A DNA stretch of 64,000 nucleotides, taken from assembly GCA_023898465.1 (NCBI GenBank), contig CP060223.1:416001-480000 (forward strand), written 5' to 3'. This document shows positions 1 through 64,000 of the stretch, in pieces. How positions within the stretch are numbered: the first letter of the stretch is position 1; each line of letters starts with the position of its first letter. The notes beneath the pieces are model-generated. The model saw only the letters and a list, made by a program, of their open reading frames with translations, searched no databases and was not told where the DNA came from. This DNA is from Candidatus Nomurabacteria bacterium. GTDB lineage: Bacteria; Patescibacteriota; Patescibacteriia; HK-STAS-PATE-3. A program made the position numbers and the translations under genes.

Positions 1-277
1 GGTTATAGATAACCAGATCCGTTTGTGTAAAATCACGCAGCTCATGTTTGCCAAATACATAGCGCGGCTTAAATTTCTGTAGCGCTTTTTTTGCAGCCTG
101 GAAATGAGCAGGTGACTTTTCGTCAGTCACCGTTACTTTTGCACCAAGCTCACTAAAAAATTTCACCGAGGACCAGCCACTCCCCTGTTGAAACTGCCCT
201 AAACCCATGACAGTCACGCGTTTTCCAGCCCACTCTTTCTTAAGTGCTTTACGTAAATCAGTTGCCTTTGTCAGCAT
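1..277 (-). CDS. murD: UDP-N-acetylmuramoylalanine--D-glutamate ligase MurD, N-terminal part (gene continues beyond window start)
   Basis: The reverse-complement translation from ATG at 275-277 reads MLTKATDLRKALKKEWAGKRVTVMGLGQFQQGSGWSSVKFFSELGAKVTVTDEK... This matches the MurD N-terminal Rossmann motif (V-x-V-x-G-L-G-x-x-G). It lies directly downstream of mraY on the same strand, which is the canonical dcw order. It is not in the ORF track because it is truncated at the window edge. Confidence 0.6.
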   Translation of the reverse strand, partial: MLTKATDLRKALKKEWAGKRVTVMGLGQFQQGSGWSSVKFFSELGAKVTVTDEKSPAHFQAAKKALQKFKPRYVFGKHELRDFTQTDLVIYN

Positions 278-278
278 T

Positions 279-1325
279 TTATTGGACAAAGAGATAGAAG
301 CTTAATCCTAATACAGCCATAACTGCAGTAAGTACCCAGAAACGCATTACAATCTTTGTTTCAGGCCAACCAATTGCTTCGAAATGGTGATGCAGGGGGG
401 TGGAAAGAAAGACTTTTTTCTTTCGAATCTTTTTTGAGCTTAATTGGATGATGACGGAAAGCGCCTCAGCAACAAACACAAAGCCAATAATTGGCAAAAT
501 GTATACAGCGTTAGTAAGTATTGCCACTATTGCGAGTGTGGTACCAAGCGACATTGATCCCGTATCGCCCATGAAAAAGCGGGCCGGGTGGATATTAAAC
601 CAAAGAAATGCAAGTAAGGCCCCGGAAATAACTGCGCAAAATGTTGCCAAATCAACACTACCCTGGCTAAAGGCAATTAGTCCGAAAACCGCAAAACAAG
701 CAAGAAGCGTGCCGCCAGCCAAACCATCCAGCCCATCCGTTTCATTTACCGAAAATGACGTTGCCACAATCAGGAACACGATAATCGGTGCAAACCACCA
801 GCCCAGGTCATAGTTCCCAAGAAAAGGAACATACATAGTGGTCCAATCAAGCTTAGCAACAAACCACCAGGCGCCAACAATAGCGATGGCGGTATAAATA
901 ATGAGCTTGTGCCGGACGCGTAATCCACCTCCATTTGCGCCCATTTTACGCACATTATAGTAATCATCTAGCAACCCAACTAGTGCGGTAGCGATTAATG
1001 CACCGAGAGGTAAAAGGGTTTCTGAACGAGTAAGGAAATTGAGCTGTTTAAAGAAATCAAAGTCGCTTAAGAGTGCTATCCAAGCAATAACTAGCGCAAT
1101 AACTAAAGTAGTTACCCAGATAAGCATCCCACCCATAGTAGGGGTGCCTGACTTAGCTTGGTGCATTTTTGCGTAAATCGGTGCAGAATCTTCGCTTCGA
1201 ATTTGCTTACCTAACTTGTGACGATAGAGAAAGCTTGTCAGAAGTGGTGTCCAAAGTATCGTAACAATAAAAGCAAGTGTCGCGAGCGAGAAAACTTTGA
1301 GTACGGAAAAAGTATCGTGAAACAT
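279..1325 (-). CDS. mraY: phospho-N-acetylmuramoyl-pentapeptide transferase
   Basis: 348 aa polytopic membrane protein carrying MraY signature motifs (TPTMGG, DDYYNV, NETDGLDGLA, MGDTGS, HHHFE). It is followed on the same strand by murD. Confidence 0.9.
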   Translation of the reverse strand: MFHDTFSVLKVFSLATLAFIVTILWTPLLTSFLYRHKLGKQIRSEDSAPIYAKMHQAKSGTPTMGGMLIWVTTLVIALVIAWIALLSDFDFFKQLNFLTRSETLLPLGALIATALVGLLDDYYNVRKMGANGGGLRVRHKLIIYTAIAIVGAWWFVAKLDWTTMYVPFLGNYDLGWWFAPIIVFLIVATSFSVNETDGLDGLAGGTLLACFAVFGLIAFSQGSVDLATFCAVISGALLAFLWFNIHPARFFMGDTGSMSLGTTLAIVAILTNAVYILPIIGFVFVAEALSVIIQLSSKKIRKKKVFLSTPLHHHFEAIGWPETKIVMRFWVLTAVMAVLGLSFYLFVQ

Positions 1326-1697
1326 TTAAAAGAAGTTATAAAGCAAAAATCCTGTGCTGAGTGTAAGCATCACTTGTAGTAAAAACGCTCCACTCATAAG
1401 CACATCGGGCACAATTCGTTCGCGTCGAAAAAGAACACTAAAAAGAAAGTGCAAGAGAATAACAAGTAGCCCGATCGCGGGCATGTAGAAGAGCTGCTCC
1501 CATTGGCCGATTCTATCTATACCTAGCACAGTGCTATAATGCAGCGGCACAAAGTCGTCACTTGATTGGGCAAAGCGATATATAGCCAGCCAAATCGCTA
1601 TATTGAGCAAAAAGCTAAGCAACAGAAAAAGAGTTGCCCAACGATTTTTCCCAAATAATCGGATATTCGTTAGTATAGGAGAAAGTATTGGAACCAT
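1326..1697 (-). CDS. small hydrophobic membrane protein, unknown function (upstream of mraY on the same strand)
   Basis: 123 aa ORF with 3-4 predicted TM segments. It abuts the mraY start with a stop/start junction. No recognisable motif. Confidence 0.35.
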   Translation of the reverse strand: MVPILSPILTNIRLFGKNRWATLFLLLSFLLNIAIWLAIYRFAQSSDDFVPLHYSTVLGIDRIGQWEQLFYMPAIGLLVILLHFLFSVLFRRERIVPDVLMSGAFLLQVMLTLSTGFLLYNFF

Positions 1698-3500
1698 ATG
1701 CAGGCAAGCTCACACAAATATCGCATAGCGCTGATAGGCGTGCTCCTCATCGTTGCGATCTTACAAATCTTTGGCGCTCTAGGTGATTCGCAAACAATTG
1801 ATGAAGGCGCCCACCTTGCCAGTGGTTATTCCTATTGGAAAACTGGCGATTTTCGTTTAAATCCCGAGCATCCCCCTCTCAGTAAGATGCTATCTAGCGC
1901 ACCGCTTTTACTGCTAAATCTGCAATTTCCAAGCGATGCACAAAGCTGGATCGATGCTAATCAATGGGACTTTGCTCGTGATTTTTTATACCATAATTTA
2001 GCTAATCCGCAAAGCCTCTTCTTTCTCGGTCGACTACCCATCATCGGACTCTTTTTGCTTTTGATCGCAGTTTTCTATTTCTTCTGCGAAAAACTTTTTT
2101 CACCGAGGGCCAGTCTTTTAGCGAGTATACTTTTTTCACTTGATCCAACCCTGCTTGCCCACGGCAGACTGATCACAACGGACGTGAGTCTTACTGCTTT
2201 TTATTTTTTCAGCACTATTGCTTTACTTGGATTTGTACAAAAACCAAATCTGCGACGCTTTTTCCTTTTTGCCTTTACTTTTACTATTGCTCAACTGGTG
2301 AAGTTCTCTGCACTTTTTCTATGGCCAATTTTTCTTACCTTAGTGCTCATTGCTCTCTTTATCAAAAAATACAACCGTAGCTACATTAGTGAAAAATTTA
2401 CCGCAAAGCGAGCTTTATTGTTATTACTTGGTCTTATACTTTTGTTTGCAATAAGCACATGGACAATATATGGTTTCGAGCTGCGAACGATTAGCACTAT
2501 ACCAAGTGTTGAGGGGTATTATGATCTAGTTGATATGAAGGGCTTTGAAGAGGCTTCCGGGGCACTTGTTGGTATCCCTTTTTGGGAAAATGTGCTTAAT
2601 CCTACACATTCATCGTCTCAATCCATACGAAATTTTGTTCATACCGTGCCAATCCCCGCCCTCCACTACTTTGACGGTATTATGGAGCTGGCATTGCATA
2701 ATTATTATGGTCACGGCACGTATTTATTAGGAAAAACCTCTAATTTAGGCTGGTGGTATTACTTCCCCATCGCCCTTATTATTAAACTACCAGCAGTAAT
2801 TTTGTTGCTCTTCCTGCTTTTCTTGTTTTGGCAAGCTCGTCAAGCTTGGCTACAAGTACAGACGAGCGCGGAAACACACCCCTTTTTCACTAGGGTGTGG
2901 CACTTTTTCCGCTCACGTAGTTTTTTAAGTTACTTGCTAGTTTTACCGCCGCTCATATATTTCCTCGTAAGTCTCACAAGTCATATTAATCTTGGCGTTC
3001 GGCATCTCTTACCTATCTTTCCTTTTATTTATCTTGCTGTTGCATTTATGCTGGATCGAGTGTTGCTGAGATTTTTTTATGGAAAAATAATTACCGGGAT
3101 ACTTTTTGGCATAGTACTGATTATGGCTGTACTTACCTACCCAAATCATCTTTCGTATTTTAGTGAGATAGTCGGCGGTGAACGTAATGGGCCAAAATAT
3201 TTACTTGATTCAAACCTTGATTGGGGTCAGGGGTATTATGATCTCAAAGAATATATGGATGAGAAGCAGATCGACGCAATCCGCGGCGTATTTTTCTTCT
3301 CTGGTGATCTCGATGTCTTAGGCATTCACCTTCTCCATCTGCCCACGAATGACGAAGTTGCGCAACAGGGTGCTCCATCTGGAATTTTAGCCATAGACGT
3401 TGGCACATTAGCGAATCCGGATTACCCATACACTTGGCTTTGGCAGTATCAACCGGTGAAAAAAATTCGCGGATCAATATTTATCTACGAGCTACCTTAA
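1698..3500 (+). CDS. GT-C membrane glycosyltransferase, family 39 / ArnT / PMT-like (dolichyl/undecaprenyl-phosphate-sugar dependent)
   Basis: 600 aa polytopic protein. The first periplasmic loop has the PMT/ArnT-type DE motif region (DEGAHLASGYSYWKTGDFRLNPEHPPLSKML), there are many TM helices, and a soluble C-terminal domain follows. Confidence 0.7.
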   Translation: MQASSHKYRIALIGVLLIVAILQIFGALGDSQTIDEGAHLASGYSYWKTGDFRLNPEHPPLSKMLSSAPLLLLNLQFPSDAQSWIDANQWDFARDFLYHNLANPQSLFFLGRLPIIGLFLLLIAVFYFFCEKLFSPRASLLASILFSLDPTLLAHGRLITTDVSLTAFYFFSTIALLGFVQKPNLRRFFLFAFTFTIAQLVKFSALFLWPIFLTLVLIALFIKKYNRSYISEKFTAKRALLLLLGLILLFAISTWTIYGFELRTISTIPSVEGYYDLVDMKGFEEASGALVGIPFWENVLNPTHSSSQSIRNFVHTVPIPALHYFDGIMELALHNYYGHGTYLLGKTSNLGWWYYFPIALIIKLPAVILLLFLLFLFWQARQAWLQVQTSAETHPFFTRVWHFFRSRSFLSYLLVLPPLIYFLVSLTSHINLGVRHLLPIFPFIYLAVAFMLDRVLLRFFYGKIITGILFGIVLIMAVLTYPNHLSYFSEIVGGERNGPKYLLDSNLDWGQGYYDLKEYMDEKQIDAIRGVFFFSGDLDVLGIHLLHLPTNDEVAQQGAPSGILAIDVGTLANPDYPYTWLWQYQPVKKIRGSIFIYELP

Positions 3501-3505
3501 TTTAC

Positions 3506-3534
3506 TTTACGTTTCAGCACTTCTCTGGTATAAT
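3506..3534 (+). promoter_or_regulatory. sigma70-like promoter of the pilus operon: -35 TTTACG (3506-3511), 17-nt spacer, TG-extended -10 TATAAT (3529-3534)
   Basis: Sequence reads tttacg-N17-(tg)gTATAAT, about 45 nt upstream of pilB. A strong SD (AGGGGG) precedes ATG 3582. Confidence 0.4.
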
Positions 3535-3581
3535 CAAAAGCGCAAAATCTAAACACAAGAGGTACTTAGGGGGTCAGGGGG

Positions 3582-5309
3582 ATGTCACACGAAGAAAAAC
3601 TCAAAGAAGCGCTGACGAAAGGAAAAATACTCAGCGTAGAACAAGTAGAAAAAGCCACGCTCGACGCTCGTAATAAGAACGCCGATCTTCGTGATTGGTT
3701 AGTGCAAGAAAATCTAGTTTCCGAGGCGATTTTATATGAAGCTTTAGCAAAAACCTACAAGCTTCCTTTTGTTGACCTGAAAAACCAAGTAGTTCGCGGA
3801 GATGTTTTGCACTTAATCCCCGAGCCTTTTGTGCAGATGCATAACGTTGTGGCTTATGATCGAAGCGGCGAAGTACTTAAAGTTGCCATGCTTGATCCAG
3901 ATGACCTACAGATTACTGAGTTCCTAAAACGCCGCATCCAGCAGCGTATAGAAATTGCGATTACCACACCGAGTAGTATTCGGGAAATACTAAAACAGTA
4001 TCATCGTGGACTTCGAGCGGAGTTTAAAGACATTACCAAGGTTGATGAGAAAGATGTTAGCTCGGAAAAGGACCTAAAAAAGCTTGCTGAAGACCTGCCA
4101 GTTGTACGGATTGTTGATACCTTACTCGAATACGCGATTTTTGAAGGCGCTTCTGATATTCACATCGAGCCGACTGAGCACGATACCATAGTACGCTATA
4201 GAGTTGATGGTATTTTGCGCGAAGTAATGACCCTGCCGAAAACAATACATAATGGCGTGGTAGCTCGCGTAAAAATCTTGTCAGATCTCAAAATTGACGA
4301 GCACCGTTTACCACAAGACGGTCGTTTTAAAATAAATACTGACGATCACAAAGTTTCCTTTCGTGTCTCCATTTTACCTGTGTATGATGGTGAAAAAATC
4401 GTCTTACGTATTCTGCACGAGTCAGCTCAGGTACTTACTCTTGAGCAGCTCGGTCTGCAGCAAAGTGCGTTAGAGCTTGTTAAGGCAAATATTAAAAAAC
4501 CGCACGGCATGATTCTGGTGACCGGACCGACTGGGTCAGGAAAAACCACCACGCTTTATACGATTCTCAACATATTAAATACGCCCAAGGTAAATATTTC
4601 CACTGTCGAGGATCCTATTGAATATCGCATGCCCCGGGTAAATCAAACCCAGGCCAACTCTCGAATCGGTTTAACTTTTGCTAATGGTTTACGTGCTCTG
4701 CTGCGTCAGGATCCGAATATCATCATGGTTGGTGAAATTCGCGATAATGAGACTGCCAATATGGCGACACAGGCTGCTCTAACTGGACACTTAGTACTCT
4801 CCACTCTGCACACCAATGATGCGGTTACCGCACTTCCCCGTCTCATTGAAATGGATGTGCCAACTTTCTTAATCGCCTCAACCACAAACGTCGTGATTGC
4901 ACAACGTTTAGTAAGAAAAATTTGCCTAAACTGTATTGAGAGCTACACCTTAACCAAGAAATCTATCGAGGAGCTAGAAAAGCAAATTAATGTTGAATTT
5001 ATCCTCAAAGCATTGCAAGCCGAGGGAGTTATTATGTCGAATAAGCAGTCCTTTGATGAATTACTTTTCTATCGAGGGAAAGGATGTAAACAATGCAATT
5101 CTGAAGGTTATAAGGGTCGTATAGGTATCTACGAGGTGCTGCAGGTATCTGATACTATTTCACGACTGATCATGGAGCAAGCAACGGCTGATCAAATACG
5201 CAAAGCAGCAATTGAGGAAGGCATGTTGCTTATGGTGCAAGACGGATTTATTAAGGCAAAAATGGGACTTACTACTATTGAAGAGGTGCTTCGAGTTACT
5301 AAGGAATAG
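3582..5309 (+). CDS. pilB: type IV pilus assembly / type II secretion ATPase (GspE/PilB family)
   Basis: 575 aa. N-terminal GSPII-type domain, Walker A VTGPTGSGKTTTLY, Asp box and His box, and a C-terminal tetracysteine motif (CLNC...CKQC). Confidence 0.9.
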   Translation: MSHEEKLKEALTKGKILSVEQVEKATLDARNKNADLRDWLVQENLVSEAILYEALAKTYKLPFVDLKNQVVRGDVLHLIPEPFVQMHNVVAYDRSGEVLKVAMLDPDDLQITEFLKRRIQQRIEIAITTPSSIREILKQYHRGLRAEFKDITKVDEKDVSSEKDLKKLAEDLPVVRIVDTLLEYAIFEGASDIHIEPTEHDTIVRYRVDGILREVMTLPKTIHNGVVARVKILSDLKIDEHRLPQDGRFKINTDDHKVSFRVSILPVYDGEKIVLRILHESAQVLTLEQLGLQQSALELVKANIKKPHGMILVTGPTGSGKTTTLYTILNILNTPKVNISTVEDPIEYRMPRVNQTQANSRIGLTFANGLRALLRQDPNIIMVGEIRDNETANMATQAALTGHLVLSTLHTNDAVTALPRLIEMDVPTFLIASTTNVVIAQRLVRKICLNCIESYTLTKKSIEELEKQINVEFILKALQAEGVIMSNKQSFDELLFYRGKGCKQCNSEGYKGRIGIYEVLQVSDTISRLIMEQATADQIRKAAIEEGMLLMVQDGFIKAKMGLTTIEEVLRVTKE

Positions 5310-5311
5310 TC

Positions 5312-6514
5312 ATGTCGATTTTTACGTATACTGGAGTAAAAGCGGGTAAAAAGGTAAAAGGCAGCGTTGTTGCTGATACTCAAGAGCAAGCAAAGGCGCA
5401 AATTGAGACCAAGGGCTTGCAAATCAATGGCTTGAAAGAAGAAGCGCCTAAATCAGGTGTAATGGATAGGCTTTTGAACCGAGTTTCGATTGTTCAGAAG
5501 CTTTTTTTCACACAAAACCTTGAGGTAATGATACGTACGGGCTTTTCTCTTAGTCTTGCCCTGCAAACTCTCGCGCAGCAAATTAGCAATAAGCGCTTTC
5601 AGTGGATTATTGCGCAGATGACCAGCGATGTCCGGTCTGGAAAAACCTTTGCCTCAGCCCTAGAAAAGCACAAAGATGTGTTTAGTGAAGTTTTTGTGAG
5701 CATGATTGCAACTGGTGAATCGAGCGGTAAATTGCAGGAGGTCCTGAAACGACTTGCGGTGCAGCTAAAGAAAGATCATTTGCTTGTTGCAAAGGTAAAA
5801 AACGCGCTCACCTATCCTGTTATTGTCGTGGTTGCTATGGTCGCAATAGGCATAGCGGTAACTGTCTTTGTTGTACCTAAATTGGTCACTGTTTTTGAGG
5901 AAAGTAATGTAGAACTTCCACTTCCGACAAAAATTCTCATCACAACAAGCGACGTATTGATTCATTACGGATATCTCATCGCAATTGGCGTAGCACTCGC
6001 CGTTGTCGGATTTTTACGCCTCCTAAAGCTGAATAAAGTGCGCTATACCATGGATCGGCTTATTTTGAAGTTACCCATAGCTGGTCAAATAGTGAAAAAA
6101 ATTCACTTGGCTCAACTTACTCGTACTCTCTCTTCACTACTTGAGACTGATATACATATTGTTGAGAGCTTTCAAATTATTGCTCGGACAATGTCAAACA
6201 GTCAGTATCGCTTAGCCATAGAACAAGCAGCTGAAAAACTAAAAACTGGCTCAACAATTGCTACTGTGCTTGGCGAGCATCCTGATTTATTTACCCCGAT
6301 TCTCATACAAATGGTAACAGTTGGAGAACAAAGTGGATCTCTTGATCAAATCGCCAACGAGGTTGCTGACTTCTATGAATCAGATGTAGATGACACGATG
6401 AGTAATTTATCGACTATCATTGAGCCAATACTCATGCTCTTGCTGGGTGGCGCGGTCGCGCTTCTCGCGGTGTCGATTATTCTCCCCATCTATCAACTCA
6501 CCGAAGCCATTTGA
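5312..6514 (+). CDS. pilC: type IV pilus inner-membrane platform protein (GspF/PilC family)
   Basis: 400 aa. Two repeated GspF-like domains with 3 TM helices. It sits immediately after pilB with a 2-nt gap. Confidence 0.85.
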   Translation: MSIFTYTGVKAGKKVKGSVVADTQEQAKAQIETKGLQINGLKEEAPKSGVMDRLLNRVSIVQKLFFTQNLEVMIRTGFSLSLALQTLAQQISNKRFQWIIAQMTSDVRSGKTFASALEKHKDVFSEVFVSMIATGESSGKLQEVLKRLAVQLKKDHLLVAKVKNALTYPVIVVVAMVAIGIAVTVFVVPKLVTVFEESNVELPLPTKILITTSDVLIHYGYLIAIGVALAVVGFLRLLKLNKVRYTMDRLILKLPIAGQIVKKIHLAQLTRTLSSLLETDIHIVESFQIIARTMSNSQYRLAIEQAAEKLKTGSTIATVLGEHPDLFTPILIQMVTVGEQSGSLDQIANEVADFYESDVDDTMSNLSTIIEPILMLLLGGAVALLAVSIILPIYQLTEAI

Positions 6515-8718
6515 AGTCAGCGCGAACAAAAAACAAAAAAACTCCTAAAGGCTTCACTCTGATTGAGGCTTTGGTTGGCTTAGGCATACTTTCTATTATT
6601 CTTGCGGCCGTTTTGAGTATGTATTACTCAAATTTACAAGCCCTTGGCATTGCGCGCGCCCGACTAACTGCTTCTAGCTTAGCAAGTGAGGAAATTGAAA
6701 TCATCGAAAATCTTCCTTACGCAGATGTCGGCACAACAACTGGCTGGCCTCTCGGTGTGCTGCCTAGCTCTCGACAAGTGAATCGTAATGGTCTGACATT
6801 TACGGTTAGTGTGTACCCTAAATACGTTGACGATCCTTTTGACGGAGATGCATTTGGCACTGTGGCGGGTAAACCTACTGATACGCAACCGAGCGACTAT
6901 AAATTTGTCGAGGTGAGGGTTTGCTGGAGCCATTATCCGTGCAACACGCCTGTCAGTTTAAGCACGCAAATTGTACCGAATGGTGTTGAAACAGATGACG
7001 GTACTGGATCTCTCTTCATTGAAGTATTAAACGCCCAAGGTCAAGCAGTGGGTCAGGCTGATGTAAACGTAGTAAATACAACCACCGTTCCAGTAATAAA
7101 CATTAGCAGCAGCACTGGAACGAATGGGCGCTTACTTTTATCCTCTCTCCCCCCTGCCCTAGACAGCTATCAAATTACAGTTTCAAAAACAGGCCATAAC
7201 AGTGACTATACGGTTACGCCGAGTGTAGCTAATCCCAATCCTACTCGACCTGATACGTCAATTATTGCTGGTGATGTAACTGAATCAACCTTCTTTTTGG
7301 ACCATACGGCAAATCTCGAGCTTTACACTGTAGATGACACATGCACGGCGGTTTCAAATGTGCAGCTGAACCTCCGTGGTGCTTGGTTGGACGGCACATC
7401 ACCTGATGTATATCGCTATGATCAAGCACATACCACGGACGCGCTAGGACATTTGAGTTTGTCGGATTTGCAATGGGATTATTACACGCAGCTAATTGAT
7501 CCAAGTGAAGGACTGGATGTCGCCGGAACAACGATTAGTCAGCCTTATAATGTATTACCAAGTAGTAATCAGACGGTTTACGTCCATCTCGTACCCGATT
7601 CAGCAAATACCCTACTCATCACAGTGAGAGAGGCAGGCACTGCAACACCTCTCTCCGATGCAAGTGTACACGTAGAAGATGGCGTTGACTTTGACGAAAC
7701 AAAAACGACTGGACAAGGCACCTTAACGCAAAGTGACTGGTCAGGTGGATCAGGTCAAGCCGACTATAGTGACGAAACAATGTACTTTAGTCAGGATGGA
7801 AATATTGACGACACAAACGCGGGAGATATTACCCTTGTACAAGATCCCGGCAACGGAAATTTTAGTGAAGATTTTACCACTGACGTATACAAGGATCCGG
7901 TAACTAGCACAGCTAACTGGGATACGGTGAGTAATCGCGGCGAGCTTAGTTTCGACTTAGGAAATTATCAAAGTCCCGGCACTCTAGCATCGCTACAGCT
8001 TAACAGTGAGGAAGGTATTATCACGAGCGCCACGCTCACTGTTACCGAAGAGCTAAATAGTCAGTCAATTAGTTACGAGCTATCGGCCGATGGTGGTGCA
8101 CACTTTGAGGCGGTTACTCCTGGGATAAATCACACCTTCAGCACCCAGGGCACTGACTTACGCTGGCGAGCAACTCTTAGTACCACAAATACAAGTGTGA
8201 CTCCTCGAATTTTAGATCTTTCCCTGAGTTATAATTATTTAGCGTATCGAGTAAGTGGAACACTCATCTCTTCTACTTTTAATTTTGGACCGGATAGTGC
8301 GTTTGATAATATAATTTGGGCTCCACTTGCACAGCCGAGCGAGGTTGGTAGCACAAGTGTAAAATTTCAAATTGCCACAAACACTGATAATGCAACATGG
8401 AACTATGTAGGCCCTGATGGTACTGCAGGCACATATTACACGACCAGTGGTGACTCACTGTGGTCTGGTCATACCGGTGACCAGTATTTGCGCTATCAAG
8501 TTATACTGAGCACGGCTAATCAAAGCGCTTCTCCAACACTGAGCTCCATATCATTGGTGCATAGCGCTGGTTGTATTCCTCCGGGACAGGTATTTTTTAG
8601 CAGTCTCGATCCAGATACCTATCAAATAACCGTTGATAGAAGCGGGTATCAGCAATTTCTTTCCTCAGTCGATGTGTCCGGCGATACCGTATATTATGTT
8701 GACCTCGATCCATCATGA
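6511..8718 (+). CDS. giant type IV pilin-like protein (prepilin-type N-terminal cleavage/methylation domain plus about 700 aa Thr/Ser-rich beta-rich extension)
   Basis: The N-terminus MKSARTKNKKTPKG|FTLIEALVGLGILSIILAAV is a canonical class III signal, with Gly-1, Phe+1 and Glu+5. The remainder is T/S/N/D-rich and low in hydrophobic segments. Confidence 0.65.
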   Translation: MKSARTKNKKTPKGFTLIEALVGLGILSIILAAVLSMYYSNLQALGIARARLTASSLASEEIEIIENLPYADVGTTTGWPLGVLPSSRQVNRNGLTFTVSVYPKYVDDPFDGDAFGTVAGKPTDTQPSDYKFVEVRVCWSHYPCNTPVSLSTQIVPNGVETDDGTGSLFIEVLNAQGQAVGQADVNVVNTTTVPVINISSSTGTNGRLLLSSLPPALDSYQITVSKTGHNSDYTVTPSVANPNPTRPDTSIIAGDVTESTFFLDHTANLELYTVDDTCTAVSNVQLNLRGAWLDGTSPDVYRYDQAHTTDALGHLSLSDLQWDYYTQLIDPSEGLDVAGTTISQPYNVLPSSNQTVYVHLVPDSANTLLITVREAGTATPLSDASVHVEDGVDFDETKTTGQGTLTQSDWSGGSGQADYSDETMYFSQDGNIDDTNAGDITLVQDPGNGNFSEDFTTDVYKDPVTSTANWDTVSNRGELSFDLGNYQSPGTLASLQLNSEEGIITSATLTVTEELNSQSISYELSADGGAHFEAVTPGINHTFSTQGTDLRWRATLSTTNTSVTPRILDLSLSYNYLAYRVSGTLISSTFNFGPDSAFDNIIWAPLAQPSEVGSTSVKFQIATNTDNATWNYVGPDGTAGTYYTTSGDSLWSGHTGDQYLRYQVILSTANQSASPTLSSISLVHSAGCIPPGQVFFSSLDPDTYQITVDRSGYQQFLSSVDVSGDTVYYVDLDPS

Positions 8719-9317
8719 TAAATAGACAAGGGTTTACCATGCTTGAAGTGACGGTTACCATTGCGATATTTAGTTTTATTATGGTTGGAGTACTTTCTTT
8801 TATTGCCTCAAGCTACCAATCCTATTTTAAACTTAACGATCGCACCTCAACCTTGAGTAAAGGTCGGAGTGCAATGGAACGTATGTTAAAAGAAATTCGA
8901 GGTGCGCGTGAAAGTTCCCTTGGCGCTTATCCAATTAATTCAGCTACGGCAAATGAATTCATCTTTTACGCAAATATTGATAGCGATGATCTCACTGAGC
9001 GTGTTCGCTACACGCTGAGCGGAAGCACGCTATCACGTGGTGTTATCAAGCCTGTCGGCACTCCTCTCCAGTATCTCCCTGCAAATGAAGTTGTGAGTAA
9101 TCTCGCGACTGATATTTATAACGGCGCAACGCCAACCTTCGCCTATTATGATGACACCTATACCGGCAGTGAAGCTGCACTTAGTTTTCCAGTAACTGCA
9201 ACAAATGTGCGTTATGTGCAATTTACCTTAAAGGTTGATGAAACGCCCGGTTCACCTCCCGAAGCTGTTGAATTAGTCTCCTCGGCAACTATTCGAAATT
9301 TAAAAGATAACCTCTAG
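8715..9317 (+). CDS. minor (pseudo)pilin with prepilin-type N-terminal methylation domain
   Basis: 200 aa. N-terminus RQG|FTMLEVTVTIAIFSFIMVGVL has Gly-1, Phe+1 and Glu+5. It overlaps the preceding gene by 4 nt. Confidence 0.6.
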   Translation: MINRQGFTMLEVTVTIAIFSFIMVGVLSFIASSYQSYFKLNDRTSTLSKGRSAMERMLKEIRGARESSLGAYPINSATANEFIFYANIDSDDLTERVRYTLSGSTLSRGVIKPVGTPLQYLPANEVVSNLATDIYNGATPTFAYYDDTYTGSEAALSFPVTATNVRYVQFTLKVDETPGSPPEAVELVSSATIRNLKDNL

Positions 9318-11176
9318 TGAAAATTCCTCGATTACAAAATCAGAGCGGAGTTGAACTCATCATGCTGATTGTGATGAGCGGTGTGTTGCTTTCCATTTTC
9401 ACGGCTGGATTTCTCCTAATTAATGCAGAAAAGCGTTTAACTATCCGATCAGCCGATCGTGAACGAGTGCACGCTATTGCGGAGGCGGGTATTAATTATT
9501 ACCGTTGGCATTTAGCACATAGTCCAGAGGACTATACCGATGGCGATGATATTTTACTTGATGATATTTCTCGGGCAGGATATACCGAAGCCTATCTCGA
9601 CCTTGGCTCTCAATACTATAGCGATGCCACATCCACATTACTTAGTATTCCCGCCTCTCTCGACCAGGCTCTCTGGTTAAGGACAAAACAAGCTGATGCT
9701 GCAGACACATCTGATTCCTTTTTGAGCTTTTGGGTAAATCGACCAGTTATTGTCTCTATTGGTTACGATAATCGTGGTACGGCTCCAACTTGGCTAAGCG
9801 GATCATTCACCGACTCTGGCCAACAAATCCAAGTAAGTGATGCTGGGGCATCTCCGCTGCGTGTTTGGCAAAAACAATTCTCAGCTGGCTCCAGCGTACT
9901 TTTAGGTGGTAATCTAGCCTCTGGAGCAAGTGGCGCACTCTCCATGTACACGATTACACTCACTCCAGTCGATTCAAGCGGTCCGTTTATTCATCCCTAT
10001 ACTGATTTTGATGGAAATGTGATTGGAAGATATAGCATCACTGTGACACCACCTAGCCTAGGTAGCACGATTACCACCGTGAGCTCTACAGGCTACTTAT
10101 TAAGTAGTGAAAAAAGTACACGAACGATAATTGCGCGTTTTGGCATCCCCTCTTTATCTGAGTATGCAGTTGTTGCCAACGATGTTATGCGTTTTGGTGA
10201 AGGCACAGAAACCTTTGGCAAGATACATTCTAACTATGGCATTCGCTTTGATGGACTCGCGCATGGACTTATTACGAGCGCATGCAGCACTTATGATGAT
10301 CCAGATCATAGCGGCCCACAGGAGGATTGCGTACATACTCATCAGCCAAATCCTAATACTGTTTTTGAGGGTGGACGTGAATTTCCCGTTGCCCCAGTAG
10401 ACTTCAATGGCATCACGGGTGATTTAGCAACCCTGAAGACTGCTGCACAAGAACCAAGCGGCGTATACTTATCCCCCTCAGGAGTCCAGGGCTATCATAT
10501 AACACTAAAAACGAACGGGACAATGGACATGCGCCGTGTAACATCTCAAGCGAGCTGCTTATACCGCAGTGGATCATGGCATGCCTATCCTGATGTATTC
10601 TCAATTGGAAATCAAAGTAATTTTACTTACGAAGGTGGGAGTTCTCTCAATGTACCTTTCCCGGCTAATGGAATAATTTTTGCTGAAGATAATATTTGGA
10701 TCGATGGAAGTATTGATAATGCAAAACTTACTATTGTTGCCGCAGAGGAGCCTCTGGCCAGTGGAAATGCAAACATTATTGTAAATAATGATCTCCACTA
10801 CACAAATGAAGATGGCACGGATACCATAGGGCTTATTGCTCAAAATGACTTTCATATTGGCTTCTACAGTGAGGATAATTTAGAGATTGATGCTGCGATT
10901 ATCGCCCAAAAAGGACGGGTGGGTCGTCCCTACTATGCCGACTATGGTTTGCCAAATAACCGCTATAGTCCAAATGCATGTGGAGACTATGTCCACAGGG
11001 ATACCGTCACACTTGATGGCTCAATCGCTACTAATGAGCGATATGGATTTGCCTACACTGACGACACTGGATATCAAAACCGAAATTTGTATTTTGACGA
11101 TAATCTCATTTTTGGTCCTCCCCCCTTATTCCCGACAAGCGGAGAATACGTTATGATTAGTTGGGAAGAACAATAG
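9317..11176 (+). CDS. large pilus-associated protein with PilX-like hydrophobic N-terminus (possible tip/minor pilin)
   Basis: 619 aa with a GTG start. The N-terminus QSGVELIMLIVMSGVLLSIFTAGFLL resembles PilX_N-type non-canonical prepilin leaders. It lies in the operon between the minor pilin and pilM. Weak call. Confidence 0.4.
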   Translation: MKIPRLQNQSGVELIMLIVMSGVLLSIFTAGFLLINAEKRLTIRSADRERVHAIAEAGINYYRWHLAHSPEDYTDGDDILLDDISRAGYTEAYLDLGSQYYSDATSTLLSIPASLDQALWLRTKQADAADTSDSFLSFWVNRPVIVSIGYDNRGTAPTWLSGSFTDSGQQIQVSDAGASPLRVWQKQFSAGSSVLLGGNLASGASGALSMYTITLTPVDSSGPFIHPYTDFDGNVIGRYSITVTPPSLGSTITTVSSTGYLLSSEKSTRTIIARFGIPSLSEYAVVANDVMRFGEGTETFGKIHSNYGIRFDGLAHGLITSACSTYDDPDHSGPQEDCVHTHQPNPNTVFEGGREFPVAPVDFNGITGDLATLKTAAQEPSGVYLSPSGVQGYHITLKTNGTMDMRRVTSQASCLYRSGSWHAYPDVFSIGNQSNFTYEGGSSLNVPFPANGIIFAEDNIWIDGSIDNAKLTIVAAEEPLASGNANIIVNNDLHYTNEDGTDTIGLIAQNDFHIGFYSEDNLEIDAAIIAQKGRVGRPYYADYGLPNNRYSPNACGDYVHRDTVTLDGSIATNERYGFAYTDDTGYQNRNLYFDDNLIFGPPPLFPTSGEYVMISWEEQ

Positions 11177-11177
11177 T

Positions 11178-12227
11178 ATGCCACTACCTAATTTCTCAAA
11201 TGCCTTTGGTTTAGAAATACGTGACACGGAAATACGCGTGGCACAGATTCACCGTCATGGAAAAAAGCTCTCTCTTTCTTCTTATGGTTTTTCGCAAATA
11301 CCAAACGGCGCAATGGAGCGAGGAGAGATCCTTAAATCTGATCAAGTAAAGTTAGCTATCCTCAACGCGCTTAAGTCACCTGTTGGGAAAAATTTTAGCA
11401 GTCAGTATGTAGTATGCGCTATTCCTGAGCAGCACGTTTTTACCACAGTCATCACTCTGCCGGCAAAAAAAAGTATTGAGAAAGACGACGTACAAGCTGC
11501 TGCACTACAGCAAATCCCCTATCCATTAGAAGATATTCAACTTGACTGGACTTTGGTAGATAAAGACGCAAAAACAAATTATATCCTTGTAGGGGCTGCC
11601 CCAAAAAACATAATTGCTGCGTATACTCAGGTACTTCGATCGGCGAATCTTATTCCAGTCGCTCTAGAGCCTCAGTCATCATCCATAGCGCGCGCTCTAC
11701 TGACCTCACATGACGCACAAACCCCAACCATGGTGCTGCACTTTGGACAAAAGCTCCTTACTATCTTTATCGTAAATAAAAACGTAGTATATTTTTCATC
11801 CTCTACGCCTATTTTTTCAGGTGAATCGATTATCAGTCTACTCAGTAAAAAGCTTGATTTAAATGCTGATAAGGCACGGAAGGCTGCTCAGTTATTCGGA
11901 TTACAAGCCAAAGAAGGAAAAGGCGAGGTGCGACGCGCACTTCTTCCTGAAATAAGTGCCTTAATGGAACATATTGAACAAATAAAAGAGTACTCAAGTA
12001 GCCACTTACCCGCTCCGGTGCATAACATCAGCACCATGCTAGTAACCGGAGAAATGAGCTCACTGCCTGGCCTAGCTGAATACCTACAGGAAGAGCTGCG
12101 CATACCAATTCAGCCAGGCTTACCTGGTGAGCGATATCAGCTTGAGATACCACAGAAGGAGCTTACATCGCTTGATCTGCAGTCCTCTGCTACGGTCTTA
12201 GGATTAGCTTTGCACGAACTCGCATGA
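11178..12227 (+). CDS. pilM: type IV pilus assembly protein PilM (actin-like ATPase fold)
   Basis: 349 aa. The N-terminal block FGLEIRDTEIRVAQI is typical of PilM/FtsA-like proteins. It is followed by PilN/PilO-like genes. Confidence 0.8.
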   Translation: MPLPNFSNAFGLEIRDTEIRVAQIHRHGKKLSLSSYGFSQIPNGAMERGEILKSDQVKLAILNALKSPVGKNFSSQYVVCAIPEQHVFTTVITLPAKKSIEKDDVQAAALQQIPYPLEDIQLDWTLVDKDAKTNYILVGAAPKNIIAAYTQVLRSANLIPVALEPQSSSIARALLTSHDAQTPTMVLHFGQKLLTIFIVNKNVVYFSSSTPIFSGESIISLLSKKLDLNADKARKAAQLFGLQAKEGKGEVRRALLPEISALMEHIEQIKEYSSSHLPAPVHNISTMLVTGEMSSLPGLAEYLQEELRIPIQPGLPGERYQLEIPQKELTSLDLQSSATVLGLALHELA

Positions 12228-12784
12228 AATCACTTAACTTTCTATTTCAAGAAGATCGCCAGGCCCTCCAAAGAGCTTATCAAGAGTTGCGTTTTCAGCA
12301 CACGTCTCTGCTTATTGTATTAAGCGTTGGACTCATTTCCGGACTTGTTTGGGGTACCAACCAGCTCCTTCATGTACGCATTCAACAACTTGACGATGAA
12401 ATCCAATCCACCCAGCAAACCGAACTCGTGCAGCAAACTACTGCCGCTGAATCAAAGGTGCGTGAGTTTAATACTCTAGTAAAGTTTTTTAGTGAAGAGA
12501 CAGAACTCATCTTTCCCCTCAGTGATCGTGTTGCTGAAATTAGTAAGATAATTCCCACAGGAATAAAAGTAGATCAACTTAGCTTAAATATGAATGCAAA
12601 ACAGCTTACCTTAGCTGGCAGCGCAAGCAACCGTGATAGTTACCTTTCCCTACGTGATGCACTAGCAAACACTGGATGGTTTGAGAGCGTGGAATTACCA
12701 ATTACAGATCTACTTAGCCGGGAAAATATCCGCTTTACGCTGCAGACTGATTTAACCGATGAGTTTTTTAACATAAGCAAATGA
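12224..12784 (+). CDS. pilN: PilN-like pilus assembly protein (single TM plus coiled coil)
   Basis: 186 aa with one N-proximal TM (LLIVLSVGLISGLVWG) and a coiled-coil/periplasmic domain. It is in the operon position after pilM and overlaps it by 4 nt. Confidence 0.5.
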   Translation: MKSLNFLFQEDRQALQRAYQELRFQHTSLLIVLSVGLISGLVWGTNQLLHVRIQQLDDEIQSTQQTELVQQTTAAESKVREFNTLVKFFSEETELIFPLSDRVAEISKIIPTGIKVDQLSLNMNAKQLTLAGSASNRDSYLSLRDALANTGWFESVELPITDLLSRENIRFTLQTDLTDEFFNISK

Positions 12785-13332
12785 AACTAGCCGGACAAAA
12801 AACTCGAGTTTTCATTATAGTCGAGCTTGGTATTTCACTCGCCTTGCTGCTACTCATCATTTTACCAAGCTGGCAAAATATTGAAGGAAGTAAAAAAACA
12901 ATAACAGAACGTCGCGTCACTCAGGCTGAGACAAATCAACTCACCGAGCGATCCAATGATCTTATCCAACGTAGCGGAGAGCTAGAGGGCAAAATTAATA
13001 CTCTGCAGGATCGCCTTATCAGCCCTGCCACTGCACTTGATTTCCTCACCCAGCTAGAATCTACCGCCTCCGCTTCAAACGTTGTATTGGATGTAAAAAG
13101 CTTTGACCAGCCTAGCGCACAAAAAAAGGAAGGGGCGCTTAGCTTGTCAGCCATTGGCAGCTTCAGTGAGGTGCTTGGCTTTATTCATGAAATTGAACGC
13201 TTAAATTGGCTCCTTCAGATAGAGAACGTCAGCTTCTCCCCTAGTGCGGCTAATAACCGCAGCCAATCAGATACAGACACGGGTAACGCAGTGACGCTCA
13301 GTCTCGAGGCGTCTACCTTCTGGAAGGAATAA
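12781..13332 (+). CDS. pilO: PilO-like pilus assembly protein
   Basis: 183 aa. N-terminal TM, then a coiled-coil region (QLTERSNDLIQRSGELEGKINTLQDRL), then an alpha/beta domain. It overlaps pilN by 4 nt. Confidence 0.5.
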   Translation: MKLAGQKTRVFIIVELGISLALLLLIILPSWQNIEGSKKTITERRVTQAETNQLTERSNDLIQRSGELEGKINTLQDRLISPATALDFLTQLESTASASNVVLDVKSFDQPSAQKKEGALSLSAIGSFSEVLGFIHEIERLNWLLQIENVSFSPSAANNRSQSDTDTGNAVTLSLEASTFWKE

Positions 13333-13336
13333 TACT

Positions 13337-13612
13337 ATGACACTTTCTCTCTCCTCACTCTCACAAGCCACAAAACGTTTCCACGGTCTCTTACTGAGTC
13401 TTTTTGTCCTGGTGCTGGTAGGCGCACTTGGTTTCTTCCTCTATAGCAACATTTATCAAACCCTTATTCAACCTCAATCGCTTGACTCTATTCTCACTGA
13501 ACGAAAGCAAACCAAGATTCTAACGAGTGAATACGACGACCTTATTATCAGAGATCAAGAATGGAGAGCGGCCCCTAAGCCCGCAAACGCGGTTGATATA
13601 TTTCATCGTTAG
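13337..13612 (+). CDS. small membrane-anchored protein at the end of the pilus operon (PilP position), unknown
   Basis: 91 aa with a single TM (LLLSLFVLVLVGALGFFLY). No motif recognised. Confidence 0.35.
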   Translation: MTLSLSSLSQATKRFHGLLLSLFVLVLVGALGFFLYSNIYQTLIQPQSLDSILTERKQTKILTSEYDDLIIRDQEWRAAPKPANAVDIFHR

Positions 13613-13676
13613 GAAAACTTGACGAAAATACAGTATATGTGATAGTTTCCCTCAAGTTAGCACTTATTTGTGACCT

Positions 13677-13955
13677 ATGGCCCATACTAAATCTGGAGGT
13701 TCCACTTCGCTAGGACGCGATTCCGCTGGTCAACGACTAGGAATGAAGCGTTTTAGTGGACAGCGTGTCCGTGCTGGTGAAGTACTTGTACGTCAACGTG
13801 GCACTCACCTCCGCCCTGGAGTAAACGTCCGACGAGGCAATGATGATACTCTGTACGCTGTTACCAGCGGAACAGTGCAAGTAAAACAGCGCAAAGTCCG
13901 CCTGTTTAATAACAAGTTAGTTGCTCGACGTTACGTTTCTATTCAGGCTGAATAA
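13677..13955 (+). CDS. rpmA: 50S ribosomal protein L27
   Basis: 92 aa. The N-terminal [16 protein letters not shown]...[10 protein letters not shown]...VRQRGT block matches L27 along its length. Confidence 0.9.
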
Positions 13956-13974
13956 CTGATAGCAAAAGCAAAGG

Positions 13975-14000
13975 TAGTCCGACGGGCTATTTTTGTTTTG
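13975..14000 (+). terminator. putative rho-independent terminator after rpmA (overlaps the pyrG stop on the opposite strand)
   Basis: Hairpin tagtcc-gacg-gggcta (6 bp including one G-U) followed by TTTTTGTTTT. Confidence 0.35.
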
Positions 14001-15630
14001 CCAAGCATGCCCGGACAAACGCTGCGAACAAGGGGTGAGCCTGGGTAGGTCGAGTCAGAAATTCTGGATGAAATTGCACTCCAACAAAGAATGGGTGCCC
14101 GGGTAATTCTACAATCTCTGCCAAGTCCTTTTGCGTATAGGTACCAGAGACAAGCAATCCAGCTTTCTCTAATTCAGGTCGGTATTCATTATTCAATTCG
14201 TAGCGATGACGATGTCGCTCAAGTATTTTTTGCGTTCCATACGCTTTTGCCGCTACGCTATCCTTTTTTAGCTTACAAGGATATTCACCCAAGCGCATTG
14301 AACCGCCGTAATCCTTGTGTTTTAGCTTTTCCTCTTGCTCCGGCAGTATATGAATGACTGGATGTGACGTTTTTGGATTAATTTCCGTGGTATTTGCATC
14401 CTTCCACCCTAATACGTGGCGAGCAAATTCCACTACAGCTAATTGCATGCCATAGCAAAGACCAAAATACGGGATTTTATGCTCTCGAGCATATTGAATC
14501 GCTTTTATTTTTCCCTCAATACCCCTACTGCCAAATCCACCCGGAACAATTAATCCATCAAGCTTATCAAGTCCACGCAGTTTTGAGCTATTTTTTTCAA
14601 ATTCGCTCGAATCTATCCAAACAATTTCAGGCTTGGCATGTACTGCCCAAGCGGCATGCTTAATTGACTCAATAACTGATATATATGCATCGAGCAGGGT
14701 GAAATCGCCGCTACCAAAGTACTTACCAGCTATACCAATTCTCACCTTTTTCTTCGGATTCTCGATTTTTCGATTTAGGGACTTCCAATCTGCTAAATCA
14801 TTCTTGCGGGCTTTTAAGCCAAAGTTATTTAATATCTTATCTGCCAAATGCTCCTTTTCGAAATTCAAAGGAATCTGGTAAATACTCGATACATCAGGCG
14901 CGGAAATGATATCCTTGGCCGGAACGCCTGTGTTCATGGCTATGCGCTCTCTGCGTGGAGCATCAAGTGCATGTGAGCCTCGAGCCAAAATAAAATGCGG
15001 CTGTATACCTGCTGAATTAAGCGTTCTCACCGCATATTGCGTTGGCTTCGTCTTCATTTCTCCTAGATTTCCAGGAATAGGGAGATAGCTTACTAGTACG
15101 TACTGCACATCACCTGGCTGCAATTGGCTTAACATGCGAGCAGCTTCTAGGAAAAGCAAATTCTGATACTCGCCAACTGTTCCGCCAATTTCAATAAGTG
15201 CAATCTCAGCCTTACTCTTCTTCACTGCTTCACGGATGCGGCGAATGACCTCATTTGGAACGTGTGGCACAACCTCTACCTGCTTGCCTCCAAAAGCCAA
15301 ATTACGCTCAGCCTGGATGAGTGACAGGTAAACCGAGCCCGTGGTCATGTAGTTTGTCTTGGTAAGCTCAGTATTCAAAAAACGTTCGTAATTTCCAATG
15401 TCCTGATCCGTTTCCATGCCATCCTTGGTAACAAAAACTTCCCCATGCTCAGTCGGATTCATAGTACCTGCGTCAACATTAACGTAGGGATCTATTTTAA
15501 GTGAGGTAACGCGATAACCCTTACGCTGCAATAAAAGTCCGATCGATGAGGTGGCAACACCTTTACCTAAGCCAGAGAGCACGCCTCCCATTATAAAAAC
15601 ATACTTGGTGGATTTTTTTGATGTGCTCAT
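13987..15630 (-). CDS. pyrG: CTP synthase
   Basis: 547 aa. N-terminal VFIMGGVLSGLGKGVATSSIGLLL, and a C-terminal glutamine amidotransferase domain with GLCYGMQ (catalytic Cys) and HPEF. Confidence 0.95.
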   Translation of the reverse strand: MSTSKKSTKYVFIMGGVLSGLGKGVATSSIGLLLQRKGYRVTSLKIDPYVNVDAGTMNPTEHGEVFVTKDGMETDQDIGNYERFLNTELTKTNYMTTGSVYLSLIQAERNLAFGGKQVEVVPHVPNEVIRRIREAVKKSKAEIALIEIGGTVGEYQNLLFLEAARMLSQLQPGDVQYVLVSYLPIPGNLGEMKTKPTQYAVRTLNSAGIQPHFILARGSHALDAPRRERIAMNTGVPAKDIISAPDVSSIYQIPLNFEKEHLADKILNNFGLKARKNDLADWKSLNRKIENPKKKVRIGIAGKYFGSGDFTLLDAYISVIESIKHAAWAVHAKPEIVWIDSSEFEKNSSKLRGLDKLDGLIVPGGFGSRGIEGKIKAIQYAREHKIPYFGLCYGMQLAVVEFARHVLGWKDANTTEINPKTSHPVIHILPEQEEKLKHKDYGGSMRLGEYPCKLKKDSVAAKAYGTQKILERHRHRYELNNEYRPELEKAGLLVSGTYTQKDLAEIVELPGHPFFVGVQFHPEFLTRPTQAHPLFAAFVRACLAKQK

Positions 15631-16073
15631 TGCTGGACCTTAATAATAATATGAAGCGACCCTTTGAGGGAGTTAATTTGCCAATCAATATTTTGCTCGC
15701 CAGCATTTTTAAGATGCTCTGGAGTAATACGGAAATGTTCAGGCACCCGAAGAGTAAGCTTTTCTTGTAAAGCCTTACGTATATCTTGTGCCCCTAAGCT
15801 GCCGTATAAAGTGCCGTCGCTATTTCCTTTTGCAAGCAGTTCAAGGGAGCTTTTTTCTATGGCCTGCTGGAGCTTTTTCAGTTGAGCATGGTTTTTTACT
15901 TCCTCATCTTTTTGCTTCTTCGCCTTCTCCTTTGCTTGAGCAATCGCTTCTGGTGATGCCACCTTGGCTAAATTCCTCGCAAACAAAAAGTTGCGGGCAT
16001 ATCCGGGCTTCACATGGTGAATTTCCCCGGCTTTTCCAAGCCCTGGTACTGAAGCTATGAGGATAACGTCCAT
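15627..16073 (-). CDS. rplI: 50S ribosomal protein L9
   Basis: Residues MDVILIASVPGLGKAGEIHHVKPGYARNFLFARNLA match the L9 N-domain. The likely start is the internal Met of the 154-aa ORF, because a TG-extended -10 (TGcTAAAAT, minus strand) overlaps the first ATG. The stop overlaps the pyrG start (ATGA). Confidence 0.8.
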   Translation of the reverse strand: MDVILIASVPGLGKAGEIHHVKPGYARNFLFARNLAKVASPEAIAQAKEKAKKQKDEEVKNHAQLKKLQQAIEKSSLELLAKGNSDGTLYGSLGAQDIRKALQEKLTLRVPEHFRITPEHLKNAGEQNIDWQINSLKGSLHIIIKVQQ

Positions 16074-16155
16074 ACTTGAATTCATGCGCATTTTAGCACA
16101 TGATGTGCAATCTGAAAAAGCTTCGCGCTATTTAGGCTATTTCGCAGCCTTTTTA

Positions 16156-17391
16156 CTACTCACTAGGAAAAAGTGTCTGGAGGGCCGCCTCTAATTGCGG
16201 ATCCCGGTCATTATCATAATCGTCCTGGGTGAGCTCAACGTTTTGATCAGGATCTAGGCCTGATTGATCAATCGAGGTCCCATTCGGAGTTAACCAGCGT
16301 GCAACCGTAATCTTTACACTTGCCCCGTTCTCTAACTGGATAAAGTCCTGGACAGAGCCTTTTCCAAAAGTAGTAACACCAACCAATTGAGAGCCGTCAT
16401 CATCCCGTAATGCCCCGGCAACAATCTCAGCCGCTGAGGCTGTACCTTCATTTACCAAAACGACAACAGGGAGGTCTTTTAATTCATGCTTACCAGTGGT
16501 CGAATAACTTATGCGCTGGCCATCCCCTTTTTCTTCAAAAAGCACTGTATCGCCTTCATTGAGAAATACGCTCGCGACATCTATCCCTGCCTGTAAATAA
16601 CCACCCGGGTTATTGCGTAAATCAAGCACTATGCCATCTGGAGAGTCTAATATCATATCGCTAATCGCCTCGTGCAGCTCAGCTTGCGTTGTGTCAGAAA
16701 AACTGGATATGCTTATGAATGCGTATTCTTTACCATTCTCAAGCGTTTTGCGCTCAGCTTTAACGCTTTTTACACTAATTGCATCACGAGTAATTGTTAG
16801 CGTTCGTGCATCCTCATCACCATTCTGCACAGTAACCTGAACAGTGGTATCTTTAGCGCCACGCAACATATCTACCGCTTGGGTTAAAGTAAGAAAGTCA
16901 GCTGGCTGATCATCAATAGCCAAGATAACATCCCCAGCTCGTACACCAGCTTTTGCTGCTGGTGAGTCTGGTAAAGGAGCGATAACAGTTAGTCTGTCTT
17001 TTTTAATGCCTATTTCGGCTCCAATACCTTCGAAATTTCCCTGGATGTCGCCTAAAAAGTCCTTTGTTTGTTCTGAGCTCAAATAAATCGTGTAAGGATC
17101 ACTTAAGCTATTCACCATTCCAGCAATTGCGCCCTCGATTAACTCATCATTCGTTACTGGCTGATGTAGGTAATCCTGCTTTATCGTGTTCCAGACGCTT
17201 TCGAATACTGCTGTACTACTCTTTGATCCAGAAACGCGCTCTAAAGCGCCTAGGAAGCCTTCTAGAGTGTCTGGATGGGGCGTGCGAAGCCACCAGCCAA
17301 GCCCAAAGCCAATAACAAGCAAAAGTAGCCCTCCAATGAAGCGCCGCTGCCGTGTTTGCAATGATTCACTACGGAAACTATACGGATCCAT
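16156..17391 (-). CDS. ctpA: carboxyl-terminal processing protease (S41 family) with PDZ domain
   Basis: 411 aa. N-terminal TM, a PDZ block GIGAEIG...AGVRAGDVILAIDDQ, and an S41 catalytic region LVNEGTASAAEIVAGAL. Confidence 0.85.
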   Translation of the reverse strand: MDPYSFRSESLQTRQRRFIGGLLLLVIGFGLGWWLRTPHPDTLEGFLGALERVSGSKSSTAVFESVWNTIKQDYLHQPVTNDELIEGAIAGMVNSLSDPYTIYLSSEQTKDFLGDIQGNFEGIGAEIGIKKDRLTVIAPLPDSPAAKAGVRAGDVILAIDDQPADFLTLTQAVDMLRGAKDTTVQVTVQNGDEDARTLTITRDAISVKSVKAERKTLENGKEYAFISISSFSDTTQAELHEAISDMILDSPDGIVLDLRNNPGGYLQAGIDVASVFLNEGDTVLFEEKGDGQRISYSTTGKHELKDLPVVVLVNEGTASAAEIVAGALRDDDGSQLVGVTTFGKGSVQDFIQLENGASVKITVARWLTPNGTSIDQSGLDPDQNVELTQDDYDNDRDPQLEAALQTLFPSE

Positions 17392-18644
17392 TACTCGACC
17401 CTCTCAATCTGCGCACCAAGCTCACGTAAACGCTGATCAATTCGTTCGTAGCCACGATCCACCTGTTGTACATTATCAATAACGCTTTTTCCTTTTGCGA
17501 TAAGAGCGGCGATAACCAAAGCCATACCAGCTCGAATGTCAGGTGACTCCATTTTTTTCGCAACCAGTGGCGTAGGACCTTCGACCACCACACGGTGGGG
17601 ATCAGCCATAATGATTTTTGCACCCATACGATTCAAAATGTCGGTGTAGAAAAGTCGGCCTTCATAAATAACTTCTTGAACAAGGCTCATTCCGCTAGCC
17701 TGAGTAAGTAAAACAGTAAATGGCGGCTGTAAATCAGTATTAAACCCTGGATGTTCACGAGTTCGTAATTCAAGAGCTTGCAAGTGCTTTGCTTTATGTA
17801 CAAGTACCGTGCTGTCATTTATTTCATAATTCCCACCAGCTCGCTTTAACATCGTCCAAAAGGTCGCTAAATCCTCTGGTTGCGTATCAGTAATGGCTAT
17901 TTCTTCGCCAATAAGGTTTCCTAGTACTGCGAAAGTGCCTGTTTCAATACGATCAGGCATAATTCGAGTTTTTCCTCCACCTAAGCTATCGACGCCGTGA
18001 ATTGTTAAGGTGTGATGTCCCACATTTTCTATCTTTGCGCCTAGGCTATTCAACCACTCACAGAGTGAAGCCACCTCAGGCTCCATAGCAGCGTTAATTA
18101 TCTTGGTGGTGCCCTGCGCCATCACCGCCCCTAAAATAAGGCTTTCGGTTCCGGTATGAGAAATCCAGGGAAAGGTAAATTCACCGCCCTGTATTTTTTT
18201 AGCGCTGATATGAAAAACGTCATCTTTCTCTTCGACTTTTGCGCCTAAGGCACGATATCCATCCAAGAAAAGATCAATGGGACGCTTACCAAGAACGCAA
18301 CCACCTGGAAAACTGAAGCGCACCTCACCAAATCGGGCAAGCAGCGGGGCTACACAAAGTATAGATGAGCGCAATTTAGCTGATAAGTCAGCCGGCAGCT
18401 CGCTTGTTTGGACCTCTTTAGCATTAATAACATACGTATTCTCGTGTGGATGTTGCACATCAGCACCAATAGCCCGTAGTAGGTCAGCCAAGTTATGCAC
18501 ATCTGCAATTTCAGGCACATTTTCTAGTGTCCACGTCTCTTTACTCAAAAGCGCCGCTGCCATGAATTTCAGGGCTGCATTTTTGGCACCACTCACTCGA
18601 ATACTGCCAGACAAAGTCCGGCCACCATTAATCGTAAATTGCAT
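17391..18644 (-). CDS. murA: UDP-N-acetylglucosamine 1-carboxyvinyltransferase
   Basis: 417 aa. MQFTINGGRTLSGSIRVSGAKNAALKFMAAALLS matches MurA/EPSP-synthase-fold signatures throughout. Confidence 0.9.
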   Translation of the reverse strand: MQFTINGGRTLSGSIRVSGAKNAALKFMAAALLSKETWTLENVPEIADVHNLADLLRAIGADVQHPHENTYVINAKEVQTSELPADLSAKLRSSILCVAPLLARFGEVRFSFPGGCVLGKRPIDLFLDGYRALGAKVEEKDDVFHISAKKIQGGEFTFPWISHTGTESLILGAVMAQGTTKIINAAMEPEVASLCEWLNSLGAKIENVGHHTLTIHGVDSLGGGKTRIMPDRIETGTFAVLGNLIGEEIAITDTQPEDLATFWTMLKRAGGNYEINDSTVLVHKAKHLQALELRTREHPGFNTDLQPPFTVLLTQASGMSLVQEVIYEGRLFYTDILNRMGAKIIMADPHRVVVEGPTPLVAKKMESPDIRAGMALVIAALIAKGKSVIDNVQQVDRGYERIDQRLRELGAQIERVE

Positions 18645-18724
18645 CTCTTGGTGAAGTATTGTTCAATCTGCTACACTAAATTTTGCTATACATACTGTAT
18701 CGTAAAGCCCCCAAACCGTCAAAG

Positions 18725-20080
18725 ATGACCCCTAGGGTACGCCGCCTGTATTTCACTAGTGCAATAATTGCCTTTATTATCCTGGCACCATTATTCGTGT
18801 TTTATGCCAGTGGCTATAGAGTCAATTTTAGCAATTTTTCCATTTATCAGACTGGAATTCTGGTTATTTCATCCCAGCCCAAAGGAGCTGATGTTTTTCT
18901 CAATGATAAAAAACTCCGGGCTACTACCCCTATTCGCTTTAGTACTGTTGCCCCTGGTCAATACAAGCTACGGATAGAGAAAGCGGACTATCTACCTTGG
19001 TCATCGCAAATTCGAATAGCCGGAAAAGCGTCTACGGTTATTTCTGACTTACCACTTTTTTATGCCTCCCCCAAAGAAACACAACTTTGGTCAGGACCAT
19101 TTGAAGCTGGACGTCTTTCAGGGGACCATAAATCAATTGTCTTAAGCACACCGACTGAGGAAGGAAATAACCTTCATGTATTAAGCCTCAATGGTACTTC
19201 ACGGCAAAGTATTCAAAATATCGAGGCAGGAGAAATTAAAGACCTGCAGTGGAGCGCGCAAAAAAATTACATTCTCCTCAAAATGCTCCGGAACGAAAAA
19301 AATATCTGGCTGCTCGTAAACACCAATAGTGCGAGCACACGAGATATAACTGACTTGTTACAACAGGACGTACTGGAGACTTGGTGGAGCAAGCAAAGCG
19401 ACGATTTTCTTTTTTACAAAACCTCAAATGGTTTTTATCGACTTGACATCTTTACCGGAGAATCAGAGCTCATAACGACTGATGTGGTTAGCTCTTTCCT
19501 ACCTAATGCGAACGGCGGCTACTTTATTGCCTCGGATACATTCGGATTTCATATTTTTTCATATGATTCAACTCGAAGCGAGCCTGAACTAATACAAGAC
19601 CTGGATAATGATGCGTACACCTTGCTCGAACAAAAAAACCAATGGTTTGGACTACTTCATACCGGGCGTCTAAGCTTGAGCCTCATTCGCAATACACCTG
19701 GATCCCCCTTACTTACCCTACCGCTTTCTGTTTCCGTGAATGCAATTGCCTGGAACCCAAATAATGATGATGAAATATTAGTAGCAGATGGCTACGAGCT
19801 TAATTTAGTCAACGTGCAAAGCGGACAAGTACAATTACTTACGCGAACAAGTCAAAACTTTGAAGATTTTGGATGGTTGCCCAACACACACATGGCATAT
19901 ACTTCTAACAATGGAAGAATTGAAGTGTACACCACAAAACAAGAATATCCATCACAAAGCACGCTCATTCAGAGCGCGGAGGGAAAATATTTTATAGGCG
20001 CAAGTAATGATGGTAAATCTCTACTCTTCTCTGAATTGAGAAGTGGGCAAATGTTGCTTACGCGCTACGACATTCGTTAG
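18725..20080 (+). CDS. membrane-anchored PEGA-domain protein with C-terminal beta-propeller-like region
   Basis: One TM (IIAFIILAPLFVFYASG), then a PEGA domain (GADVFLNDKKLRATTPIRFSTVAPGQYKLRIEKADYLPWSSQIRI), then a Trp/Asn-rich repeat region. The start is taken at the internal ATG 18725. Confidence 0.55.
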   Translation: MTPRVRRLYFTSAIIAFIILAPLFVFYASGYRVNFSNFSIYQTGILVISSQPKGADVFLNDKKLRATTPIRFSTVAPGQYKLRIEKADYLPWSSQIRIAGKASTVISDLPLFYASPKETQLWSGPFEAGRLSGDHKSIVLSTPTEEGNNLHVLSLNGTSRQSIQNIEAGEIKDLQWSAQKNYILLKMLRNEKNIWLLVNTNSASTRDITDLLQQDVLETWWSKQSDDFLFYKTSNGFYRLDIFTGESELITTDVVSSFLPNANGGYFIASDTFGFHIFSYDSTRSEPELIQDLDNDAYTLLEQKNQWFGLLHTGRLSLSLIRNTPGSPLLTLPLSVSVNAIAWNPNNDDEILVADGYELNLVNVQSGQVQLLTRTSQNFEDFGWLPNTHMAYTSNNGRIEVYTTKQEYPSQSTLIQSAEGKYFIGASNDGKSLLFSELRSGQMLLTRYDIR

Positions 20081-20082
20081 GA

Positions 20083-20832
20083 CTAGGCTCCATTCCAGGA
20101 GTGCTGAGGATTTTTTTTGCAATGGTCAGCTACTAACTGTCCCGCCTGAAGTAAGCTGTCGAAGGATTCTCCGCCATCGCCCCACCAACCACGAAGGATT
20201 TGGTAGCTCATAGTCCCCTGCTGTATGTAATGATTATTTACATCGGTGATTTCTAGCTCACCGCGAGCTGACGGCTGCAGGGTTTTGACGACTTCAAACA
20301 CACTACTATCATACATATATACACCAATCACAGCCAAATTAGACTTTGGCTCACTTGGCTTTTCTACTATTTGTACGAGCTTTTCTCCTTGAATTTCAGC
20401 AATGCCAAATGATTGAGGGTTTTCTACTTCTTTGAGGAAAATCTTTCCGCCCTTTTCTTGTGCTTCAAAGTCTTTTACTGCTTCTTGGATAGGATCTTCC
20501 AAAATGTTATCTCCTAGGATGACGGCCACCTTATCACCATCAGCAAAGTGCTCAGCCAAACCTAAAGCCTGAGCAATTCCACCGGCTTTTTCTTGAACTT
20601 CATAGGAAAGCCGCACTCCAAGCTCATCACCCGAGCCAAGTAGCTCTAAGAAATGACCAGCGTGTCCGCGTCCCGAAACAATCAAAATATTTGTCACTCC
20701 AGCTTGCTTCAGCGTAAGTATTGGATAATAAATCATTGGCTTGTTATACACTGCCAATAAGTGCTTATTTGTTACTTTGGTGAGTGGCGCAAGTCGACTA
20801 CCAGTTCCACCAGCTAAAATAATACCTTTCAT
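20083..20832 (-). CDS. sugar-phosphate nucleotidyltransferase, short RmlA-like (glucose-1-phosphate thymidylyltransferase family)
   Basis: 249 aa. The N-terminal MKGIILAGGTGSRLAPLTKVTNKHLL is the G-x-G-x-R-L nucleotidyltransferase motif. It is co-oriented and contiguous with rmlD and rmlB. Confidence 0.7.
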   Translation of the reverse strand: MKGIILAGGTGSRLAPLTKVTNKHLLAVYNKPMIYYPILTLKQAGVTNILIVSGRGHAGHFLELLGSGDELGVRLSYEVQEKAGGIAQALGLAEHFADGDKVAVILGDNILEDPIQEAVKDFEAQEKGGKIFLKEVENPQSFGIAEIQGEKLVQIVEKPSEPKSNLAVIGVYMYDSSVFEVVKTLQPSARGELEITDVNNHYIQQGTMSYQILRGWWGDGGESFDSLLQAGQLVADHCKKNPQHSWNGA

Positions 20833-20836
20833 GAGA

Positions 20837-21661
20837 TTATCCTTTCGTGGTCAAATACTCTTGTAAGGCTGCTTCCCAATGCCGCAGAGCAGGGGCTTTG
20901 GTATTTTGCAGTATAGAAATTTTTGGACGTTTGGCTAAGCGAGGAAAATCATTTGTGGCTATTGCCTCAACCGGCACATCAAGTTTTTTATAGGCAAATA
21001 TTTTCTTTGCAAAATCAAACCAAGTAGTGCTTCCACTATTTACCAAATGATAAATCCCAAATGGCGCTTGTTCTCGAACTAAGCGATAAGCTGCATCAGC
21101 TAAATCTTTTGCATAAGTTGGACAACCATGCTGATCATTCACCACACGTAAAACCCTCTTTTCTCGTGCTGCAGTTAACATCATATCTACAAAATTCTTT
21201 CCATTTCTCCCATAGAGCCATGAGGTACGGATCAAATAAAATCGCGTTGTGGCTTCTTGTAATAAACTTTCACCTTGCAGCTTCGTTCTCCCATAAGCGT
21301 TTAATGGGTTGGGAGTTTCGGTCTCAGTATATCCTCCGTCTTTTTCTCCATCAAACACATAATCAGTCGAAAAATGCATCATGACTGCACCAATATCAGC
21401 ACAAGAAGTTGCTATATACCCTACCGCATCTCCATTCACTTTATTAGCAACATCTTCGTGATTTTCACACTCATCAACAGCGGTATAGGCAGCGGCATTT
21501 ACCACTAAATCGGGTTTTAGCTTTTTGAGTTTTTTCTTTACATCATCAGCATCACTAATATCCAGGTCTTCTTTATCCCATAAGGTGCAAGTTTCCGCGG
21601 CGAACGCTCGTTGCAGCTCAAAACCAAGCATACCTTTGGCGCCAAGTATTAAGACCTTCAT
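20837..21661 (-). CDS. rmlD: dTDP-4-dehydrorhamnose reductase
   Basis: 274 aa. MKVLILGAKGMLGFEL Rossmann start, then YxxxK region (YGRTKLQGE), and an RmlD-like C-terminus. Confidence 0.85.
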   Translation of the reverse strand: MKVLILGAKGMLGFELQRAFAAETCTLWDKEDLDISDADDVKKKLKKLKPDLVVNAAAYTAVDECENHEDVANKVNGDAVGYIATSCADIGAVMMHFSTDYVFDGEKDGGYTETETPNPLNAYGRTKLQGESLLQEATTRFYLIRTSWLYGRNGKNFVDMMLTAAREKRVLRVVNDQHGCPTYAKDLADAAYRLVREQAPFGIYHLVNSGSTTWFDFAKKIFAYKKLDVPVEAIATNDFPRLAKRPKISILQNTKAPALRHWEAALQEYLTTKG

Positions 21662-22677
21662 GCTGAGTCTCCTTTAGTATCTCCGTACTGCTTGGCGTAG
21701 TACTCTTGATATTCGCCTGATTTCAGTGGGCGCCACCAGGCTTCATTCTTTTTGTACCACTCTACTGTTTCTTGAATGCCGTCCTGAAAAGTATAGCTTG
21801 GCTTCCAGCCGAGATTTCTCAATTTTTCACTATTTAAGGCATAGCGCAGATCATGACCTGGACGATCTTTTACCCGCTCAATACTTTCCTCACCCTTTCC
21901 TAGCTGCTTCAATAACTCAGAGGTAAGTTCAAGATTTGTGATGCGCTCTCCGGAACCGATATTATATGATTGACCTAAGTCGCCTTTCCGTAATACTAAA
22001 TCTACCGCGCGAGAATGATCGCGTACAAAAAGCCATTCACGAACATTTTTCCCATCCCCATACAGCGGAACCTTTTTACCCTCAAGTAAATTGGTAATAA
22101 AAAGCGGAATCACTTTTTCGGGATAATGATGCCACCCATAATTATTTGTTGCGTGTGTGATAAGTACTGGCGTCTCGTAGGTATGCCAATACGCCATTAT
22201 AAGATGTTCGGCAGCGGCTTTTGAGGCTGAATACGGACTCGTAGGTCGGAAAGGATATTCTTCACTTGCTTCCCCCTCAGCCAGACTGCCAAAAACCTCA
22301 TCTGTTGATATATGCAAGAAACGGGAAACTTTTGATGCACGCATTGCTTCAAGTAGCACGTGTGTACCCATGACATCGGTGCGAAGGAAGGCCTCTGGAT
22401 CATGGATTGAACGATCCACATGTGTTTCTGCAGCATAATTTACTATCACGTCGGGCTGAAAGTCTTGTATTGCCTTCTTTACTGCAAGCGCATCACAAAT
22501 ATCAGCCTGTACAAAATGATAGCGTGAATTATCAGCTACACTCGCTAAATTAGCTAAATTGCCGGCGTATGTGAGTTTATCATAATTTAGCACCTCATCT
22601 TCTGGATGTTCTGACAGCACAAATCGGATAAAATCCGACCCCATAAAACCAGCCCCTCCGGTCACCAATATACGCAT
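21658..22677 (-). CDS. rmlB: dTDP-glucose 4,6-dehydratase
   Basis: 339 aa. MRILVTGGAGFMGSDF, an STDEV(F)G catalytic block and YSASKAA. It overlaps rmlD by 4 nt. Confidence 0.9.
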   Translation of the reverse strand: MRILVTGGAGFMGSDFIRFVLSEHPEDEVLNYDKLTYAGNLANLASVADNSRYHFVQADICDALAVKKAIQDFQPDVIVNYAAETHVDRSIHDPEAFLRTDVMGTHVLLEAMRASKVSRFLHISTDEVFGSLAEGEASEEYPFRPTSPYSASKAAAEHLIMAYWHTYETPVLITHATNNYGWHHYPEKVIPLFITNLLEGKKVPLYGDGKNVREWLFVRDHSRAVDLVLRKGDLGQSYNIGSGERITNLELTSELLKQLGKGEESIERVKDRPGHDLRYALNSEKLRNLGWKPSYTFQDGIQETVEWYKKNEAWWRPLKSGEYQEYYAKQYGDTKGDSA

Positions 22678-22801
22678 ATGTACTTAGATTAGCCTGATTT
22701 TAGGGTAATTGGCAAGACCTGTTTCGTTGACATTACTCAAGCGCTTTTGTAAGGTTTCAACCTCGAGGCCATGTGCACATACTTAGCCCAGGAGAACTGA
22801 A

Positions 22802-23092
22802 ATGCCTGATTGCAATCTCAACGTCCACGGCATCCGAGTACCTGACGAGCGCTGGCGGAAAATGAAAGCAGTTCATGATTCCTGCGAAACTGCAGGTGTC
22901 CAGCTGCCAGAAGAAGTCGAGATCTACTTCGATGGACATGAACCTGATCCGAGCGGAATACTCACTGACCTGGCTGACCCCATCGTCACCAAGTGGGAGC
23001 GCGAGGAAGACGACGATCAGGAAGGTATCGAGATCGACCTGACTCAGCTTCCAGAGGGCGTGACCAAGCTTCGCGTCACCATCAGCTACTAG
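22802..23092 (+). CDS. small acidic hypothetical protein (high-G+C island 1)
   Basis: 96 aa, very D/E-rich. An RBS caggaga lies 6 nt before the ATG. G+C and codon choice (GAC/GAG/CTG/GGC) are unlike the backbone. Confidence 0.4.
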   Translation: MPDCNLNVHGIRVPDERWRKMKAVHDSCETAGVQLPEEVEIYFDGHEPDPSGILTDLADPIVTKWEREEDDDQEGIEIDLTQLPEGVTKLRVTISY

Positions 23093-23122
23093 CACCCGCC
23101 CTCGACACAGAGTCATAGCTCA

Positions 23123-23485
23123 TCAAGCTATGGCTCTTTTTCTTGCTCCTAAAAAGATAAAGACTACTCCAATAGCCAGCGGTACTAGCATGTGCACGGG
23201 AATCTCACCTTCAGCAATGATGCCAATAATGAGACCCACAAACACTGCACCGGCGCTGAGATATCCGCCAAGTCGTTCATATTTCCAACCCAGGGCAAGA
23301 CCAATAAACATTATGGGAAAAACGCTAAGCCACGTGTTATCCCAAAGCGTATAACTCGAGTCAATAAAGGGTAAGGGATTTCCATAGCCAAAGTAGAATG
23401 GAAGTCCAAATGAAATGACTAAAAGGCTGAGAATGCGCATAGTCCAGCGCAGAGCTCTATACTGAGAAGAAGAAAAATGTCTCAT
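23123..23485 (-). CDS. 4-TM small membrane protein, unknown
   Basis: Backbone-like G+C. The start is taken at the Met of MRHFSS, because a -10-like TATACT (within palindrome AGTATACT 23492-23499) lies 6 nt upstream, so the transcript may be leaderless. Confidence 0.4.
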   Translation of the reverse strand: MRHFSSSQYRALRWTMRILSLLVISFGLPFYFGYGNPLPFIDSSYTLWDNTWLSVFPIMFIGLALGWKYERLGGYLSAGAVFVGLIIGIIAEGEIPVHMLVPLAIGVVFIFLGARKRAIA

Positions 23486-23603
23486 GTCTGTAGTATACTC
23501 CCGCCTTCCTTGTTTAAACAAACAAGGCTTGCTTGATTTGCAATATGTTGCTAAGGTCTTTTGTCTAGCTCATTTGCACATTCACTGAACAAGGAGCACA
23601 AAG

Positions 23604-23972
23604 GTGAAGTCCAGGCAAAAAACGGGTCCGATTTCAAGATATCTTGCTTGGTGCACTTCACGAGAGGCCACTGAGCAAGAACGCCGAGACAGGCTAAAGC
23701 AGCGTCTTTCAGGGGCAATCCCACGCGGTACCTGCCAGTGGCTGCGCGAAGAATGCGACATACCGATCGATGGACTCTTCAAGAAAGAAAGCATCACGGT
23801 CCTAATTACTAGAAGAGGTCCTGGAGCAAAAGCTCTTGGTCTCTCGCCTGAACTCAAAGGGACTGATGAGCAACTCAGAGCTCTCCAGGCTGCTTGGCGA
23901 GGCGCAATCACAGTTACCTGGCAATGGACTGAGGATCGAAGCACTCTGCGTATTAGCTTCAAGCGGGCTTAA
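23604..23972 (+). CDS. small basic hypothetical protein (high-G+C island 1)
   Basis: 122 aa with a GTG start. An RBS AAGGAG lies 7 nt upstream. Arg-rich, no motif recognised. It is followed by the hairpin/T-tract at 24003-24038. Confidence 0.35.
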   Translation: MKSRQKTGPISRYLAWCTSREATEQERRDRLKQRLSGAIPRGTCQWLREECDIPIDGLFKKESITVLITRRGPGAKALGLSPELKGTDEQLRALQAAWRGAITVTWQWTEDRSTLRISFKRA

Positions 23973-24002
23973 TCCTCAATACTCACCACAACAAAGACCT
24001 GT

Positions 24003-24038
24003 TCGACGTTTGTTCGCAGGTCTTTCCTTATTGACAAA
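24003..24038 (+). terminator. putative rho-independent terminator
   Basis: Perfect 8-bp stem aagacctg/caggtctt with a 15-nt loop, followed by TTTCCTT. Confidence 0.35.
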
Positions 24039-24039
24039 A

Positions 24040-24068
24040 ATGAGGTTTTGGACTATATTACCTCGTTC
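24040..24068 (+). promoter_or_regulatory. near-consensus sigma70 promoter: -35 TTGACA (24040-24045), 17-nt spacer, -10 TATATT (24063-24068)
   Basis: It is followed by AGGAGG (24101-24106) and a GTG/ATG start of the first gene of the paralogous pair. Confidence 0.45.
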
Positions 24069-24114
24069 TTTACATCCGTCTAGTACCGTGCAGGAGGGCG
24101 AACAAGTGCCAGTA

Positions 24115-24447
24115 AAAAAGATGGTGAAGATTATGAACCACGTTGAAATCCTGAAAAACACTCCGCTCCTTCGGGAGTTCCGCTTGGCAACTGCTGAGGA
24201 TATCGCGCCAGGAGCAGAGCTGTTCGAGGCTGAGGTGGGCTTTGATCTCAGAATTGAACAACCACGTCGGATCCGTCTGGCCGACGAACCGATACAAGAA
24301 GCTTACGGAGAAGATCATGTGGTCTACTCCCAGGCCAATGGCCTGAAGGACCTTACGGTCACCGTACAACGCTTCCTGTCCACCGAAGCAGAACCTGAGA
24401 CCCTCTTCCCACACCGCTACACAATCCTCTACCTCGTCAAGATCTAG
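24115..24447 (+). CDS. hypothetical protein, paralog 1 of a tandem pair (island 1)
   Basis: About 110 aa. Start is GTG 24115 (RBS AGGAGG 8 nt upstream) or ATG 24130. It shares ILxxxPxLxxxRLxTxxDxxPGAxL at the N-terminus and EAExxxxxxTxLYLxK at the C-terminus with the next ORF. The long 5' extension in the ORF track lies upstream of the promoter and is rejected. Confidence 0.5.
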   Translation, partial: KKMVKIMNHVEILKNTPLLREFRLATAEDIAPGAELFEAEVGFDLRIEQPRRIRLADEPIQEAYGEDHVVYSQANGLKDLTVTVQRFLSTEAEPETLFPHRYTILYLVKI

Positions 24448-24477
24448 CGCTCACAGGGCTTCCACCAAGGAGGATTC

Positions 24478-24801
24478 ATGTCCACGATGATCAACCGTCA
24501 AGATATCCTGAACCGGGCACCGGATCTTCCGGGTCGCCGCTTGGTCACCCGAGACGAAGTGATCCCGGGCGCGAAGCTCGATATGGTTCATGTTGACCTG
24601 GACGGCAAGGCTCAGTGGCTTCAGCCGATCCAGATCGACGAAGAAGCCACCGGTGAGCGGGTAGGCACGACCTACGTGTTCTACCACTGCGACGGTCATC
24701 CCAGTCAGTGCTTCGTCCCCTTCGATGATTTCGTTGGTGTCGAGGTGGAAGCAGAGAGCTGCGGACCCTTCCTCACCACCCTCTACCTCGCGAAAAACTG
24801 A
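24478..24801 (+). CDS. hypothetical protein, paralog 2 of a tandem pair (island 1)
   Basis: 107 aa with a perfect AGGAGG 5 nt before the ATG. Conserved blocks are shared with the upstream ORF (MINRQDILNRAPDLPGRRLVTRDEVIPGAKL / ...TTLYLAKN). Confidence 0.55.
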   Translation: MSTMINRQDILNRAPDLPGRRLVTRDEVIPGAKLDMVHVDLDGKAQWLQPIQIDEEATGERVGTTYVFYHCDGHPSQCFVPFDDFVGVEVEAESCGPFLTTLYLAKN

Positions 24802-24860
24802 CCCCCCTCAAAGCCGCCAATATCACTTCATGTGTGAGGCGGCTTTTTCATTAAACAAAC

Positions 24861-24892
24861 GACAGGGCACAGAGGCCCTGTCTATCTGTTTT
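24861..24892. terminator. bidirectional rho-independent terminator between convergent paralog-2 and ahcY
   Basis: Perfect 8-bp stem gacagggc/gccctgtc with loop acagag, then TATCTGTTTT on the + strand and GTTTGTTT on the - strand. A second, weaker hairpin (aagccgcc/ggcggctt + TTTTT) lies at 24812-24848. Confidence 0.5.
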
Positions 24893-24959
24893 ACAAAGTT
24901 ATGCAAATTTAGATTACTGCTTCCGGTCGTAGTGCAGCTTCATTGCTACTCATAACTTC

Positions 24960-27175
<2,216 letters not shown>

Positions 27176-27624
27176 ATGCTATTTTTGGATCGTCATACTT
27201 TAGACGTTTTTCATCCGGGTTCGCTGGATTATACGAAGAAGTAGTGTGATAAAACAAAATGACCGGGTCTTGGCTCATCACTTTATATCCATGCGCGACA
27301 CCAATTGGAATAACAATCACCTTATAATCATCCTTGCCTGCAAAAAGGACTTGAGTCTCCCCCTTTGTTGGAGAATCTTCACGTAGGTCATGAAGCACGA
27401 CCATTGCTTTTCCGGTCGCCACAAACCACAAATCATCTTGATGCTCGTGATAGTGAAAAGCTTTAATAGTACCTTCATACGCGACGGTCATGGTGCTTTG
27501 CCCGAAGCGCTGAAGCAACATGTCATCATCACGTAACACTTCCATTAAAAAACCAGGCTTACCCACATCTTCATCCCGGTCAGGTATGTCTTGATGCACC
27601 GTCAATTTTTTTATTTTTACACCT

Positions 27625-28017
27625 TCAATCATCGTGAGAAATGCTGCGAATATCAGCACTCAGTATACTCCAGGCGAGGATACCGGTCAACGCAGCGACA
27701 ATCCATCCACCCAAGCCAAAATCCTTAAGTAATAACCCAGTAAGAATAAGCGTAACAACACTTCCTAGTAATGGAAACACGATGCGGAGTAAGGTCACTG
27801 AATTTTCTTCTGACTGCTCAAATATATGTGCGTCCTGCGCAATGGTCAGTACGCCAATGAGAATCACTGTCCCAACGAGATAAGGGTAGGAAATAAAATT
27901 CTGAGGGAAATGACTGACAAAGGGATCAATCAATAATAAAATAAAAGTAAAGCAAAGCAGAGCAGCAAAAATATCACGGGCGAGGATATTAAATTTTGGT
28001 TCAGGTGAATGATCCAT
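27625..28017 (-). CDS. small polytopic membrane protein, unknown
   Basis: 130 aa with 4 TM helices, in an operon with the cupin gene. Confidence 0.4.
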   Translation of the reverse strand: MDHSPEPKFNILARDIFAALLCFTFILLLIDPFVSHFPQNFISYPYLVGTVILIGVLTIAQDAHIFEQSEENSVTLLRIVFPLLGSVVTLILTGLLLKDFGLGGWIVAALTGILAWSILSADIRSISHDD

Positions 28018-28021
28018 GATA

Positions 28022-28900
28022 CTAGTTTAAAACACGTGACCAAAGGGGCGTCTTGGTAAATTGTGTCTGTAACCAATCAAGATTTACCCTACCTGCATCA
28101 GACTGCATAGATGGTGCACGTAGAGAAAAATAAAATCGATTATCGTTTACAAACAAGCTTGGTAGATGGAAAGTCAACTCAGCAACCGACCATTGACCAT
28201 CTGGGATTGGTGGACGATAAGTGCTAAGTATTTCATCATAAGATAAAAGTTCATCGACTGTACTTGGCTCTACCTCTATTCCACTCATCTCAGGAAGTAT
28301 TACTTCGGCTGATAGATCATTCCTTACCTGGCTTAAACCGGGCGCATACCAAGCTAATGCAAGGTTCGGATGATCATCACTTGCAAAAAATTCATCGATT
28401 GTGTTAAAACGTTTTTCTTTTTGCCAAAGTCGTACACTGCCATTGTCTAATACATGCCAGGTAAGATTATCAAGTGCATCACTTTTAATAGGGATATTTA
28501 CTGGCGGGATATCTAGCCTTGTTTGCGGATTAAGAAAAACAATAGGTCGATCTTGATTTTGAAATCGGAGGCGCATCTGAATATCTACAAACGCAACACT
28601 CGGACGTACCGTAAAGCGCAATTCCTGGTCAATAAAATACTGTGGCTTATTGGAGGAGCTGGACTCAGTTAATTGCAGTCGAGTTGGATCATCCACTTTA
28701 ACTATTGACGAGGAATCATGAAAATCTGTCCGGAGTGTTACTACGCCAAAAGCGCCGGTGTACTGTCCGGCTAACCAAATAAGCACTGCGAAAGGTGACA
28801 GCCAAATAAAAATCCGCAAAACAAGGATTGTCTTATTTTTTTTCTCAGCAGGTATTTCTTCCATGTGTTTATCTTTCCAGGGTATAGAGACTGAGTCCAC
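28022..28900 (-). CDS. membrane-anchored hypothetical protein with large extracytoplasmic domain
   Basis: 292 aa with an N-terminal signal anchor (ILVLRIFIWLSPFAVLIWLAGQY). No motif recognised. Confidence 0.45.
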   Translation of the reverse strand: MDSVSIPWKDKHMEEIPAEKKNKTILVLRIFIWLSPFAVLIWLAGQYTGAFGVVTLRTDFHDSSSIVKVDDPTRLQLTESSSSNKPQYFIDQELRFTVRPSVAFVDIQMRLRFQNQDRPIVFLNPQTRLDIPPVNIPIKSDALDNLTWHVLDNGSVRLWQKEKRFNTIDEFFASDDHPNLALAWYAPGLSQVRNDLSAEVILPEMSGIEVEPSTVDELLSYDEILSTYRPPIPDGQWSVAELTFHLPSLFVNDNRFYFSLRAPSMQSDAGRVNLDWLQTQFTKTPLWSRVLN

Positions 28901-30476
28901 CCTCCAAGGGACTAACTAAACGCCAGCTGCGTCCAGTCTGCTGCGCATAGGCTTGTAATTGCGCTGCTTCCACCTCGCCCCAAACTATAGCATAGACAGG
29001 TACTTTTTCGACAAGCGCATTTGCCGCACGTTGATGTTCTGCTTGTAATACATTGTATCCAATCACTTTTCGTAATGGCCAAAATACCTTGTCTTGATCT
29101 CGAGCTAGCAATACTCCATTTGAGGGAACTTTTTCCAGCACTGTCTCTTTATTATAGCTTGCAATATTTTCTTGCACCTCGCGATCAAGTGCCAGCCCAT
29201 AGAGAGGATCAGCATAAATTCGTGTCAGGGAAAACAGCATGAGTATGAACAAAAGGAAGAGCGAAATTTTCTTACCAAAACGTATTCTGTGTAAAAGAAA
29301 ATGCAAAGCGACTACCATAAAAGGCACAAGGAGTAGGAGTCCCGGCATAAGGTAACGCAAATATGATGATCCAAAGAGCAATACTGACGGGTCAAGAAAT
29401 TCGCTAAAGGTGAAACTCCCGTAAAGCAACACTAAATAGAGCAAGGAAAAAAGTGTTACCCAAGCAAAGGCAAATGCTTCACGGTTTTGTTTTGCACCAC
29501 GGAAGATGACGAGGAGTAAGCCAATAAGTCCAAGAATAGTCCATACGCCTAAAAAAGATGAGAGGTAATGGACAACAACTTGAGCAATCTGTCTGATTTG
29601 AATACCAAAAGGAAAAAAGAGGTGACCAAGACTTACCCAAAGTGCGGTCAGACTATTTAAGTGAACTCCGTTATTTGTTGCACTATCAGTAATCGTATAA
29701 CCAGTGCTGAGAAAATTGCCAAAGGTGAGCTGCTGGTAATACGCAATCGGAATAAAACACAACACGAAAATTACTGCGATAAGGAAAAGGTGACTCCATG
29801 GAACTTTTTGACGAACTACTATCCAATAGAGAGCAAAAGCTGGTAGCACCCAGACCAATTCCGAGGTTCTTATGACTAGCGTCATACCTAGCATTACCGC
29901 AAAACCAATTGCGTCAACAATCCTCTTCTTTCCTAACCACCTCACAAAGAAAAACCAGGCAATAAATAGGAAGTCAACAAAAATAGTGTTATGCCAAAGC
30001 GGTCGGTGATTATAAAACCAGAAAATCGGATGGATAAGCCACAAGACAGAACTCAACCACCCGACCTGACTATTCCAGATTCGACGAAAAAGCGCAAAAA
30101 CAAAAAAACTTGTGAATATACTTATCGCTGCTGTAAAAAATGGCAACGCTGCTTCACCAAAAATACGAATACCTAGCCCATAGAACAAAGGCAATCCTAG
30201 CCATGAAGCCGGAACAATACTATCCCCGATTGCGCGCATGCTACGTGGATGCAGTAATCCGCCTGCTAAAGACTCAAGCGACTCCTCTATGACAAATGAA
30301 CCTGTGCGAGCATAGTGTCGAGCAAAAAATGCATTAGCCGTCTCATCAGGAGATCCGTATGTTTGCGTGCCGTGTAAACCAAAAGTATAGAGAAAAAACA
30401 TAACAAGCCCAAGAGCTGCTAAAGCCCAAAACGGTCGAGCTGCTTTGTCCTGTAGTACTGAAGTAAATGTCGACAT
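28869..30476 (-). CDS. polytopic membrane protein, GT-C glycosyltransferase-like
   Basis: 535 aa with 12 or more TM helices. The first loop has SPDETANAFFARHYARTGSF, a DE-type motif like PMT/ArnT families. A -10 TATACT lies 9 nt upstream of the ATG. Confidence 0.5.
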   Translation of the reverse strand: MSTFTSVLQDKAARPFWALAALGLVMFFLYTFGLHGTQTYGSPDETANAFFARHYARTGSFVIEESLESLAGGLLHPRSMRAIGDSIVPASWLGLPLFYGLGIRIFGEAALPFFTAAISIFTSFFVFALFRRIWNSQVGWLSSVLWLIHPIFWFYNHRPLWHNTIFVDFLFIAWFFFVRWLGKKRIVDAIGFAVMLGMTLVIRTSELVWVLPAFALYWIVVRQKVPWSHLFLIAVIFVLCFIPIAYYQQLTFGNFLSTGYTITDSATNNGVHLNSLTALWVSLGHLFFPFGIQIRQIAQVVVHYLSSFLGVWTILGLIGLLLVIFRGAKQNREAFAFAWVTLFSLLYLVLLYGSFTFSEFLDPSVLLFGSSYLRYLMPGLLLLVPFMVVALHFLLHRIRFGKKISLFLLFILMLFSLTRIYADPLYGLALDREVQENIASYNKETVLEKVPSNGVLLARDQDKVFWPLRKVIGYNVLQAEHQRAANALVEKVPVYAIVWGEVEAAQLQAYAQQTGRSWRLVSPLEGGLSLYTLER

Positions 30477-30507
30477 AGCTATTTTAGTATACTGGAGGAC
30501 CTATGGC

Positions 30508-30537
30508 TTTACAATTTAGGGCGAAGGTCCATACAAT
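30508..30537 (+). promoter_or_regulatory. putative sigma70 promoter (-35 TTTACA 30508-30513; -10 TACAAT 30532-30537, 18-nt spacer) for the 30544 gene
   Basis: Hexamers read from the sequence. A divergent promoter (-35 TTGTAA, 17 nt, -10 TATACT at 30486-30491 on the minus strand) overlaps it and points to the 28869..30476 gene. Confidence 0.3.
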
Positions 30538-30543
30538 GCAAGT

Positions 30544-30903
30544 ATGAATACCTACTTACGAGAAATTACCGTTCATGCACTCCTCATATTCATCGCCTCG
30601 TGTATAGTTGGACTCTTTTGGCTAAAAATTACAGAGTCAATCATATTCGGCCTAGGAATCACGGGGGTACTTTTTATTCCTGGTGCCATCTGGCTGGAAA
30701 TTATTACGCAGGGACAACTTCATTCTTTTGTCCGTCTTCTCCTTCGCGTACTACTTTCGGCTATTCTTGTGGGCGTTACCTTGCTAGCGCTGAACAGGTT
30801 GGGAATAGCATTCAGTCAAACAGTGGTCTTACTCAGTTTATCCATACTAAGTGGAATCGGAATACTTATCTTAGTATTACAGCACAGGAGTAAAAAAACG
30901 TGA
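30544..30903 (+). CDS. small membrane protein (4 TM), unknown
   Basis: 119 aa, hydrophobic throughout. Its stop overlaps the next gene start. Confidence 0.4.
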   Translation: MNTYLREITVHALLIFIASCIVGLFWLKITESIIFGLGITGVLFIPGAIWLEIITQGQLHSFVRLLLRVLLSAILVGVTLLALNRLGIAFSQTVVLLSLSILSGIGILILVLQHRSKKT

Positions 30904-31784
30904 CTTTGGGAATTATTCTCTCTTTTATTGCTGCGATTTTTTGGGCGAGCAGCAATATTATCGATAAAATAGTTATCACGCATCATATCGAACGCCCAGG
31001 ACAAATAATGATCATAATAAGCGGCCTCTATACTGTTATAGGTGGTGGAATATTATTTTTTATCCAAGAGCCTGTTCGGCTAACTCATATGCCTATACTT
31101 CTGGCCTGTGGAGCATTATGGACACTCATGGGATACACTTACTTCATTGCCATTTCCCGAGAAGAAATTTCTCGCGTAGTTCCTCTTTTTGCTTTTATAC
31201 CAGCTTTCACCGCGATGCTCGGTGCTATTTTTTTGCATGAAATTTTTGCCTTCACCACCTATCTTGGCATTGCCGGACTCATCTTCGGGACCTTTCTCAT
31301 ACTTTCCCGCGGCTCACTTGCTTCAGTGTTTAAAAACAAGTCGCTGAGCATAATGCTCCTTAGCTCGTCCTCCATTGCCGTGTACAACATCCTGAGTAAA
31401 TATGTTTTAGATTACTATTCATATTGGACAGTCTTTGCCTGGATAACGCTTTTTACCGCCTTGATTGGATGGATAATATTTTTTCCACATATTAAAGGTG
31501 TACGTGAAAATTTAAAAAAAGGCTGGGATGGCACACTTCTCTATGTTGGGTCAGAAATTATTGCGCACTTTGCAGCACTTATCTACACCGCTGCAATAGC
31601 TGTCTGGTACGTCACTTTAGCGAGTAGCATTATCACCGTACAATATCTCTTCCTTTTTCTTTTCACGATCCTTCTCGCAAAGTGGAAACCCAATTTAGTA
31701 CCTGAATTGCTCAATCGCAAAATAGCCGCGCAAAAAATAATTGCGATCCTTTTCATAATATTGGGCGTGGTGCTAATTAGTTAG
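30900..31784 (+). CDS. EamA/DMT-superfamily transporter (10 TM)
   Basis: 294 aa with two 5-TM EamA-like halves. GTG start. Confidence 0.6.
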   Translation: MTLGIILSFIAAIFWASSNIIDKIVITHHIERPGQIMIIISGLYTVIGGGILFFIQEPVRLTHMPILLACGALWTLMGYTYFIAISREEISRVVPLFAFIPAFTAMLGAIFLHEIFAFTTYLGIAGLIFGTFLILSRGSLASVFKNKSLSIMLLSSSSIAVYNILSKYVLDYYSYWTVFAWITLFTALIGWIIFFPHIKGVRENLKKGWDGTLLYVGSEIIAHFAALIYTAAIAVWYVTLASSIITVQYLFLFLFTILLAKWKPNLVPELLNRKIAAQKIIAILFIILGVVLIS

Positions 31785-32881
31785 CCTTTAACTACAGACC
31801 GCAATGCCTGAGCAAAGCCCTCAGCCATTCTTTCGTAGCTGAAGTTTACGATGCGCTCCTTTGACGCACGACCAAATTGCTCACGCAGACTTGATTGACT
31901 TGCTAAGGTATCAAGTGCGCGAGTAAGTGTGTTGGTATCCCCTGCTCTCACTATAAAGCCGTTCACATCGTCTTGCACAAGATCATTTGCTGATCCGACC
32001 GCATCAGTCACTACAACTGGTTTGGCAAACTCCATAACCTCATTTACAACCAAGCCCCAGGGCTCAGCAATTGGTTGTGCTGTTGAAGCAAGAATAAAAA
32101 TATCACAATTTGCATACGCTTGCACTTTTGCGCTGACATCCCCATCATCGCGAATAAAATGAACTCGACTGGCAATGTCTAATGCGTAACAAAGCTGCTC
32201 CAGCTTCTGTCGATATCCAGGCGCCTGACTATCATCTGCACCAAATAGAATCAACTCAGCTGGCACGTGCATACTAGCAAAGGATTTACAGAGAACATCT
32301 AGGCCCTTACGTGGCAAAAATCTTGCTACGCTGAGTATTTGAGGTAAGGTACTTTCCTTAAAGCTTGCCTCTCGTACCTCTACTCGGCTGGCATTTGGCG
32401 CCCAAAAAATCTTTTTTGCCCGTACACCCATTTGTAAAAAGTGCTGCTCACTCCTGACCCCAGGCACAATGACTGCCGAAGCATTTTGAACTAAGGTCGA
32501 AATAATTGGCTGCACAAGTTTGCGACGCCATGTCATTGGCCAGGCCCACTCTTCTGACCACACCAGGTAAGGGACGTTTTGTTTGCGGCAATACTTAGCC
32601 ACACTATAAAATCCCCATAACTGCTGAGGTGTGTCCCAATTTCCGGTAACCACAGCTGCATACTTCTTTTCTTTAAGCTGTTGTAAAGCACCTTTTCTCC
32701 CCTGCCCCGACAAAGGAGAAATCTGTACTCCTGGGACGCCTTTTAGACTCTCTGAGGCCGTCTCGCTGATGTAGAGGTCTATTTGAAACCAGGAACCAAG
32801 TAATGCAAAAAGCTCACGTCGATAACTTGGCAAGGTATTATGAATAATGAGGATAGATTGGGGCATTATTGTCTGAGGCAA
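31781..32881 (-). CDS. glycosyltransferase family 4 (GT-B, Glycos_transf_1)
   Basis: 366 aa. The C-terminal E-x7-E region (VVNEVMEFAKPVVVTDAVG) and overall GT4 pattern. Confidence 0.8.
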   Translation of the reverse strand: MPQTIMPQSILIIHNTLPSYRRELFALLGSWFQIDLYISETASESLKGVPGVQISPLSGQGRKGALQQLKEKKYAAVVTGNWDTPQQLWGFYSVAKYCRKQNVPYLVWSEEWAWPMTWRRKLVQPIISTLVQNASAVIVPGVRSEQHFLQMGVRAKKIFWAPNASRVEVREASFKESTLPQILSVARFLPRKGLDVLCKSFASMHVPAELILFGADDSQAPGYRQKLEQLCYALDIASRVHFIRDDGDVSAKVQAYANCDIFILASTAQPIAEPWGLVVNEVMEFAKPVVVTDAVGSANDLVQDDVNGFIVRAGDTNTLTRALDTLASQSSLREQFGRASKERIVNFSYERMAEGFAQALRSVVKG

Positions 32882-34458
32882 ATTCTCGTGCTAGCCTACA
32901 GCTTAGCATGAACAGCCCACTTCAGCACGAATCTTTATTGGAAAAAGTTGGCCTTATCGCCTTAGCGCTCTTTTTTAGCGCATGCACACTGCTTATCGTA
33001 CTCAGGGCTCCGTACCAGGCAGGTGGCGATCTTTTTTTTCATACTTGGTTTACGCAACAGATAATTGACTCAGGTCAGATTCCTCAAAGCGCGCCAACCT
33101 ACGCAGCGGCAACGCACTATAGCTTAGCACCACTTTTCCACTTTATTATCGCGAGTATTCAAAGTGTTGTTCATATTCCTCTCACGACACTTCTTCCACT
33201 CCTTAACATAGGGGCGGCGGCACTCTGGATAAGCTTACTTTTTCTCGTTATTAAGCAAAGCACTAGGAGAGTGGACGCAGCACTCTTTGGCGCGCTACTA
33301 AGCATCTTCTTCACCGAGGATAGCAGTTTTTTCTATCTACTCCCGCGCACGGTAAGTATGTGTGTAGTCCTTGCAGCAATGTATGTACTCAACAGCACGC
33401 TAACTCGATTCCCTCGCCTCATCATGCTTAGTTTATTTAGTTTAAGCATACTCCTCCTGCACCTCCCCTCAGCTCCTTTTTGGTTAAGTATTCTTGCAAC
33501 GTTATCTATAGTACGGGCTTGGCGTGATTACAGAAAAATCCTTCATGATATTTTTGCGTTCGGACTTGGCGCAGCGCTCTTCATCATTTTATTACTCCCT
33601 GAAATTTTGAAAAATGGGATACCAATAAATCCAAGTGACTCTAGCTTCCAGTCACAGAGCGACGCCCCCTTAGCCATTGCCCAATTGCTTCATGTAGTAC
33701 AAAATCCATTTGTTGCTATTTCGATCATACTAGGACTCGCCGGACTTCTCACTTACACGTATCGATCAAAAAATAAAACGTCACTTTGGATGTTATGGGC
33801 TTTTCTGATTGCGAGCACACTGGTTGCAATGCAAGAATTTGGTCAATATGCTTTCCTGCCCGAGAGAGCAATTAGTTATCTCTTCATACCTTTTTCACTA
33901 CTAGCGGGATATGCCTACTTGGCAATCAATAGCATAATCCCAAACTCCTATCGCGTCATTATTTTTACTCTATTGCTGCTAACCATCATTCCACTAGGCG
34001 CGTTACAATTACTTAATAGCAATGAAGCACCGCTCAAAGACGCAGTCAGCCATGATGAGTTACAAGGTCTCAATGATCTACGTGAAGCTCTGCCTGAAGG
34101 TGCTTTTGCTAGCGACCCACTAACCATGGTAAAAATTGCCAGTATTACAAATCTTCAACCGGCCATTTCATTTGAGGCAACTAATTTACGTGCCGCGAGC
34201 GTGAGAAATTGGCCTATTGTTATTGGACTATTTGGCCCAGAAGAAAACCTTATTCCCTACCTTACTCAAAATAACATCAAATATATTATTCTTTCCACTG
34301 ATACCTATCAAAGATTCCTTCATTTAGATGAGCGCTTTGCAAGTCAAGCAGTTTTTGAAAATATTTTTACCTCAAAACAAACAATAACTCTTGAGGGATT
34401 TAGCGATCCAATTCCCTATTACGCCGTGTATCGCTACCTAGGAGCCAACGAAGAATAA
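32869..34458 (+). CDS. polytopic membrane protein with C-terminal soluble domain, unknown (possibly glycan polymerase/GT-C-like)
   Basis: 529 aa with 10 or more TM helices. The start may be the internal Met at 32908. Confidence 0.45.
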   Translation: MSEANSRASLQLSMNSPLQHESLLEKVGLIALALFFSACTLLIVLRAPYQAGGDLFFHTWFTQQIIDSGQIPQSAPTYAAATHYSLAPLFHFIIASIQSVVHIPLTTLLPLLNIGAAALWISLLFLVIKQSTRRVDAALFGALLSIFFTEDSSFFYLLPRTVSMCVVLAAMYVLNSTLTRFPRLIMLSLFSLSILLLHLPSAPFWLSILATLSIVRAWRDYRKILHDIFAFGLGAALFIILLLPEILKNGIPINPSDSSFQSQSDAPLAIAQLLHVVQNPFVAISIILGLAGLLTYTYRSKNKTSLWMLWAFLIASTLVAMQEFGQYAFLPERAISYLFIPFSLLAGYAYLAINSIIPNSYRVIIFTLLLLTIIPLGALQLLNSNEAPLKDAVSHDELQGLNDLREALPEGAFASDPLTMVKIASITNLQPAISFEATNLRAASVRNWPIVIGLFGPEENLIPYLTQNNIKYIILSTDTYQRFLHLDERFASQAVFENIFTSKQTITLEGFSDPIPYYAVYRYLGANEE

Positions 34459-34590
34459 ACAGTAAGGCCACCGAAGTAATAATAATTCCAACGCTTAATC
34501 CTAATAAAGGCGCTTGGTTTTCGATACTGGCTGGCAAAAGCAAGCGAAATAGCCAAGTAAAAAAATGTGCTGGAGCATATACTATGTCAC

Positions 34591-35667
34591 TCATACACCA
34601 AGAGTAAAGTGGTAAATTTTTCTTCGTAGGTCTGCCCAGCTCGGCATAGTTTGCGCGTACTTACGAGCTGCATCACTCATACCCGAAACAACCTCGTCAT
34701 GGCGAAGCATTTGATACATTGCTTGCTCAAGCGCCTGTGCATCATTTGTTGGAATAAGTACGCCTCGCTCATTGTCTCCAATTAATTTCGGCACACTTCC
34801 CACCCGAGTGGCAATTACGGGCGTTCCCAGGGAAAACGCTTCAATAATAACACGTGGGACCGCTTCACTTAATGAGGGTAAAATAAGCGCCTGACTTCGT
34901 GCCATTTCACGCAGGACTTCATCATGAGACAGCTCTCCCAATATCTTAATGTGAGAAGCAAGCCATAAGTCTGTGCGAATCTCTTTTTGCAACCATTTGA
35001 GATCTTTTCCTGTTCCGATAATTTTTAGTTGGCAGGCTGTGTTTGTCTTACCAATTGCCCGCATAGCCTCAATTAATACATCTAAACCTTTTGCTTTTTT
35101 AAGTAAGCTGCCCACAAAGATAAATTGATTTGACTCTCGTCTTGGAAGATCCTTTGGTAAGGTGCTAGGAACGAGAGAAGAAATTTCTAAAATGCGTGCT
35201 TCGGCAATTCCCATATCACGGATTCTCTGCGTTACCGCCTCACCAACGGTCAGGTATTTTGGCTTACGTCCGAAACGCAGCAGCCAGAGTGGCGCTTGCA
35301 TATCTTGCACGTCGTAAACTATTGGTATTCCTAATGTTATACTCGCAAAAACTACCCCTAAGGTTATTGCCGTACTAGAATGCACTTGCACGACGTCAAT
35401 CTTTTTTCTAAGGCGAAAAAAAAGTATCCAAAAAAAAGTCCACAGTGGTAAAAGGAGTATGCGGATGAGAAAAAAAGAGCGCACCACACTCGGCAGAGCA
35501 GGGTGAAAATGTATGGATGATCCTGTGATTTCCTTTCCAGTCCAGGTAGTCAATAGATGCACCTCAAGATGCTCGGGGACTTCTGCCACGAGTTCTGCAT
35601 AATATTGGGCTGCCCCGCTTCCTTCGGGTGGAAAGGAAGGTGTGACAATAAGGAGTCGCTTACTCAT
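34591..35667 (-). CDS. glycosyltransferase family 4 with N-terminal TM segments
   Basis: GT4 C-terminal half (LILPSLSEAVPRVIIEAFSLGTPVIATRVGSV). The start is taken at the Met of MSKRLLIVTPSF, 8 nt overlapping the upstream gene. Confidence 0.7.
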   Translation of the reverse strand: MSKRLLIVTPSFPPEGSGAAQYYAELVAEVPEHLEVHLLTTWTGKEITGSSIHFHPALPSVVRSFFLIRILLLPLWTFFWILFFRLRKKIDVVQVHSSTAITLGVVFASITLGIPIVYDVQDMQAPLWLLRFGRKPKYLTVGEAVTQRIRDMGIAEARILEISSLVPSTLPKDLPRRESNQFIFVGSLLKKAKGLDVLIEAMRAIGKTNTACQLKIIGTGKDLKWLQKEIRTDLWLASHIKILGELSHDEVLREMARSQALILPSLSEAVPRVIIEAFSLGTPVIATRVGSVPKLIGDNERGVLIPTNDAQALEQAMYQMLRHDEVVSGMSDAARKYAQTMPSWADLRRKIYHFTLGV

Positions 35668-36688
35668 GTCGCTCTTCCTTGAGCCAACGTACGATCGCGT
35701 CAGCCATAGCATCAACATCCCCTGGAGGCACTAATTTTCCTTTACCACGAAAAACCTCTGCATGCGGTCCCACACTAAAAGCAATAACAGGCTTAGCAAA
35801 CTCTTGCGCCTCGGCAAAAGGCAGGTTAAAGCCCTCCCATTGTGTCGCAGTGACATAGAGATCGCAGGCTGCGTAAAACTTTGGCAAATCTTCGTCTGAC
35901 ACAAAACCGATAAAATGCGTATGTGGTCCAGCTGCCCGTTTCAGTTGCGCAAGATATTTCTCAAAAGTTGCTTTTCCTACAATTAACAAATGCGCATCCG
36001 GAATTTGCTCACGCACTTTACTAAATGCACTTAAGAGCATGTGAAAACCTTTATGCGGAGATAAGCGCCCAACAGTAAGTAGGACTGGCGCATCACCCAG
36101 CTCCAGATGCGCGCGAATTTCGTCACCCGAAACCGCTTCACGAAATCGCTCCTTATCAACCGTGTCATGTACGACACGCGAGACGCGACCTGTTTCTTCT
36201 TTACATACTTCTGCTAAAAAGCGACTAATAGAAATAATCTCATCCGGATCTCGTAAGGAGCGATTCGTTAGCCAGCGAAAAATCGTGATGTATATTTTTT
36301 CAGTCCAAGTAGAAAAAGTATTAGCTGGTGGAATGCCGTGATTGTAGTAGACATAGCGAGTTCCCCACTCTCGCTGCATTTCATGTGCTAAAGCGTTGAG
36401 AGGATACTGATGACTATACACCGTATCCTGCTTTCCTAAGCTTTTCATAGCTGAACGAATTTTTGCTCGATCTAGAGCAAAAAACCCTAAGCGATACACT
36501 CGCTGCCAAAAAAGCGACTTCGGCATACCCAACACAAATACCTTGTAATGCTCACTCTTCATGTCACCCTCTAGACACACGACCGTCACTGTATGACCCT
36601 CCGCACTGAGCGACTCAGCTTGTTGTGCCACAACTCGATCAATTCCAGAAAAGCGAGAAAATGTACCGGTAAGTAAGGCTATATTCAT
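35660..36688 (-). CDS. glycosyltransferase family 4
   Basis: 342 aa. The N-terminal MNIALLTGTFSRFSGIDRVV, and C-terminal EGFNLPFAEAQEFAKPVIAF. Confidence 0.8.
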   Translation of the reverse strand: MNIALLTGTFSRFSGIDRVVAQQAESLSAEGHTVTVVCLEGDMKSEHYKVFVLGMPKSLFWQRVYRLGFFALDRAKIRSAMKSLGKQDTVYSHQYPLNALAHEMQREWGTRYVYYNHGIPPANTFSTWTEKIYITIFRWLTNRSLRDPDEIISISRFLAEVCKEETGRVSRVVHDTVDKERFREAVSGDEIRAHLELGDAPVLLTVGRLSPHKGFHMLLSAFSKVREQIPDAHLLIVGKATFEKYLAQLKRAAGPHTHFIGFVSDEDLPKFYAACDLYVTATQWEGFNLPFAEAQEFAKPVIAFSVGPHAEVFRGKGKLVPPGDVDAMADAIVRWLKEERHE

Positions 36689-37819
36689 CCTAGTTGCGAA
36701 TAAACGCTACGAAGCTTCTGTCCGATTTCCTGCCAGTCATAGCGTTGACGGGCTAAGTTCTGACCAGCTTCACCTAGCTGACGCGCGTAATCATCATTGC
36801 TCAATATCGCTCGTATTGCGTCCTCAAGCGCGTGCGTATTTCCTGGAGGATATAAAATGCCACCTACCCCATTTTCAGTAACTTCGAGGGTGGGTGGCAA
36901 CTCGCTACTTACATAAGGCGTGCCAAGGGCCATTGCTTCAGCCAAGACAATCCCAAAGCCCTCAACTGAGGAAGGGAGACAGAGAATATGACTCTTTGCC
37001 ATTGTTTCTAAGACATCGACATGTTTTTCCACGAAGCCGGAAAAATGCACTCGATCCGAAACACCCAGCTGCTCAGTTAGGGCTTCTAACTTGGCTTGCT
37101 GTGGACCGCTACCGATAATTTTCACCTGCAGATTTGGCATATCATTCCGCAGCTCAGCTACTACTTCCAATAAATCAGGTATACGTTTGTAATTCACTAG
37201 GCGGCCAACAAAACAAATAGTTGGGTCATCATAGCGTTCAAGGTTTTTAGGCAGACGAGTGAAGTCAACTCCGTTTGGTATTACGGCAATACGCTTTGGA
37301 TCCATACCATGCCGCAATAGCTTCGCACGAGTAGCGGTACTCACTGCGATAACTTTATCCCAAAGGAATTTTAAAAAGCGGCGTTCTACAAATTCACCGA
37401 AGAGACTAGAAGAAAACCAAGGTTAGCCCGCCACTCACCTATCCACACATCATGATAGGTTGCTACCGCGCGAATTTTCTTTTTCTTGGCAATAGTGATA
37501 GCTGCTTGATAAAGCAGGAAATTTGTCCCCTCAACTACGTCAATATCTTTTTTAAGCGCAGTTGCAATCACATTACGCATAAATATGTAGCGCTTCAGTA
37601 AACCGCCTGATTGAGTGAAAGAACGCGAGGACCGCAACGAATAACCTCAATACCAGGTAGTGGTTCCTGAGTCAGGTGTCCTTCTTGTGCGGCAATGACA
37701 GTTACTTTATGCTCTTTTGCTAACTCTAGTGCCGAGTAATATGTGCGTGCTTCTACACCGCCCCGAAAATCAAGATCTGCTGTGTATGGGAAAAATTCTG
37801 CAAGAATGAGGATCTTCAT
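36685..37819 (-). pseudogene. GT4 glycosyltransferase disrupted by two or more frameshifts (three ORF fragments)
   Basis: The N-terminal fragment 37595-37819 (MKILILAEFFPYTADLDFRGGVEARTYY...), the middle 37386-37637 and the C-terminal 36685-37344 (...CLPSSVEGFGIVLAEAMALGTPYVSS) are consecutive GT4 segments in three different frames. The C-terminal frame continues upstream as ...GEFVERRFLKFLWDKVIAVSTATRAK without an ATG. Confidence 0.55.
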
Positions 37820-37820
37820 A

Positions 37821-38132
37821 TTATTCTTTTTTATCCGTTTCTTTACGTAGTGCTAACTCGCGGACAATCGTGGTTATCTCCTGTTCCAAATGTTCAATCT
37901 TCATCATCACTCGGAACAGCGCATACACTAAACCAATGACCGAGATGTAGAGAATAGCATCGACGCCTCGTCCAACGCCGAGGAATTTAGCAAGATACTC
38001 AGTTAATCGAGGTAAAAGGACTATAACACTGATGCCCAGCCAAATAAGAAGCCAAAAAAGAATTCTTTGGCAGTAATATCCTTTTTGCGTAACGATATGC
38101 AGTCCGTACAACCACGAAGAAGGCAAACACAA
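37821..38132 (-). CDS. small 3-TM membrane protein with C-terminal charged helix (DUF2304-like partner of polyprenyl-phosphate GT2 enzymes?)
   Basis: 103 aa. It lies immediately downstream of the GT2 (dolichol-P-sugar synthase-like) pseudogene. The family call is tentative. Confidence 0.35.
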   Translation of the reverse strand: MCLPSSWLYGLHIVTQKGYYCQRILFWLLIWLGISVIVLLPRLTEYLAKFLGVGRGVDAILYISVIGLVYALFRVMMKIEHLEQEITTIVRELALRKETDKKE

Positions 38133-38158
38133 TAACGAGAATCTGTATCAGCATAGTC

Positions 38159-38840
38159 TTATTTCAATAATCGAAGTAATAACAATCGAAAAAAAGTTCT
38201 TACACCCTCTCCAAAACTCTGTCCTTTTGACATTGAGTATTCAGTATAGATTGCAGCAATTGGCACTTCGCTTAGACGGAAAGCGTGCCGCTTCACCTCA
38301 TACATTATTTCCGTAGACACCTCCATGCGATTTGACTGCAGATGCAGGGTGCGAGCAGCCTGTCGAGTAAACTCCCGGAGGCCTGACTGACTATCACTCG
38401 TCTGTAATCCAAACATGAATAAGGTGATCCGATTTCCTATCGCGTTATACAGCCGACGACGCAAAGGCATCCTAGGCTGCGTCTTATCGCGGACAAGCAT
38501 ACGTGAGCCTACAACAACATCAGCTACACCTTTTTCAAGCGGCTCAATAATGCGTAGTATATCTTTTGCTTCATGCTGACCGTCAGCATCAAAGGTAACA
38601 ATGTATTCTGCGCCAGCTCGGATGGCAGCCTGAATGCCGGTAGCAAGCGCTCCACCAAGACCTCGATTAATGAGGTGGCGATACACCCGTGCACCTGCTG
38701 CTTGAGCTATCTGACCACTACCGTCACTAGAACCATCGTCAATAACAAAACATCCGGCGTGACTGCACGGACTGCGCGCACCACATCAGATATAGTCTTT
38801 GCTTCGTTAAATGCAGGAATAACAATTGCCACCTTCATGG
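38159..38840 (-). pseudogene. GT2 polyprenyl-phosphate sugar synthase (Dpm1/GtrB/ArnC-like), frameshifted near 38750
   Basis: A reverse-complement ATG at 38838-38840 gives MKVAIVIPAFNEAKTISDVVRAVRAV, then the frame breaks. A second frame continues AGCFVIDDGSSDGSGQIAQAAGARVYRHLINRGLGGALA..DADGQH into the 175-aa ORF 38159-38686. Confidence 0.55.
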
Positions 38841-38987
38841 CACAAATTACTCTACTAAAAAGCGGTCAAAAATGCAAGGGGTCACGCTATAAAAAATCCA
38901 AACTTAGCGTGCTGATTAATAAAAACAACGTGCCTTTGTGATCACGCCTATTGTGACTTGTCACTTTAGCCACTATGATGATACCGA

Positions 38988-40267
38988 ATGCCACTCCCAA
39001 ATCCGCAACTCCAAAACTTATATACTGACGCAAAAAAGGATTTTACCTTAGCCTTTCGCACTGGGATGCTGCACCTATTAAGCAGTTCCGGTATTGTCCA
39101 AATCTCTGGCTTTGTGGTTACACTTGTGCTTGTCCGCGTGCTCAGCACGGAATCGGTCGGGCATATTCGCCTCATTCATTCCGTACTGGACTTTCTCATC
39201 CTCTTAGGTGATTTTGGCTTAGCCATGGCGATGTTGAAATATATTGCCGAGCCAAATGACGAGGAGGAGAAAAAATCACTGCTTAGTCATGCCAGTTACG
39301 GAATTCTTTTCACTTCTTTGCTCACAGCCCTTCTGGCTTTTGGACTAAGCTTTATACCAAACTTAATTGGCGATGCGACAGCGCAAGCAGCGTTACGTTG
39401 GATGGTTTGGCTGATCCCCTTGCGACGCTTTTGGCATAGTTGTGCACTGGGAACATGGCCGAAAAAGAATCAAGCAAAAAGCATGGTATGAATTAGCCCA
39501 GCGGCTTGTACTTGTTGTCCTTACCTTAGGTGGACTTCTTTACGCTGGATATTCAGGATACCTCTACGGATTCGCTATTGGTATGGCACTTGTGACGCTT
39601 ATTTTACTGAGCCGACTACCCCAAGGCTGGTGGAGCCATCGTATGTAAAAGAAAAAATGCGCAAGCTTTTTGCTTTTGGCTGGTACGCCATGCTGGCCAA
39701 TCAATTCCAAGTTGTTGTAGTAACTGCTGATGTCGTCATGATTAGTTTACTCACTCGCGATGCGGTTGATGTGGGAATCTACAGTGTGATGGCGCTTTCA
39801 TCCGAGGACTTTGGATACTTCCAAATGCCATCATGCAAACTGCGCTTCCATATCTCTCGGAACAATCTGCTGATACGAATCAATTACAACAGAGCATCAA
39901 ACGGATCAGCACAAAATGGCCATGCTGATGCTGCCACTCTGCGCCTTACTTTTCTCCTGGCTCCCACGCTTATCCCTTACTCTTTGGAAGAGACTACGAG
40001 AGTGGAATAAAGGTCTTTCAGGTTCTGATCCTCTCACTCTTTTTCAGCTCATTGGCCATGGTCAACTATACCGCGCTTTTAAGTTTAGGTAAGGTAAAAT
40101 TTAACTTTTATACAGTACTTATTGAAGCCCTAGTCAACATTGTCTTGAATTACTGGCTGATTTCGCAACTTGGGATGATCGGTGCTGCCTGGGCAACAGT
40201 GGTCACCTTTGCACTACGGTATGGGATAAACTCATTTTTCCTCCGACGACAGCTTAAAACTGCTTGA
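38988..40267 (+). pseudogene. Wzx-like oligosaccharide flippase (MOP superfamily) broken into four ORF fragments
   Basis: The ORFs 38988-39491, 39442-39648, 39630-40010 and 40052-40267 are sequential segments of one polytopic MOP/Wzx-type protein in different frames. They need at least three frameshifts to join. Confidence 0.5.
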
Positions 40268-40366
40268 CAAAATAGAGGGATTTGCTAATTTCTGCGTGAC
40301 GGTGGCGACCTGACAAAGGGGCCGCTGTATTCATGTTGAGTAAAGTACTCACATGAGGCACGCACG

Positions 40367-40396
40367 TTGACAATCTAAACTAACGAAGCGTAAGTT
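40367..40396 (+). promoter_or_regulatory. sigma70-like promoter of island 2: -35 TTGACA (40367-40372), 18-nt spacer, -10 TAAGTT (40391-40396)
   Basis: It is followed by RBS GGGAGG (40405-40410) and ATG 40415. Confidence 0.4.
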
Positions 40397-40414
40397 GCGC
40401 GTTTGGGAGGATGC

Positions 40415-40960
40415 ATGAAAACGCTCAGTTTTTTGCTGATGTTGCTTAGCTTTGGCTTGGCAACACCGAGCTTGGCACAGCTCACGCTGCGCCATGGGAC
40501 ACTCATGCCAGGTAATGGTATGAGTGAATCAGCGCAATACCGTCTGGTGAGCGTCATCGGATGGGCTGACCTTAGCCAACATGCCGATACTACTTGGGTA
40601 CTGATCGAAGGGCCGTGGATTCCTCGGAACCATGACACCTCGGCAGTGGGAGGACCTGAAACTCAGGCACACCGCCTAAGCCTCTCGAACATTCAACCCA
40701 ATCCGATTGGTCAATCCGGTCTGATTCACTTCAATGTCCCTGGGATCAATGGAGAGAAATCGCCCCTTACCATGGCAATCTATGACGTCACCGGGCGTCG
40801 AGTACGCACACTGGTCTCAGGCGAGATGCAATCCGGTCCACAGGTTGCTATCTGGGATGGACGAGACGACAGTGGAAAGGCGCTGGCGAATGGCATCTAT
40901 TGGTGCCAAATTCAGTGCAAAAACAACAGGGCAACCAAAAAGCTGGCGGTTATCCGCTAA
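40415..40960 (+). CDS. secreted small protein consisting of signal peptide, short linker and a T9SS-type/FlgD-Ig-like C-terminal sorting domain (island 2)
   Basis: A signal peptide MKTLSFLLMLLSFGLATPSLA. The C-terminal about 90 aa (LSNIQPNPIGQSGLIHFNVPG...LTMAIYDVTGRRVRTLVSGEMQSGPQVAIWDGRDDSGKALANGIYWCQIQCKNNRATKKLAVIR) follows the por-secretion CTD / FlgD_ig pattern (NPF..T.I.F.L......V.L.IYD..GR.VRTL......G.H...WDG.D..G..V.SGVY.Y.L..G....TKKM.L.K). High G+C. Confidence 0.6.
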   Translation: MKTLSFLLMLLSFGLATPSLAQLTLRHGTLMPGNGMSESAQYRLVSVIGWADLSQHADTTWVLIEGPWIPRNHDTSAVGGPETQAHRLSLSNIQPNPIGQSGLIHFNVPGINGEKSPLTMAIYDVTGRRVRTLVSGEMQSGPQVAIWDGRDDSGKALANGIYWCQIQCKNNRATKKLAVIR

Positions 40961-40978
40961 GTAGAAGGAGATGAGATC

Positions 40979-42502
40979 ATGTTGAAGTTCCAGAGTCTCT
41001 GTATTTTGGTGGCGCTTTGTTGTGCCACGCTCGTCTTTGCTTCTGTGCCAAACCTGCTCACCTACCAGGGCTACTTGGAAGATGGTGGACAGGCAGCCAA
41101 CGGCAGCTACAACGTCACCTTCCTGCTCTACGATCAGGCAAGTGGCGGTACCAGCCTCTGGGAAGAAGTACAAACCGGTCTCGCGGTCCAGGACGGACTC
41201 ATGCAGTCATACCTCGGCCGGATCACGCCGCTTCCCAGCAACCTCGATGAGATCGAAACCCTCTATCTCAGCGTCGTTGTGCAGGGTGACACTCTGCAAT
41301 CACGCACCGAGCTCGCTTCTGTCCCCTACGCCTTCCGCGCCAAGCTATCTGAACACGCAGTCTATGCTGATTCGGCCGGAAATGGCGGAGATAGTGGTAG
41401 TGGATTCTGGGCAGCGAACGGCAACGATATCCATAACACCAATTCTGGGTTTGTGGGGATCGGGACGGAGAATCCAAACGAGCCCCTACATGTTGAAGGA
41501 CAAGGCATAGATTGGGCTGCCAGATTCACAAACAGTGATGGAAGCAGCAGCTCAGACGTGCGCTTGGCCTACAGAACTGGCGCTGGCATCTACATGAACA
41601 CCACTGGAACTACTAGTGGGTACTTCATGAACTTGAAGCATGAAGATCTCACAAAGGTCTATCTCACGAAGTCAGGCTACCTTGGGCTTGGTACGGATGG
41701 TCCAATTTCACAGCTCCACGTGGTGAACCCGGTCAACGCGGGGGCTGGAAACATCTTCAACATCGACCGAACGAACGACGTCACAAAGCAAACCTACATG
41801 GGCTTCCGTACGCACACGCTGCAGGACGCCTTCATAGGTGTGCCGGCAAACACGACCAACACGCTCACCTTTGGGTATGCCGGAAGCGCCGAGCTTATGC
41901 GTTACAACGCAAACGGGCTCGGTATTCGCACCACCAATCCGCAATTCACACTCGATGTGAACGGGAATACCAATTCAAGTCAGTACTACCTGGCCGGGCA
42001 CCAGATCGCCTACACTACTGGCGGCGGATCTCTCTTTCGTCTCAAGGACCCAAGCGGTGCAGACCGTGTTGAGTTCCAGGGGAACGGAGGCGATCTGCTC
42101 TTGGTGGGACCTGTCCGTATCAACGGCGACCTCTGCGTCACTGGTCAGAAAAACCGTATTGTGGAAACACCTTACGGCACTCTGGCTTTGAATGCTGAGG
42201 AATCGGCCGAAGCTTGGTTCTCTGCCAGCGGCGAAAGTCAGCTGGAAAACGGCCGAGCCCAAGTCGAGCTGTCTGAACGCTTCCTCGCGACCGTGGTCGT
42301 TTCTGATGAGCATCCTATGCAAGTCAACGCGACCTTCTATGGAGCGCACGGCGGCGGATGGTACGTGGAGCGTGGGCTGAACAGCTTCACTCTCGTCGAC
42401 CCCAGCGGGAGTAATGCACCGTTCACTTGGACGGTCAAAGCTCGCCAAAAAGGTTACGAAGACGTGAATCTCCGCGTTGTCGCGCCAACAGATGGGAGGT
42501 GA
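40979..42502 (+). CDS. secreted tail-fibre-like repeat protein (peptidase S74 / endosialidase-chaperone-type GIGT...LHV repeats) (island 2)
   Basis: A signal peptide is present. The N-terminal LTYQGYLEDGGQAANGSYNVTFLLYD..SGGTSLWEE block matches a phage-fibre-like motif. Three repeats of the G-[FYL]-[VLG]-G-[IL]-[GR]-T-x-x-P-x-x-x-L-[HD]-V motif occur (NSGFVGIGTENPNEPLHV; SGYLGLGTDGPISQLHV; NGLGIRTTNPQFTLDV). Confidence 0.55.
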   Translation: MLKFQSLCILVALCCATLVFASVPNLLTYQGYLEDGGQAANGSYNVTFLLYDQASGGTSLWEEVQTGLAVQDGLMQSYLGRITPLPSNLDEIETLYLSVVVQGDTLQSRTELASVPYAFRAKLSEHAVYADSAGNGGDSGSGFWAANGNDIHNTNSGFVGIGTENPNEPLHVEGQGIDWAARFTNSDGSSSSDVRLAYRTGAGIYMNTTGTTSGYFMNLKHEDLTKVYLTKSGYLGLGTDGPISQLHVVNPVNAGAGNIFNIDRTNDVTKQTYMGFRTHTLQDAFIGVPANTTNTLTFGYAGSAELMRYNANGLGIRTTNPQFTLDVNGNTNSSQYYLAGHQIAYTTGGGSLFRLKDPSGADRVEFQGNGGDLLLVGPVRINGDLCVTGQKNRIVETPYGTLALNAEESAEAWFSASGESQLENGRAQVELSERFLATVVVSDEHPMQVNATFYGAHGGGWYVERGLNSFTLVDPSGSNAPFTWTVKARQKGYEDVNLRVVAPTDGR

Positions 42503-42505
42503 GGG

Positions 42506-44284
42506 ATGAGATGGATTCTCTCGGTCCTACTCCTGGCTCTTGCGAGTAGTGCCTTTGCCGTACAACCAAATCTTCAGCTTCCCTTTGCTGAAGGGACCGT
42601 TCACAAATGTACGCAAGGTGCCAATGGCGAGTACTCACATCAGTACACTTCAACACGTTACGACATCGATCTAGACACGATCAACAATGGCGATGAAACG
42701 TTGTACGCCCCAGTATCCGGAACCGTCTATCTGCATGATGAAGGTGAATCCGGATTCGGAAAACACGTAAACATCGACGTTGGAGACAACACTTTTGTTC
42801 TCCTTGGGCATTGCAAGAGCTTTCTTGTTTCTGATGGACAGCAGATAACAACAGGGATGCCTGTTGCGCTTGAAGGCTGTACAGGAAATTGTTACGGTGA
42901 TCATGTACACTTTGGTCTGCACACTGGAAACCCTCAGATAGGCGCTTCAAGTAGCACATCAATTGTTGCCGAACACATCTGGGCTAGGGATGTGACCGCG
43001 GGTGGAGAATTTCGATTCTTCCGAAGCGATGAATTCATAGGCGATTTGACTAGTGGCCACAACTACGAGACTGGCTATTTAGGCACACCCTACCTCTGTT
43101 CTCCTGCTGGTCAAGATCCACCCGCTGCCCCGCCATTCTGGACCAAGCCTGGCGACATCAAATCATACTTGGCGAGATTCAGAAATACGGGAACGGCAAC
43201 GTGGATTGATAGCGGAGGCGTTGGTACGAATAACTACGTTGAACTACGATCGGTGTTTCAGAACGGCACACCCAAAAACTGTTGGCTTGAGCCAGTAGAT
43301 TGGATTGGGTGCCCTGCATCCTGCAACACTCAACGAGTAACCTCGTTTGACGAAGGGACAGTCGCTCCTGGTCAAACTGCAACATTCACCTTCCAGGCAC
43401 GAACACCAAATGTTCCAACTGACCTTGACGGTGAAGTAGTGTACTTCCGCCCCTTCCACGGAGCAGACATCGGAATCGACGGATGGGGGGAGATGAACTT
43501 CCTTATCTATGTCGACGCCGACGCGCCGCAGGTCCCGCCGAACTTGAGCGTGAACCCGTCAGACTGCACGAGCACCAACTCGTTCTTCTTTGACTGGGAT
43601 GCTTCGAGCGACGTGGGTAGTGGACTGGATCTCTACGAGTGGCAAATCAACGGATCTACACCGAACTCCACGACTAGTACTTCGGTACAAGTGAATGGGA
43701 GTCAAAGCGTTCACCCGGGCACCAACGTCTTCTACGTCAGAGCCTTGGATAAGGTCGGAAACGTGAGTGGAATGGCCACGGTGGAATTCTGCTTCGAAAC
43801 CGACTGCAACCTCAGCTTCAACCGAGACGACGACGGCAATAGTGTGCCTGACGGATGGACGGCTGACCCTCATGGAGGTTCAAGCTATAGCTGGCCGCCT
43901 GGAGGCATTGGAAGCAACTCACACTACGTACGTATTGTGAACGCTGATGGAGATGATTGGATGATCTATACTCGCACCAACTGCGATCAGATCACGCCAG
44001 GACAACTCTACCGAATCGGCTTCTGGTACAACACCACCTCCACGGCTCCGTTCGAGTGGGCACTGTTCAAGAGTAGTGTTTCAACTGGTCAACGAAGTCT
44101 GAACGCCCTCGTGAGCAACCCAACCGCAGACGGGCAGTGGCATCAATTCCAAAGTGAACCCTTCACAATCAACTCCGGCGACCTCAGCACCTACCCGAAA
44201 TTCGGGGTAAAGGTACCGCCGGGATCTGTCGGAACCTTCAACTTCGACGAGGTCTTCTTCGTTGAAACTGAGCTGTGTCAATAG
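42506..44284 (+). CDS. secreted M23-family metallopeptidase with Fn3/Ig-like and CBM-like (jelly-roll) C-terminal domains (island 2)
   Basis: A signal peptide MRWILSVLLLALASSAFA. M23/LytM motifs are H-x3-D (HQYTSTRYDID) and HxH (GDHVHFGLH) around LYAPVSGTV / VALEGCTGNCYGDHVHFGLH. An Fn3-like block follows (PNLSVNPSDCTSTNSFFFDWDASSD...YEWQINGS...VFYVRALDKVGNVSG), and the C-terminal about 170 aa has a CBM4/9-like pattern. Confidence 0.6.
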   Translation: MRWILSVLLLALASSAFAVQPNLQLPFAEGTVHKCTQGANGEYSHQYTSTRYDIDLDTINNGDETLYAPVSGTVYLHDEGESGFGKHVNIDVGDNTFVLLGHCKSFLVSDGQQITTGMPVALEGCTGNCYGDHVHFGLHTGNPQIGASSSTSIVAEHIWARDVTAGGEFRFFRSDEFIGDLTSGHNYETGYLGTPYLCSPAGQDPPAAPPFWTKPGDIKSYLARFRNTGTATWIDSGGVGTNNYVELRSVFQNGTPKNCWLEPVDWIGCPASCNTQRVTSFDEGTVAPGQTATFTFQARTPNVPTDLDGEVVYFRPFHGADIGIDGWGEMNFLIYVDADAPQVPPNLSVNPSDCTSTNSFFFDWDASSDVGSGLDLYEWQINGSTPNSTTSTSVQVNGSQSVHPGTNVFYVRALDKVGNVSGMATVEFCFETDCNLSFNRDDDGNSVPDGWTADPHGGSSYSWPPGGIGSNSHYVRIVNADGDDWMIYTRTNCDQITPGQLYRIGFWYNTTSTAPFEWALFKSSVSTGQRSLNALVSNPTADGQWHQFQSEPFTINSGDLSTYPKFGVKVPPGSVGTFNFDEVFFVETELCQ

Positions 44285-44320
44285 CTTGGAGGGGCTATTC
44301 CAGCATACATCGCACTTTCA

Positions 44321-44357
44321 CGCGCCTTCAGGCCAGCAACTTGGAGGCGCGTTTTTC
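44321..44357 (+). terminator. putative rho-independent terminator ending island 2
   Basis: Stem cgcgcct/aggcgcg (7 bp) with a 17-nt loop, followed by TTTTTC. Confidence 0.35.
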
Positions 44358-44424
44358 TTACTTTTCAAAATGACCAATTTTTAGTATACTCTAGCCTGAA
44401 CTTTTATCCTTTTTTTGCCAAAAA

Positions 44425-45936
44425 ATGTCAGAAAAACAAGAGAAGGCCAGTCGCTACCTCATTTCTATAGTAATTGGCTTTTTTATTGTATTTGGATTGG
44501 GTTTGCTAAACAAAAACCTTGCGTTTTTTGGTCAAAATCTTAGTTTTTCCCTTGATTTTCCTGCAAATGATAAGGTGCTCAGAGCTCTTCCAGCCATCAA
44601 TGAAACTACAGAAATTGGCGAGAACCCTGCAAACGGGAAGCAGTACGCGATTCAACGTCATACCATAACGACGCCCGAGACCAATATTTGGCTAAAAATA
44701 CCAGAAACACTGCAGTTAAGCGAAAAAAATCATCTCAGCGTTTCAACTGAATTTGATCCCAAACACCTCGATAGTTTAGAGCTTTCACTCGTCCACCCCA
44801 GTGGAATTAGCTATGACCTAGGGCCAATATACTCCGCCCAGCTCGAAGCTCTAGAGTGGAGCTCAATCACCCAGGACGGCGTTACTCTGTGGCAACGAAA
44901 CCCAAGCTACGCATCCATACAGGATTTCTACAAAAACCCACCGAAATCTGATGCAGAAACGCCTGTAATTGCCACTTTTCATGCCGCTCTCAATCCAGTG
45001 CTCCAGAGCGAATTTCTCGCTAATCTTCCTGAAAAAAAGCAATTAGAAAGTTCCCTACCCTATCTCGAGGGACCTTATACAACCTATACCCTGCTATTGG
45101 AAAGCGGCTCTCTTCATATTCACCTAGATGTACAGGAGCTTAATTTTTACGAAGGACCAGATCCGACCGAAATAAACGTTTTTGATCAATCTGGTGAGCT
45201 AATATATGTCACCACGCTTCCAGATGATGGCGTAGTAAGCGCCTCTAAAGTTCGAACCCCACTTCGTGCTATAGATTTTACCCTCGAGGGGCTTAATCCT
45301 GGAATGTATCGAGTTGAGGTTGATAATCCAGATATTCAGTCAAAACTAAGCACAAATCAACAATATGTTGTTTTAGCAAGCTCCCCGTTGCTTGTTGATA
45401 ACGTGTATAACAGCAGCGCAAATCCTCTAACTCTATACACAAATTCTCAAAATATTGATTTTCCTGCCTGGCATATTGACGCCAGCGCACAAAATATCAG
45501 TTTAGATGGTCACCAGATAACACTCGCTTCTGACCGACAAGTTGGCAGCTCAGTGCACTACAGCTTCCCTAACCTCGCTACAGCAAAAAATCCACACAGT
45601 ATTCAATTAGGTACCAATCATGCACTTATTGAAATAGATAAAAGCGCTGTTATTGCTTTTGATGCATTTGCTTATTTTAACCCTTTTACTATCCCAACTC
45701 GTCGTCTCACTGCCGATACTACCAAAGATACTTCAATAGAATACGTCTTAGCACGTTACGAAAAACAAAATCCGGTGAATGGAAGATACTTGCTGAATCG
45801 CGATTTCTACTTTGATAAAAGCTTCCTCAACGAAGACAATGGCCTGCAAATACGCTATAGCGCTGATACTCGCCTGGGATCCCCTCAATATCGCCTGCAA
45901 AAAGTTGACGTCTCAATCACTCGCTCTACTGAATAA
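44425..45936 (+). CDS. membrane-anchored hypothetical protein with large extracytoplasmic domain
   Basis: 503 aa with an N-terminal TM (YLISIVIGFFIVFGLGLL), then an Asn/Ser/Thr-rich soluble region. Backbone-like low G+C. Confidence 0.5.
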   Translation: MSEKQEKASRYLISIVIGFFIVFGLGLLNKNLAFFGQNLSFSLDFPANDKVLRALPAINETTEIGENPANGKQYAIQRHTITTPETNIWLKIPETLQLSEKNHLSVSTEFDPKHLDSLELSLVHPSGISYDLGPIYSAQLEALEWSSITQDGVTLWQRNPSYASIQDFYKNPPKSDAETPVIATFHAALNPVLQSEFLANLPEKKQLESSLPYLEGPYTTYTLLLESGSLHIHLDVQELNFYEGPDPTEINVFDQSGELIYVTTLPDDGVVSASKVRTPLRAIDFTLEGLNPGMYRVEVDNPDIQSKLSTNQQYVVLASSPLLVDNVYNSSANPLTLYTNSQNIDFPAWHIDASAQNISLDGHQITLASDRQVGSSVHYSFPNLATAKNPHSIQLGTNHALIEIDKSAVIAFDAFAYFNPFTIPTRRLTADTTKDTSIEYVLARYEKQNPVNGRYLLNRDFYFDKSFLNEDNGLQIRYSADTRLGSPQYRLQKVDVSITRSTE

Positions 45937-46168
45937 GCATAAGTCCTAGTGTCGCCAAAATAAAAGGCATAAGCAACCAAATAAGCGGTATTGTATAAAT
46001 GATGAATCCAGGCAGGACAAGTTCTAGTAAAAAACCTAACGCTGATACCACCGCGCTAATGATAAAAAAGCGTTGTATAAAAAATATCCAGGATGTTTTC
46101 GCTGATTGAAAAGGATGAAATTGCATAACGTTAGTATAAATCTCCCTTGCAGTATACCCCTTTCTCAT
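45926..46168 (-). CDS. small 2-TM membrane protein, unknown
   Basis: 80 aa hydrophobic ORF convergent with the 503-aa gene. Weak call. Confidence 0.3.
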   Translation of the reverse strand: MRKGYTAREIYTNVMQFHPFQSAKTSWIFFIQRFFIISAVVSALGFLLELVLPGFIIYTIPLIWLLMPFILATLGLMLIQ

Positions 46169-46230
46169 TATTTACGTAAATTTTCAGGACGCCTGCTTCT
46201 GCTCAGCACTGCGATTCCTCAGCCCCTTCC

Positions 46231-47187
46231 ATGAACTACCTTATTACCGGTTCCGCAGGATTTATTGGATCACACCTCTCCACCACCCTCTTAGCACAAG
46301 GACATCGCGTCATTGGGATTGATGATCTGAATGATTACTATTCTGTTACCCAAAAGCAAGAAAATATAACGCAGCTCAAAGAATTTTCTGAATACTCCTT
46401 TCTTCAATGCGACATTCGTAAACCAGAAGAAATAAAAACATTTCTGCAAAAATATTCACAACCAATTGACGCCATTATTCACCTTGCCGCTCGGGCGGGA
46501 GTGCGGCCTTCAATTGCGAAACCAACCCTTTATACTGATGTAAATGTAAATGGCACTGTGCAAATGCTTGAGCTTGCTCGGGTTTTTCAAATCCCTAAAT
46601 TTATTTTTGCCTCCTCCTCTTCGGTCTACGGTAATCAAGAAAAAACCCCTTTTAGTGAAACAGATGCTGTTGATACACCGATATCACCTTATGCGGCAAC
46701 AAAGCGAGCTGGTGAATTACTTAGCTACACTTATCATGCATTGCACGGCATGAGTGTGGCCTGTCTACGCTTTTTTACCGTATATGGACCAAAAGGACGG
46801 CCGGATATGGCGCCCTACCTCTTCGTTGATAAAGTGCATCGTGGCGAAGCTATTACAAAATTTGGCAACGGAGAAACGCGCCGAGATTACACCTATATTG
46901 AGGATATTATCTCTGGAATTCTCGCAAGTCTACAAGCTGATATTGGTTACGAAATTATTAATCTAGGTAACTCTCATACGATCTCATTAAATGAATTTAT
47001 CGCAACAGTAGAACGAGTAACTGGAAAAACGGCTATTGTTGACCAACAGGGTCCCCAGCCGGGTGATGTGCAACAAACTTTTGCGGATATTACGAAAGCA
47101 AAAAAACTGCTTGGTTACGATCCAAGCACCGCAATCGAAAGCGGTCTCCAACATTTTTATGAATGGTATAAACGTTATCGCGTATGA
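46231..47187 (+). CDS. NAD-dependent nucleotide-sugar epimerase (UDP-glucuronate/UDP-GlcNAc 4-epimerase-like, SDR extended family)
   Basis: 318 aa. Rossmann TGSAGFIGSHL, catalytic YAATKRAGE (YxxxK) and an S(S)SSVYG block. Confidence 0.85.
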   Translation: MNYLITGSAGFIGSHLSTTLLAQGHRVIGIDDLNDYYSVTQKQENITQLKEFSEYSFLQCDIRKPEEIKTFLQKYSQPIDAIIHLAARAGVRPSIAKPTLYTDVNVNGTVQMLELARVFQIPKFIFASSSSVYGNQEKTPFSETDAVDTPISPYAATKRAGELLSYTYHALHGMSVACLRFFTVYGPKGRPDMAPYLFVDKVHRGEAITKFGNGETRRDYTYIEDIISGILASLQADIGYEIINLGNSHTISLNEFIATVERVTGKTAIVDQQGPQPGDVQQTFADITKAKKLLGYDPSTAIESGLQHFYEWYKRYRV

Positions 47188-48146
47188 ATGAAATAACAAC
47201 CACTAAAGCATTTTTTTCAGTCGTCGTACCGGTCTATAACGAAGTCGAGGCTGTGGCTAGTCTTCATGCTGAGATTCTTCAGATCATGCAGACGATGCAA
47301 AAACCTTTTGAGATTATCTTTGTAGACGACGGAAGCAGAGACGGCACATTTGAAAAATTACAATCTCTACATCCGATTACGATTATCCGTTTGCGAAAAA
47401 ACTTTGGACAGACCGCTGCACTGGACGCTGGTTTTAAACATGCTCAAGGGGAAATTATTTTTACCCTGGACGGTGATGGACAAAATGATCCAGCAGACAT
47501 ACCTGGACTTTATGCGAAGATTGAAGAGGGGTATGATGTGGTTTCTGGGTGGAGAAAAAACCGAAAAGACACTTTTTCGAAGCGCTTTTTGTCTCGTGGA
47601 GCAAACTTCCTTCGCGGATTTCTAGTAGCAGATAAAATTAAAGACTCTGGCTGCACGCTCAAAGCATATCGAAGAGAATGCTTCGAGGACTTGGACCTCT
47701 TCGGTGAAATTCATCGTTTCATACCGGCAATTCTAGCGTGGAAAGGTTTCCGCATCGGCGAAATAGTCGTTAATCATCGCGCTCGAACCACTGGCCGAAC
47801 AAAATACAACTGGCGCCGCGTGATAAAAGGTTTTGTCGATATGGTAAGCGTCTGGTTTTGGCGAAAATACTCTAGCCGTCCTCTCCATCTTTTTGGCGGT
47901 CTTGGCATATTGGCTGGAGCCGCTGGTCTCGTCTTAGGACTTTACCTTGCCATTGCTCGACTAATGGGAATTATCTCACTCCAAAACAGCATCTGGCCAT
48001 TGATTTCTGTTTTTCTGATCCTAGCTGGCATCCAATTATTTATTTCTGGACTCCTGGGTGATATTGCTATCAAGACTTACTACAACGGCAAACGGCAAAT
48101 CTACACCATACGTTCAATTACCACATCGCGTAGAGAAAATTCATGA
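47184..48146 (+). CDS. GT2 polyprenyl-phosphate glycosyltransferase (GtrB/ArnC/DPM1-like) with C-terminal TM helices
   Basis: 320 aa. FSVVVPVYNE...IFVDDGSRDGT...DGDGQNDP motifs and two C-terminal TM segments. Confidence 0.8.
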   Translation: MNEITTTKAFFSVVVPVYNEVEAVASLHAEILQIMQTMQKPFEIIFVDDGSRDGTFEKLQSLHPITIIRLRKNFGQTAALDAGFKHAQGEIIFTLDGDGQNDPADIPGLYAKIEEGYDVVSGWRKNRKDTFSKRFLSRGANFLRGFLVADKIKDSGCTLKAYRRECFEDLDLFGEIHRFIPAILAWKGFRIGEIVVNHRARTTGRTKYNWRRVIKGFVDMVSVWFWRKYSSRPLHLFGGLGILAGAAGLVLGLYLAIARLMGIISLQNSIWPLISVFLILAGIQLFISGLLGDIAIKTYYNGKRQIYTIRSITTSRRENS

Positions 48147-49273
48147 GTCGAATACTGTTACTTAATTACGAGTTTCCACCTCTTGGTGGTGGCGCTAGTC
48201 CACTTAGCTACGAGCTAGCTCGAGGATTTGTGCAAAATGGCCATTCAGTCACTGTTGTCACAATGGGCTATAAAACCCTCCCTCGATATGAAGAAAAAGA
48301 CGGTATGCGGATCTTTCGACTCCGTTCAGTTCGAGCAAAAAAAGAGATATGTACGCCATGGGAACAATTCACATTCATCATCTCCGCTTTTTTCTTTTTC
48401 ACAAACCATTTAAAAAAAGAAAAATATGACGTTAATCATACGCATTTTTTAATACCTAGTGGAATTATTTCATGGTGGCTCAAAAAAAAATATCAATTGC
48501 CTTATGTCGTTACCAGTCACGGTAGTGATGTTCCTGGCTTCAACGATGATAGATTTAAGCTTCTTCACAAATTTACCGGCCCAATACTCCGCTTGGTAAG
48601 CAATAATAGTGATAAAATTATTGTTCCCTCAAAATATCTAGGAACCCTCATTGAAAAGAATATTAATTCTGCATTACATAGTAAAATTTATTACATTCCT
48701 AACGGCATAGATGAAAAGAAGTTTGTGCCACAAGAAAAGAAAAAAATCATTCTTTCCACTGGACGATTATTACCAAGAAAAGGTTTTCAGTATTTGATAA
48801 ATGCAATGGCAAAAGAAAACTTGGGATATGAATTACACATTGCTGGTGATGGTCCTATGATGACAGAACTTCAAAAGCTAGCAAGTAACGCAAAAAGTAA
48901 AATAGTTTTTCATGGTTGGCTTGATAATCTTAGCCACGAATACAAAGAACTTCTTGAATCCGCTGCCATTTATAGTTTGGTTTCACCTAAGGAAAACGCA
49001 AGTGTCGCCTTACTTGAGGCGATGAGCGCGGGCTGCGCTATAATCACCAGCAGTTCGGGTGGAGCAGCAGAAACAATGGGTGAGGCCGGTATTACCATAG
49101 AAGCAAAAAACCAAACAAGTATCAATGAAGCGCTGCGTCATCTCACCACCTCCAGTGAAGAGATTCAACGCTTAGGTCAACTTGCCCGCAAACGCGTGCT
49201 TGAAAAATTTAGCTGGACAACTGTATTTCATCAATATAATCAACTATTCACACCTTACGGAGTTAAACTATGA
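48143..49273 (+). CDS. glycosyltransferase family 4
   Basis: 376 aa. GT4 N-domain (MSRILLLNYEFPPLGGGAS) and C-terminal E-x7-E region (SPKENASVALLEAMSAGCAIITS). Confidence 0.8.
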   Translation: MSRILLLNYEFPPLGGGASPLSYELARGFVQNGHSVTVVTMGYKTLPRYEEKDGMRIFRLRSVRAKKEICTPWEQFTFIISAFFFFTNHLKKEKYDVNHTHFLIPSGIISWWLKKKYQLPYVVTSHGSDVPGFNDDRFKLLHKFTGPILRLVSNNSDKIIVPSKYLGTLIEKNINSALHSKIYYIPNGIDEKKFVPQEKKKIILSTGRLLPRKGFQYLINAMAKENLGYELHIAGDGPMMTELQKLASNAKSKIVFHGWLDNLSHEYKELLESAAIYSLVSPKENASVALLEAMSAGCAIITSSSGGAAETMGEAGITIEAKNQTSINEALRHLTTSSEEIQRLGQLARKRVLEKFSWTTVFHQYNQLFTPYGVKL

Positions 49274-50151
49274 AAAAGATAAAACTGCTATTCATCCTTG
49301 CCTGGCGAAATCTGCGTTGGACTTTTATTAAAGCAATTCACCTAAATGGCCAAATATCCGTACAAGTGTATGGAAAGAAAATTGTTCTCTATCTTAATCG
49401 TGTTGGATTAGACATCAAGGAGAATAATATTTTTAAACAGCTCGCTTTAGATCATAATCGCGAAGCTGAGGCCTCTAAGGTAATGCTAGACTTTATCGAG
49501 CCTGGAGACGAAATTTTTGAAGCCGGCGCAAATATTGGCTACTACGTTTTACTTGAAGCGAGTCGACTACAAGGCCAAGGTAAAATTTACGCAATTGAGC
49601 CAGATCCTAGTAACTACGAGCTACTTAAAAAAAATGTGGAGTTAAATGAACTGCAAAATTATGTTGATGTCCGTAAACTATCGGTCAGCGATAAAGTCGG
49701 TCACTCAGAATTTTTCCTAAGTAAGGATTCTAACCTGCACAGCTTCCTTCCGAGCGAAAATGATGAAGAGAGAACCTCAATTATGGTAGAGACAACTACC
49801 ATTGATGCCTTCTTAGCAGATAAACCAAAGGTTAACTTTATCCGAATGGACATAGAAGGCTATGAATGTCGAGTTATTTATGGGATGAAACAATTCCTTG
49901 CTAAGCCTGGCCCTTTAAAACTTTTTATTGAGCTGCATCCAAAGCTGGTTTCAAGGGAAGAAATGTTGAATTTGCTTACCATTTTGGAAGAAAGCGGTTT
50001 CACTATACATAAAGCAATCTCGCGAGATAACTATCTTCGGAAGCAGCTAGGACAAACCACTGTTGAGGAAATGACTATGGCTGAATTAAAGAGCGATCCG
50101 CGCTTGCTGGAAGAAAAACGCTCATTTGAAATGTTTTTCATAAAAAAATAA
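49270..50151 (+). CDS. FkbM-family SAM-dependent methyltransferase
   Basis: 293 aa. EAGANIGYYVLLEAS (SAM-binding glycine-rich motif) and FIRMDIEGYE, typical of the Methyltransf_21/FkbM domain. Confidence 0.7.
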   Translation: MKKIKLLFILAWRNLRWTFIKAIHLNGQISVQVYGKKIVLYLNRVGLDIKENNIFKQLALDHNREAEASKVMLDFIEPGDEIFEAGANIGYYVLLEASRLQGQGKIYAIEPDPSNYELLKKNVELNELQNYVDVRKLSVSDKVGHSEFFLSKDSNLHSFLPSENDEERTSIMVETTTIDAFLADKPKVNFIRMDIEGYECRVIYGMKQFLAKPGPLKLFIELHPKLVSREEMLNLLTILEESGFTIHKAISRDNYLRKQLGQTTVEEMTMAELKSDPRLLEEKRSFEMFFIKK

Positions 50152-50152
50152 C

Positions 50153-51031
50153 ATGACCCAGGATGCTCAAAAACATCCCCTACTCACTGTCTGTATAGTT
50201 CACTACAGAAGGCTTGAGCAGCTCCAAAAAACAATAGATGCTCTTTTTCAAAATACCCGTACTGCATTTCTTCTCCGTGTGTATAACAACGGATACGAGG
50301 ATGATGGAATCAGGGAGTATCTAGATGGTATTAATCAGCGTAGCGATACTACGGTTATCTTTGACACAAAAAATATCGGCTGCTCCCCTGCTCGACACGA
50401 AATTGTAAAAAATATTGAGACACCCTTCATCCTCATGCTTGATGATGACATGTATGTAAATAAAGATTGGGACGTCCCCGTATTTAAAAAATTTGCAGAA
50501 AATCCTACGATTGGCGCTATTGGATTTTCAATTTATAAAATTGATGGGAGCTTCTGGTGGACAGGTGGACGCAATATTATTCTATCAAAAAAAGAAATTA
50601 AAATAGAGCGACCTCATATCGATCCAGAAAAATCAGACCTTGATTTTATAGAGCTTGATGATGTTGCCGCGGGGGCAATGATTTATCGAAAAGAACTTGA
50701 GGATATTATCGTTTGGGACAAGAATTATTTTATCGGCTTTGAGGATCTGGAGAAAGGTCTACATTTAAAACAGAGCAAATATTCCTGTCTCGTCTCAATT
50801 CAAAGTAAATTTATCCACGACAAAATATCTGAGAAACAGGAATACGCTGCTTATAACAATGCACGACGAAATTACCACGCCTACCGGAGAAGTTATCTAC
50901 ATTTTCTAAAGGAAAATAGATATCGTCTTGATTTGAAGCGCCATCTTTTCTACAAATATGTTTGTCTTCTTCCGAATAACATTCTGCAGAAGTTGGTATA
51001 TACTTGGTTAAGCATAAAAAAGAAGGGTTAG
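50153..51031 (+). CDS. GT2-like glycosyltransferase (GT-A fold)
   Basis: 292 aa. LTVCIVHYRR near the N-terminus and a DxD-like MLDDDMYV block. Confidence 0.55.
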   Translation: MTQDAQKHPLLTVCIVHYRRLEQLQKTIDALFQNTRTAFLLRVYNNGYEDDGIREYLDGINQRSDTTVIFDTKNIGCSPARHEIVKNIETPFILMLDDDMYVNKDWDVPVFKKFAENPTIGAIGFSIYKIDGSFWWTGGRNIILSKKEIKIERPHIDPEKSDLDFIELDDVAAGAMIYRKELEDIIVWDKNYFIGFEDLEKGLHLKQSKYSCLVSIQSKFIHDKISEKQEYAAYNNARRNYHAYRRSYLHFLKENRYRLDLKRHLFYKYVCLLPNNILQKLVYTWLSIKKKG

Positions 51032-51032
51032 T

Positions 51033-52823
51033 ATGAAAGAAATTCTACAGAAGCTTCAGGTGATTTTGCCACCAGGTGATAAGAAAAAAATCTTTGGCAT
51101 TTTTGTTTTAATGCTCATTGCAGCGATTTTAGAAGTTATCGGGATTAGTCTAATTCTTGCATTCATTTCAACGGTTTCTAATCCTGATACTCTTTTTCAA
51201 ATCACCTGGCTTGCCCCAATACTACAACGTGCAAATATTACGGATGCAAAAGGCTTACTTACCTACGGGTCGATTCTTCTCATTGTGCTCTTTGTTTTAA
51301 AAAATGCCTATATTATTTCGTTTCAGTATATCCAATCGCATTTCGTTTATCGCAGATTCAGCGCAATATCATCTCGGCTCTTTAATTCATACATGCGGGC
51401 GCCTTATATTTATCACCTTAATAATAATTCAGCTCGCCTTGTGCGTAATGTAACTGGAGAAACCACCTTACTCGTACACTACATCATGCTCCCCTTGCTG
51501 GTGGTGGTCATGGAATCAATCATGATCATTAGTATTAGTATCTTTCTTTTTGCGGTTGAGCCACTCAATACACTCATAGTGCTTTTCTTTGTCGGATCAA
51601 GTGGTATTTTTTTCCTTCGCTTAGTCAAAAAAAAGATTCAACACTTCGGATCTGAATCTCTGATTGAACGAGAAACTATGATTCGTCGCGTGAATGAAGG
51701 TGTTGGTGGTATAAAGGAAATACTCGTAAAGAATCGACAATCTTGGTTTATTAATGCGTTTACTCAATCGATCCATACTTACGCTAAAGCTGAAACATAC
51801 AAAAACATTTTTAAGATGAGCGCCCGGCCCGTTATTGAAACCGTTGCGGTGGCAGGCATGCTTTTAGTCGCCTTAGTACTCGTGTGGCAAGGACGTGGTG
51901 TAGAGTCGATCTTACCAGTACTAAGTCTCTTCGGCGTTGCCACATTTAAACTTATGCCCTCTTTAGATAAGGTTGTGAGTAATAGTAATGTGATTCGTTA
52001 TTACACTTATACGCTAAACTCAATCCATGATGATATTGCTGAGTTGAGTAAAATTGAAACTCCAATACACACAAACTCTGACAATAAAAAGATTTCCATC
52101 TCATCGACCTTAAGTCTTCAAAAGGTATATTTTCGCTACCCAGGCAGTGAGAAACAAGTGCTGCAAGATGTTAGTCTCACTATTCCAAAAGGTGCGGCAA
52201 TCGGATTTGTTGGCCCTTCTGGAGCTGGAAAAAGCACCATAGTGGATATTATCCTCGGACTACTGTCAATTGATTCGGGGCAAATCCTCGTTGATGGAAA
52301 AGATATAAAAAATACTATGGCAGCCTGGCAAAAAAATATCGGCTATATCCCGCAAACTATTTTCCTGGCTGATAATACTATTCGTAATAATATCGCCTTC
52401 GGACTAAACGACAATGAAATTAATGATGCACAGGTTTCTCGTGCTATTAAAATGGCACAGCTAGAAGAGTTCATTGCCTCCCTACCGCAAGGAGTGAACA
52501 CAATGGTTGGTGAACGAGGTGTTCGCTTAAGCGGTGGACAGAGACAGCGCATCGGTATTGCCCGAGCGCTTTATCATGACCCAGAGGTCTTAGTAATGGA
52601 TGAGGCGACATCCTCGCTTGATAATCAAACTGAAAAATATATTATTGATGCAATTGAAAACCTCAAACGGGATAGAACCATTATCATCGTGGCGCATCGT
52701 CTCAGTACAGTAGAGAATTGTGATAACTTGTTTTTCATCGAAAAAGGACACATAAAAGATTCTGGGACTTACTCACATATCATTCAACAAAACAGCGAGT
52801 TACTCGTAAATGAAAAAAGGTAA
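51033..52823 (+). CDS. ABC exporter, fused 6-TM permease plus ATPase (MsbA/PglK-like type I exporter)
   Basis: 596 aa. Six N-terminal TM helices, Walker A GPSGAGKST, signature LSGGQRQRIGIARAL and Walker B LVMDEATS. Confidence 0.85.
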   Translation: MKEILQKLQVILPPGDKKKIFGIFVLMLIAAILEVIGISLILAFISTVSNPDTLFQITWLAPILQRANITDAKGLLTYGSILLIVLFVLKNAYIISFQYIQSHFVYRRFSAISSRLFNSYMRAPYIYHLNNNSARLVRNVTGETTLLVHYIMLPLLVVVMESIMIISISIFLFAVEPLNTLIVLFFVGSSGIFFLRLVKKKIQHFGSESLIERETMIRRVNEGVGGIKEILVKNRQSWFINAFTQSIHTYAKAETYKNIFKMSARPVIETVAVAGMLLVALVLVWQGRGVESILPVLSLFGVATFKLMPSLDKVVSNSNVIRYYTYTLNSIHDDIAELSKIETPIHTNSDNKKISISSTLSLQKVYFRYPGSEKQVLQDVSLTIPKGAAIGFVGPSGAGKSTIVDIILGLLSIDSGQILVDGKDIKNTMAAWQKNIGYIPQTIFLADNTIRNNIAFGLNDNEINDAQVSRAIKMAQLEEFIASLPQGVNTMVGERGVRLSGGQRQRIGIARALYHDPEVLVMDEATSSLDNQTEKYIIDAIENLKRDRTIIIVAHRLSTVENCDNLFFIEKGHIKDSGTYSHIIQQNSELLVNEKR

Positions 52824-52827
52824 GAAT

Positions 52828-53904
52828 ATGAACACATTTAATGAAGAGTTAAATATATCAATAAAAAAGAATTTTCCTAATAATTATCAAGATAATGTTC
52901 TTCAAATACGGTTTAAAAAAAAGAAATTCAAAGTCTGGTTATTAGAAATATTATCGGATTTCACATACAGAATTGGATTGTTCAATCTAATTCTCAAAAG
53001 AAAAAAAATACTAATCGACAGTTTTCATTATCTTTATGATCGACTTAGCGACGACTATTCTAGAGAACTGTTAATACAAGTACTCACGTTCAGATTGTTG
53101 GGAAGTCGTAAAGTAAAGCTCCCGCTAAATGACGGTAACTACTTTAAGAGGATTGAAGACATTGAAAAAAGCGTTGCTAATAAAGACGATTTTCTCTCAC
53201 CAAACTTTTTAGACTGGAAATTATTTTTGTTTGATCTTGAGCAATATGGATATAAGGGAAAAGCATACTCGATAAGCCCAAGCATTTTTAGTAGCTTTGT
53301 ACAGCCGCAATACCAATATAATGGCACACTTATTGCAGCTAAGCCAGGCGACGTTGTTATTGATGCTGGAGCGTGTTGGGGCGAAACGGCTATGTATTTC
53401 GCTGAAAGGGTTAAAGAAAATGGAAAAGTGTACAGTTTTGAATTCCTACCTGAAAACCTCGAGGTAATGAGAAAAAACCTTTCTCTAAACCCAGAATATG
53501 CAAAACAAATTACCATGGTGGAAAAACCCGTATGGTCGAAAAGCAACGAGCCTATAACCTGCAACAACCTTGGTCCAGGAAACAAAGTTATTACTGGTGT
53601 AGATGAAGCATCAACTACTTATCATACAATCTCAATTGATGATTTTGCTGAACAAAATACACTTGAAAACGTTAACTTTATTAAAATGGATATAGAGGGA
53701 TCAGAGCTCGAGGCATTAAAAGGTGCTGAAAATGTAATAAAAAAATTTCGGCCTGTGTTGTCTATTTGCGTCTACCATAAACCAAGTGATTGCAAGCACA
53801 TTCCTGCCTATATTGAAAGCTTAAACTTGGGCTATAAGTTTTATTTTGACCACTATTCAATCTACGGTGAAGAAAGTGTACTCTTTGCGAAAGTCGAAAA
53901 CTAA
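52828..53904 (+). CDS. FkbM-family methyltransferase (second copy)
   Basis: DAGACWGETAMYFAE glycine-rich SAM motif and FIKMDIEGSE. The start is taken at the ATG after the ABC gene stop. Confidence 0.65.
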   Translation: MNTFNEELNISIKKNFPNNYQDNVLQIRFKKKKFKVWLLEILSDFTYRIGLFNLILKRKKILIDSFHYLYDRLSDDYSRELLIQVLTFRLLGSRKVKLPLNDGNYFKRIEDIEKSVANKDDFLSPNFLDWKLFLFDLEQYGYKGKAYSISPSIFSSFVQPQYQYNGTLIAAKPGDVVIDAGACWGETAMYFAERVKENGKVYSFEFLPENLEVMRKNLSLNPEYAKQITMVEKPVWSKSNEPITCNNLGPGNKVITGVDEASTTYHTISIDDFAEQNTLENVNFIKMDIEGSELEALKGAENVIKKFRPVLSICVYHKPSDCKHIPAYIESLNLGYKFYFDHYSIYGEESVLFAKVEN

Positions 53905-53905
53905 T

Positions 53906-55033
53906 ATGCAGAGCTCAAACCAACAACCAATTTATGTAACTAAACCAGCACTCCCGCCACTTGAAGAATTTACTGCTGAGCTAAAAACGATATGGGAGAA
54001 TCGAGTGCTAACAAATAATGGACCATTCCATCAACAATTTGAACTAGCCCTCGCTAAACATCTGGATGTTCCATTTGTATCTGTATTTAGCAATGGAACA
54101 CTTGCTTTGATGACTGCACTGCAATCACTTGATATCCAAGGTGAAGTTATTACTACCCCATTTAGCTTTGTCGCAACAACGCATGCACTTTGGTGGAACA
54201 AAATAACTCCAATATTTGCTGATATTGAATCAACTCATTTTACACTTGATCCTAATAAAACTGAGGAACTTATTACACCTCAAACAAGCGCGATCATGCC
54301 TGTGCACATTTATGGTTACCCATGCAGGACAAAGGAAATCGACATGATAGCAAAAAAGCATAATCTCAAGGTCATTTACGACGCCGCCCACGCCTTTGAT
54401 GTGAAGCAAGATGGTATTTCTGTATTAAATGCTGGCGACCTTTCTGTCCTAAGCTTTCATGCGACGAAAGTTTTTAATACAATTGAGGGTGGTGCGATCA
54501 TTTCCCATAGTGAAGAAATGAAAAATAGGATTGATCACCTAAAAAACTTTGGCTTTGAAGATGAGACAATAATAATTGGTCCCGGCATTAATGCCAAAAT
54601 GAACGAAGTGCAAGCTGCATATGGACTACTTCAACTAAAATATGTTGCTAAATATATAGAAGCCAGAAAAAGAATTGTAGAAAAATATCGTCTAGCACTA
54701 TCTGATATACCTGGCTTGCATTTCTTAGAAGACCAGGAAGGCGTACAAAATAATTACGCCTACTTCCCGATTGTTATTGATACAGAACATTGTATTCATA
54801 CGCGAGATTATATTTATGAGGAATTAAAAAAAGACAATATTTTTTCTCGTAGATATTTTTATCCACTCATAAGTAAAATTCCACTCTACGAAAATCTGGC
54901 GACAACTAAAGCAGCGCAGCTTCCGGTTGCATCTAAAATTAGCGAACAGGTTCTTTGTCTACCCTTATACCATGATTTAAGTGATAGTGATTTTACACGC
55001 ATCATTAGCAGTCTTAAAAGAATGCTTACATAG
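53906..55033 (+). CDS. DegT/DnrJ/EryC1/StrS-family PLP-dependent sugar aminotransferase
   Basis: Start at ATG 53906 (MQSSNQQPIYVTKP). The conserved SFHATK Schiff-base lysine block and the overall fold-type I pattern. Confidence 0.85.
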   Translation: MQSSNQQPIYVTKPALPPLEEFTAELKTIWENRVLTNNGPFHQQFELALAKHLDVPFVSVFSNGTLALMTALQSLDIQGEVITTPFSFVATTHALWWNKITPIFADIESTHFTLDPNKTEELITPQTSAIMPVHIYGYPCRTKEIDMIAKKHNLKVIYDAAHAFDVKQDGISVLNAGDLSVLSFHATKVFNTIEGGAIISHSEEMKNRIDHLKNFGFEDETIIIGPGINAKMNEVQAAYGLLQLKYVAKYIEARKRIVEKYRLALSDIPGLHFLEDQEGVQNNYAYFPIVIDTEHCIHTRDYIYEELKKDNIFSRRYFYPLISKIPLYENLATTKAAQLPVASKISEQVLCLPLYHDLSDSDFTRIISSLKRMLT

Positions 55034-55045
55034 GAATCCATTCAG

Positions 55046-55747
55046 ATGAAAATAGCAATCATGCAGCCCTATTTTTTCCCTTATATCGGATATTTTCAGC
55101 TGATGAATGCTGTAGATGAATTTGTGGTTTACGACAACATTCAATATACCAAGAAGGGGTGGATCAATCGTAACCGTATCCTCCTCAATGGAAAAATTGA
55201 AACTATTTCTCTAGCGATAAAGAAAGATTCTGATTATCTCGATATACGCGACCGTTGCTTAGCTGATAATTGGATAAAGGAACGAAGTAGTATATTAAAC
55301 AGACTCAAATCCTCTTATCAGAAAGCCCCTTACTTCATTCCTACATATACTCTGGTTGAAAAGATACTCAAACAAGATTCGGTCAATCTTTTTGAATTTC
55401 TTTTTAACAGCCTGCAACTCATCAAAGAATATCTCCACATCCCCACCCCTCTTATCATTTCCTCTCAGGTTCCAGTCGACCATACGCTAAAATCAAGCGA
55501 GCGCGTATTGGCTATTTGCAAAGCACTCCAAGCAAATCAATATATTAATCCAATTGGTGGAACAGAATTATATACAAAAGAGCATTTCCTTAAAAATGGC
55601 GTTGCGCTCCAATTTCTCCGAACTCAAGCACATCATTACCAACAGTTTAATAAAGAACATGTACCCTATCTCTCTATTATAGATGTTATGATGTTTAATA
55701 GTCAGGAAGCGCTAAAGGACTTACTCCAAGAATACATTCTCGAATAA
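55046..55747 (+). CDS. WbqC-family protein (uncharacterised glycan-modification family)
   Basis: 233 aa starting MKIAIMQPYFFPYIGYFQLM, the hallmark N-terminus of WbqC-like proteins found in O-antigen/capsule loci. Confidence 0.75.
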   Translation: MKIAIMQPYFFPYIGYFQLMNAVDEFVVYDNIQYTKKGWINRNRILLNGKIETISLAIKKDSDYLDIRDRCLADNWIKERSSILNRLKSSYQKAPYFIPTYTLVEKILKQDSVNLFEFLFNSLQLIKEYLHIPTPLIISSQVPVDHTLKSSERVLAICKALQANQYINPIGGTELYTKEHFLKNGVALQFLRTQAHHYQQFNKEHVPYLSIIDVMMFNSQEALKDLLQEYILE

Positions 55748-55756
55748 TAATCCCAT

Positions 55757-57061
55757 ATGCCCGCTCAAATAGATAAAAAAATTCGCGTACTCCTCTTCCC
55801 GGCTGGCTCAGAAATTGCTTTTGAAATTTATCACTCGCTTCGTCATAACCTCCACGTAGAAATATTTGGAGCTTCGGGAAAGTCTGATCACGCGAGCTAC
55901 TTATATGATTCCGAGCATTACTTCGAGGGTCCATATCAAATCTCCGACGAAAAATTTAATGACCACTTCACCGAGTTATTAAAAGAGCAAAAAATCGATA
56001 TGGTCATGCCAACACATGACTCAGTAACTGAATTTTTGGCAAAACACCGGGATAAATATCCAGCAAAAATTTTGACTTCTCCATACGAAAGCACAAGGAT
56101 AGCTCGACAGAAGATCCTCACCTACGAGCTTTTTCAAGCTTATGATTTCCTGCCAAAGCAGTATTTACCGCCATATCAGAATCTTGAGTATCCTATTTTC
56201 CTCAAGCCAAATCAGGGACAAGGCGGGAAAGGCACTTGTTTAGTTCATACATATGAAGAGCTGCAGGAACAAACCAGTAAGCAACCTGACTTAGTTGCTT
56301 ACGAATATTTACCAGGCGAGGAGCTGAGTGTTGATTGTTTTACCGATCGACATGGCCAGTTGCGTTTTATTGGACCAAGGACTAGAGCAAGAATTGATTT
56401 TGGCATTTCCTTTAGGACAGAGTCTCGTCCGGTCACTCAGGATATTCAGACAATTGCCGAAACAATAAATACAAAGGTTGCTATTCGAGGCGCGTGGTTT
56501 TTTCAAGTAAAAAAAGATAGCACAGGTAAATATAAACTCATGGAATTTGCAGTTCGCCAGGCAAGTACTATGGGTCTTTATCGTCAAATTGGAGTTAATT
56601 TTGCCTTACTCACGATATTCGACGCGCTCGACATCGATGTAAAGATTCTAAAAAATGACTATCCTATCACGCTTGATCGCAGAATGCTAAACCGATATAA
56701 AGCTGATTTCACTTACACAAAAGTATACATTGATTTCGATGATACAATTATCATCAATGAAAAAATTAACATTATCGCACTGCAGTTTCTCTATCAATGT
56801 AAATATGCTCATAAGAAAATTTGTCTTCTCACAAAACATGAGTTCGATCTCGATGAGACATTACAGAAATACTGCCTTGCAAAAAATCTATTTGACGAGA
56901 TTGTGATTTTACATCCTGGAGAGGACAAGACTGATCACATCGTTGCCGACGATGCAATTTTTATTGATAACTACTTTTTTGATAGAGAAAAAGTAAAGCA
57001 GCGTCACAATATTCCTGTATTTGATGTAGACGCCATCGAGAGTTTATTACTTAATACATAA
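55757..57061 (+). CDS. ATP-grasp ligase fused to a C-terminal HAD-like domain
   Basis: An N-terminal about 300 aa ATP-grasp pattern (IFLKPNQGQGGKGTCLV...AYEYLPGEELSVDCF). The C-terminal about 130 aa begins with HAD motif I (VYIDFDDTII). Confidence 0.6.
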   Translation: MPAQIDKKIRVLLFPAGSEIAFEIYHSLRHNLHVEIFGASGKSDHASYLYDSEHYFEGPYQISDEKFNDHFTELLKEQKIDMVMPTHDSVTEFLAKHRDKYPAKILTSPYESTRIARQKILTYELFQAYDFLPKQYLPPYQNLEYPIFLKPNQGQGGKGTCLVHTYEELQEQTSKQPDLVAYEYLPGEELSVDCFTDRHGQLRFIGPRTRARIDFGISFRTESRPVTQDIQTIAETINTKVAIRGAWFFQVKKDSTGKYKLMEFAVRQASTMGLYRQIGVNFALLTIFDALDIDVKILKNDYPITLDRRMLNRYKADFTYTKVYIDFDDTIIINEKINIIALQFLYQCKYAHKKICLLTKHEFDLDETLQKYCLAKNLFDEIVILHPGEDKTDHIVADDAIFIDNYFFDREKVKQRHNIPVFDVDAIESLLLNT

Positions 57062-57064
57062 GGC

Positions 57065-58030
57065 ATGTTCCGCTGGAAGAAACTAGGAAAAGTATTTGAC
57101 CCAACACAAAACGGAAATGATGCGTGGATGCAGACTTTTGCTCAAGCTCCTGCCACTTTAGTTTTTGATTCTTTTGTTCGAGTATATTTTTCTTGTCGGC
57201 CACTTCCGGACAAAAATGGTCAAGCGACAAGCTATGCCGGCTTTGTTGATCTTGATCGAAAAAACCTTTTTAATATTCTTAGGATCTCAAAAAAACCCGT
57301 GCTTCCGCTTGGAGAAATTGGTAGTTTTGACGAGTTTGGTATTATGCCCATCTCAGTCATTCGAGATAAGCATCGATTACTCGCTTACTATGGCGGATGG
57401 ACTCGATGCGTTTCCGTTCCATTCAATATCGCTATTGGTCTGGCTGAAAGTAAGGACAATGGGGAAACTTTTGAAAAAATTGGCCCTGGACCCGTACTCT
57501 CGTATAGCCCTGATGAGCCGTTCTTAGTTGCGGTTCCTAAAATTAGGAAATTTCAAAATCGCTGGTTTCTCTGGTATACCGCCGGGACTCATTGGAGAAA
57601 AGTAAATGGAAAGACTGAGGCGGTTTATGGCATCCGGATGGCTACATCAACTGACGGCGTTACATGGAAAAAAGAGCATCGAAAAATTATTCCAAACGTT
57701 TTAGGTGAGAACGAGGCGCAAGCAAGCGCTGACGTTTATTTTGCTAACGACATCTATCACATGTTTTTTTGCTATCGGCATACTTCTGATTTTCGTACAA
57801 ATAAAGATCGGGCTTATCGGATTGGCTATGCTTACTCTCAGGATGGATTTCATTGGCAGCGTGACGATTCACGGGTAGGCATCGACATATCGACTGAAGG
57901 ATGGGATTCAGAAATGATCTCTTTTCCTCATATTTTTTCACTGGACGGAAAAACCTACATGCTCTACTTGGGAAATAACTTTGGTCGAGAAGGGTTTGGA
58001 ATTGCTGAACTTGAAGGGAGTTTACAATAA
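57065..58030 (+). CDS. five-bladed beta-propeller glycosidase-fold protein (GH43/GH32/GH130-like), tandem paralog 1
   Basis: 321 aa, rich in Trp/Asp/Gly. It starts M-x-W-K-K-L-G-K-V-F-D-P and ends GNNFGREGFGIAEL. It is a clear paralog of the next ORF. Confidence 0.5.
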   Translation: MFRWKKLGKVFDPTQNGNDAWMQTFAQAPATLVFDSFVRVYFSCRPLPDKNGQATSYAGFVDLDRKNLFNILRISKKPVLPLGEIGSFDEFGIMPISVIRDKHRLLAYYGGWTRCVSVPFNIAIGLAESKDNGETFEKIGPGPVLSYSPDEPFLVAVPKIRKFQNRWFLWYTAGTHWRKVNGKTEAVYGIRMATSTDGVTWKKEHRKIIPNVLGENEAQASADVYFANDIYHMFFCYRHTSDFRTNKDRAYRIGYAYSQDGFHWQRDDSRVGIDISTEGWDSEMISFPHIFSLDGKTYMLYLGNNFGREGFGIAELEGSLQ

Positions 58031-58031
58031 T

Positions 58032-58985
58032 ATGCACTGGGAAAAACTCGGAAAAATTTTTGATCCGTCCCAACACAATCTTCCAAACGATTGCAAGCTT
58101 TTCGCGCAATCGCCTCAGGTGTTACTTTTGGACGACCGAATACGGATATATTTTTCTACCCGACAAGCAGATACACCCACAACCTACCTCAGTCATATTG
58201 CTTATGTCGATTTTACAAATGACTTTTCTAAAGTACTTGAAGTCTCAAAAAAAACCGTACTTCCTTTAGGGAAACTTGGCACCTTTGATGAACACGGCAT
58301 CTTTCCAATGAATGTCTTAAGGTTTCAAGATCGAGTACTAGGGTTCACAAGCGGCATTTCTCGTAGATCTTCTGTATCAGTGGAAACATCTATTGGCCTG
58401 GTGGAAAGCTTTGATAACGGAGAAAGCTTTCAGCGAAATAGTGATGGCCCTATCCTTACCTCCTCTCTTCATGAGCCATTTATGGTAGGCGATCCTTTTG
58501 TCCAAGCATACGAAGGAAAACTTCATATGTGGTACATCAACGGAGTACGATGGAAACCAAAAACAGCCCAGGAACCTGCTGCACGAGTATACAAAATTGC
58601 TCATGCAACTTCCTTAGACGCCATACATTGGCAAAATGATAATCGTCAAATTATTAGTGACGTTCTCAATGCCGATGAGTGTCAGGCGCTTCCTACTGTA
58701 ATTAAAATTAAGCAAAGGTACTACATGTACTTTTGCTATCGCGAAGCCAGTGATTTTCGAACAAACAAAAATCGTGCGTATCGAATTGGATGCGCCTATT
58801 CGGATGACCTTACCCATTGGACTCGAGATGATGCCCAAGCTGGTATCACTGTTTCAGACCAGGGCTGGGATTCAGAAATGCAGTGCTACCCTCACGTCTT
58901 TCAAAAAGATGATGTAATATATTTACTTTATAATGGAAACGCCTTCGGCCGCGATGGTTTTGGCTTAGCTAAGCTTGTTGGATAA
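58032..58985 (+). CDS. five-bladed beta-propeller glycosidase-fold protein, tandem paralog 2
   Basis: Starts MHWEKLGKIFDPSQ and ends GNAFGRDGFGLAKL. The conserved internal blocks FRTNK(D/N)RAYRIG(Y/C)AYS.D..HW.RDD and WDSEM..(F/Y)PH(I/V)F are shared with paralog 1. Confidence 0.5.
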   Translation: MHWEKLGKIFDPSQHNLPNDCKLFAQSPQVLLLDDRIRIYFSTRQADTPTTYLSHIAYVDFTNDFSKVLEVSKKTVLPLGKLGTFDEHGIFPMNVLRFQDRVLGFTSGISRRSSVSVETSIGLVESFDNGESFQRNSDGPILTSSLHEPFMVGDPFVQAYEGKLHMWYINGVRWKPKTAQEPAARVYKIAHATSLDAIHWQNDNRQIISDVLNADECQALPTVIKIKQRYYMYFCYREASDFRTNKNRAYRIGCAYSDDLTHWTRDDAQAGITVSDQGWDSEMQCYPHVFQKDDVIYLLYNGNAFGRDGFGLAKLVG

Positions 58986-58990
58986 TACCT

Positions 58991-59938
58991 ATGAATTCTG
59001 ATTCTCCTCTCGTCAGTGTAGTATGCGTCACATACAATCATGGTCCATATATTGCAGAAGCAATAGAAAGTTTTTTACAGCAAGAAACTGACTTCCCTTT
59101 TGAAATTATCATTGGAGAAGACTTCAGTACAGACGAAACCAGGGAAATTTGCTTGGAATATGCAAAAAAGTACCCTGATAAAATCCACCTAGCGATTTCT
59201 GATGGAAATGTCGGGGCACGTAATAATTATTTTCGCGCTTTGTCAGCCGCACGAGGAAAATATATTGCATTTTGTGAAGGAGATGATTACTGGTCGGATC
59301 CAAAAAAGTTGGCAATCCAAATTGGCTACATGGAAAAACATCCAGAGTGCAGTCTCACCTTCCACTCGGTTCGAATTATCAACGGAGATAAAGCAACCAA
59401 TAAGACGATTCGTCCCTTTAACAAAAAAACAATTATTCCAAAAAATACCTTTTTTGGCTACGGCACGATGGCACCATCCCCCACTCTTGTGTATCCCAGA
59501 AAATATATTATAGACCCACCTGATTGGCTTCGTCACTCGCCTGTTGGGGATATACCCTTGAAGCTCTATCTCTCTCAACTTGGTACAGTAGTATATCTGG
59601 ATAAAATCATGGCCATGCGAAGAATTGGCGTCGAGGGTTCGTGGAGTAAACGCATGCAAACTTTTTCATACCGACAAAAACTCTTTCCAGGTATGATTGT
59701 AATGCTTGAAGGTTTTAACGAATTTAGTAAATATATATATGCCTATCAAGTACTAAAAAAACAGCTAAGCTACGAAATTAAAAGTGTGAAAAATCCAATA
59801 ACAAAAGTAAGACAAATGCTAAAACTCATCCGAACAAAATATTCAAAATCGTACTCTTCTCTTTCGCTTACAAAAAAAATGTTTGCAATTGGTAATCTAT
59901 TTATCACAAGCATAGTTGAACAGGTAGCACGTCGTTAG
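58991..59938 (+). CDS. GT2 glycosyltransferase (GT-A)
   Basis: 315 aa. VSVVCVTYNHGPYIAEAIESFL...EIIIGEDFSTDET, and a DxD-like region (CEGDDYW). Confidence 0.8.
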   Translation: MNSDSPLVSVVCVTYNHGPYIAEAIESFLQQETDFPFEIIIGEDFSTDETREICLEYAKKYPDKIHLAISDGNVGARNNYFRALSAARGKYIAFCEGDDYWSDPKKLAIQIGYMEKHPECSLTFHSVRIINGDKATNKTIRPFNKKTIIPKNTFFGYGTMAPSPTLVYPRKYIIDPPDWLRHSPVGDIPLKLYLSQLGTVVYLDKIMAMRRIGVEGSWSKRMQTFSYRQKLFPGMIVMLEGFNEFSKYIYAYQVLKKQLSYEIKSVKNPITKVRQMLKLIRTKYSKSYSSLSLTKKMFAIGNLFITSIVEQVARR

Positions 59939-59940
59939 CC

Positions 59941-60831
59941 ATGGAACCCACTACATATCCAAACAGCCCGGTGTTCTTAATAGGCTCCCCGCGCAGTGGA
60001 AAAACAATACTGCACACCTTACTTGCGCAAGGTAATGACTTCGCCTGGTTTTCCCAATACTCAAGCAAATTTTATACTCATACTTGGCCGGCTTATTTAC
60101 CACGTATATATCAAATTCCATGGCTGGGAAGATATTTACAAAAACATGCTCGTTTACGCATACTCCCCCACCCTGAAGAAATTTCTCACAAGTTTATTCC
60201 AATAATGACTCAGTACGGTTCACTTGAGCAAACTCATGTGAATGAAGCAAATCAAAAAAAACTGCAGCACTGGGTGAGAAAACAAATGCAAGCGCAGAAA
60301 AAAAATCGTATGCTCATTGACTGCGGCCGACCTGCTCGCATATCTTTTTATCACAAAGTCTTTCCTGAGGCAAAATTTATTCACCTTATCAGAGATGGGC
60401 GCGCAGTAGCAGTTGAAATGCTCCGTAGTTACCCTTATATGTTTACTGAAAAAAGTAGTATTGATAGTTATTTTATCCAGACGCCCGAGGAATTTAAAAA
60501 CTACTTACCTAAAAAAAGCGATGATCCATCTCGACCTCTCATTTTAGCCGCCCTGTACTGGAAAATGTCTGTTCGTGAAATTGAGCGGCAAGCCAACCCA
60601 CTTGGAGAGGATGTTTTATCCATCCGATTTGAGGATATTCTCCAAAATCCTACTTCGGAGCTAGAAAAAATCTGTCGCTTTGTGGAATCGGCAAACTCTG
60701 CTAAAATCATCAAGTCTGCTAAGGTTCAGCGATTTCAGTATAAGGATGCCTCCCAGCTCATGGACAAGCAAGGCTACGAGAAATTGACCCATATACTGCA
60801 TGACGAGCTAAAAAACTATGGCTACATTTAA
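59941..60831 (+). CDS. PAPS-dependent sulfotransferase-family protein
   Basis: 296 aa. The 5'-PSB-like P-loop GSPRSGKTILHTLL near the N-terminus and the 3'-PB-like HLIRDGRAVAVEM. Confidence 0.65.
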   Translation: MEPTTYPNSPVFLIGSPRSGKTILHTLLAQGNDFAWFSQYSSKFYTHTWPAYLPRIYQIPWLGRYLQKHARLRILPHPEEISHKFIPIMTQYGSLEQTHVNEANQKKLQHWVRKQMQAQKKNRMLIDCGRPARISFYHKVFPEAKFIHLIRDGRAVAVEMLRSYPYMFTEKSSIDSYFIQTPEEFKNYLPKKSDDPSRPLILAALYWKMSVREIERQANPLGEDVLSIRFEDILQNPTSELEKICRFVESANSAKIIKSAKVQRFQYKDASQLMDKQGYEKLTHILHDELKNYGYI

Positions 60832-60858
60832 CCATTTAGTATTCAGAAAAGTAAGCAT

Positions 60859-61575
60859 ATGATGGATCTCGATATACTTAAGAAACGTGCTGATGATCGC
60901 TGGTTTGTAGTGGATCGATCAAAAGGCAAAAGGGTCTTAGAAATCGGTTGCGTAAACCATACTATTGAAGGAATTGAGGAGCAGCGCAGGATTGGCACTT
61001 GGCTTTTTGATTATCTCCACGTGTATGGAACTCATGCTACTGGTATTGATATTGACCAACCAGCAATTGACCATTTAGCCAAACAGGGCTACGACATCCG
61101 GTATGGAGATGGGCAAGATTTTAATCTGAACGAAGAGTTTGAAGTTATTATTGCATCAAAAGTAATTGATCATCTTACCAATATTGATGGTTTCCTAAAA
61201 AGCTGTAAAAAGCATCTCTCTCCCGACGGTAAACTCATTATCACTGATGACAACATTCTCTGCGTTCCTCAGCTCCTGACATGGTATGCAAAGAAAAATG
61301 TTGGACATCCTGACGATGATATAACTGTAAAAATTATTCCGGAGTACTTCCGCCTCTTTGTGAGGCGCTATGGCTTTGAGGTCGAAGAAATACATTATGT
61401 AGTTGGCACAGGAAATTCTTTTCTCTTCAAGCTGTTCCGTTTCATAAAAAAAATAATGCCAAAGCGCCTAGTACATGAACCGCTTTTTTATCCAAACTAC
61501 ATCATTCAATTACGTCATCGTACGAATGAAGAGAGCGAGAAGGGTGCTACTGCACATCACTCGCATCAGCACTAG
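60859..61575 (+). CDS. class I SAM-dependent methyltransferase
   Basis: 238 aa. VLEIGCVNH (motif I, G-x-G-like), then acidic motif II (DIR), then VIIASKVIDHL (motif III). Confidence 0.6.
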   Translation: MMDLDILKKRADDRWFVVDRSKGKRVLEIGCVNHTIEGIEEQRRIGTWLFDYLHVYGTHATGIDIDQPAIDHLAKQGYDIRYGDGQDFNLNEEFEVIIASKVIDHLTNIDGFLKSCKKHLSPDGKLIITDDNILCVPQLLTWYAKKNVGHPDDDITVKIIPEYFRLFVRRYGFEVEEIHYVVGTGNSFLFKLFRFIKKIMPKRLVHEPLFYPNYIIQLRHRTNEESEKGATAHHSHQH

Positions 61576-63958
61576 GCGGATCAATGATCTCGTAAACACT
61601 TACACCCTGTACCGATCCAATTGCTTGAAAGTATTTTGATGGATCAATTTTGGTGTTGAGATTCTCTTCATTTTCATCATAGTACTCCACATCTTCGTAA
61701 AGCTTAGAGAGGATCAAATCGGAACGATCTGTAGCTATTTTGTCGGTGGAATCAGTGAAGAGATAGAGTAAAGAGATAAAGTTATTTTGACCTTTGGTGT
61801 CTATAAAAGTACTTAGGTGGTATTTTTCCATTGCTCCAGGAAAACCTAAATCGCTAATATCCTTCCTGAGACTTTCCAATTCTGCTTGATTCGAAATCGC
61901 ACTTAGCTGCACAAATGGCTGGTGTGTATATAAATAAAGCACACGGTATTCTGAAGAATATGTCATGGCCTTACTGTTAGCGTCGCTATTCTTCAATATT
62001 ACGTCTCGTATGGCCTGCACTTCGAGTTGAGATAACTTACTTTGAAGAAAGTACTCTGGTGTAGGATTTAAAGTAAGCCCCATAGTTAATAATATGAGTG
62101 TAAATGTTGCTATAGTGCTCTTCTTTGATAAGACGAGGTTCTTCTCAATTTGATACAAAACACCGCCCACAAAAAGAACCATGGTCAAAACAAAAATATG
62201 ATTATAATACCATGCAAAGCGAATTGACTTTGAAGCCAGGATTAAAAAAATAAATGAAGTAAAGAAGAAAGTGAGGAGTATATAAAATTTCTTGCGGGGT
62301 AGAAACCAAAATGTACCTAAAGAGATAAAAAATACAAAGCTGATAAAGGGTGTACTCATATACCGAACTCTATCAAACAATTGTAGATAGAAATCCACGT
62401 TTAAGAGCAACGATGTATCTGTTAGGAATTCACCACCAAGAGCTTGTAGGGACTTTCGCAAAAAGAAAAGAGAGAGTAGTAGAAAAAATGCCCCAGTAGA
62501 AATAAGGCTTGTCCGCCAAACTTTTTTGTTTCTTTGCAGCAAACGAAGTGCCTTAGTAAATGGATATTTAAGAACCAGATAAATACCTAAAACTAGTAAT
62601 AGGAATACCACAAGCATAGTAATATTTCTCCCCCACTCATCAGCATGTGCCGGCAAGCTGCGGAGAAAAAGGGTAAAGAAAATATACGGAGAAAAGCTTG
62701 CTAATGCCAACTTAATTAAATGCAACATCTTTTCCTTTTCGAGGAAGAGTACGAGTAAAGCAAGAAGTGGACCGCCTATTACGACAAACGATAACTTACA
62801 TAAGAAGGCAAAACCAAGGATGATGAAAGAGGCGTCTCTTTTCCCGTAAAGGTATAAATTAACTGAGCAAAGCAAAAAACATAGTGCTGTTGCATCAAGT
62901 GTTGTGGTCCAAGTCAATAAATTAAAAACTGGAGTAAGTGAAAAAATGTACGTAAGTGCAATTGCTACAAGAGGTGAAAAAAGTCGTCTGGTTAATAAAA
63001 ATATGCTTCCTAAAATAAAGGAGCCAACAATAGTAAGATATATACGAACAATTGACTCATCGCTAAAATATGACCTCAAACTAAAGAATGGAGCAAGGGT
63101 CCACTCAAGTACCGGCATACGCCAAAATGTACCGTACTCCTGATCTTCAGCACTTCCAAAAATTCCTGCGTAAGCGGGGTTTCTGAATACAAATGGATTT
63201 TTTGCTTCATACATTTCTTGAGCAACTGGCACATAGCTCACATATTTTCCAGGGTGAAGTTTAATAAAAAACGAGTCATGGAAATATGGGACTCGAATTG
63301 CAAAATAATTCAACAGAATTAATGCCAACAAAAAAATGGATAAAACGTTCTTTTTACGAAAAAGTATGAACAATGTAGGAAGCAAAGGGATGCGACTAAA
63401 ACGGGAATGGCTAAAACGAATTTTTCTATACAGCTTTTCACTACTGTCTTCATCGTGGGCTGCCACATCTTCGATTTTGCGTTCACGATATATCACTTTA
63501 TTATTTAATATAAGCCAAATGAAGAATAATAGAGCCGTACTGTACAAGACTGCACTTACGGGCGTATTTAATATAGTCACAAAAATTCCACGCTGCTGTG
63601 TAAAGGTTGCCACAAGCGATATAATCAAAACAGCCAACAAAACAATCCCGTAATGAAGTGATGGGATTTGCATTTTTTCAAGACTTTTTTCTCTACGAAG
63701 TCTATTTGTGAAAGTAAAAAGCAAGGCGAGCGTCAACACAAGCACAAAGAAGCTTAAATAAGCGCTCACATCGGTACTTTGTATCAAGACCCTCTCTATG
63801 TGGACAGCGCTCCATACGTTTACCCAAATTGCGAGTGCTATTAACAAAGTAAATGATATCTTTCTTCTTAAAGTGTCCCGTATTCCTTGATAGGCAAAAA
63901 GAATCAAGATACTAAGGAAAATATTAATTTGTAAAAAACGCAAAGATAATTCGATCAT
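61547..63958 (-). CDS. large polytopic membrane protein with C-terminal extracytoplasmic domain, unknown (possibly GT-C/YfhO-like)
   Basis: 803 aa. More than 15 hydrophobic segments in the first about 620 aa and a soluble C-terminal about 180 aa. Convergent with the glycan cluster. Confidence 0.45.
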   Translation of the reverse strand: MIELSLRFLQINIFLSILILFAYQGIRDTLRRKISFTLLIALAIWVNVWSAVHIERVLIQSTDVSAYLSFFVLVLTLALLFTFTNRLRREKSLEKMQIPSLHYGIVLLAVLIISLVATFTQQRGIFVTILNTPVSAVLYSTALLFFIWLILNNKVIYRERKIEDVAAHDEDSSEKLYRKIRFSHSRFSRIPLLPTLFILFRKKNVLSIFLLALILLNYFAIRVPYFHDSFFIKLHPGKYVSYVPVAQEMYEAKNPFVFRNPAYAGIFGSAEDQEYGTFWRMPVLEWTLAPFFSLRSYFSDESIVRIYLTIVGSFILGSIFLLTRRLFSPLVAIALTYIFSLTPVFNLLTWTTTLDATALCFLLCSVNLYLYGKRDASFIILGFAFLCKLSFVVIGGPLLALLVLFLEKEKMLHLIKLALASFSPYIFFTLFLRSLPAHADEWGRNITMLVVFLLLVLGIYLVLKYPFTKALRLLQRNKKVWRTSLISTGAFFLLLSLFFLRKSLQALGGEFLTDTSLLLNVDFYLQLFDRVRYMSTPFISFVFFISLGTFWFLPRKKFYILLTFFFTSFIFLILASKSIRFAWYYNHIFVLTMVLFVGGVLYQIEKNLVLSKKSTIATFTLILLTMGLTLNPTPEYFLQSKLSQLEVQAIRDVILKNSDANSKAMTYSSEYRVLYLYTHQPFVQLSAISNQAELESLRKDISDLGFPGAMEKYHLSTFIDTKGQNNFISLLYLFTDSTDKIATDRSDLILSKLYEDVEYYDENEENLNTKIDPSKYFQAIGSVQGVSVYEIIDPPSADASDVQ

Positions 63959-64000
63959 CTCAATAGCCAGATCTCGATTCCAAAAGAAAACTAAACAAAT

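What the first reader, a model, noticed from the sequence alone, without database searches (positions are those of the whole stretch)
40415..40960. Stand-alone T9SS/FlgD-Ig-type C-terminal domain protein without visible T9SS machinery
The protein is little more than a signal peptide plus an about 90-aa CTD whose conserved positions match por-secretion sorting domains. Such CTDs normally tag cargo for type IX secretion in Bacteroidota/FCB-group bacteria. Finding it inside a foreign-looking island next to pilus and cell-wall genes is unexpected. It could be a remnant of a larger cargo gene or a decoy/anchor domain.
Basis: partly seen in the sequence, partly recalled or inferred. Interest (0 to 1): 0.5.

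Follow-up and report, generated by a model that had tools for sequence, protein, structure and literature searches.

The report
Fibre-partner secretion-tag protein in CPR bacterium
A small secreted protein carrying a Bacteroidota-type (type IX) secretion tag sits in a tiny single-membrane "Nomurabacteria" genome because it arrived by gene transfer as part of a three-gene fibre-plus-cell-wall-enzyme cassette, and it belongs to a previously undescribed family that always accompanies such fibres.

Summary
The ORF (40415-40960, 181 aa) is real and carries a signal peptide and a type A T9SS C-terminal domain (CTD). It passes TIGR04183 and PF13860 but falls just below the PF18962 cut-off. It is not a remnant. 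Dozens of about 180-aa full-length homologues exist with the same plan: signal peptide, a roughly 50-aa N-domain with no known family, a linker and the CTD. Named relatives are Eisenbacteria and Krumholzibacteria.

In 9 of 10 independent loci the gene directly abuts a tail-fibre-like gene whose N-domain resembles the Bdellovibrio MAT fibre N-domain. Only 1 of 80 control loci shows this. A wall hydrolase with a conserved tail and swappable head often follows.

In the window the three genes form a roughly 4-kb operon. Their GC3 is 0.56-0.63 against 0.376 ± 0.035 for host genes. The operon sits in a glycosylation locus of a 1.08-Mb Candidatus Nomurabacteria genome (CPR, monoderm), and three assemblies agree on the junctions. 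The M23 head alone has host-like composition and different relatives, so that gene is a mosaic.

Best reading (inferred): in the donors the CTD exports and tethers the small protein, whose N-domain docks the fibre. In this host only Sec export is possible. Absence of T9SS from the whole genome could not be tested.

The parts
40300..44355 (.). Horizontally acquired island of about 4 kb, forming one operon of three genes. It lies between an intact host flippase gene and a host 503-aa membrane protein gene.
   Evidence: GC in 200-nt windows rises at ~40300 and falls at ~44300. GC3 of the island genes lies 5-7 sd above 49 host genes. The junctions match (99.8% identity across 15-17 kb) in two short-read contigs, L001 and L002. 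No flanking repeats or integrase were found.
40405..40411 (+). Shine-Dalgarno-like GGGAGGA upstream of the ATG at 40415
   Evidence: Read directly from the sequence.
40415..40480 (+). Signal peptide of the small protein (residues 1-22, ...SLA|Q)
   Evidence: Sequence inspection. All homologues have an equivalent hydrophobic N-terminus. AF2 models a helix at residues 3-14.
40481..40624 (+). Family-specific N-domain (residues 23-70, four short beta-strands, conserved G49 and G66 in the G-F/P-W motif). Proposed fibre-docking element.
   Evidence: Conserved across alignments A1 and A2. No Pfam, NCBIfam, PHROG or PDB match. pLDDT is 43-54 on its own. An HMM of this domain finds it only in genes next to fibre genes.
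40625..40696 (+). Linker (residues 71-94). This is the place where a T9SS sortase would cut in a donor organism.
   Evidence: Low pLDDT and variable sequence. The location of cleavage sites in linkers follows PMC11969387. No cleavage was tested.
40697..40960 (+). Type A T9SS-style C-terminal domain / FlgD-Ig-like beta-sandwich (residues 95-181) plus stop codon
   Evidence: Passes TIGR04183 and PF13860; PF18962 is just below its cut-off. Motif B is AIYDVTGRRV, motif D is NGIYWCQI, motif E is TKKLAVIR. pLDDT exceeds 90. The closest solved structures are FlgD Ig domains and the CTDs of PorU and PorZ.
40979..42502 (+). Tail-fibre-like secreted protein (507 aa). The N-domain at residues ~23-145 (41045-41413) resembles the Bdellovibrio MAT fibre N-domain. 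It has no CTD.
   Evidence: PHROG tail and tail-fibre families, E 1.5e-10 to 5e-6. NF053851 Bdello_MAT_N scores 19.4 bits here and is matched by 10 of 11 partner fibres, best E 9.4e-9. It is homologous to L003_665, L003_849, L006_530 and others.
42506..43120 (+). M23 peptidase head (signal peptide plus residues ~23-205) of the third gene. Its composition is host-like.
   Evidence: PF01551 scores 50.8 bits. It is 42-54% identical to the M23 heads of P0268-P0278 (E 1e-36 to 1e-50) but scores only E 0.25 against the head of the cassette homologue in L003. GC3 is 0.434, z 1.7.
43121..44284 (+). Conserved cassette-specific tail of the third gene (residues 206-592), with weak Ig-like and CBM4_9-like matches
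   Evidence: 39-40% identical over ~390 aa to the tails of L003_M23_581 and of L090_653, which carries a NAGPA head instead. NF047446 scores 30.1 bits and PF02018 17.6 bits, both below their cut-offs. GC3 is 0.606.
44320..44352 (+). Intrinsic-terminator-like hairpin (13-bp stem, T tail) that closes the operon

Best explanation
The gene encodes a small Sec-exported protein built of three parts: a roughly 50-residue N-domain with no known family, a flexible linker, and a type A T9SS C-terminal domain. It belongs to an undescribed family of about 180-aa proteins from FCB-group candidate phyla such as Eisenbacteria and Krumholzibacteria.

Shown:
- The family is the obligate gene neighbour of tail-fibre-like adhesins that have a MAT-like N-domain.
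- A secreted cell-wall hydrolase often follows. Its tail is conserved and its catalytic head is exchangeable.
- The three-gene cassette entered this Candidatus Nomurabacteria (CPR) genome by horizontal transfer.
- Only the M23 head has host-like composition, and it has different relatives from the rest of the gene.

Inferred mechanism:
- In diderm donors the CTD takes the small protein through the T9SS.
- It then either stays bound at the outer membrane or is exchanged for a lipopolysaccharide anchor.
- This leaves the N-domain as a surface peg that docks the conserved N-domain of the fibre. The fibre itself has only a Sec signal.
- In the monoderm CPR host there should be no T9SS. The protein would be exported by Sec alone and the CTD would act, at most, as an Ig-like structural or binding domain.
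For: Family:
- A phmmer scan of 1.84 billion representatives found about 20 full-length hits of 169-192 aa at 29-34% identity over residues ~5-180 (alignment).
- A profile search added dozens more. The named ones are Eisenbacteria, Glassbacteria and Calditrichia, and the only Nomurabacteria entry is the query itself.
- All 43 members of alignment A2 match TIGR04183 at E ≤ 1e-3.

Pairing:
- A fibre N-domain gene lies directly adjacent in 9 of 10 independent loci that hold a family member. In 80 control loci chosen only for a CTD, it occurs once, and that fibre is also followed by a CTD protein.
- Fibres and hydrolases lack a CTD.
- The N-domain is poorly ordered alone (pLDDT 43-54) while the CTD exceeds 90. 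This fits folding on a partner.
- For Bdellovibrio MAT fibres, Caulton et al. state that the conserved N-domain presumably binds a surface element that is still unidentified (PMC10769870).

Transfer:
- GC3 z-scores are 5.4, 7.4 and 6.7 for the small gene, the fibre gene and the hydrolase tail.
- Three assemblies agree on the junctions.
- The host is identified by USN53948.1 on a 1,082,586-bp contig and by lineage.
- CTD relatives in species genomes are overwhelmingly FCB-group and none is Patescibacteria.

Mosaic hydrolase.

Host envelope: CPR are described as monoderm in bioRxiv 10.1101/2021.05.31.446380 and 10.64898/2026.03.03.709456.
Against: - No physical interaction was tested or modelled. 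The docking role rests on gene adjacency and on both N-domains being conserved.
- One family member, the Eisenbacteria locus L005, has no adjacent fibre.
- How a trimeric fibre without a CTD would cross a donor's outer membrane is unexplained.
- Absence of T9SS from the whole 1.08-Mb genome was not checked.
- Nothing shows that the operon is expressed in the CPR host.
- The taxon of the M23-head relatives (L091-L093) is unknown, so 'host-derived head' is supported by composition only.
- PF18962 falls short of its gathering score.
Confidence: 0.55

Rival explanations
1. The cassette is a recent, functionally inert passenger in the CPR genome. It was transferred from an FCB-group neighbour or host, has not yet decayed, and its CTD is meaningless here.
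For: - The composition is not ameliorated.
- No close relative exists anywhere; the best is 34% identity.
- The host lineage is described as lacking an outer membrane.
Against: - All three ORFs are intact, with ribosome-binding sites and a terminator.
- The small protein is identical in two samples, and the hydrolase differs from them at only one residue.
- The M23 head appears to have been replaced by one of host-like composition, which suggests remodelling under selection.
- The target is no more divergent at conserved columns than other members in the unbiased set.
Confidence: 0.22
2. The small protein is a fibre assembly chaperone or a tip-bound adhesin, analogous to the phage tail-fibre assembly proteins encoded next to fibre genes. 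It would not be a cell-surface anchor.
For: - The size (~180 aa) and the strict adjacency to a tail-fibre-like gene fit.
- The fibre matches PHROG tail-fibre families.
- In two loci the small gene follows the fibre gene, as phage Tfa genes do.
Against: - The small protein has no PHROG match.
- It carries its own signal peptide and a surface-sorting CTD.
- What is conserved across partner fibres is the N-domain (the cell-proximal end in MAT fibres), while the tips vary.
- Neither the small family nor the fibre N-domain was found on 51 viral contigs that carry CTD domains.
Confidence: 0.13
3. The island is a prophage or tailocin remnant made of a tail fibre, a tail lysin and an accessory protein.
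For: The fibre has PHROG tail hits and the M23 domain has many phage hits.
Against: - There is no integrase, no flanking repeats and no other phage gene.
- The fibre and the M23 protein have no relatives in IMG/VR.
- All three proteins have Sec signal peptides, which is unusual for virion proteins.
- The homologous cassettes sit among chromosomal genes.
Confidence: 0.04
4. It is a truncated remnant of a large T9SS cargo gene, or an assembly or binning chimera.
For: The protein is short and the composition is foreign.
Against: - Full-length homologues of the same size and architecture exist.
- Two short-read contigs span both junctions.
Confidence: 0.02
5. In the CPR host the Ig-like domain has been recruited into a native Sec-only, donor-strand-exchange surface filament of the recently described Pam pilus type.
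For: - Six of 43 family members weakly match NF058579 CPR_pilus_PamT, best E 1.7e-4.
- Pam pilins are Sec-exported Ig-like proteins that assemble without an outer membrane.
Against: - The target itself has no PamT match at E ≤ 1.
- None of the 42 window ORFs scanned with Pfam has a match suggesting a chaperone-usher-like component; Pam-specific models were not searched for them.
- The family is FCB-group, not CPR.
Confidence: 0.04

Closest known systems
Type A T9SS cargo C-terminal domains (TIGR04183 / PF18962), for example P. gingivalis RgpB, PorU and PorZ
   Same: It sits at the extreme C-terminus and follows a Sec signal peptide. It has motifs B, D and E, a beta-sandwich of about 85 aa, and sequence and fold matches to the PorU and PorZ CTDs.
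   Different: The host is a monoderm CPR bacterium, and none of the 42 window ORFs scanned with Pfam matched a T9SS component family. The 'cargo' is only a ~50-aa domain. The Pfam model falls 2.5 bits short of its cut-off.
Small CTD proteins PorA (246 aa, P. gingivalis) and Fjoh_0547 (112 aa, F. johnsoniae)
   Same: These are precedents for very small proteins of the form signal peptide + small N-domain + CTD. PorA exists both LPS-bound and with its CTD retained on the surface (PMC7712824).
   Different: PorA has a FimH-like lectin N-domain and acts in PorXY-SigP signalling. No sequence similarity to its N-domain was seen in the PDB search. The genomic context also differs: fibre and hydrolase here.
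Bdellovibrio MAT (mosaic adhesive trimer) fibre proteins (this concerns the partner gene)
   Same: The fibre has a signal peptide followed by a conserved beta-rich N-domain of ~120-130 aa. It has variable tail-fibre-like tips. In tandem copies (L003, L090) the N-terminal ~130 residues are identical or nearly so while the tips differ.
   Different: The match to NF053851 is far below its cut-off (19 against 60 bits). The organisms are FCB-group or CPR, not Bdellovibrio. No small CTD partner is described for MAT fibres.
Flagellar hook cap protein FlgD
   Same: It shares the Ig-like domain: PF13860 scores 39.8 bits, and PDB entries 7eh9 and 7bhq match at E 2e-8.
   Different: There is no match outside the Ig-like domain, that is, nothing corresponding to the rest of FlgD. 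None of the 42 window ORFs scanned with Pfam matched a flagellar family. The domain is terminal and carries the T9SS motifs.
Phage tail-fibre assembly proteins (Tfa, gp38-like)
   Same: They are small proteins encoded next to a fibre gene.
   Different: There is no PHROG match. The protein has a signal peptide and a sorting domain, and what it covaries with is the fibre's N-terminal end.

Membership tests
T9SS type A sorting domain protein (TIGR04183 / PF18962) | Score at or above the curated cut-off of the domain model | tested here: met
   TIGR04183 scores 26.9 bits against a cut-off of 23. PF18962 scores 24.5 against 27, just short. All 43 family members match TIGR04183 at E ≤ 1e-3.
T9SS type A sorting domain protein (TIGR04183 / PF18962) | Domain at the extreme C-terminus, with motif B (Y..G), motif D (GxY + hydrophobic) and motif E (basic residue near the end) | tested here: met
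   The motifs are AIYDVTGRRV, NGIYWCQI and TKKLAVIR-end. Motif definitions come from PMC11969387.
T9SS type A sorting domain protein (TIGR04183 / PF18962) | N-terminal Sec signal peptide | tested here: met
   The N-terminus has a charged n-region, a hydrophobic h-region and SLA|Q. This is by inspection only; SignalP was not available.
T9SS type A sorting domain protein (TIGR04183 / PF18962) | Beta-sandwich CTD fold | tested here: met
   AF2 gives pLDDT above 90 with six or seven strands. Foldseek matches the PorU (6za2) and PorZ (5m11) CTDs.
T9SS type A sorting domain protein (TIGR04183 / PF18962) | T9SS machinery (PorK/L/M/N, SprA/Sov, PorV, PorU) encoded in the same genome | not testable with these tools
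   None of the 42 ORFs of the 64-kb window scanned with Pfam matched a T9SS component family; seven large ORFs at 46.2-51.0 and 53.8-55.7 kb were not scanned here. CPR are reported to be monoderm.
T9SS type A sorting domain protein (TIGR04183 / PF18962) | CTD-dependent secretion, cleavage or LPS attachment | not testable with these tools
   Needs experiment.
T9SS type B sorting domain (TIGR04131 / CHU_C) | Score at or above the cut-off | tested here: not met
   TIGR04131 scores 13.3 against 35 and PF13585 scores 17.4 against 27.
FlgD hook cap protein | Full-length FlgD equivalog score, and a flagellar gene context | tested here: not met
   The FlgD equivalogs score 14-33 bits against cut-offs of 221-383, and only over the Ig domain. 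None of the 42 window ORFs scanned with Pfam matched a flagellar family.
Bdellovibrio MAT fibre family (partner gene 40979-42502) | NF053851 N-domain at or above the cut-off | tested here: inconclusive
   It scores 19.4 bits against a cut-off of 60. Even so, NF053851 is the only family hit, and 10 of 11 partner fibres match it (best E 9.4e-9).
Phage tail-fibre assembly protein | Match to a PHROG or Pfam Tfa family | tested here: not met
   The small protein has no PHROG family at E ≤ 0.01.
CPR Pam pilus tip pilin PamT (NF058579) | Match to the model, and a pam operon context | tested here: not met
   The target has no match at E ≤ 1. Only 6 of 43 relatives match, and weakly.
Peptidase M23 (third gene 42506-44284) | PF01551 at or above the gathering score | tested here: met
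   50.8 bits against 28.7.

The most novel reading that the evidence does not exclude
The small family is the missing cell-surface anchor for MAT-type adhesive fibres. It would be a minimal docking peptide that the T9SS exports and tethers to the outer surface, and onto which signal-peptide-only fibres (and their hydrolase companions) are mounted. A CPR episymbiont has captured this cassette from an FCB-group bacterium, fitted it with a different M23 head, and uses it without any T9SS to attach to or breach host cells.
Probability: 0.2. Interest if true: 0.7.

Novelty: new variant of a known kind. Interest (0 to 1): 0.5.

Why it matters
- It defines an unannotated protein family and a conserved three-gene surface cassette in poorly known FCB-group candidate phyla: a small CTD protein, a MAT-like fibre, and a hydrolase with a swappable head.
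- It offers a concrete, testable candidate for how fibres that have only a signal peptide are held on the cell surface. Caulton et al. left that question open for Bdellovibrio MAT fibres.
- It documents transfer of a diderm-specific secretion tag into a monoderm CPR genome, with signs of later remodelling. This bears on how CPR bacteria acquire host-interaction tools.
- It shows that the automatic label "T9SS type A sorting domain-containing protein" cannot be read as evidence that a T9SS is present.

Tried and rejected
1. **Single-sequence word-index search.** It found only the protein itself. The exhaustive phmmer scan was needed to find relatives.
2. **Genome scan with the family alignment.** It keyed on the CTD motif NxPNPFNPxT and returned only CTD-level matches. 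These were useful for taxonomy and as controls, not for finding family members.
3. **Decay of the CTD in the T9SS-less host.**
   - The target deviates at 7 of 24 conserved columns in alignment A2. A2 is biased by the word index, however.
   - In the unbiased A1 the target is not an outlier. The idea was rejected.
4. **N-domain similarity of the 626-aa CTD protein next to the Calditrichia fibre (L047).** It is visible by eye only; the HMM score is -1 bit. It was not claimed.
5. **Empty-site search.** A degenerate flippase C-terminal pattern found no hits in JGI metagenomes.
6. **Fibre alignment A3.** It was too diverse for the search for related loci.
7. **Phage origin.**
   - The fibre and the M23 protein have no IMG/VR relatives.
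   - No family or fibre N-domain occurs on 51 viral contigs that carry a CTD.
8. **Taxon of the M23-head relatives (L091-L093).** Cluster names and NCBIfam gave nothing.
10. **Flanking repeats or att sites.** Only short chance-level matches were found.
11. **Rfam.** Nothing was found in the window.

Full report
**1. The observation**

ORF 40415-40960 (+) is real. It starts at an ATG that lies 4 nt after GGGAGGA and encodes 181 aa. Exactly the same protein is called on a 1,082,586-bp NCBI contig, where it is named [quoted passage not shown]. It is also called on two Logan short-read contigs, L001 and L002.

- The N-terminus (MKTLSFLLMLLSFGLATPSLA|Q) looks like a Sec signal peptide by inspection.
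- Pfam gives FlgD_ig PF13860 at 39.8 bits (GA 27), Por_Secre_tail PF18962 at 24.5 (GA 27) and CHU_C at 17.4.
- NCBIfam gives TIGR04183 (type A) at 26.9 bits (cut-off 23) and TIGR04131 (type B) at 13.3 (cut-off 35). It also matches the C-terminal ends of the PorU and PorZ models.
- The three motifs described for T9SS CTDs (PMC11969387) are present: AIYDVTGRRV (B), NGIYWCQI (D) and TKKLAVIR-end (E).
- AlphaFold2 (AF2), run with a 43-sequence alignment, models residues ~100-180 as a beta-sandwich at pLDDT above 90.
- The nearest solved structures, by profile and by fold, are FlgD Ig domains and the CTDs of PorU (6za2) and PorZ (5m11).

The CTD call is therefore sound, and it is type A.

**2. Host and island**

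The window carries housekeeping genes (CTP synthase, ribosomal protein L9, MurA-like EPSP_synthase-fold enzyme, AdoHcyase). It also carries a type IV pilus cluster at 3.6-13.3 kb and a long glycosylation locus. None of the 42 ORFs scanned with Pfam matched a T9SS component family; seven large ORFs of the glycosylation locus (46.2-51.0 and 53.8-55.7 kb) were not scanned here, although the source's own Pfam list for five of them shows only sugar-modifying families.

The AdoHcyase is USN53948.1 of Candidatus Nomurabacteria. That taxon belongs to the Patescibacteria/Parcubacteria group. CPR bacteria are described as monoderm (bioRxiv 10.1101/2021.05.31.446380; 10.64898/2026.03.03.709456).

Forty-nine host genes in the window have GC3 of 0.376 ± 0.035, with a maximum of 0.463. 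The island genes stand well above this:

| Gene or part | GC3 |
|---|---|
| Small gene | 0.560 |
| Next gene (fibre) | 0.630 |
| Tail of the third gene | 0.606 |

- GC steps up at ~40300 and down at ~44300.
- A strong terminator-like hairpin follows the third gene at 44320-44352.
- No integrase or meaningful flanking repeats were found.
- Both short-read contigs span both junctions at 99.8% identity, so this is not an assembly chimera.

**3. Not a remnant: a family**

The word-index search found only the protein itself. An exhaustive phmmer scan of 1.84 billion representatives gave 93,013 hits, nearly all through the CTD. Among them were about 20 full-length hits of 169-192 aa at 29-34% identity over residues ~5-180.

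Their alignment shows a shared plan:
- a signal peptide;
- an N-domain of ~50 aa, with invariant G49 and G66 in a G-F-W-x-P motif;
- a variable linker;
- the CTD.

A profile search added dozens more. The named ones are Eisenbacteria, Glassbacteria and Calditrichia. Neighbouring genes place L006 in Krumholzibacteria and L094 in Eisenbacteria.

The N-domain matches nothing in Pfam, NCBIfam, PHROGs or the PDB. On its own it is modelled at pLDDT 43-54.

A scan of GTDB species genomes with the family's CTD motif returned 80 loci. They are overwhelmingly FCB-group: Krumholzibacteria, Cloacimonadota, Zixibacteria, Calditrichia, KSB1, Eisenbacteria, Ignavibacteriota, Gemmatimonadota, Marinimicrobia, Fibrobacteraceae, Latescibacterota and Bacteroidota. 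None is Patescibacteria.

**4. A conserved cassette**

In contig L003 the gene order is small (184 aa), 665 aa, M23 (581 aa), small (182 aa), 849 aa. Gene for gene these are homologous to the window:

| Window gene | L003 counterpart | Identity |
|---|---|---|
| Small protein | Small (184 aa) | 33% |
| 507-aa protein | 665 aa | ~30% at both ends |
| M23 protein | 581 aa | 33% over full length, E 6e-82 |

L090 repeats the pattern. There the enzyme has a NAGPA head on the same tail.

I built an HMM of the N-domain of the middle gene (…YQG.L…W.E…SVPYA, ~120 aa).
- It finds a directly adjacent gene in 9 of 10 independent loci that hold a family member: the window, L003/4, L006, L007, L008, L090, L094, L095 and L096. 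The exception is L005.
- It finds one in only 1 of 80 CTD-only control loci. That one, L047, is itself followed by a 626-aa CTD protein.
- The middle genes match PHROG tail and tail-fibre families.
- Ten of 11 match NF053851, the N-domain of Bdellovibrio MAT fibres, and no other NCBIfam family.
- They have signal peptides but no CTD.
- In tandem copies the first ~130 residues are identical (the two L003 copies) or nearly so (the two L090 copies) while the rest differs. MAT fibres show the same pattern.

**5. A mosaic third gene**

- The M23 head (residues 1-205) is 42-54% identical (E 1e-36 to 1e-50) to the heads of P0268-P0278. Three of these, where context was read, sit beside PrgI, TraC-like and VirB4 genes.
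- Against the M23 head of the L003 cassette homologue, the window head scores only E 0.25.
- The tail (residues 206-592) is 39-40% identical to the L003 and L090 tails and unrelated to P0268-P0278.
- The head alone has host-like GC3, 0.434 (z 1.7).

The same tail therefore carries three different heads. In this genome the head was probably replaced. The taxon of the head's relatives could not be established.

**6. Mechanism**

*Shown:* the architecture, family membership, strict pairing with a MAT-like fibre gene, a foreign origin for the small gene, the fibre gene and the hydrolase tail, and a mosaic hydrolase.

*Inferred:*
- In diderm donors the CTD takes the small protein through the T9SS.
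- It then stays bound at the surface or is swapped for a lipopolysaccharide anchor. This is the established fate of type A cargo (PMC11969387; PMC7712824).
- The N-domain then serves as the docking site for the fibre's conserved N-domain.

Caulton et al. note that the MAT N-domain "would presumably tightly bind" a surface element that remains unidentified (PMC10769870). This family is a candidate for that role in FCB-group bacteria.

In the monoderm Nomurabacteria host only Sec export is available. The CTD can then be no more than an Ig-like module. Whether the cassette works there is unknown, although the intact ORFs and the remodelled head argue against a dead passenger.

**7. Rivals**

- An inert recent passenger.
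- A Tfa-like assembly chaperone.
- A prophage remnant. The fibre and M23 protein have no IMG/VR relatives, and no family or fibre N-domain occurs on 51 CTD-bearing viral contigs.
- A truncated cargo gene or an assembly chimera, both contradicted by the evidence above.
- Recruitment into a Pam-like CPR pilus. Only 6 of 43 relatives weakly match PamT, and the target does not.

**8. Comparison and verdict**

By sequence, motifs and fold the protein is a type A CTD protein. The defining functional context, a T9SS in the same genome, could not be tested and is unlikely given the taxonomy.

- The closest precedents for very small CTD proteins are PorA (246 aa) and Fjoh_0547 (112 aa). Their N-domains and contexts differ.
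- I rate the finding a new variant of a known kind. It has a new N-domain family, a new conserved cassette, and an unusual monoderm host reached by horizontal transfer.
- Interest is moderate at 0.5. It would be higher if the anchor hypothesis holds.

Noticed in passing
window 37408-39973: The window has 12 single-base deletions, 11 of them in homopolymer runs of two or more, relative to both short-read contigs (L001, L002). They break the GT4, DUF2304, GT2 and flippase genes into false fragments, whereas the short-read versions are intact (378, 111, 226 and 428 aa). This looks like an unpolished long-read stretch, not pseudogenes.
   Followed up: yes
window 37282-37381: Fourteen substitutions fall within 100 bp of a GT4 gene relative to both short-read contigs, while the surrounding 17 kb is otherwise almost identical. 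This could be a recombination tract between paralogous GT4 genes, or strain variation.
   Followed up: partly
window 42506-44284: The third island gene is a mosaic. Its M23 head has host-like GC3 and is related to M23 heads that sit beside PrgI, TraC-like and VirB4 genes (L091-L093). Its tail is shared with cassette homologues that carry a different M23 head (L003) or a NAGPA head (L090).
   Followed up: yes
window 43887: There is a single A/C difference from both short-read contigs inside the hydrolase tail. It is non-synonymous (Tyr in the window, Ser in L001/L002).
   Followed up: no
L003 4210-6207 and 8605-11154; L090 212-1732 and 4342-6708: Tandem cassette copies encode fibres whose first ~130 residues are identical (L003) or nearly identical (L090), while the remainder differs in length and sequence. 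This suggests tip swapping on a constant base, as described for Bdellovibrio MAT fibres.
   Followed up: partly
L047 1201-6354 and 6372-8252 (Calditrichia MAG): A 1717-aa MAT-like fibre with long repeats and a coiled-coil end is directly followed by a 626-aa protein that ends in the same CTD. Its N-terminus resembles the small-family N-domain by eye, but not significantly.
   Followed up: partly
L097-L147 (IMG/VR contigs): Fifty-one viral contigs encode this type of CTD, and in about half of them it lies at the end of an open frame of 1,000-1,800 aa. Whether these are phage proteins or flanking host genes was not examined.
   Followed up: no
alignment A2 (family members): Six of 43 family members weakly match NF058579, the tip pilin PamT of the newly described CPR Pam pilus (best E 1.7e-4). 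This is probably shared Ig-like fold.
   Followed up: partly
window 22750-24955: This 2.2-kb stretch has raised GC (up to 0.52) and holds only short ORFs: a DUF7670 membrane protein and unknown proteins of 203, 107 and 96 aa. It has no Rfam match. It may be a second small foreign insert.
   Followed up: partly
window 3582-13332: A type IV pilus cluster encodes PilB- and PilC-like proteins, two N-methyl-motif pilins (one of 735 aa with a CarboxypepD_reg domain), a 619-aa unknown protein and PilM/N/O. It is typical of CPR genomes and lies 27 kb from the finding.
   Followed up: no
window 44425-45936: A host-composition gene just downstream of the island encodes a 503-aa protein with an N-terminal membrane helix. 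It has no match in Pfam or PHROGs.
   Followed up: no

What the first reader, a model, noticed from the sequence alone, without database searches (positions are those of the whole stretch)
40979..42502. Secreted protein with triple GIGT...LHV tail-fibre/endosialidase-chaperone repeats
The motifs NSGFVGIGTENPNEPLHV, SGYLGLGTDGPISQLHV and NGLGIRTTNPQFTLDV recur at roughly 65-aa spacing. An N-terminal LTYQGYL..G....G.Y.VTFLLYD block precedes them. Together these match the pattern of phage tail-fibre tips and S74 intramolecular-chaperone regions. There is no phage context in the window, so this may be a domesticated fibre used as an adhesin.
Basis: partly seen in the sequence, partly recalled or inferred. 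Interest (0 to 1): 0.5.

Follow-up and report, generated by a model that had tools for sequence, protein, structure and literature searches.

The report
Secreted MAT-like phage-derived fibre adhesin
The gene encodes a secreted fibre protein of the kind that predatory Bdellovibrio uses to grip prey, built from phage tail parts but lacking the self-cleaving S74 chaperone, and it lies in a horizontally acquired three-gene cassette with a cell-wall-cutting enzyme in the genome of an ultrasmall (CPR) bacterium.

Summary
ORF 40979..42502 (+) encodes a 507-aa protein with three G-[ILV]-[GR]-T-x-x-P-x-x-x-L-x-V motifs, at aa 160, 236 and 315. The spacing is 76-79 aa, not 65. The protein also has a signal peptide and the LTYQGYL...VTFLLYD block.

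It is not an S74 protein. Pfam gives no hit and there is no S-D-x-x-x-K dyad. It has the architecture of the non-S74 'mosaic adhesive trimer' (MAT) fibres of Bdellovibrio:
- a signal peptide;
- a conserved beta-rich N-domain (weak Bdello_MAT_N match, which 22 of 34 relatives share);
- a shaft whose family profile finds, at E<=0.01, only the solved MAT trimeric beta-helices in the PDB (Bd2133, 2.8e-14);
- a beta-sandwich tip homologous to the C-terminal domain of siphophage Tal/PblB-like tail proteins.

The gene is the middle of a conserved secreted triad: a small FlgD-Ig/T9SS-sorting-domain protein, the fibre, and a modular wall hydrolase (here M23). The triad forms a GC-rich island (GC3 0.55-0.63 against 0.32-0.46) inside a glycan-synthesis locus of a Candidatus Nomurabacteria genome. 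A second assembly confirms the junctions.

The most likely function is a surface fibre adhesin working with a wall hydrolase. This is inferred; trimerisation and binding are untested. It is a new member of a very large known superfamily, and the context is moderately interesting.

The parts
40300..44352 (.). GC-rich three-gene island, probably horizontally acquired. It sits between a flippase gene and a host-like orphan gene, inside a glycan-synthesis locus.
   Evidence: GC is 0.50-0.58 against about 0.40-0.46 in the flanks. GC3 is 0.55-0.63 against 0.32-0.46. The related cassettes lie on contigs of GC 0.54-0.66. A separate Logan assembly, L005, spans both junctions at 99.8% identity. No flanking repeats were found.
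40415..40960 (+). Gene 1: a small secreted protein (181 aa from ATG 40415; the mechanical ORF starts at TTG 40403). It has a signal peptide, a region of about 75 aa, and a FlgD-Ig / T9SS type A sorting-domain-like C-terminus.
   Evidence: Pfam FlgD_ig 4.8e-10. TIGR04183 Por_Secre_tail scores 26.8 bits against a cut-off of 23. GGAGG lies before the ATG. Homologues sit next to the fibre gene in L001 (twice), L003, L004 and L016.
40979..42502 (+). Gene 2, the finding: a 507-aa MAT-like non-S74 fibre protein.
   Evidence: The RBS AAGGAG lies 8 nt upstream of the ATG.
40979..41041 (+). Predicted Sec signal peptide (aa 1-21).
   Evidence: Read from the sequence MLKFQSLCILVALCCATLVFA|S. The AF2 model has a helix at aa 5-15 and the folded domain starts at aa 27. 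No signal-peptide predictor was run.
41042..41353 (+). Conserved beta-rich N-terminal domain (aa 22-125), containing LTYQGYL...VTFLLYD. It is MAT-N-like and is the presumed cell-proximal anchor.
   Evidence: NCBIfam Bdello_MAT_N gives E 7e-4 and 19.4 bits, below the cut-off of 60. 22 of 34 relatives match that model, the best at 5.3e-12. The domain sits at the N-terminus of 34 of the 62 proteins retrieved in the first two searches and of 62 of 146 representatives. pLDDT is above 90. PHROGs has no match to it.
41396..42100 (+). Shaft (aa 140-374): three modules of about 77-80 aa, each opened by a capping-loop motif.
   Evidence: The family profile hits the solved MAT beta-helices 8OND (Bd2133) at 2.8e-14, 8OJN at 8.8e-8 and 8OML at 3.8e-7. 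PHROG tail fiber 1.7e-9. It is 28% identical to the cyanophage S-PRM1 tail fibre. pLDDT is low in the monomer model.
41441..41494 (+). Motif 1: NSGFVGIGTENPNEPLHV (aa 155-172).
41672..41722 (+). Motif 2: SGYLGLGTDGPISQLHV (aa 232-248).
41912..41959 (+). Motif 3, degenerate: NGLGIRTTNPQFTLDV (aa 312-327).
42101..42499 (+). C-terminal beta-sandwich tip domain (aa 375-507). It is not S74 and is the presumed receptor-binding end.
42506..44284 (+). Gene 3: a secreted modular wall hydrolase (592 aa). An M23 domain (aa 1-200, with HVNID and HVH zinc motifs) is joined to a conserved Ig-like/CBM-like scaffold of about 390 aa.
   Evidence: Pfam Peptidase_M23 1.9e-13, with a weak CBM_4_9 match. Motifs. 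In other cassettes the scaffold is conserved while the catalytic domain is swapped, for a NAGPA-like domain in L003 and CHAP in L004.
44320..44352 (+). Intrinsic terminator that closes the three-gene operon.
   Evidence: A 13-bp stem with 8 G-C pairs, followed by a T run (sequence).

Best explanation
The ORF encodes a Sec-exported fibre of the mosaic adhesive trimer (MAT) type, in the non-S74 subclass.

Proposed working (trimerisation, surface display and binding are inferred, not shown):
- After signal-peptide removal, a beta-rich N-domain of about 100 aa sits next to the producer's surface.
- Three shaft modules of about 78 aa, each opened by a G-I-G-T-x-x-P-x-x-x-L-H-V 'capping loop', wind with two other chains into a short intertwined trimeric beta-helix.
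- A C-terminal beta-sandwich, of the kind found at the end of siphophage Tal/PblB-like tail proteins and tailspikes, forms the distal receptor-binding tip.

The gene is co-transcribed with a small secreted FlgD-Ig/T9SS-sorting-domain protein and a secreted M23 peptidoglycan hydrolase carrying Ig/CBM-like domains. The triad is a mobile cassette that entered this Candidatus Nomurabacteria (CPR) genome from a higher-GC donor. The most likely job is to hold the cell, or the hydrolase, against another cell's envelope while the wall is cut.
For: Shown here:
1. The ORF and motifs are real and far beyond chance.
2. The five-member subfamily profile finds only Bdellovibrio MAT fibre structures in the PDB at E<=0.01: 8OND/Bd2133 2.8e-14, 8OJN 8.8e-8, 8OML 3.8e-7, 8ON4 and 8OL4. 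MyRF follows at 0.38. The alignments run through the GxVGIGTxxPxxxL motifs (the wider profile is).
3. The N-domain gives a weak Bdello_MAT_N hit (7e-4). 22 of 34 relatives hit the same model, down to 5e-12. The domain starts right after the signal peptide, as described for all 21 MATs (PMC10769870).
4. S74 is absent. Eight Bdellovibrio MATs also lack S74 and end in beta-sandwich or lectin tips.
5. The tip folds confidently as a beta-sandwich. It matches phage tail proteins by fold and by sequence.
6. The same N-domain, shaft and tip architecture occurs in at least 29 further 50%-identity clusters.
7. The triad of small Ig protein, fibre and hydrolase recurs at 30-40% identity in L001 (twice), L003 (twice), L004 and L016. 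The hydrolase catalytic domain is swapped between M23, NAGPA-like and CHAP.
8. All three proteins have N-terminal signal sequences.
9. The island is compositionally foreign but physically real: GC3, the second assembly, and the terminator.
Against: - Trimerisation is not shown. Only a monomer model could be made, and the shaft is poorly predicted there (pLDDT about 40-80).
- The protein's own Bdello_MAT_N score (19.4 bits) is far below NCBI's cut-off of 60, so it is not a member of the Bdellovibrio subfamily model.
- At 507 aa with three modules it is much shorter than the roughly 1,000-aa Bdellovibrio MATs.
- The motif has one more residue between V-G and P than the consensus printed in PMC10769870.
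- Structural matches of the tip to solved structures are weak. No Foldseek PDB hit reaches E<=1e-3.
- How such a fibre would be held on a CPR cell is unknown. CPR cells have no outer membrane and are not expected to have a T9SS.
- The cassette may not be expressed or useful in this host.
Confidence: 0.7

Rival explanations
1. One reading: an S74-type tail fibre or endosialidase-like protein whose C-terminal intramolecular chaperone trimerises the fibre and then cuts itself off at a Ser-Lys dyad.
For: Many relatives that share the N-domain and the repeats do end in Pfam PF13884 Peptidase_S74. The GIGT motif also occurs upstream of S74 domains, as in MyRF and Bd3182.
Against: Pfam finds nothing in this protein at E<=1. 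No S-[DEN]-x-x-x-K motif is present. The C-terminal 130 aa fold as a beta-sandwich homologous to Tal/PblB-type tail protein ends.
Confidence: 0.02
2. It is a structural tail fibre of a prophage, tailocin or contractile injection system, or a remnant of one. On this reading it is not a cellular adhesin.
For: The shaft and tip modules occur in real phage tail proteins. The adjacent M23 hydrolase resembles phage lysins and tape-measure M23 domains.
Against: - All three cassette proteins carry Sec signal peptides, which virion proteins normally lack.
- The N-domain has no PHROG match.
- None of the 30 neighbouring ORFs scanned against Pfam in the window, and no called gene on the related contigs L001-L004, has a capsid, tail, portal, terminase or integrase family.
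- PADLOC and IMG/VR pattern scans find nothing.
Confidence: 0.07
3. It is a passenger. On this reading the cassette works in its donor, an outer-membrane bacterium with a type IX secretion system in which the small CTD protein is surface-attached. In the Nomurabacteria genome it would be a recent and functionally idle acquisition.
For: Gene 1 passes NCBI's cut-off for a T9SS type A sorting domain. CPR bacteria are not known to have T9SS, from general knowledge. GC3 is unameliorated. The closest relatives are only 35-40% identical and sit on high-GC contigs.
Against: - All three ORFs are intact in two assemblies, with RBSs and a terminator.
- The M23-coding segment has host-like GC3 (0.445). 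Its nearest relatives (42-54% identity) are M23 proteins that sit next to PrgI/TraC/VirB4-like genes, and a BLASTP with this segment alone does not match the M23 domain of the L001 cassette at E<=1e-3. This suggests the hydrolase was remodelled after or during transfer.
Confidence: 0.15
4. It is an assembly chimera or contamination: the GC-rich 4 kb would belong to another organism.
For: The GC steps at about 40300 and 44340 are sharp. The MAG carries many single-base errors immediately upstream.
Against: A separately assembled 27.5-kb Logan contig (SRR12358676) carries the island with both low-GC flanks at 99.8% identity.
Confidence: 0.03

Closest known systems
Bdellovibrio bacteriovorus MAT (mosaic adhesive trimer) fibres, non-S74 subgroup, e.g. 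Bd2133 (PDB 8OND) and Bd1334 (Caulton et al. 2024, PMC10769870)
   Same: - A signal peptide is followed at once by a conserved beta-rich N-domain.
- The shaft is made of modules with the VGxGTxxPxxxL capping-loop motif and is homologous to the solved intertwined trimeric beta-helices.
- The C-terminal tip is exchangeable and non-S74, here a beta-sandwich.
- The protein is encoded by a cell, not a phage.
   Different: - It is about half the length, with three shaft modules.
- The N-domain scores below the curated Bdello_MAT_N cut-off (19 against 60 bits).
- The tip is a different domain (phage Tal/PblB-type).
- The host is a CPR bacterium, not a predatory proteobacterium.
- It is embedded in a conserved triad with a small FlgD-Ig/T9SS-CTD protein and a modular wall hydrolase. 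That context did not come up in the passages of the MAT paper that I searched.
Phage fibres and spikes with Peptidase_S74 chaperones (K1F endosialidase 3GW6, T5 L-shaped tail fibre pb1 4UW8) and eukaryotic MyRF
   Same: They share the capping-loop motif and the beta-helix module type. Many relatives of this protein end in PF13884. MyRF is a weak profile hit.
   Different: This protein has no S74 domain and no Ser-Lys dyad. It has a signal peptide and a cellular N-domain.
C-terminal domain of siphophage Tal / PblB-like tail proteins (Enterococcus phage phiFL3A gp58, Lachnospiraceae prophage Tal, PHROG 6616/33972) and tailspike C-terminal sandwiches (Pam1 7EEA, K1 lyase 7W1C, R2 pyocin fibre 6CL6)
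   Same: The tip (aa 375-507) is 27-41% identical to the prophage Tal ends and 29.5% identical to phiFL3A gp58.
   Different: In phages the domain ends a baseplate/Tal protein that follows the tape-measure and Dit genes. Here it ends a secreted MAT-like fibre with no phage neighbours.
Trimeric autotransporter adhesins (a JGI label on relative P0014)
   Same: Both are elongated, repeat-built, presumably trimeric surface adhesins.
   Different: No YadA-like anchor, head or stalk families were detected by Pfam. The anchoring end here is N-terminal, not a C-terminal beta-barrel.

Membership tests
MAT (mosaic adhesive trimer) superfamily | An N-terminal Sec signal peptide | tested here: met
   Read from the sequence (MLKFQSLCILVALCCATLVFA|S). 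The model has a helix at aa 5-15 ahead of the first domain. No dedicated predictor was available.
MAT (mosaic adhesive trimer) superfamily | [quoted passage not shown] | tested here: met
   Bdello_MAT_N matches aa 13-83 at E 7e-4. 22 of 34 relatives with the same domain match it, the best at 5.3e-12. pLDDT is above 90 and the domain is all-beta.
NCBIfam NF053851 Bdello_MAT_N (curated subfamily model) | A score at or above the curated cut-off of 60 bits | tested here: not met
   The score is 19.4 bits. The protein is therefore a superfamily relative, not a member of the Bdellovibrio subfamily.
MAT (mosaic adhesive trimer) superfamily | A shaft of beta-helix modules carrying the capping-loop motif | tested here: met
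   There are three motifs. At E<=0.01 the family profiles hit only MAT fibre structures in the PDB: 8OND at 2.8e-14 (A1) and 1.2e-15 (A4), plus 8OJN, 8OML, 8OL4 and 8ON4.
MAT (mosaic adhesive trimer) superfamily | An intertwined homotrimer | not testable with these tools
   Only monomer AlphaFold2 was available. The shaft has low confidence as a monomer, which is compatible with an obligate trimer but does not prove one.
MAT (mosaic adhesive trimer) superfamily | An exchangeable C-terminal tip domain, S74 or non-S74 | tested here: met
   The N-domain and shaft are shared with proteins that end in S74, C1q, collagen-type or other domains. This protein ends in a Tal-type beta-sandwich.
MAT (mosaic adhesive trimer) superfamily | Display on the producer's surface and binding of another cell's surface | not testable with these tools
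   This needs microscopy and binding assays.
Peptidase_S74 (PF13884) intramolecular chaperone fibres | A C-terminal S74 domain | tested here: not met
   Pfam returns 0 families at E<=1. The relatives P0006 and P0007 do have the domain.
Peptidase_S74 (PF13884) intramolecular chaperone fibres | The catalytic S-D-x-x-x-K Ser-Lys dyad | tested here: not met
   No S[DEN]xxxK occurs anywhere in the 507 aa.
Phage virion tail fibre (prophage gene) | Location within a tail/baseplate/lysis gene module | tested here: not met
   Thirty large ORFs across the window are glycan-synthesis, pilus or housekeeping genes. The related cassettes L001-L004 also lack phage genes.
T9SS type A cargo (applies to the neighbouring gene 40415..40960, not to the fibre) | A C-terminal sorting domain above the curated cut-off | tested here: met
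   TIGR04183 scores 26.8 bits against a cut-off of 23. Pfam Por_Secre_tail scores 24.4 against 27, so it is not met there. FlgD_ig scores 39.7 against 27.
T9SS type A cargo (applies to the neighbouring gene 40415..40960, not to the fibre) | T9SS machinery present in the same genome | not tested
   Only 64 kb of the 1.08-Mb genome is available. None of the 37 window proteins scanned against Pfam matched a T9SS machinery family.

The most novel reading that the evidence does not exclude
The triad of a small Ig/CTD protein, a MAT-like fibre and a hydrolase with a swappable catalytic head may be an undescribed, horizontally mobile 'attach-and-cut' module for cell-to-cell interaction. On this reading a CPR episymbiont captured it and re-fitted it with an M23 domain of the type found beside Gram-positive-style type IV secretion genes. 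It would use it to recognise its host bacterium's envelope and breach the wall locally. That would give Patescibacteria a phage-like host-recognition device in addition to type IV pili.
Probability: 0.22. Interest if true: 0.65.

Novelty: new member of a known kind. Interest (0 to 1): 0.4.

Why it matters
How ultrasmall CPR/Patescibacteria recognise and hold on to their host cells is largely unknown beyond type IV pili. A secreted fibre with a phage-type receptor-binding tip, co-transcribed with a peptidoglycan hydrolase, is a concrete and testable candidate for host recognition or wall breaching.

The locus also shows three broader points:
- MAT-like chimeric fibres are not confined to predators. 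The superfamily has more than 150,000 cluster representatives.
- They travel between phyla as small cassettes.
- Both the fibre tip and the hydrolase head are swapped like phage receptor-binding and lysin modules.

For annotation, the result corrects a tempting 'S74 / endosialidase chaperone' label.

Tried and rejected
- **Pfam on the fibre:** nothing at E<=1.
- **Single-sequence PDB searches:** only chance antibody VH hits at E 0.1-0.5. I rejected these as noise.
- **PADLOC:** no defence family for any cassette protein.
- **tRNA and Rfam scans of the window:** nothing, so there is no integration-site clue.
- **Repeat search around the island:** only short chance repeats, with no att-like or IS-like ends.
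- **IMG/VR pattern scans with the tip alignment and the whole protein:** no confirmed relatives.
- **Genome collection scan:** the 9-sequence tip alignment was too divergent to use. The 5-sequence alignment found only three Lachnospiraceae prophage loci, so the donor lineage stays unknown.
- **Metagenome scan:** only four more loci.
- **Naming the donor through 90% clusters of neighbouring genes:** no organism names came back.
- **AFDB50 fold library:** not available, so the N-domain model could not be compared with predicted Bdellovibrio MAT N-domains.
- **Full-length monomer model:** it did not resolve the shaft.
- **Literature search for the sequencing run:** no paper mentions SRR12358676. 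A search on tail fibres and S74 in CPR or episymbionts turned up nothing describing a fibre like this in CPR.
- **More distant relatives (P0006, P0007, P0008, P0021):** they lack the hydrolase neighbour, and three of them also lack the small Ig-protein neighbour. The gene after P0021 in L010 matches the small-protein profile only weakly (5e-5). The triad is therefore specific to the close subfamily.
- **Overlapping ORFs 41022..41510 (+) and 41975..42448 (-):** I treated these as by-products of the high GC content. The 40979..42502 frame is the one with homologues.
Full report

Yes. ORF 40979..42502 (+) encodes 507 aa. It is identical to USN53968.1, 'hypothetical protein H6760_02250' of a Candidatus Nomurabacteria MAG whose contig is 1,082,586 bp.

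The quoted strings sit at aa 155-172, 232-248 and 312-327. The N-terminal block LTYQGYL...VTFLLYD is at aa 27-52. The motif cores start at aa 160, 236 and 315, so they are 76 and 79 aa apart rather than about 65.

The pattern G[ILV][GR]T..P...L.V occurs three times. Among 200,000 shuffles of the protein, 11 had a single match and none had two. Outside the motif the three modules are only loosely alike. The first 21 residues look like a Sec signal peptide; I read this from the sequence and ran no predictor.

**2. What the protein is made of**

An alignment with its four full-length relatives (31-39% identity in the alignment) shows a conserved N-domain, a variable middle and a conserved C-domain. 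HMMs of the three parts behave as independent modules:
- The N-domain (aa 22-125) sits at the extreme N-terminus of 34 of the 62 proteins retrieved by then.
- The repeat module occurs in nearly all of them.
- The C-domain (aa 375-507) occurs in only eight or nine.

An exhaustive profile search found 159,283 cluster representatives at E<=1e-3. They include giant proteins of up to 7,920 aa with as many as 48 matched stretches. Among the top 146 new representatives, 29 have exactly this architecture, with the N-domain first, 1-9 motifs and the C-domain last, at lengths of 429-1,191 aa. The building blocks are therefore very common, and this exact combination forms a modest family.

**3. Not S74**

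Pfam finds no family in the protein even at E<=1. No S-[DEN]-x-x-x-K dyad exists. Relatives such as P0006 and P0007 do end in PF13884 and show the SDxxxK motif.

**4. What it is: a MAT-type fibre**

NCBIfam gives a single weak hit, Bdello_MAT_N ('mosaic adhesive trimer family chimeric fiber protein'), at aa 13-83. The E-value is 7e-4 and the score 19.4 bits, against a cut-off of 60. The same model is hit by 22 of 34 relatives, down to 5.3e-12.

Caulton et al. 2024 (PMC10769870) define MATs as follows:
- The shaft is an intertwined trimeric beta-helix with recurrent 'capping loops' of consensus V-G-G/N-pi-x-x-P-x-x-x-L.
- The tip is exchangeable. Thirteen of the 21 end in S74, and eight end in beta-sandwich, TNF-like or C-type-lectin tips.

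A profile of the five close family members searched against all PDB sequences returns, at E<=0.01, only MAT fibre structures. These are 8OND/Bd2133 at 2.8e-14, 8OJN at 8.8e-8, 8OML at 3.8e-7, 8ON4 and 8OL4. MyRF follows at 0.38. The alignments run through the GxVGIGTxxPxxxL motifs. The wider 34-sequence profile gives the same list. The shaft is thus homologous to experimentally solved trimeric beta-helices.

Direct confirmation of a trimer was not possible. The monomer AlphaFold2 model is confident for the N-domain (aa ~25-112) and the C-domain (aa ~410-495), both with pLDDT above 90. It is poor for the shaft. The motif here has one residue more between V-G and P than the consensus as printed in the paper.

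**5. The tip**

Modelled alone, aa 371-507 give a beta-sandwich whose core has pLDDT above 90.
- Against predicted viral structures there are 18 hits at E<=1e-3. Every one that carries a name is a phage tail, minor tail or tail-fibre protein, and TM-scores reach 0.69.
- By sequence, the domain is 27-41% identical to the C-terminal end of proteins in three Lachnospiraceae genomes. In L007 that protein follows the major tail, tape-measure and Dit genes, which is the Tal position. In L008 it follows a tape-measure gene.
- It is 29.5% identical to gp58, a PblB-like tail protein of Enterococcus phage phiFL3A. The shaft is 28% identical to a cyanophage S-PRM1 tail fibre.
- PHROGs agrees: 'tail protein' for aa 377-499 and 'tail fiber' for aa 149-336. 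It has no match for the N-domain.

The protein therefore joins a cellular N-terminal domain to phage-type shaft and tip modules.

**6. Context**

The window has no phage genes. The neighbours are glycosyltransferases, sugar epimerases and aminotransferases, methyltransferases, an ABC exporter and a flippase. Further upstream lies a type IV pilus operon.

The fibre gene is the middle of a tight three-gene operon with RBSs and a strong terminator at 44320-44352.
- Gene 1 (40415..40960) is a small secreted protein. Its C-terminal half is a FlgD-Ig / T9SS type A sorting domain. It scores above NCBI's cut-off and just below Pfam's.
- Gene 3 (42506..44284) is a secreted M23 peptidase with intact HxxxD and HxH motifs. 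The catalytic domain is followed by about 390 aa of Ig-like and CBM-like domains.

The same triad, at 29-47% identity for each component, is found in the following metagenome contigs:
- L001/L002, where it is duplicated in tandem.
- L003, where it is also duplicated in tandem.
- L004, which has two fibres.
- L016, which also has two fibres.

In these cassettes the hydrolase keeps its C-terminal scaffold but changes its catalytic head: M23 in L001, NAGPA-like in L003 and CHAP in L004. More distant N-domain fibres (P0006, P0007, P0008, P0021) lack the hydrolase partner. Only the gene after P0021 in L010 matches the small-protein profile, and that match is weak at 5e-5.

**7. Origin**

The operon is a compositional island. 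GC is 0.50-0.58 against about 0.42 in the flanks. GC3 is 0.55-0.63 against 0.32-0.46. The related cassettes lie on contigs of GC 0.54-0.66. A T9SS sorting domain is out of place in a CPR bacterium, a judgement that rests on general knowledge.

The junctions are not an artefact of one assembler. A 27.5-kb Logan contig from run SRR12358676 carries the island and both flanks at 99.8% identity.

The hydrolase looks chimeric. Its M23-coding part has GC3 0.445 and is 42-54% identical to M23 proteins from other uncultured genomes. The two I looked up (P0212 and P0220, in L019-L021) sit beside PrgI/TraC/VirB4-like type IV secretion genes. A BLASTP with this part alone does not match the M23 head of the L001 cassette at E<=1e-3. 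The scaffold has GC3 0.60 and is 47% identical to L001. I could not name the donor lineage.

**8. Mechanism**

The modular homology and the conserved secreted triad are shown. The rest is inferred: the fibre trimerises, is displayed with its N-domain towards the producer, and binds a surface structure of another cell through its tip. The co-expressed hydrolase would then cut peptidoglycan nearby.

The small Ig-domain protein may be an anchor or adaptor for the fibre, or a trans-acting assembly factor that replaces the missing S74 chaperone. No evidence here separates these roles.

Swapping of both the tip and the catalytic head is what one expects of a device aimed at varied foreign envelopes. 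For an episymbiotic CPR cell, a role in host attachment or wall breaching is attractive but unproven. The cassette could equally be an idle recent import.

**9. Verdict**

The S74 interpretation is rejected, and the 'domesticated phage-like fibre adhesin' idea is supported in the more precise form of a non-S74 MAT-like fibre. It is a new member of a large known superfamily. The conserved triad and its transfer into a CPR genome give it moderate interest.

Noticed in passing
window 37282-39973: Compared with the independent Logan contig L005, the window has 12 single-base deletions (37408-39973) and 14 substitutions in 37282-37381, with two more substitutions at 38372-38373. All lie just upstream of the island. 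They break a GT2 gene, a DUF2304 gene and a 428-aa flippase gene that are intact in L005. This looks like unpolished long-read error or strain heterogeneity at a variable spot. The island itself differs at one base (43887).
   Followed up: partly
window 42506-43105 (M23 head of the hydrolase gene 42506..44284): The catalytic head has host-like GC3 (0.445, against 0.60 for the rest of the gene). It is 42-54% identical to M23 proteins from other uncultured genomes. The two whose contigs I fetched sit beside PrgI/TraC/VirB4-like type IV secretion genes (L019-L021, one on an 839-kb contig). A BLASTP with this head alone does not match the M23 head of the related L001 cassette at E<=1e-3. This points to a domain swap onto the imported scaffold.
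   Followed up: partly
window 40415-40960: A protein that passes NCBI's cut-off for a T9SS type A sorting domain is encoded in a Candidatus Nomurabacteria (CPR) genome. No outer membrane or T9SS is expected in that group. All its cassette homologues end in ...ATKQLVLLK-like tails.
   Followed up: partly
window 44425-45936: A 503-aa protein with an N-terminal membrane helix lies immediately downstream of the island. Its GC is host-like. No significant Pfam, NCBIfam or PADLOC family matched it. It is conserved in the Logan contig. Its function is unknown.
   Followed up: no
window 3582-13332: A type IV pilus operon: PilB-like ATPase, PilC-like platform protein, a 735-aa protein with an N-terminal methylation motif and a CarboxypepD_reg domain, and PilM. 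This is the known CPR host-attachment machinery, encoded about 30 kb from the fibre cassette.
   Followed up: no
L012 1-11950; L001 3798-11263; L003 1-7058; L016 1-8640: N-domain fibre genes often occur as tandem paralogue arrays. L012 has at least four N-domain fibre genes in a row, next to two further repeat-bearing genes. The whole triad is duplicated head-to-tail in L001 and L003, and L004 and L016 carry two fibres per hydrolase.
   Followed up: partly
proteins P0063-P0208: The repeat module builds giant proteins of 2,000-7,900 aa with up to 48 matched stretches. Thirty-two proteins longer than 1,500 aa start with the same N-domain. P0009, from the predatory Bradymonas sediminis, also carries the N-domain.
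   Followed up: no
window 41022-41510 (+) and 41975-42448 (-): Long alternative-frame ORFs (162 and 157 aa) overlap the fibre gene. They are most likely by-products of the locally high GC content. Their translations look compositionally skewed and I did not search them.
   Followed up: no

Follow-up and report, generated by a model that had tools for sequence, protein, structure and literature searches.

Annotation of the 64-kb window (the whole stretch of 64,000 nucleotides analyzed) revealed a glycan locus with a three-part mosaic structure, composed of a scaffold found in CPR bacteria, a mobile cassette and a set of local extras. Taken as a whole, the locus is probably a cell-surface glycan operon built in three layers, whose product would be flipped across the membrane by an ABC transporter. 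The domain content of the predicted proteins supports its reading as a surface-glycan locus with a PglK-like flippase.

Organization and base composition of the locus

The array occupies positions 46231-61575 of the + strand and consists of tightly packed co-directional ORFs, as proposed in an earlier, sequence-only reading of this DNA. That reading gave the number of genes as 16, but we counted 15, which is also the sum of its own list. The identical 15 genes were called in L001, an independent assembly of this DNA, with ATG start codons at 53906 for the DegT gene and 58032 for the second propeller gene. The host is Candidatus Nomurabacteria (CPR), and the contig is 1,082,586 bp long.

Neighboring genes are spaced by -14 to +27 nt, and this packing favours a single operon. 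A scan for promoters and terminators speaks neither for nor against it: within the array there were 39 promoter-like matches (45.4 expected from shuffled sequence) and 13 terminator-like matches (13.5 expected).

The locus has a G+C content of 39.5% (range over its individual genes, 34.3-43.9%), compared with 44.6% for the remaining window. The locus therefore does lie approx. 5 points below the backbone, but not at the 35-38% given before. This contrast appears exaggerated, because the block directly upstream (40.4-44.3 kb) has an unusually high G+C content (52-55%). GC3 values are nearly equal (0.29-0.40 in the locus versus 0.31-0.46).

Domain searches confirmed the earlier FkbM, WbqC and sulfotransferase assignments, as well as the DegT, GT2/GT4, epimerase (extended SDR) and class I methyltransferase calls, all above the Pfam gathering thresholds.

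The CPR scaffold and its candidate flippase

The scaffold, common to CPR bacteria, comprises genes for a UDP-GlcA-4-epimerase-like SDR, a polyprenyl-phosphate GT2, a GT4, an FkbM protein, a further GT2, the ABC transporter and a convergent GT-C enzyme. The first gene, g01 (46231-47187, + strand), encodes an extended SDR resembling UDP-glucuronate 4-epimerases (Pfam Epimerase and GDP_Man_Dehyd). Its best PDB sequence matches are 5u4q, the Bacillus cereus enzyme 6zl6 and MoeE5, the last two of which we take to be UDP-GlcA 4-epimerases. Direct reading of the sequence revealed the motif SSSSVYG at the position where 4,6-dehydratases carry TDE.

The product of g02 (47184-48146, +; Pfam GT2, 117 bits) is a putative polyprenyl-phosphate sugar transferase of the ArnC/PgfS/AglJ type with C-terminal membrane helices (two or three hydrophobic segments, residues 240-291). 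Its top NCBIfam models are ArnC (167 bits), PgfS (149) and AglJ (75), none of which reaches its equivalog cutoff. It is followed by g03 (48143-49273, +), encoding a GT4 (GT-B) glycosyltransferase (Pfam Glyco_transf_4 and Glycos_transf_1), g04 (49270-50151, +), encoding an FkbM-family SAM methyltransferase (Methyltransf_21, 78.9 bits, cutoff 22.7; TIGR01444, 98 bits, above cutoff), and g05 (50153-51031, +), encoding a soluble GT2 (Pfam GT2, 58 bits) in which no membrane segment was predicted. At the 3′ end, a convergent gene on the - strand (61547-64000, cut by the window end) encodes a PMT_2/ArnT-like GT-C membrane glycosyltransferase (PMT_2, 29 bits) with many predicted membrane segments. In L001 this protein has 836 aa, and a second PMT_2 gene lies behind it.

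A 20-kb locus of Kerfeldbacteria (L003) is syntenic with this scaffold. Its products share 51% (g01), 63% (g02), 35% (g03), 46% (g04), 53% (g05), 62% (ABC), 66% (DegT), 60% (WbqC), 60-61% (propellers) and 47% (GT-C) aa identity with their counterparts, which are encoded in the same order.

The locus could also encode two pathways: g01, g02 and the convergent GT-C genes would form a polyprenyl-phosphate monosaccharide system, and the other genes would make a separate lipid-linked oligosaccharide flipped by the ABC protein. We regard this layout as a serious possibility, though short of an even chance. A glycan or protein would then receive, outside the membrane, one sugar, perhaps galacturonate, on the model of ArnC/ArnT, RgtE/RgtA-D, Pgf and GtrB-type three-component systems. 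Such systems (ArnC/ArnT, GtrB/GtrA/Gtr*, PgfS/PgfM, RgtE/RgtA-D) likewise combine a membrane-anchored GT2 with a nucleotide-sugar epimerase beside it and an adjacent GT-C, and Rhizobium RgtE/LpsL/RgtA-D offers a parallel. The present locus differs from them in that the neighboring genes make up a much larger tailoring pathway and include an ABC flippase. The two-pathway layout is favoured by the ArnC and PgfS models and membrane helices of g02, the similarity of g01 to UDP-GlcA 4-epimerases, the presence of GT-C PMT_2 genes beside both CPR loci, and the fact that three-component glycosylation systems are common in bacteria (PMC11127046). However, the small GtrA-type flippase is missing from the locus, while one is present in Syntrophorhabdus (L007), and overlaps of 4 nt couple the translation of g01-g03 to that of the remaining array. 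This layout refines the single-operon explanation rather than excluding it.

The ABC half-transporter encoded by g06 (51033-52823, +; ABC_membrane and ABC_tran) is a candidate flippase for polyprenyl-linked glycans. The best NCBIfam model was PglK (342 bits, far below the equivalog cutoff of 1000), followed by the polysaccharide exporter HepA (311) and MsbA (308). Among homodimeric PDB entries PglK was also the best match (285 bits versus 220 for Sav1866 and 216 for MsbA). The membrane domain alone retrieved only PglK (E = 9e-16, 61 bits), with residues 5-336 aligning end to end with PglK 2-332. Residues K90, R265, K306 and K313 correspond to PglK R86, R260, R302 and R309, four arginines for which an interaction with the pyrophosphate of lipid-linked oligosaccharide has been reported (PMC5395944). 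These positions are also occupied by K or R in the L003 and L006 orthologues. The Walker A, LSGGQ and Walker B-Glu motifs are intact.

The protein thus groups with the glycan flippase PglK, to which the earlier reading had pointed, rather than with exporters of drugs or lipid A. A generic peptide, drug or lipid exporter present in the operon by chance, with the glycan leaving by another route, would be compatible with the score below the PglK cutoff and with a nucleotide-binding domain that matches every ABCB-type exporter. We consider this very unlikely, given the PglK-only match of the membrane domain, the retained basic residues, HepA as the second-best model and the location of the orthologues (62% and 53% identity) within glycan loci of two other lineages. 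In addition, the locus contains no alternative exporter: the reported lack of a Wzx/Wzy or Wzm/Wzt pair was confirmed, and the nearby Wzx is broken. This Wzx/MOP-family pseudogene (38988-40267, +), previously described as decayed, is indeed fragmented (Polysacc_synt N-terminal part, 38988-39491; middle part, 39630-40010; weak MurJ/MatE-like C-terminal part, 40052-40267) and belongs to a decayed second glycan locus (36.7-40.3 kb).

Campylobacter jejuni PglK and g06 are half-transporters of equal size from glycan operons that lack Wzx, and PglK, like its Helicobacter pylori counterpart Wzk, is an ABC flippase for undecaprenyl-diphosphate-linked glycans. On the other hand, the membrane domains show low similarity (61 bits), lysine takes the place of three of the four cavity arginines in g06, the host belongs to CPR, and no pgl-type oligosaccharyltransferase is in view.

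The mobile cassette and the local extras

The second part of the mosaic, composed of DegT, WbqC, (in some cases) the ATP-grasp protein and the propeller pair, is a horizontally mobile cassette found in many phyla. It occurs with Wzm/Wzt in Syntrophorhabdus (L007; DegT, WbqC and propeller pair), with a PglK-like ABC protein in a "Rickettsiella" MAG (the same genes), and between flagellar genes, adjoining a TPR-GT41 glycosyltransferase, in Cupriavidus sp. TA19. In other species, 37 loci with full flanks were compared: DegT adjoins WbqC in 33, the ABC gene is present in one and the sulfotransferase in none. The WbqC, propeller and ATP-grasp fusion proteins share 50-65% identity across phyla, a degree of conservation to be expected of enzymes with one unvarying small substrate and not of glycosyltransferases.

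The g08 gene (53906-55033, +; Pfam DegT, 316 bits) encodes a DegT/DesI-like PLP-dependent sugar 4-aminotransferase. Its best NCBIfam model is DesI, dTDP-4-dehydro-6-deoxyglucose aminotransferase (287 bits, below the cutoff of 650). The substrate would be provided by rmlA, rmlD and rmlB (20083-22677, - strand), located outside the locus, approx. 24 kb upstream (RmlB, 456 bits, cutoff 365; RmlD, 314, cutoff 224; RmlA, 240, under cutoff).

The product of g09 (55046-55747, +) is a WbqC-family protein (232 bits; Pfam cutoff 21.3). The predicted fold most resembles those of BshC and of class I aminoacyl-tRNA synthetases, which suggests an amino-acid:amino-sugar ligase or transferase. BshC and MshC, both with a class I aaRS-type fold, are ligases that acylate a glucosamine derivative by joining cysteine to its amine. 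No characterized WbqC-family member was found, and the label "glycine transferase" is an annotation with no experiment behind it.

For g10 (55757-57061, +), described earlier as an ATP-grasp-HAD fusion, the ATP-grasp domain scored above the Pfam threshold (ATPgrasp_Ter, 54 bits), while the HAD-like half, a C-terminal domain of approx. 125 aa, is recognizable from motifs only and had no match in Pfam or PDB profile searches. Residues D326xD328, T359, K391 and D404-N405 vary little or not at all. The full-length fusion is kept in more than 100 proteins (50-65% identity), and an orthologue (54%) lies in the Cupriavidus flagellar cluster.

The cassette product is probably an N-acylated 4-amino-4,6-dideoxyhexose derived from dTDP-4-keto-6-deoxyglucose. 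Viosamine (Qui4N) pathways follow the same course, from RmlA/RmlB supply through a DegT-family 4-aminotransferase to N-acylation and methylation. N-acylated examples are Qui4N(N-acetylglycyl) of Shigella dysenteriae 7 and E. coli O121, and the modified viosamine that glycosylates flagellin in Pseudomonas syringae and Burkholderia. The WbqC family is named after an O-antigen cluster; in Shewanella, a member beside a dTDP-Qui4N enzyme bears the annotation putative glycine transferase. However, the described pathways have no counterpart of the paired propellers or the ATP-grasp/HAD-like fusion, and viosamine tailoring in P. syringae relies on different genes (vioB, vioR, vioS, vioM and an ACP; PMC4622738).

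The g11 (57065-58030, +) and g12 (58032-58985, +) genes encode paralogous five-bladed beta-propellers (45% identity). Orthologues of the two always occur together where either is present (22 of the 37 full-flank loci, plus L003, L006, L007 and L009). The glycosidase-like fold noted previously was borne out by matches to GH137, GH130, GH43 and GH32. Compared with GH130/GT108 propellers (beta-mannoside phosphorylases/synthases), the Pfam GH130 scores are 29.4 and 23.2 bits against a threshold of 26, with no stretch passing alone, and the structural match to GH137 is equally good.

These folds, and database names of relatives such as "glycosylase", "exo-alpha-sialidase" and "GH43/DUF377", would suit catabolic glycosidases or phosphorylases serving salvage or trimming. 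We find such a role improbable: both proteins are predicted to be cytoplasmic, they are always paired within biosynthetic cassettes beside DegT and WbqC in many phyla, and their approx. 60% identity across phyla favours one fixed substrate. Moreover, a minimal flagellin glycosylation island holds the pair with nothing there to degrade, and GH130-fold enzymes with glycosyltransferase activity are known (PMC12814180), Uhgb_MS being a further example.

The local extras are a second FkbM protein, a GT2, a sulfotransferase and a class I methyltransferase. The FkbM protein of g07 (52810-53904, +) has an N-terminal extension of approx. 175 aa (Methyltransf_21, 77.8 bits, residues 185-344, cutoff 22.7) and is 52% identical to the product of the same-position gene in L006. 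The GT2 encoded by g13 (58991-59938, +; 91 bits) has an N-terminal domain similar to TuaG and EpsE, and g15 (60859-61575, +) encodes a class I SAM methyltransferase (Methyltransf_23, _11 and _12). Genes for AhcY and a nucleoside kinase, present in the window, fit heavy use of SAM.

The g14 product (59941-60831, +), predicted to be cytoplasmic, belongs to the Sulfotransfer_3 family (68.5 bits, cutoff 27; Sulfotransfer_1, 35.6 bits). Its PDB relatives are remote (the polyketide-synthase sulfotransferase domain 4gox, CurM ST and TPST), and an orthologue is absent from all 80 related loci. Sulfation requires PAPS, and no PAPS-synthesis gene was seen in the 64-kb window.

Proposed pathway and its significance

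The analysis shows what domains the proteins contain, that the membrane domain is PglK-like, that the scaffold is syntenic and the cassette mobile, and where the enzymes are predicted to reside; the substrates, step order, flipping, acceptor and sulfation we infer from homology and gene context. The membrane-anchored g02 protein would load a sugar onto polyprenyl phosphate. RmlA and RmlB would make dTDP-4-keto-6-deoxyglucose, which DegT would aminate at C4, and WbqC, as a ligase of the aminoacyl-tRNA synthetase fold like BshC or MshC, may acylate this amine with an amino acid or some other acyl group. The ATP-grasp domain may introduce or lengthen an amide, perhaps by way of a phosphorylated substrate from which the HAD-like domain would remove the phosphate, and the propellers would perform a further conserved step. 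The second FkbM protein, the GT2, the sulfotransferase-family enzyme and the class I methyltransferase would act as lineage-specific decorators. Since all tailoring enzymes lack a predicted membrane segment or signal peptide, the glycan would be completed on the polyprenyl carrier at the cytoplasmic face. The PglK-like dimer would then flip it outward, where it may be attached or decorated further, probably with the help of GT-C enzymes.

The supply and attachment steps are not accounted for by genes of the window, which shows neither a UDP-glucose dehydrogenase nor an LCP ligase or oligosaccharyltransferase.

The window does contain a Glycos_transf_4 gene (279-1325), but it is MraY; a priming phosphoglycosyltransferase (WecA, WbaP or PglC type) was not found in the locus, the 64-kb window or the 20-kb Kerfeldbacteria locus. 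Together with AglJ among the best g02 matches (75 bits) and the GT-C genes syntenic at the 3′ end of both CPR loci, this would agree with priming on polyprenyl monophosphate. The g02 enzyme would then make a polyprenyl-P-sugar as Haloferax AglJ does, to be lengthened by the soluble GT4 and GT2 enzymes. Once the ABC protein had flipped the product, a GT-C enzyme would pass the oligosaccharide on to protein or the cell wall. We hold this scheme to be doubtful, as PMT_2-type GT-C enzymes are known for moving monosaccharides, a priming enzyme may lie elsewhere in the 1.08-Mb genome, and the basic cavity residues kept in g06 are thought to bind pyrophosphate in PglK (PMC5395944).

The preferred reading, a single operon for a heavily decorated surface glycan with a PglK-like flippase, describes a locus of a fairly ordinary kind that contains a widespread cassette for tailoring an amino sugar. 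The earlier reading considered the heavy tailoring notable for a reduced genome; because a near-syntenic locus is present in Kerfeldbacteria, such loci are instead normal equipment of CPR bacteria.

Organization and composition of the glycan locus

Gene calling revealed 15 ORFs on the + strand within positions 46231-61575; the sequence-only reading had counted 16 genes, and its own gene list likewise totals 15. In order, g01-g15 encode an SDR protein, a GT2 and a GT4 glycosyltransferase, an FkbM methyltransferase, a second GT2, an ABC protein, a second FkbM, a DegT aminotransferase, a WbqC protein, an ATP-grasp fusion, two five-bladed propellers, a third GT2, a sulfotransferase-family protein and a class I methyltransferase. 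Overlaps between adjacent genes do not exceed 14 nt, and the gaps do not exceed 27 nt. Assembled independently as L001 (Logan SRR12358675), the same DNA gave the identical set of 15 gene calls. The window proteins correspond to USN53936 to USN53985 of a Candidatus Nomurabacteria MAG (a 1,082,586-bp contig), and the “reduced genome” spoken of previously is that of a CPR (Patescibacteria) bacterium, in which the locus of ~15 kb takes up about 1.4% of 1.08 Mb.

The G+C content of the locus is 39.5%, compared with 44.6% in the remaining window, and individual locus genes range from 34.3% to 43.9%; the locus thus lies below the backbone as proposed, at a value above the 35-38% estimated by hand. 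The difference in GC3 between the locus and the rest of the window is small. A scan for promoter-like and terminator-like sequences gave matches no more frequent than in shuffled sequence, and tRNA and Rfam scans of the whole window returned no match.

All family assignments made earlier were found to exceed curated thresholds, with the sole exception of the HAD half of g10. The FkbM proteins g04 and g07 scored 78.9 and 77.8 bits with Pfam PF05050 (cutoff 22.7) and 98.4 and 80.1 bits with TIGR01444 (cutoff 37.7), respectively. Protein g14 matched Sulfotransfer_3 (PF13469; 68.5 bits, cutoff 27) and Sulfotransfer_1 (PF00685; 35.6 bits, cutoff 22), and carries the sequences GSPRSGKT near its N-terminus and LIRDGRAV in mid-protein, which resemble the 5′-PSB and 3′-PB PAPS-binding motifs. 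A PAPS source (ATP sulfurylase plus APS kinase) is absent from the 64-kb window. None of the tailoring enzymes of the locus contains a signal peptide or membrane segment.

The best matches of the extended SDR protein g01 in PDB were 5u4q (262 bits), 6zl6 (211) and MoeE5 (157), with GalE-type entries at 155 bits or less; its score with the GalE NCBIfam model was 184 bits (cutoff 262). The motif SSSSVYG replaces the TDE of 4,6-dehydratases. Given this SSS and its nearest solved relatives, g01 is probably an epimerase-type enzyme acting on UDP-glucuronate, and would therefore be unable to supply the 4-keto sugar for DegT. Neither a UDP-GlcA supply nor a final transferase/ligase was seen in the window. 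Enzymes of dTDP-sugar supply are encoded ~24 kb upstream of the locus; RmlB and RmlD reach the equivalog level, RmlA comes near it, and RmlC is weak.

Several other features were distinguished in the window. Adenosylhomocysteinase (AhcY; equivalog, 638 bits) and a PfkB-family nucleoside kinase are encoded at 24960-27175 (-) by genes overlapping by 4 nt; the G+C content of ahcY (48.6%) is over the window mean. As a by-product removal pair, the two are consistent with the four SAM methyltransferases and heavy SAM turnover. Immediately 5′ of the locus, at 40403-44284 (+), there are three ORFs encoding a FlgD_ig/Por_Secre_tail-like protein, a 507-aa protein without a Pfam match and a 592-aa M23 peptidase. 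With 52-55% G+C and a GC3 of 55-63% (about 43% in the window), this segment stands out in composition and may be of foreign origin. A type IV pilus cluster at 3582-13332 (+) encodes a PilB-like ATPase, PilC, two proteins with N-terminal methylation motifs, PilM and PilN, and it is conceivable that pilins are the glycan acceptor. Genes for PMT_2-type GT-C enzymes occur at high density for a 1.08-Mb genome, with at least four in or next to the 64-kb window: 1698-3500 (+), 28869-30476 (-), 61547-64000 (-), the last being convergent with the 3′ end of the locus, and 19015-20702 of L001.

Export and the lipid carrier

No Wzx/Wzy or Wzm/Wzt pair was found among the domains of the 15 locus genes, as had been stated. 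The only Wzx of the window is indeed the decayed one at 38988-40267, which is broken into at least three fragments. It lies within a decayed second glycan locus (36685-40267), in which a GT4 is reduced to its C-terminal half, a DUF2304 gene is intact, a GT2 lacks its N-terminus and the Wzx/MOP flippase is split; the frameshifts may be either genuine or assembly errors.

The ABC protein g06 has the architecture of a type IV exporter half-transporter (ABC_membrane plus ABC_tran), with an N-terminal six-helix membrane domain, hydrophobic segments spanning residues 23-311 and a C-terminal nucleotide-binding domain in which Walker A, LSGGQ and Walker B-Glu are intact. Among NCBIfam models PglK ranked first (342.5 bits), followed by the polysaccharide exporter HepA (311) and MsbA (308), each under its equivalog cutoff. 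As the PglK cutoff is 1000 bits, we refer to g06 as PglK-like and not as a PglK equivalog. PglK was also the best of the homodimeric PDB transporters over the full length (285 bits; Sav1866 220, MsbA 216), while ABCB1-type entries rank above it because their two nucleotide-binding domains both score. When the membrane domain alone (aa 1-340) was searched against PDB, PglK was the sole match at E <= 0.001 (61 bits, E = 9e-16), g06 residues 5-336 aligning with PglK 2-332. These matches bear out the proposed PglK-type affiliation, as opposed to drug or lipid exporters, and to judge from them g06 is PglK-like in its substrate-determining part.

Residues R86, R260, R302 and R309 of PglK are reported to be functionally relevant and to interact, probably, with the lipid-linked oligosaccharide at its pyrophosphate (PMC5395944). 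They correspond to K90, R265, K306 and K313 of g06, with Lys instead of Arg at three of the four positions; in the orthologues from a Kerfeldbacteria contig (L003) and a “Rickettsiella” MAG (L006) the same cavity positions read K/K/K/K.

A priming phosphoglycosyltransferase was identified neither in the locus nor in the 64-kb window. The only Glycos_transf_4 gene of the window, at 279-1325 (-), was considered as a WecA-type primer; since its product is MraY by NCBIfam (235 bits, above the cutoff; 52 bits for WecA), the window is without a glycan-priming enzyme of this kind. Another part of the genome may encode the primer, or g02 may itself prime on polyprenyl monophosphate by analogy with AglJ, which is among its matches; the conserved pyrophosphate-type cavity residues of g06 speak mildly against this. 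It may also be that two routes coexist, an oligosaccharide route and a monosaccharide route resembling a three-component system and formed by g01, g02 and the GT-C. Three-component glycosylation systems are common (PMC11127046), and a GT2 with C-terminal membrane helices (g02) and the convergent GT-C are in place, but the locus contains no small flippase of the GtrA type.

The DegT-WbqC-propeller cassette

The WbqC protein g09 (55046-55747) matched PF08889 with 232.1 bits (gathering score 21.3), and the match runs from position 1 to position 217 of the 218-position profile. A sequence search against PDB gave no match, so that the fold search alone was informative; the predicted fold is nearest BshC and class I aminoacyl-tRNA synthetases (aaRS). 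In the family alignment the N-terminal stretch M-Q-P-Y-F-F-P-Y-I-G-Y-F-Q is nearly invariant and located where class I aaRS carry HIGH. It may constitute a family-specific nucleotide- or substrate-binding motif. A blastn search with the WbqC DNA against 5,426 E. coli genomes, aimed at the O121-type cluster, returned no match at that sensitivity. Our literature search found no characterisation of WbqC or the propeller pair and no description of this CPR locus.

The ATP-grasp part of g10 was assigned to ATPgrasp_Ter above threshold, in accordance with the ATP-grasp-HAD fusion predicted by the sequence-only reading. The HAD half of that prediction found no match: for the C-terminal domain (~125 residues) there was nothing in Pfam at E <= 1, nor in PDB with either the sequence or a 20-sequence profile, and what it has are HAD-like motifs. 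In 38 homologues D326-F-D328-D-T, T359, K391 and D404-N405 are conserved, and a HAD identity is plausible but unproven. A Metallophos domain following the ATP-grasp in L006 was considered as a stand-in for the HAD domain; this replacement argument is weak and was dropped, because the L006 ATP-grasp is not an orthologue (no tblastn match).

Identity of WbqC, the propellers and the ATP-grasp fusion is maintained at 50-65% across phyla, which is typical for enzymes acting on one small substrate and not for glycosyltransferases. The paralogues g11 and g12 showed weak GH130/GH32 matches. That these propellers are purely catabolic is unlikely, since they are cytoplasmic, always come as a pair and occur in a minimal flagellin island (described below); moreover, enzymes of the GH130 fold can have transferase activity (PMC12814180).

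To examine how the cassette is distributed, a WbqC profile was used to retrieve 80 loci, all of different GTDB species; 37 of them have full 10-kb flanks. DegT lies beside WbqC in 33 of these 37. The propeller pair was present in 22/37, its two genes never separate; the ATP-grasp fusion occurred in 2/37, a PglK-like ABC protein in 1/37 and a sulfotransferase in none.

Nearly the same array, in the same order, was found in the Kerfeldbacteria contig L003. Its scaffold part comprises the SDR (51% identity), GT2 (63%), GT4 (35%), FkbM (46%), GT2 (53%) and ABC (62%) genes, its cassette part DegT (66%), WbqC (60%) and propellers 1 (61%) and 2 (60%), and a convergent PMT_2 GT-C (47%) is also present. 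It has no counterpart of g07 (FkbM), g10 (ATP-grasp fusion), g14 (sulfotransferase) or g15 (methyltransferase); instead there are other methyltransferases, a GNAT and, at 14091-15233, a GT56 (WecF-like) gene. The GT56 family is one of TDP-Fuc4NAc transferases, and its member in L003 is an independent pointer that the cassette product is a dTDP-4-amino-4,6-dideoxyhexose. Because this syntenic CPR counterpart exists, heavy tailoring, previously deemed remarkable for a reduced genome, is not exceptional in CPR.

More distant loci share smaller parts. L006 has in common the ABC protein (53%), the second FkbM (52%), DegT, WbqC, both propellers and the last GT2. In a Syntrophorhabdus locus (L007) the order DegT-WbqC-MT-propeller1-propeller2 stands beside Wzm/Wzt, with no PglK-like protein. 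Cupriavidus sp. TA19 (L009; BRZL01000078.1, 4819-14084) carries DegT-WbqC-MT-ATP-grasp/HAD-like-propeller1-propeller2-MT directly after a TPR-GT41 glycosyltransferase gene, its ATP-grasp fusion being 54% identical to g10. The block is flanked by fliE on one side and by flhB-like, fliK (hook-length), fliT, fliS, fliD, flaG and flagellin genes on the other; in this culturable organism it looks like a flagellin glycosylation island of a type not described before.

Metagenome scans with the upstream flanking protein (44425-45936) revealed no relative, and those with the ABC protein yielded nothing beyond nucleotide-binding-domain similarity (<=44% identity). An exact-protein look-up recovered the same locus and no close relative. 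Variability was therefore judged solely against the distant L003, L006, L007 and L009 and the 80 GTDB loci, and by these sequence comparisons the locus shows the make-up of a mosaic.

A possible route to the glycan and its significance

Overall, the locus reads as proposed, with corrections to gene count, G+C content, the HAD assignment and the weight given to tailoring: by its gene content it belongs to a known kind of cluster, one for a surface glycan whose export step is of the PglK/Wzk type. Loci of this kind have hardly been described so far in the CPR lineage.

From domain identity, synteny, cassette mobility and the cytoplasmic tailoring enzymes we infer the following sequence of steps. 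RmlA and RmlB would provide dTDP-4-keto-6-deoxyglucose, which g08 would aminate at C4 to a viosamine-type sugar. The amine would then be acylated by WbqC (g09), and an amide added or extended by g10, possibly through a phosphorylated substrate that is subsequently dephosphorylated by the HAD-like domain; g11 and g12 would perform one more conserved step. The glycan would be assembled on a polyprenyl carrier by the GT4 and GT2 enzymes and methylated by the four SAM enzymes, with sulfation possible, and the finished product would be flipped by a PglK-like dimer. Outside the membrane, the neighbouring GT-C enzymes may attach or decorate it, perhaps supplied with polyprenyl-P-sugar by g01 and g02.

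We entertain, as a tentative reading of rather low probability, that the DegT-WbqC-propeller pair cassette, present in thousands of genomes, encodes an undescribed route to N-aminoacylated 4-amino-4,6-dideoxyhexoses. Within it, WbqC would act as a minimal, BshC-related enzyme of the class I aaRS fold and join an amino acid to the amine of the sugar, with either ATP or aminoacyl-tRNA, whereas the propellers would form a biosynthetic heteromeric synthase or transglycosylase and not be glycosidases. CPR bacteria would build the product on a polyprenyl carrier, with no classical priming phosphoglycosyltransferase involved, and export it through a PglK-like ABC flippase.

Host and phage meet CPR bacteria, which are episymbionts with a genome of ~1 Mb, at the cell surface. 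An operon of ~15 kb devoted to one decorated glycan indicates where CPR genomes invest, and the near-synteny with L003 suggests a CPR-wide scaffold with interchangeable tailoring cassettes. Both WbqC and the propeller pair are found very widely and with high conservation, in O-antigen-like, capsule-like and flagellin glycosylation loci; this ubiquitous cassette, together with the structural clue to the role of WbqC, is the part that merits follow-up. The likeness of WbqC to BshC and class I aaRS leads to the bench-testable hypothesis of an amino-acid:amino-sugar ligase which, if true, could account for amino-acid-bearing viosamine such as the Qui4N-Gly-Ac of E. coli O121 and S. dysenteriae 7.
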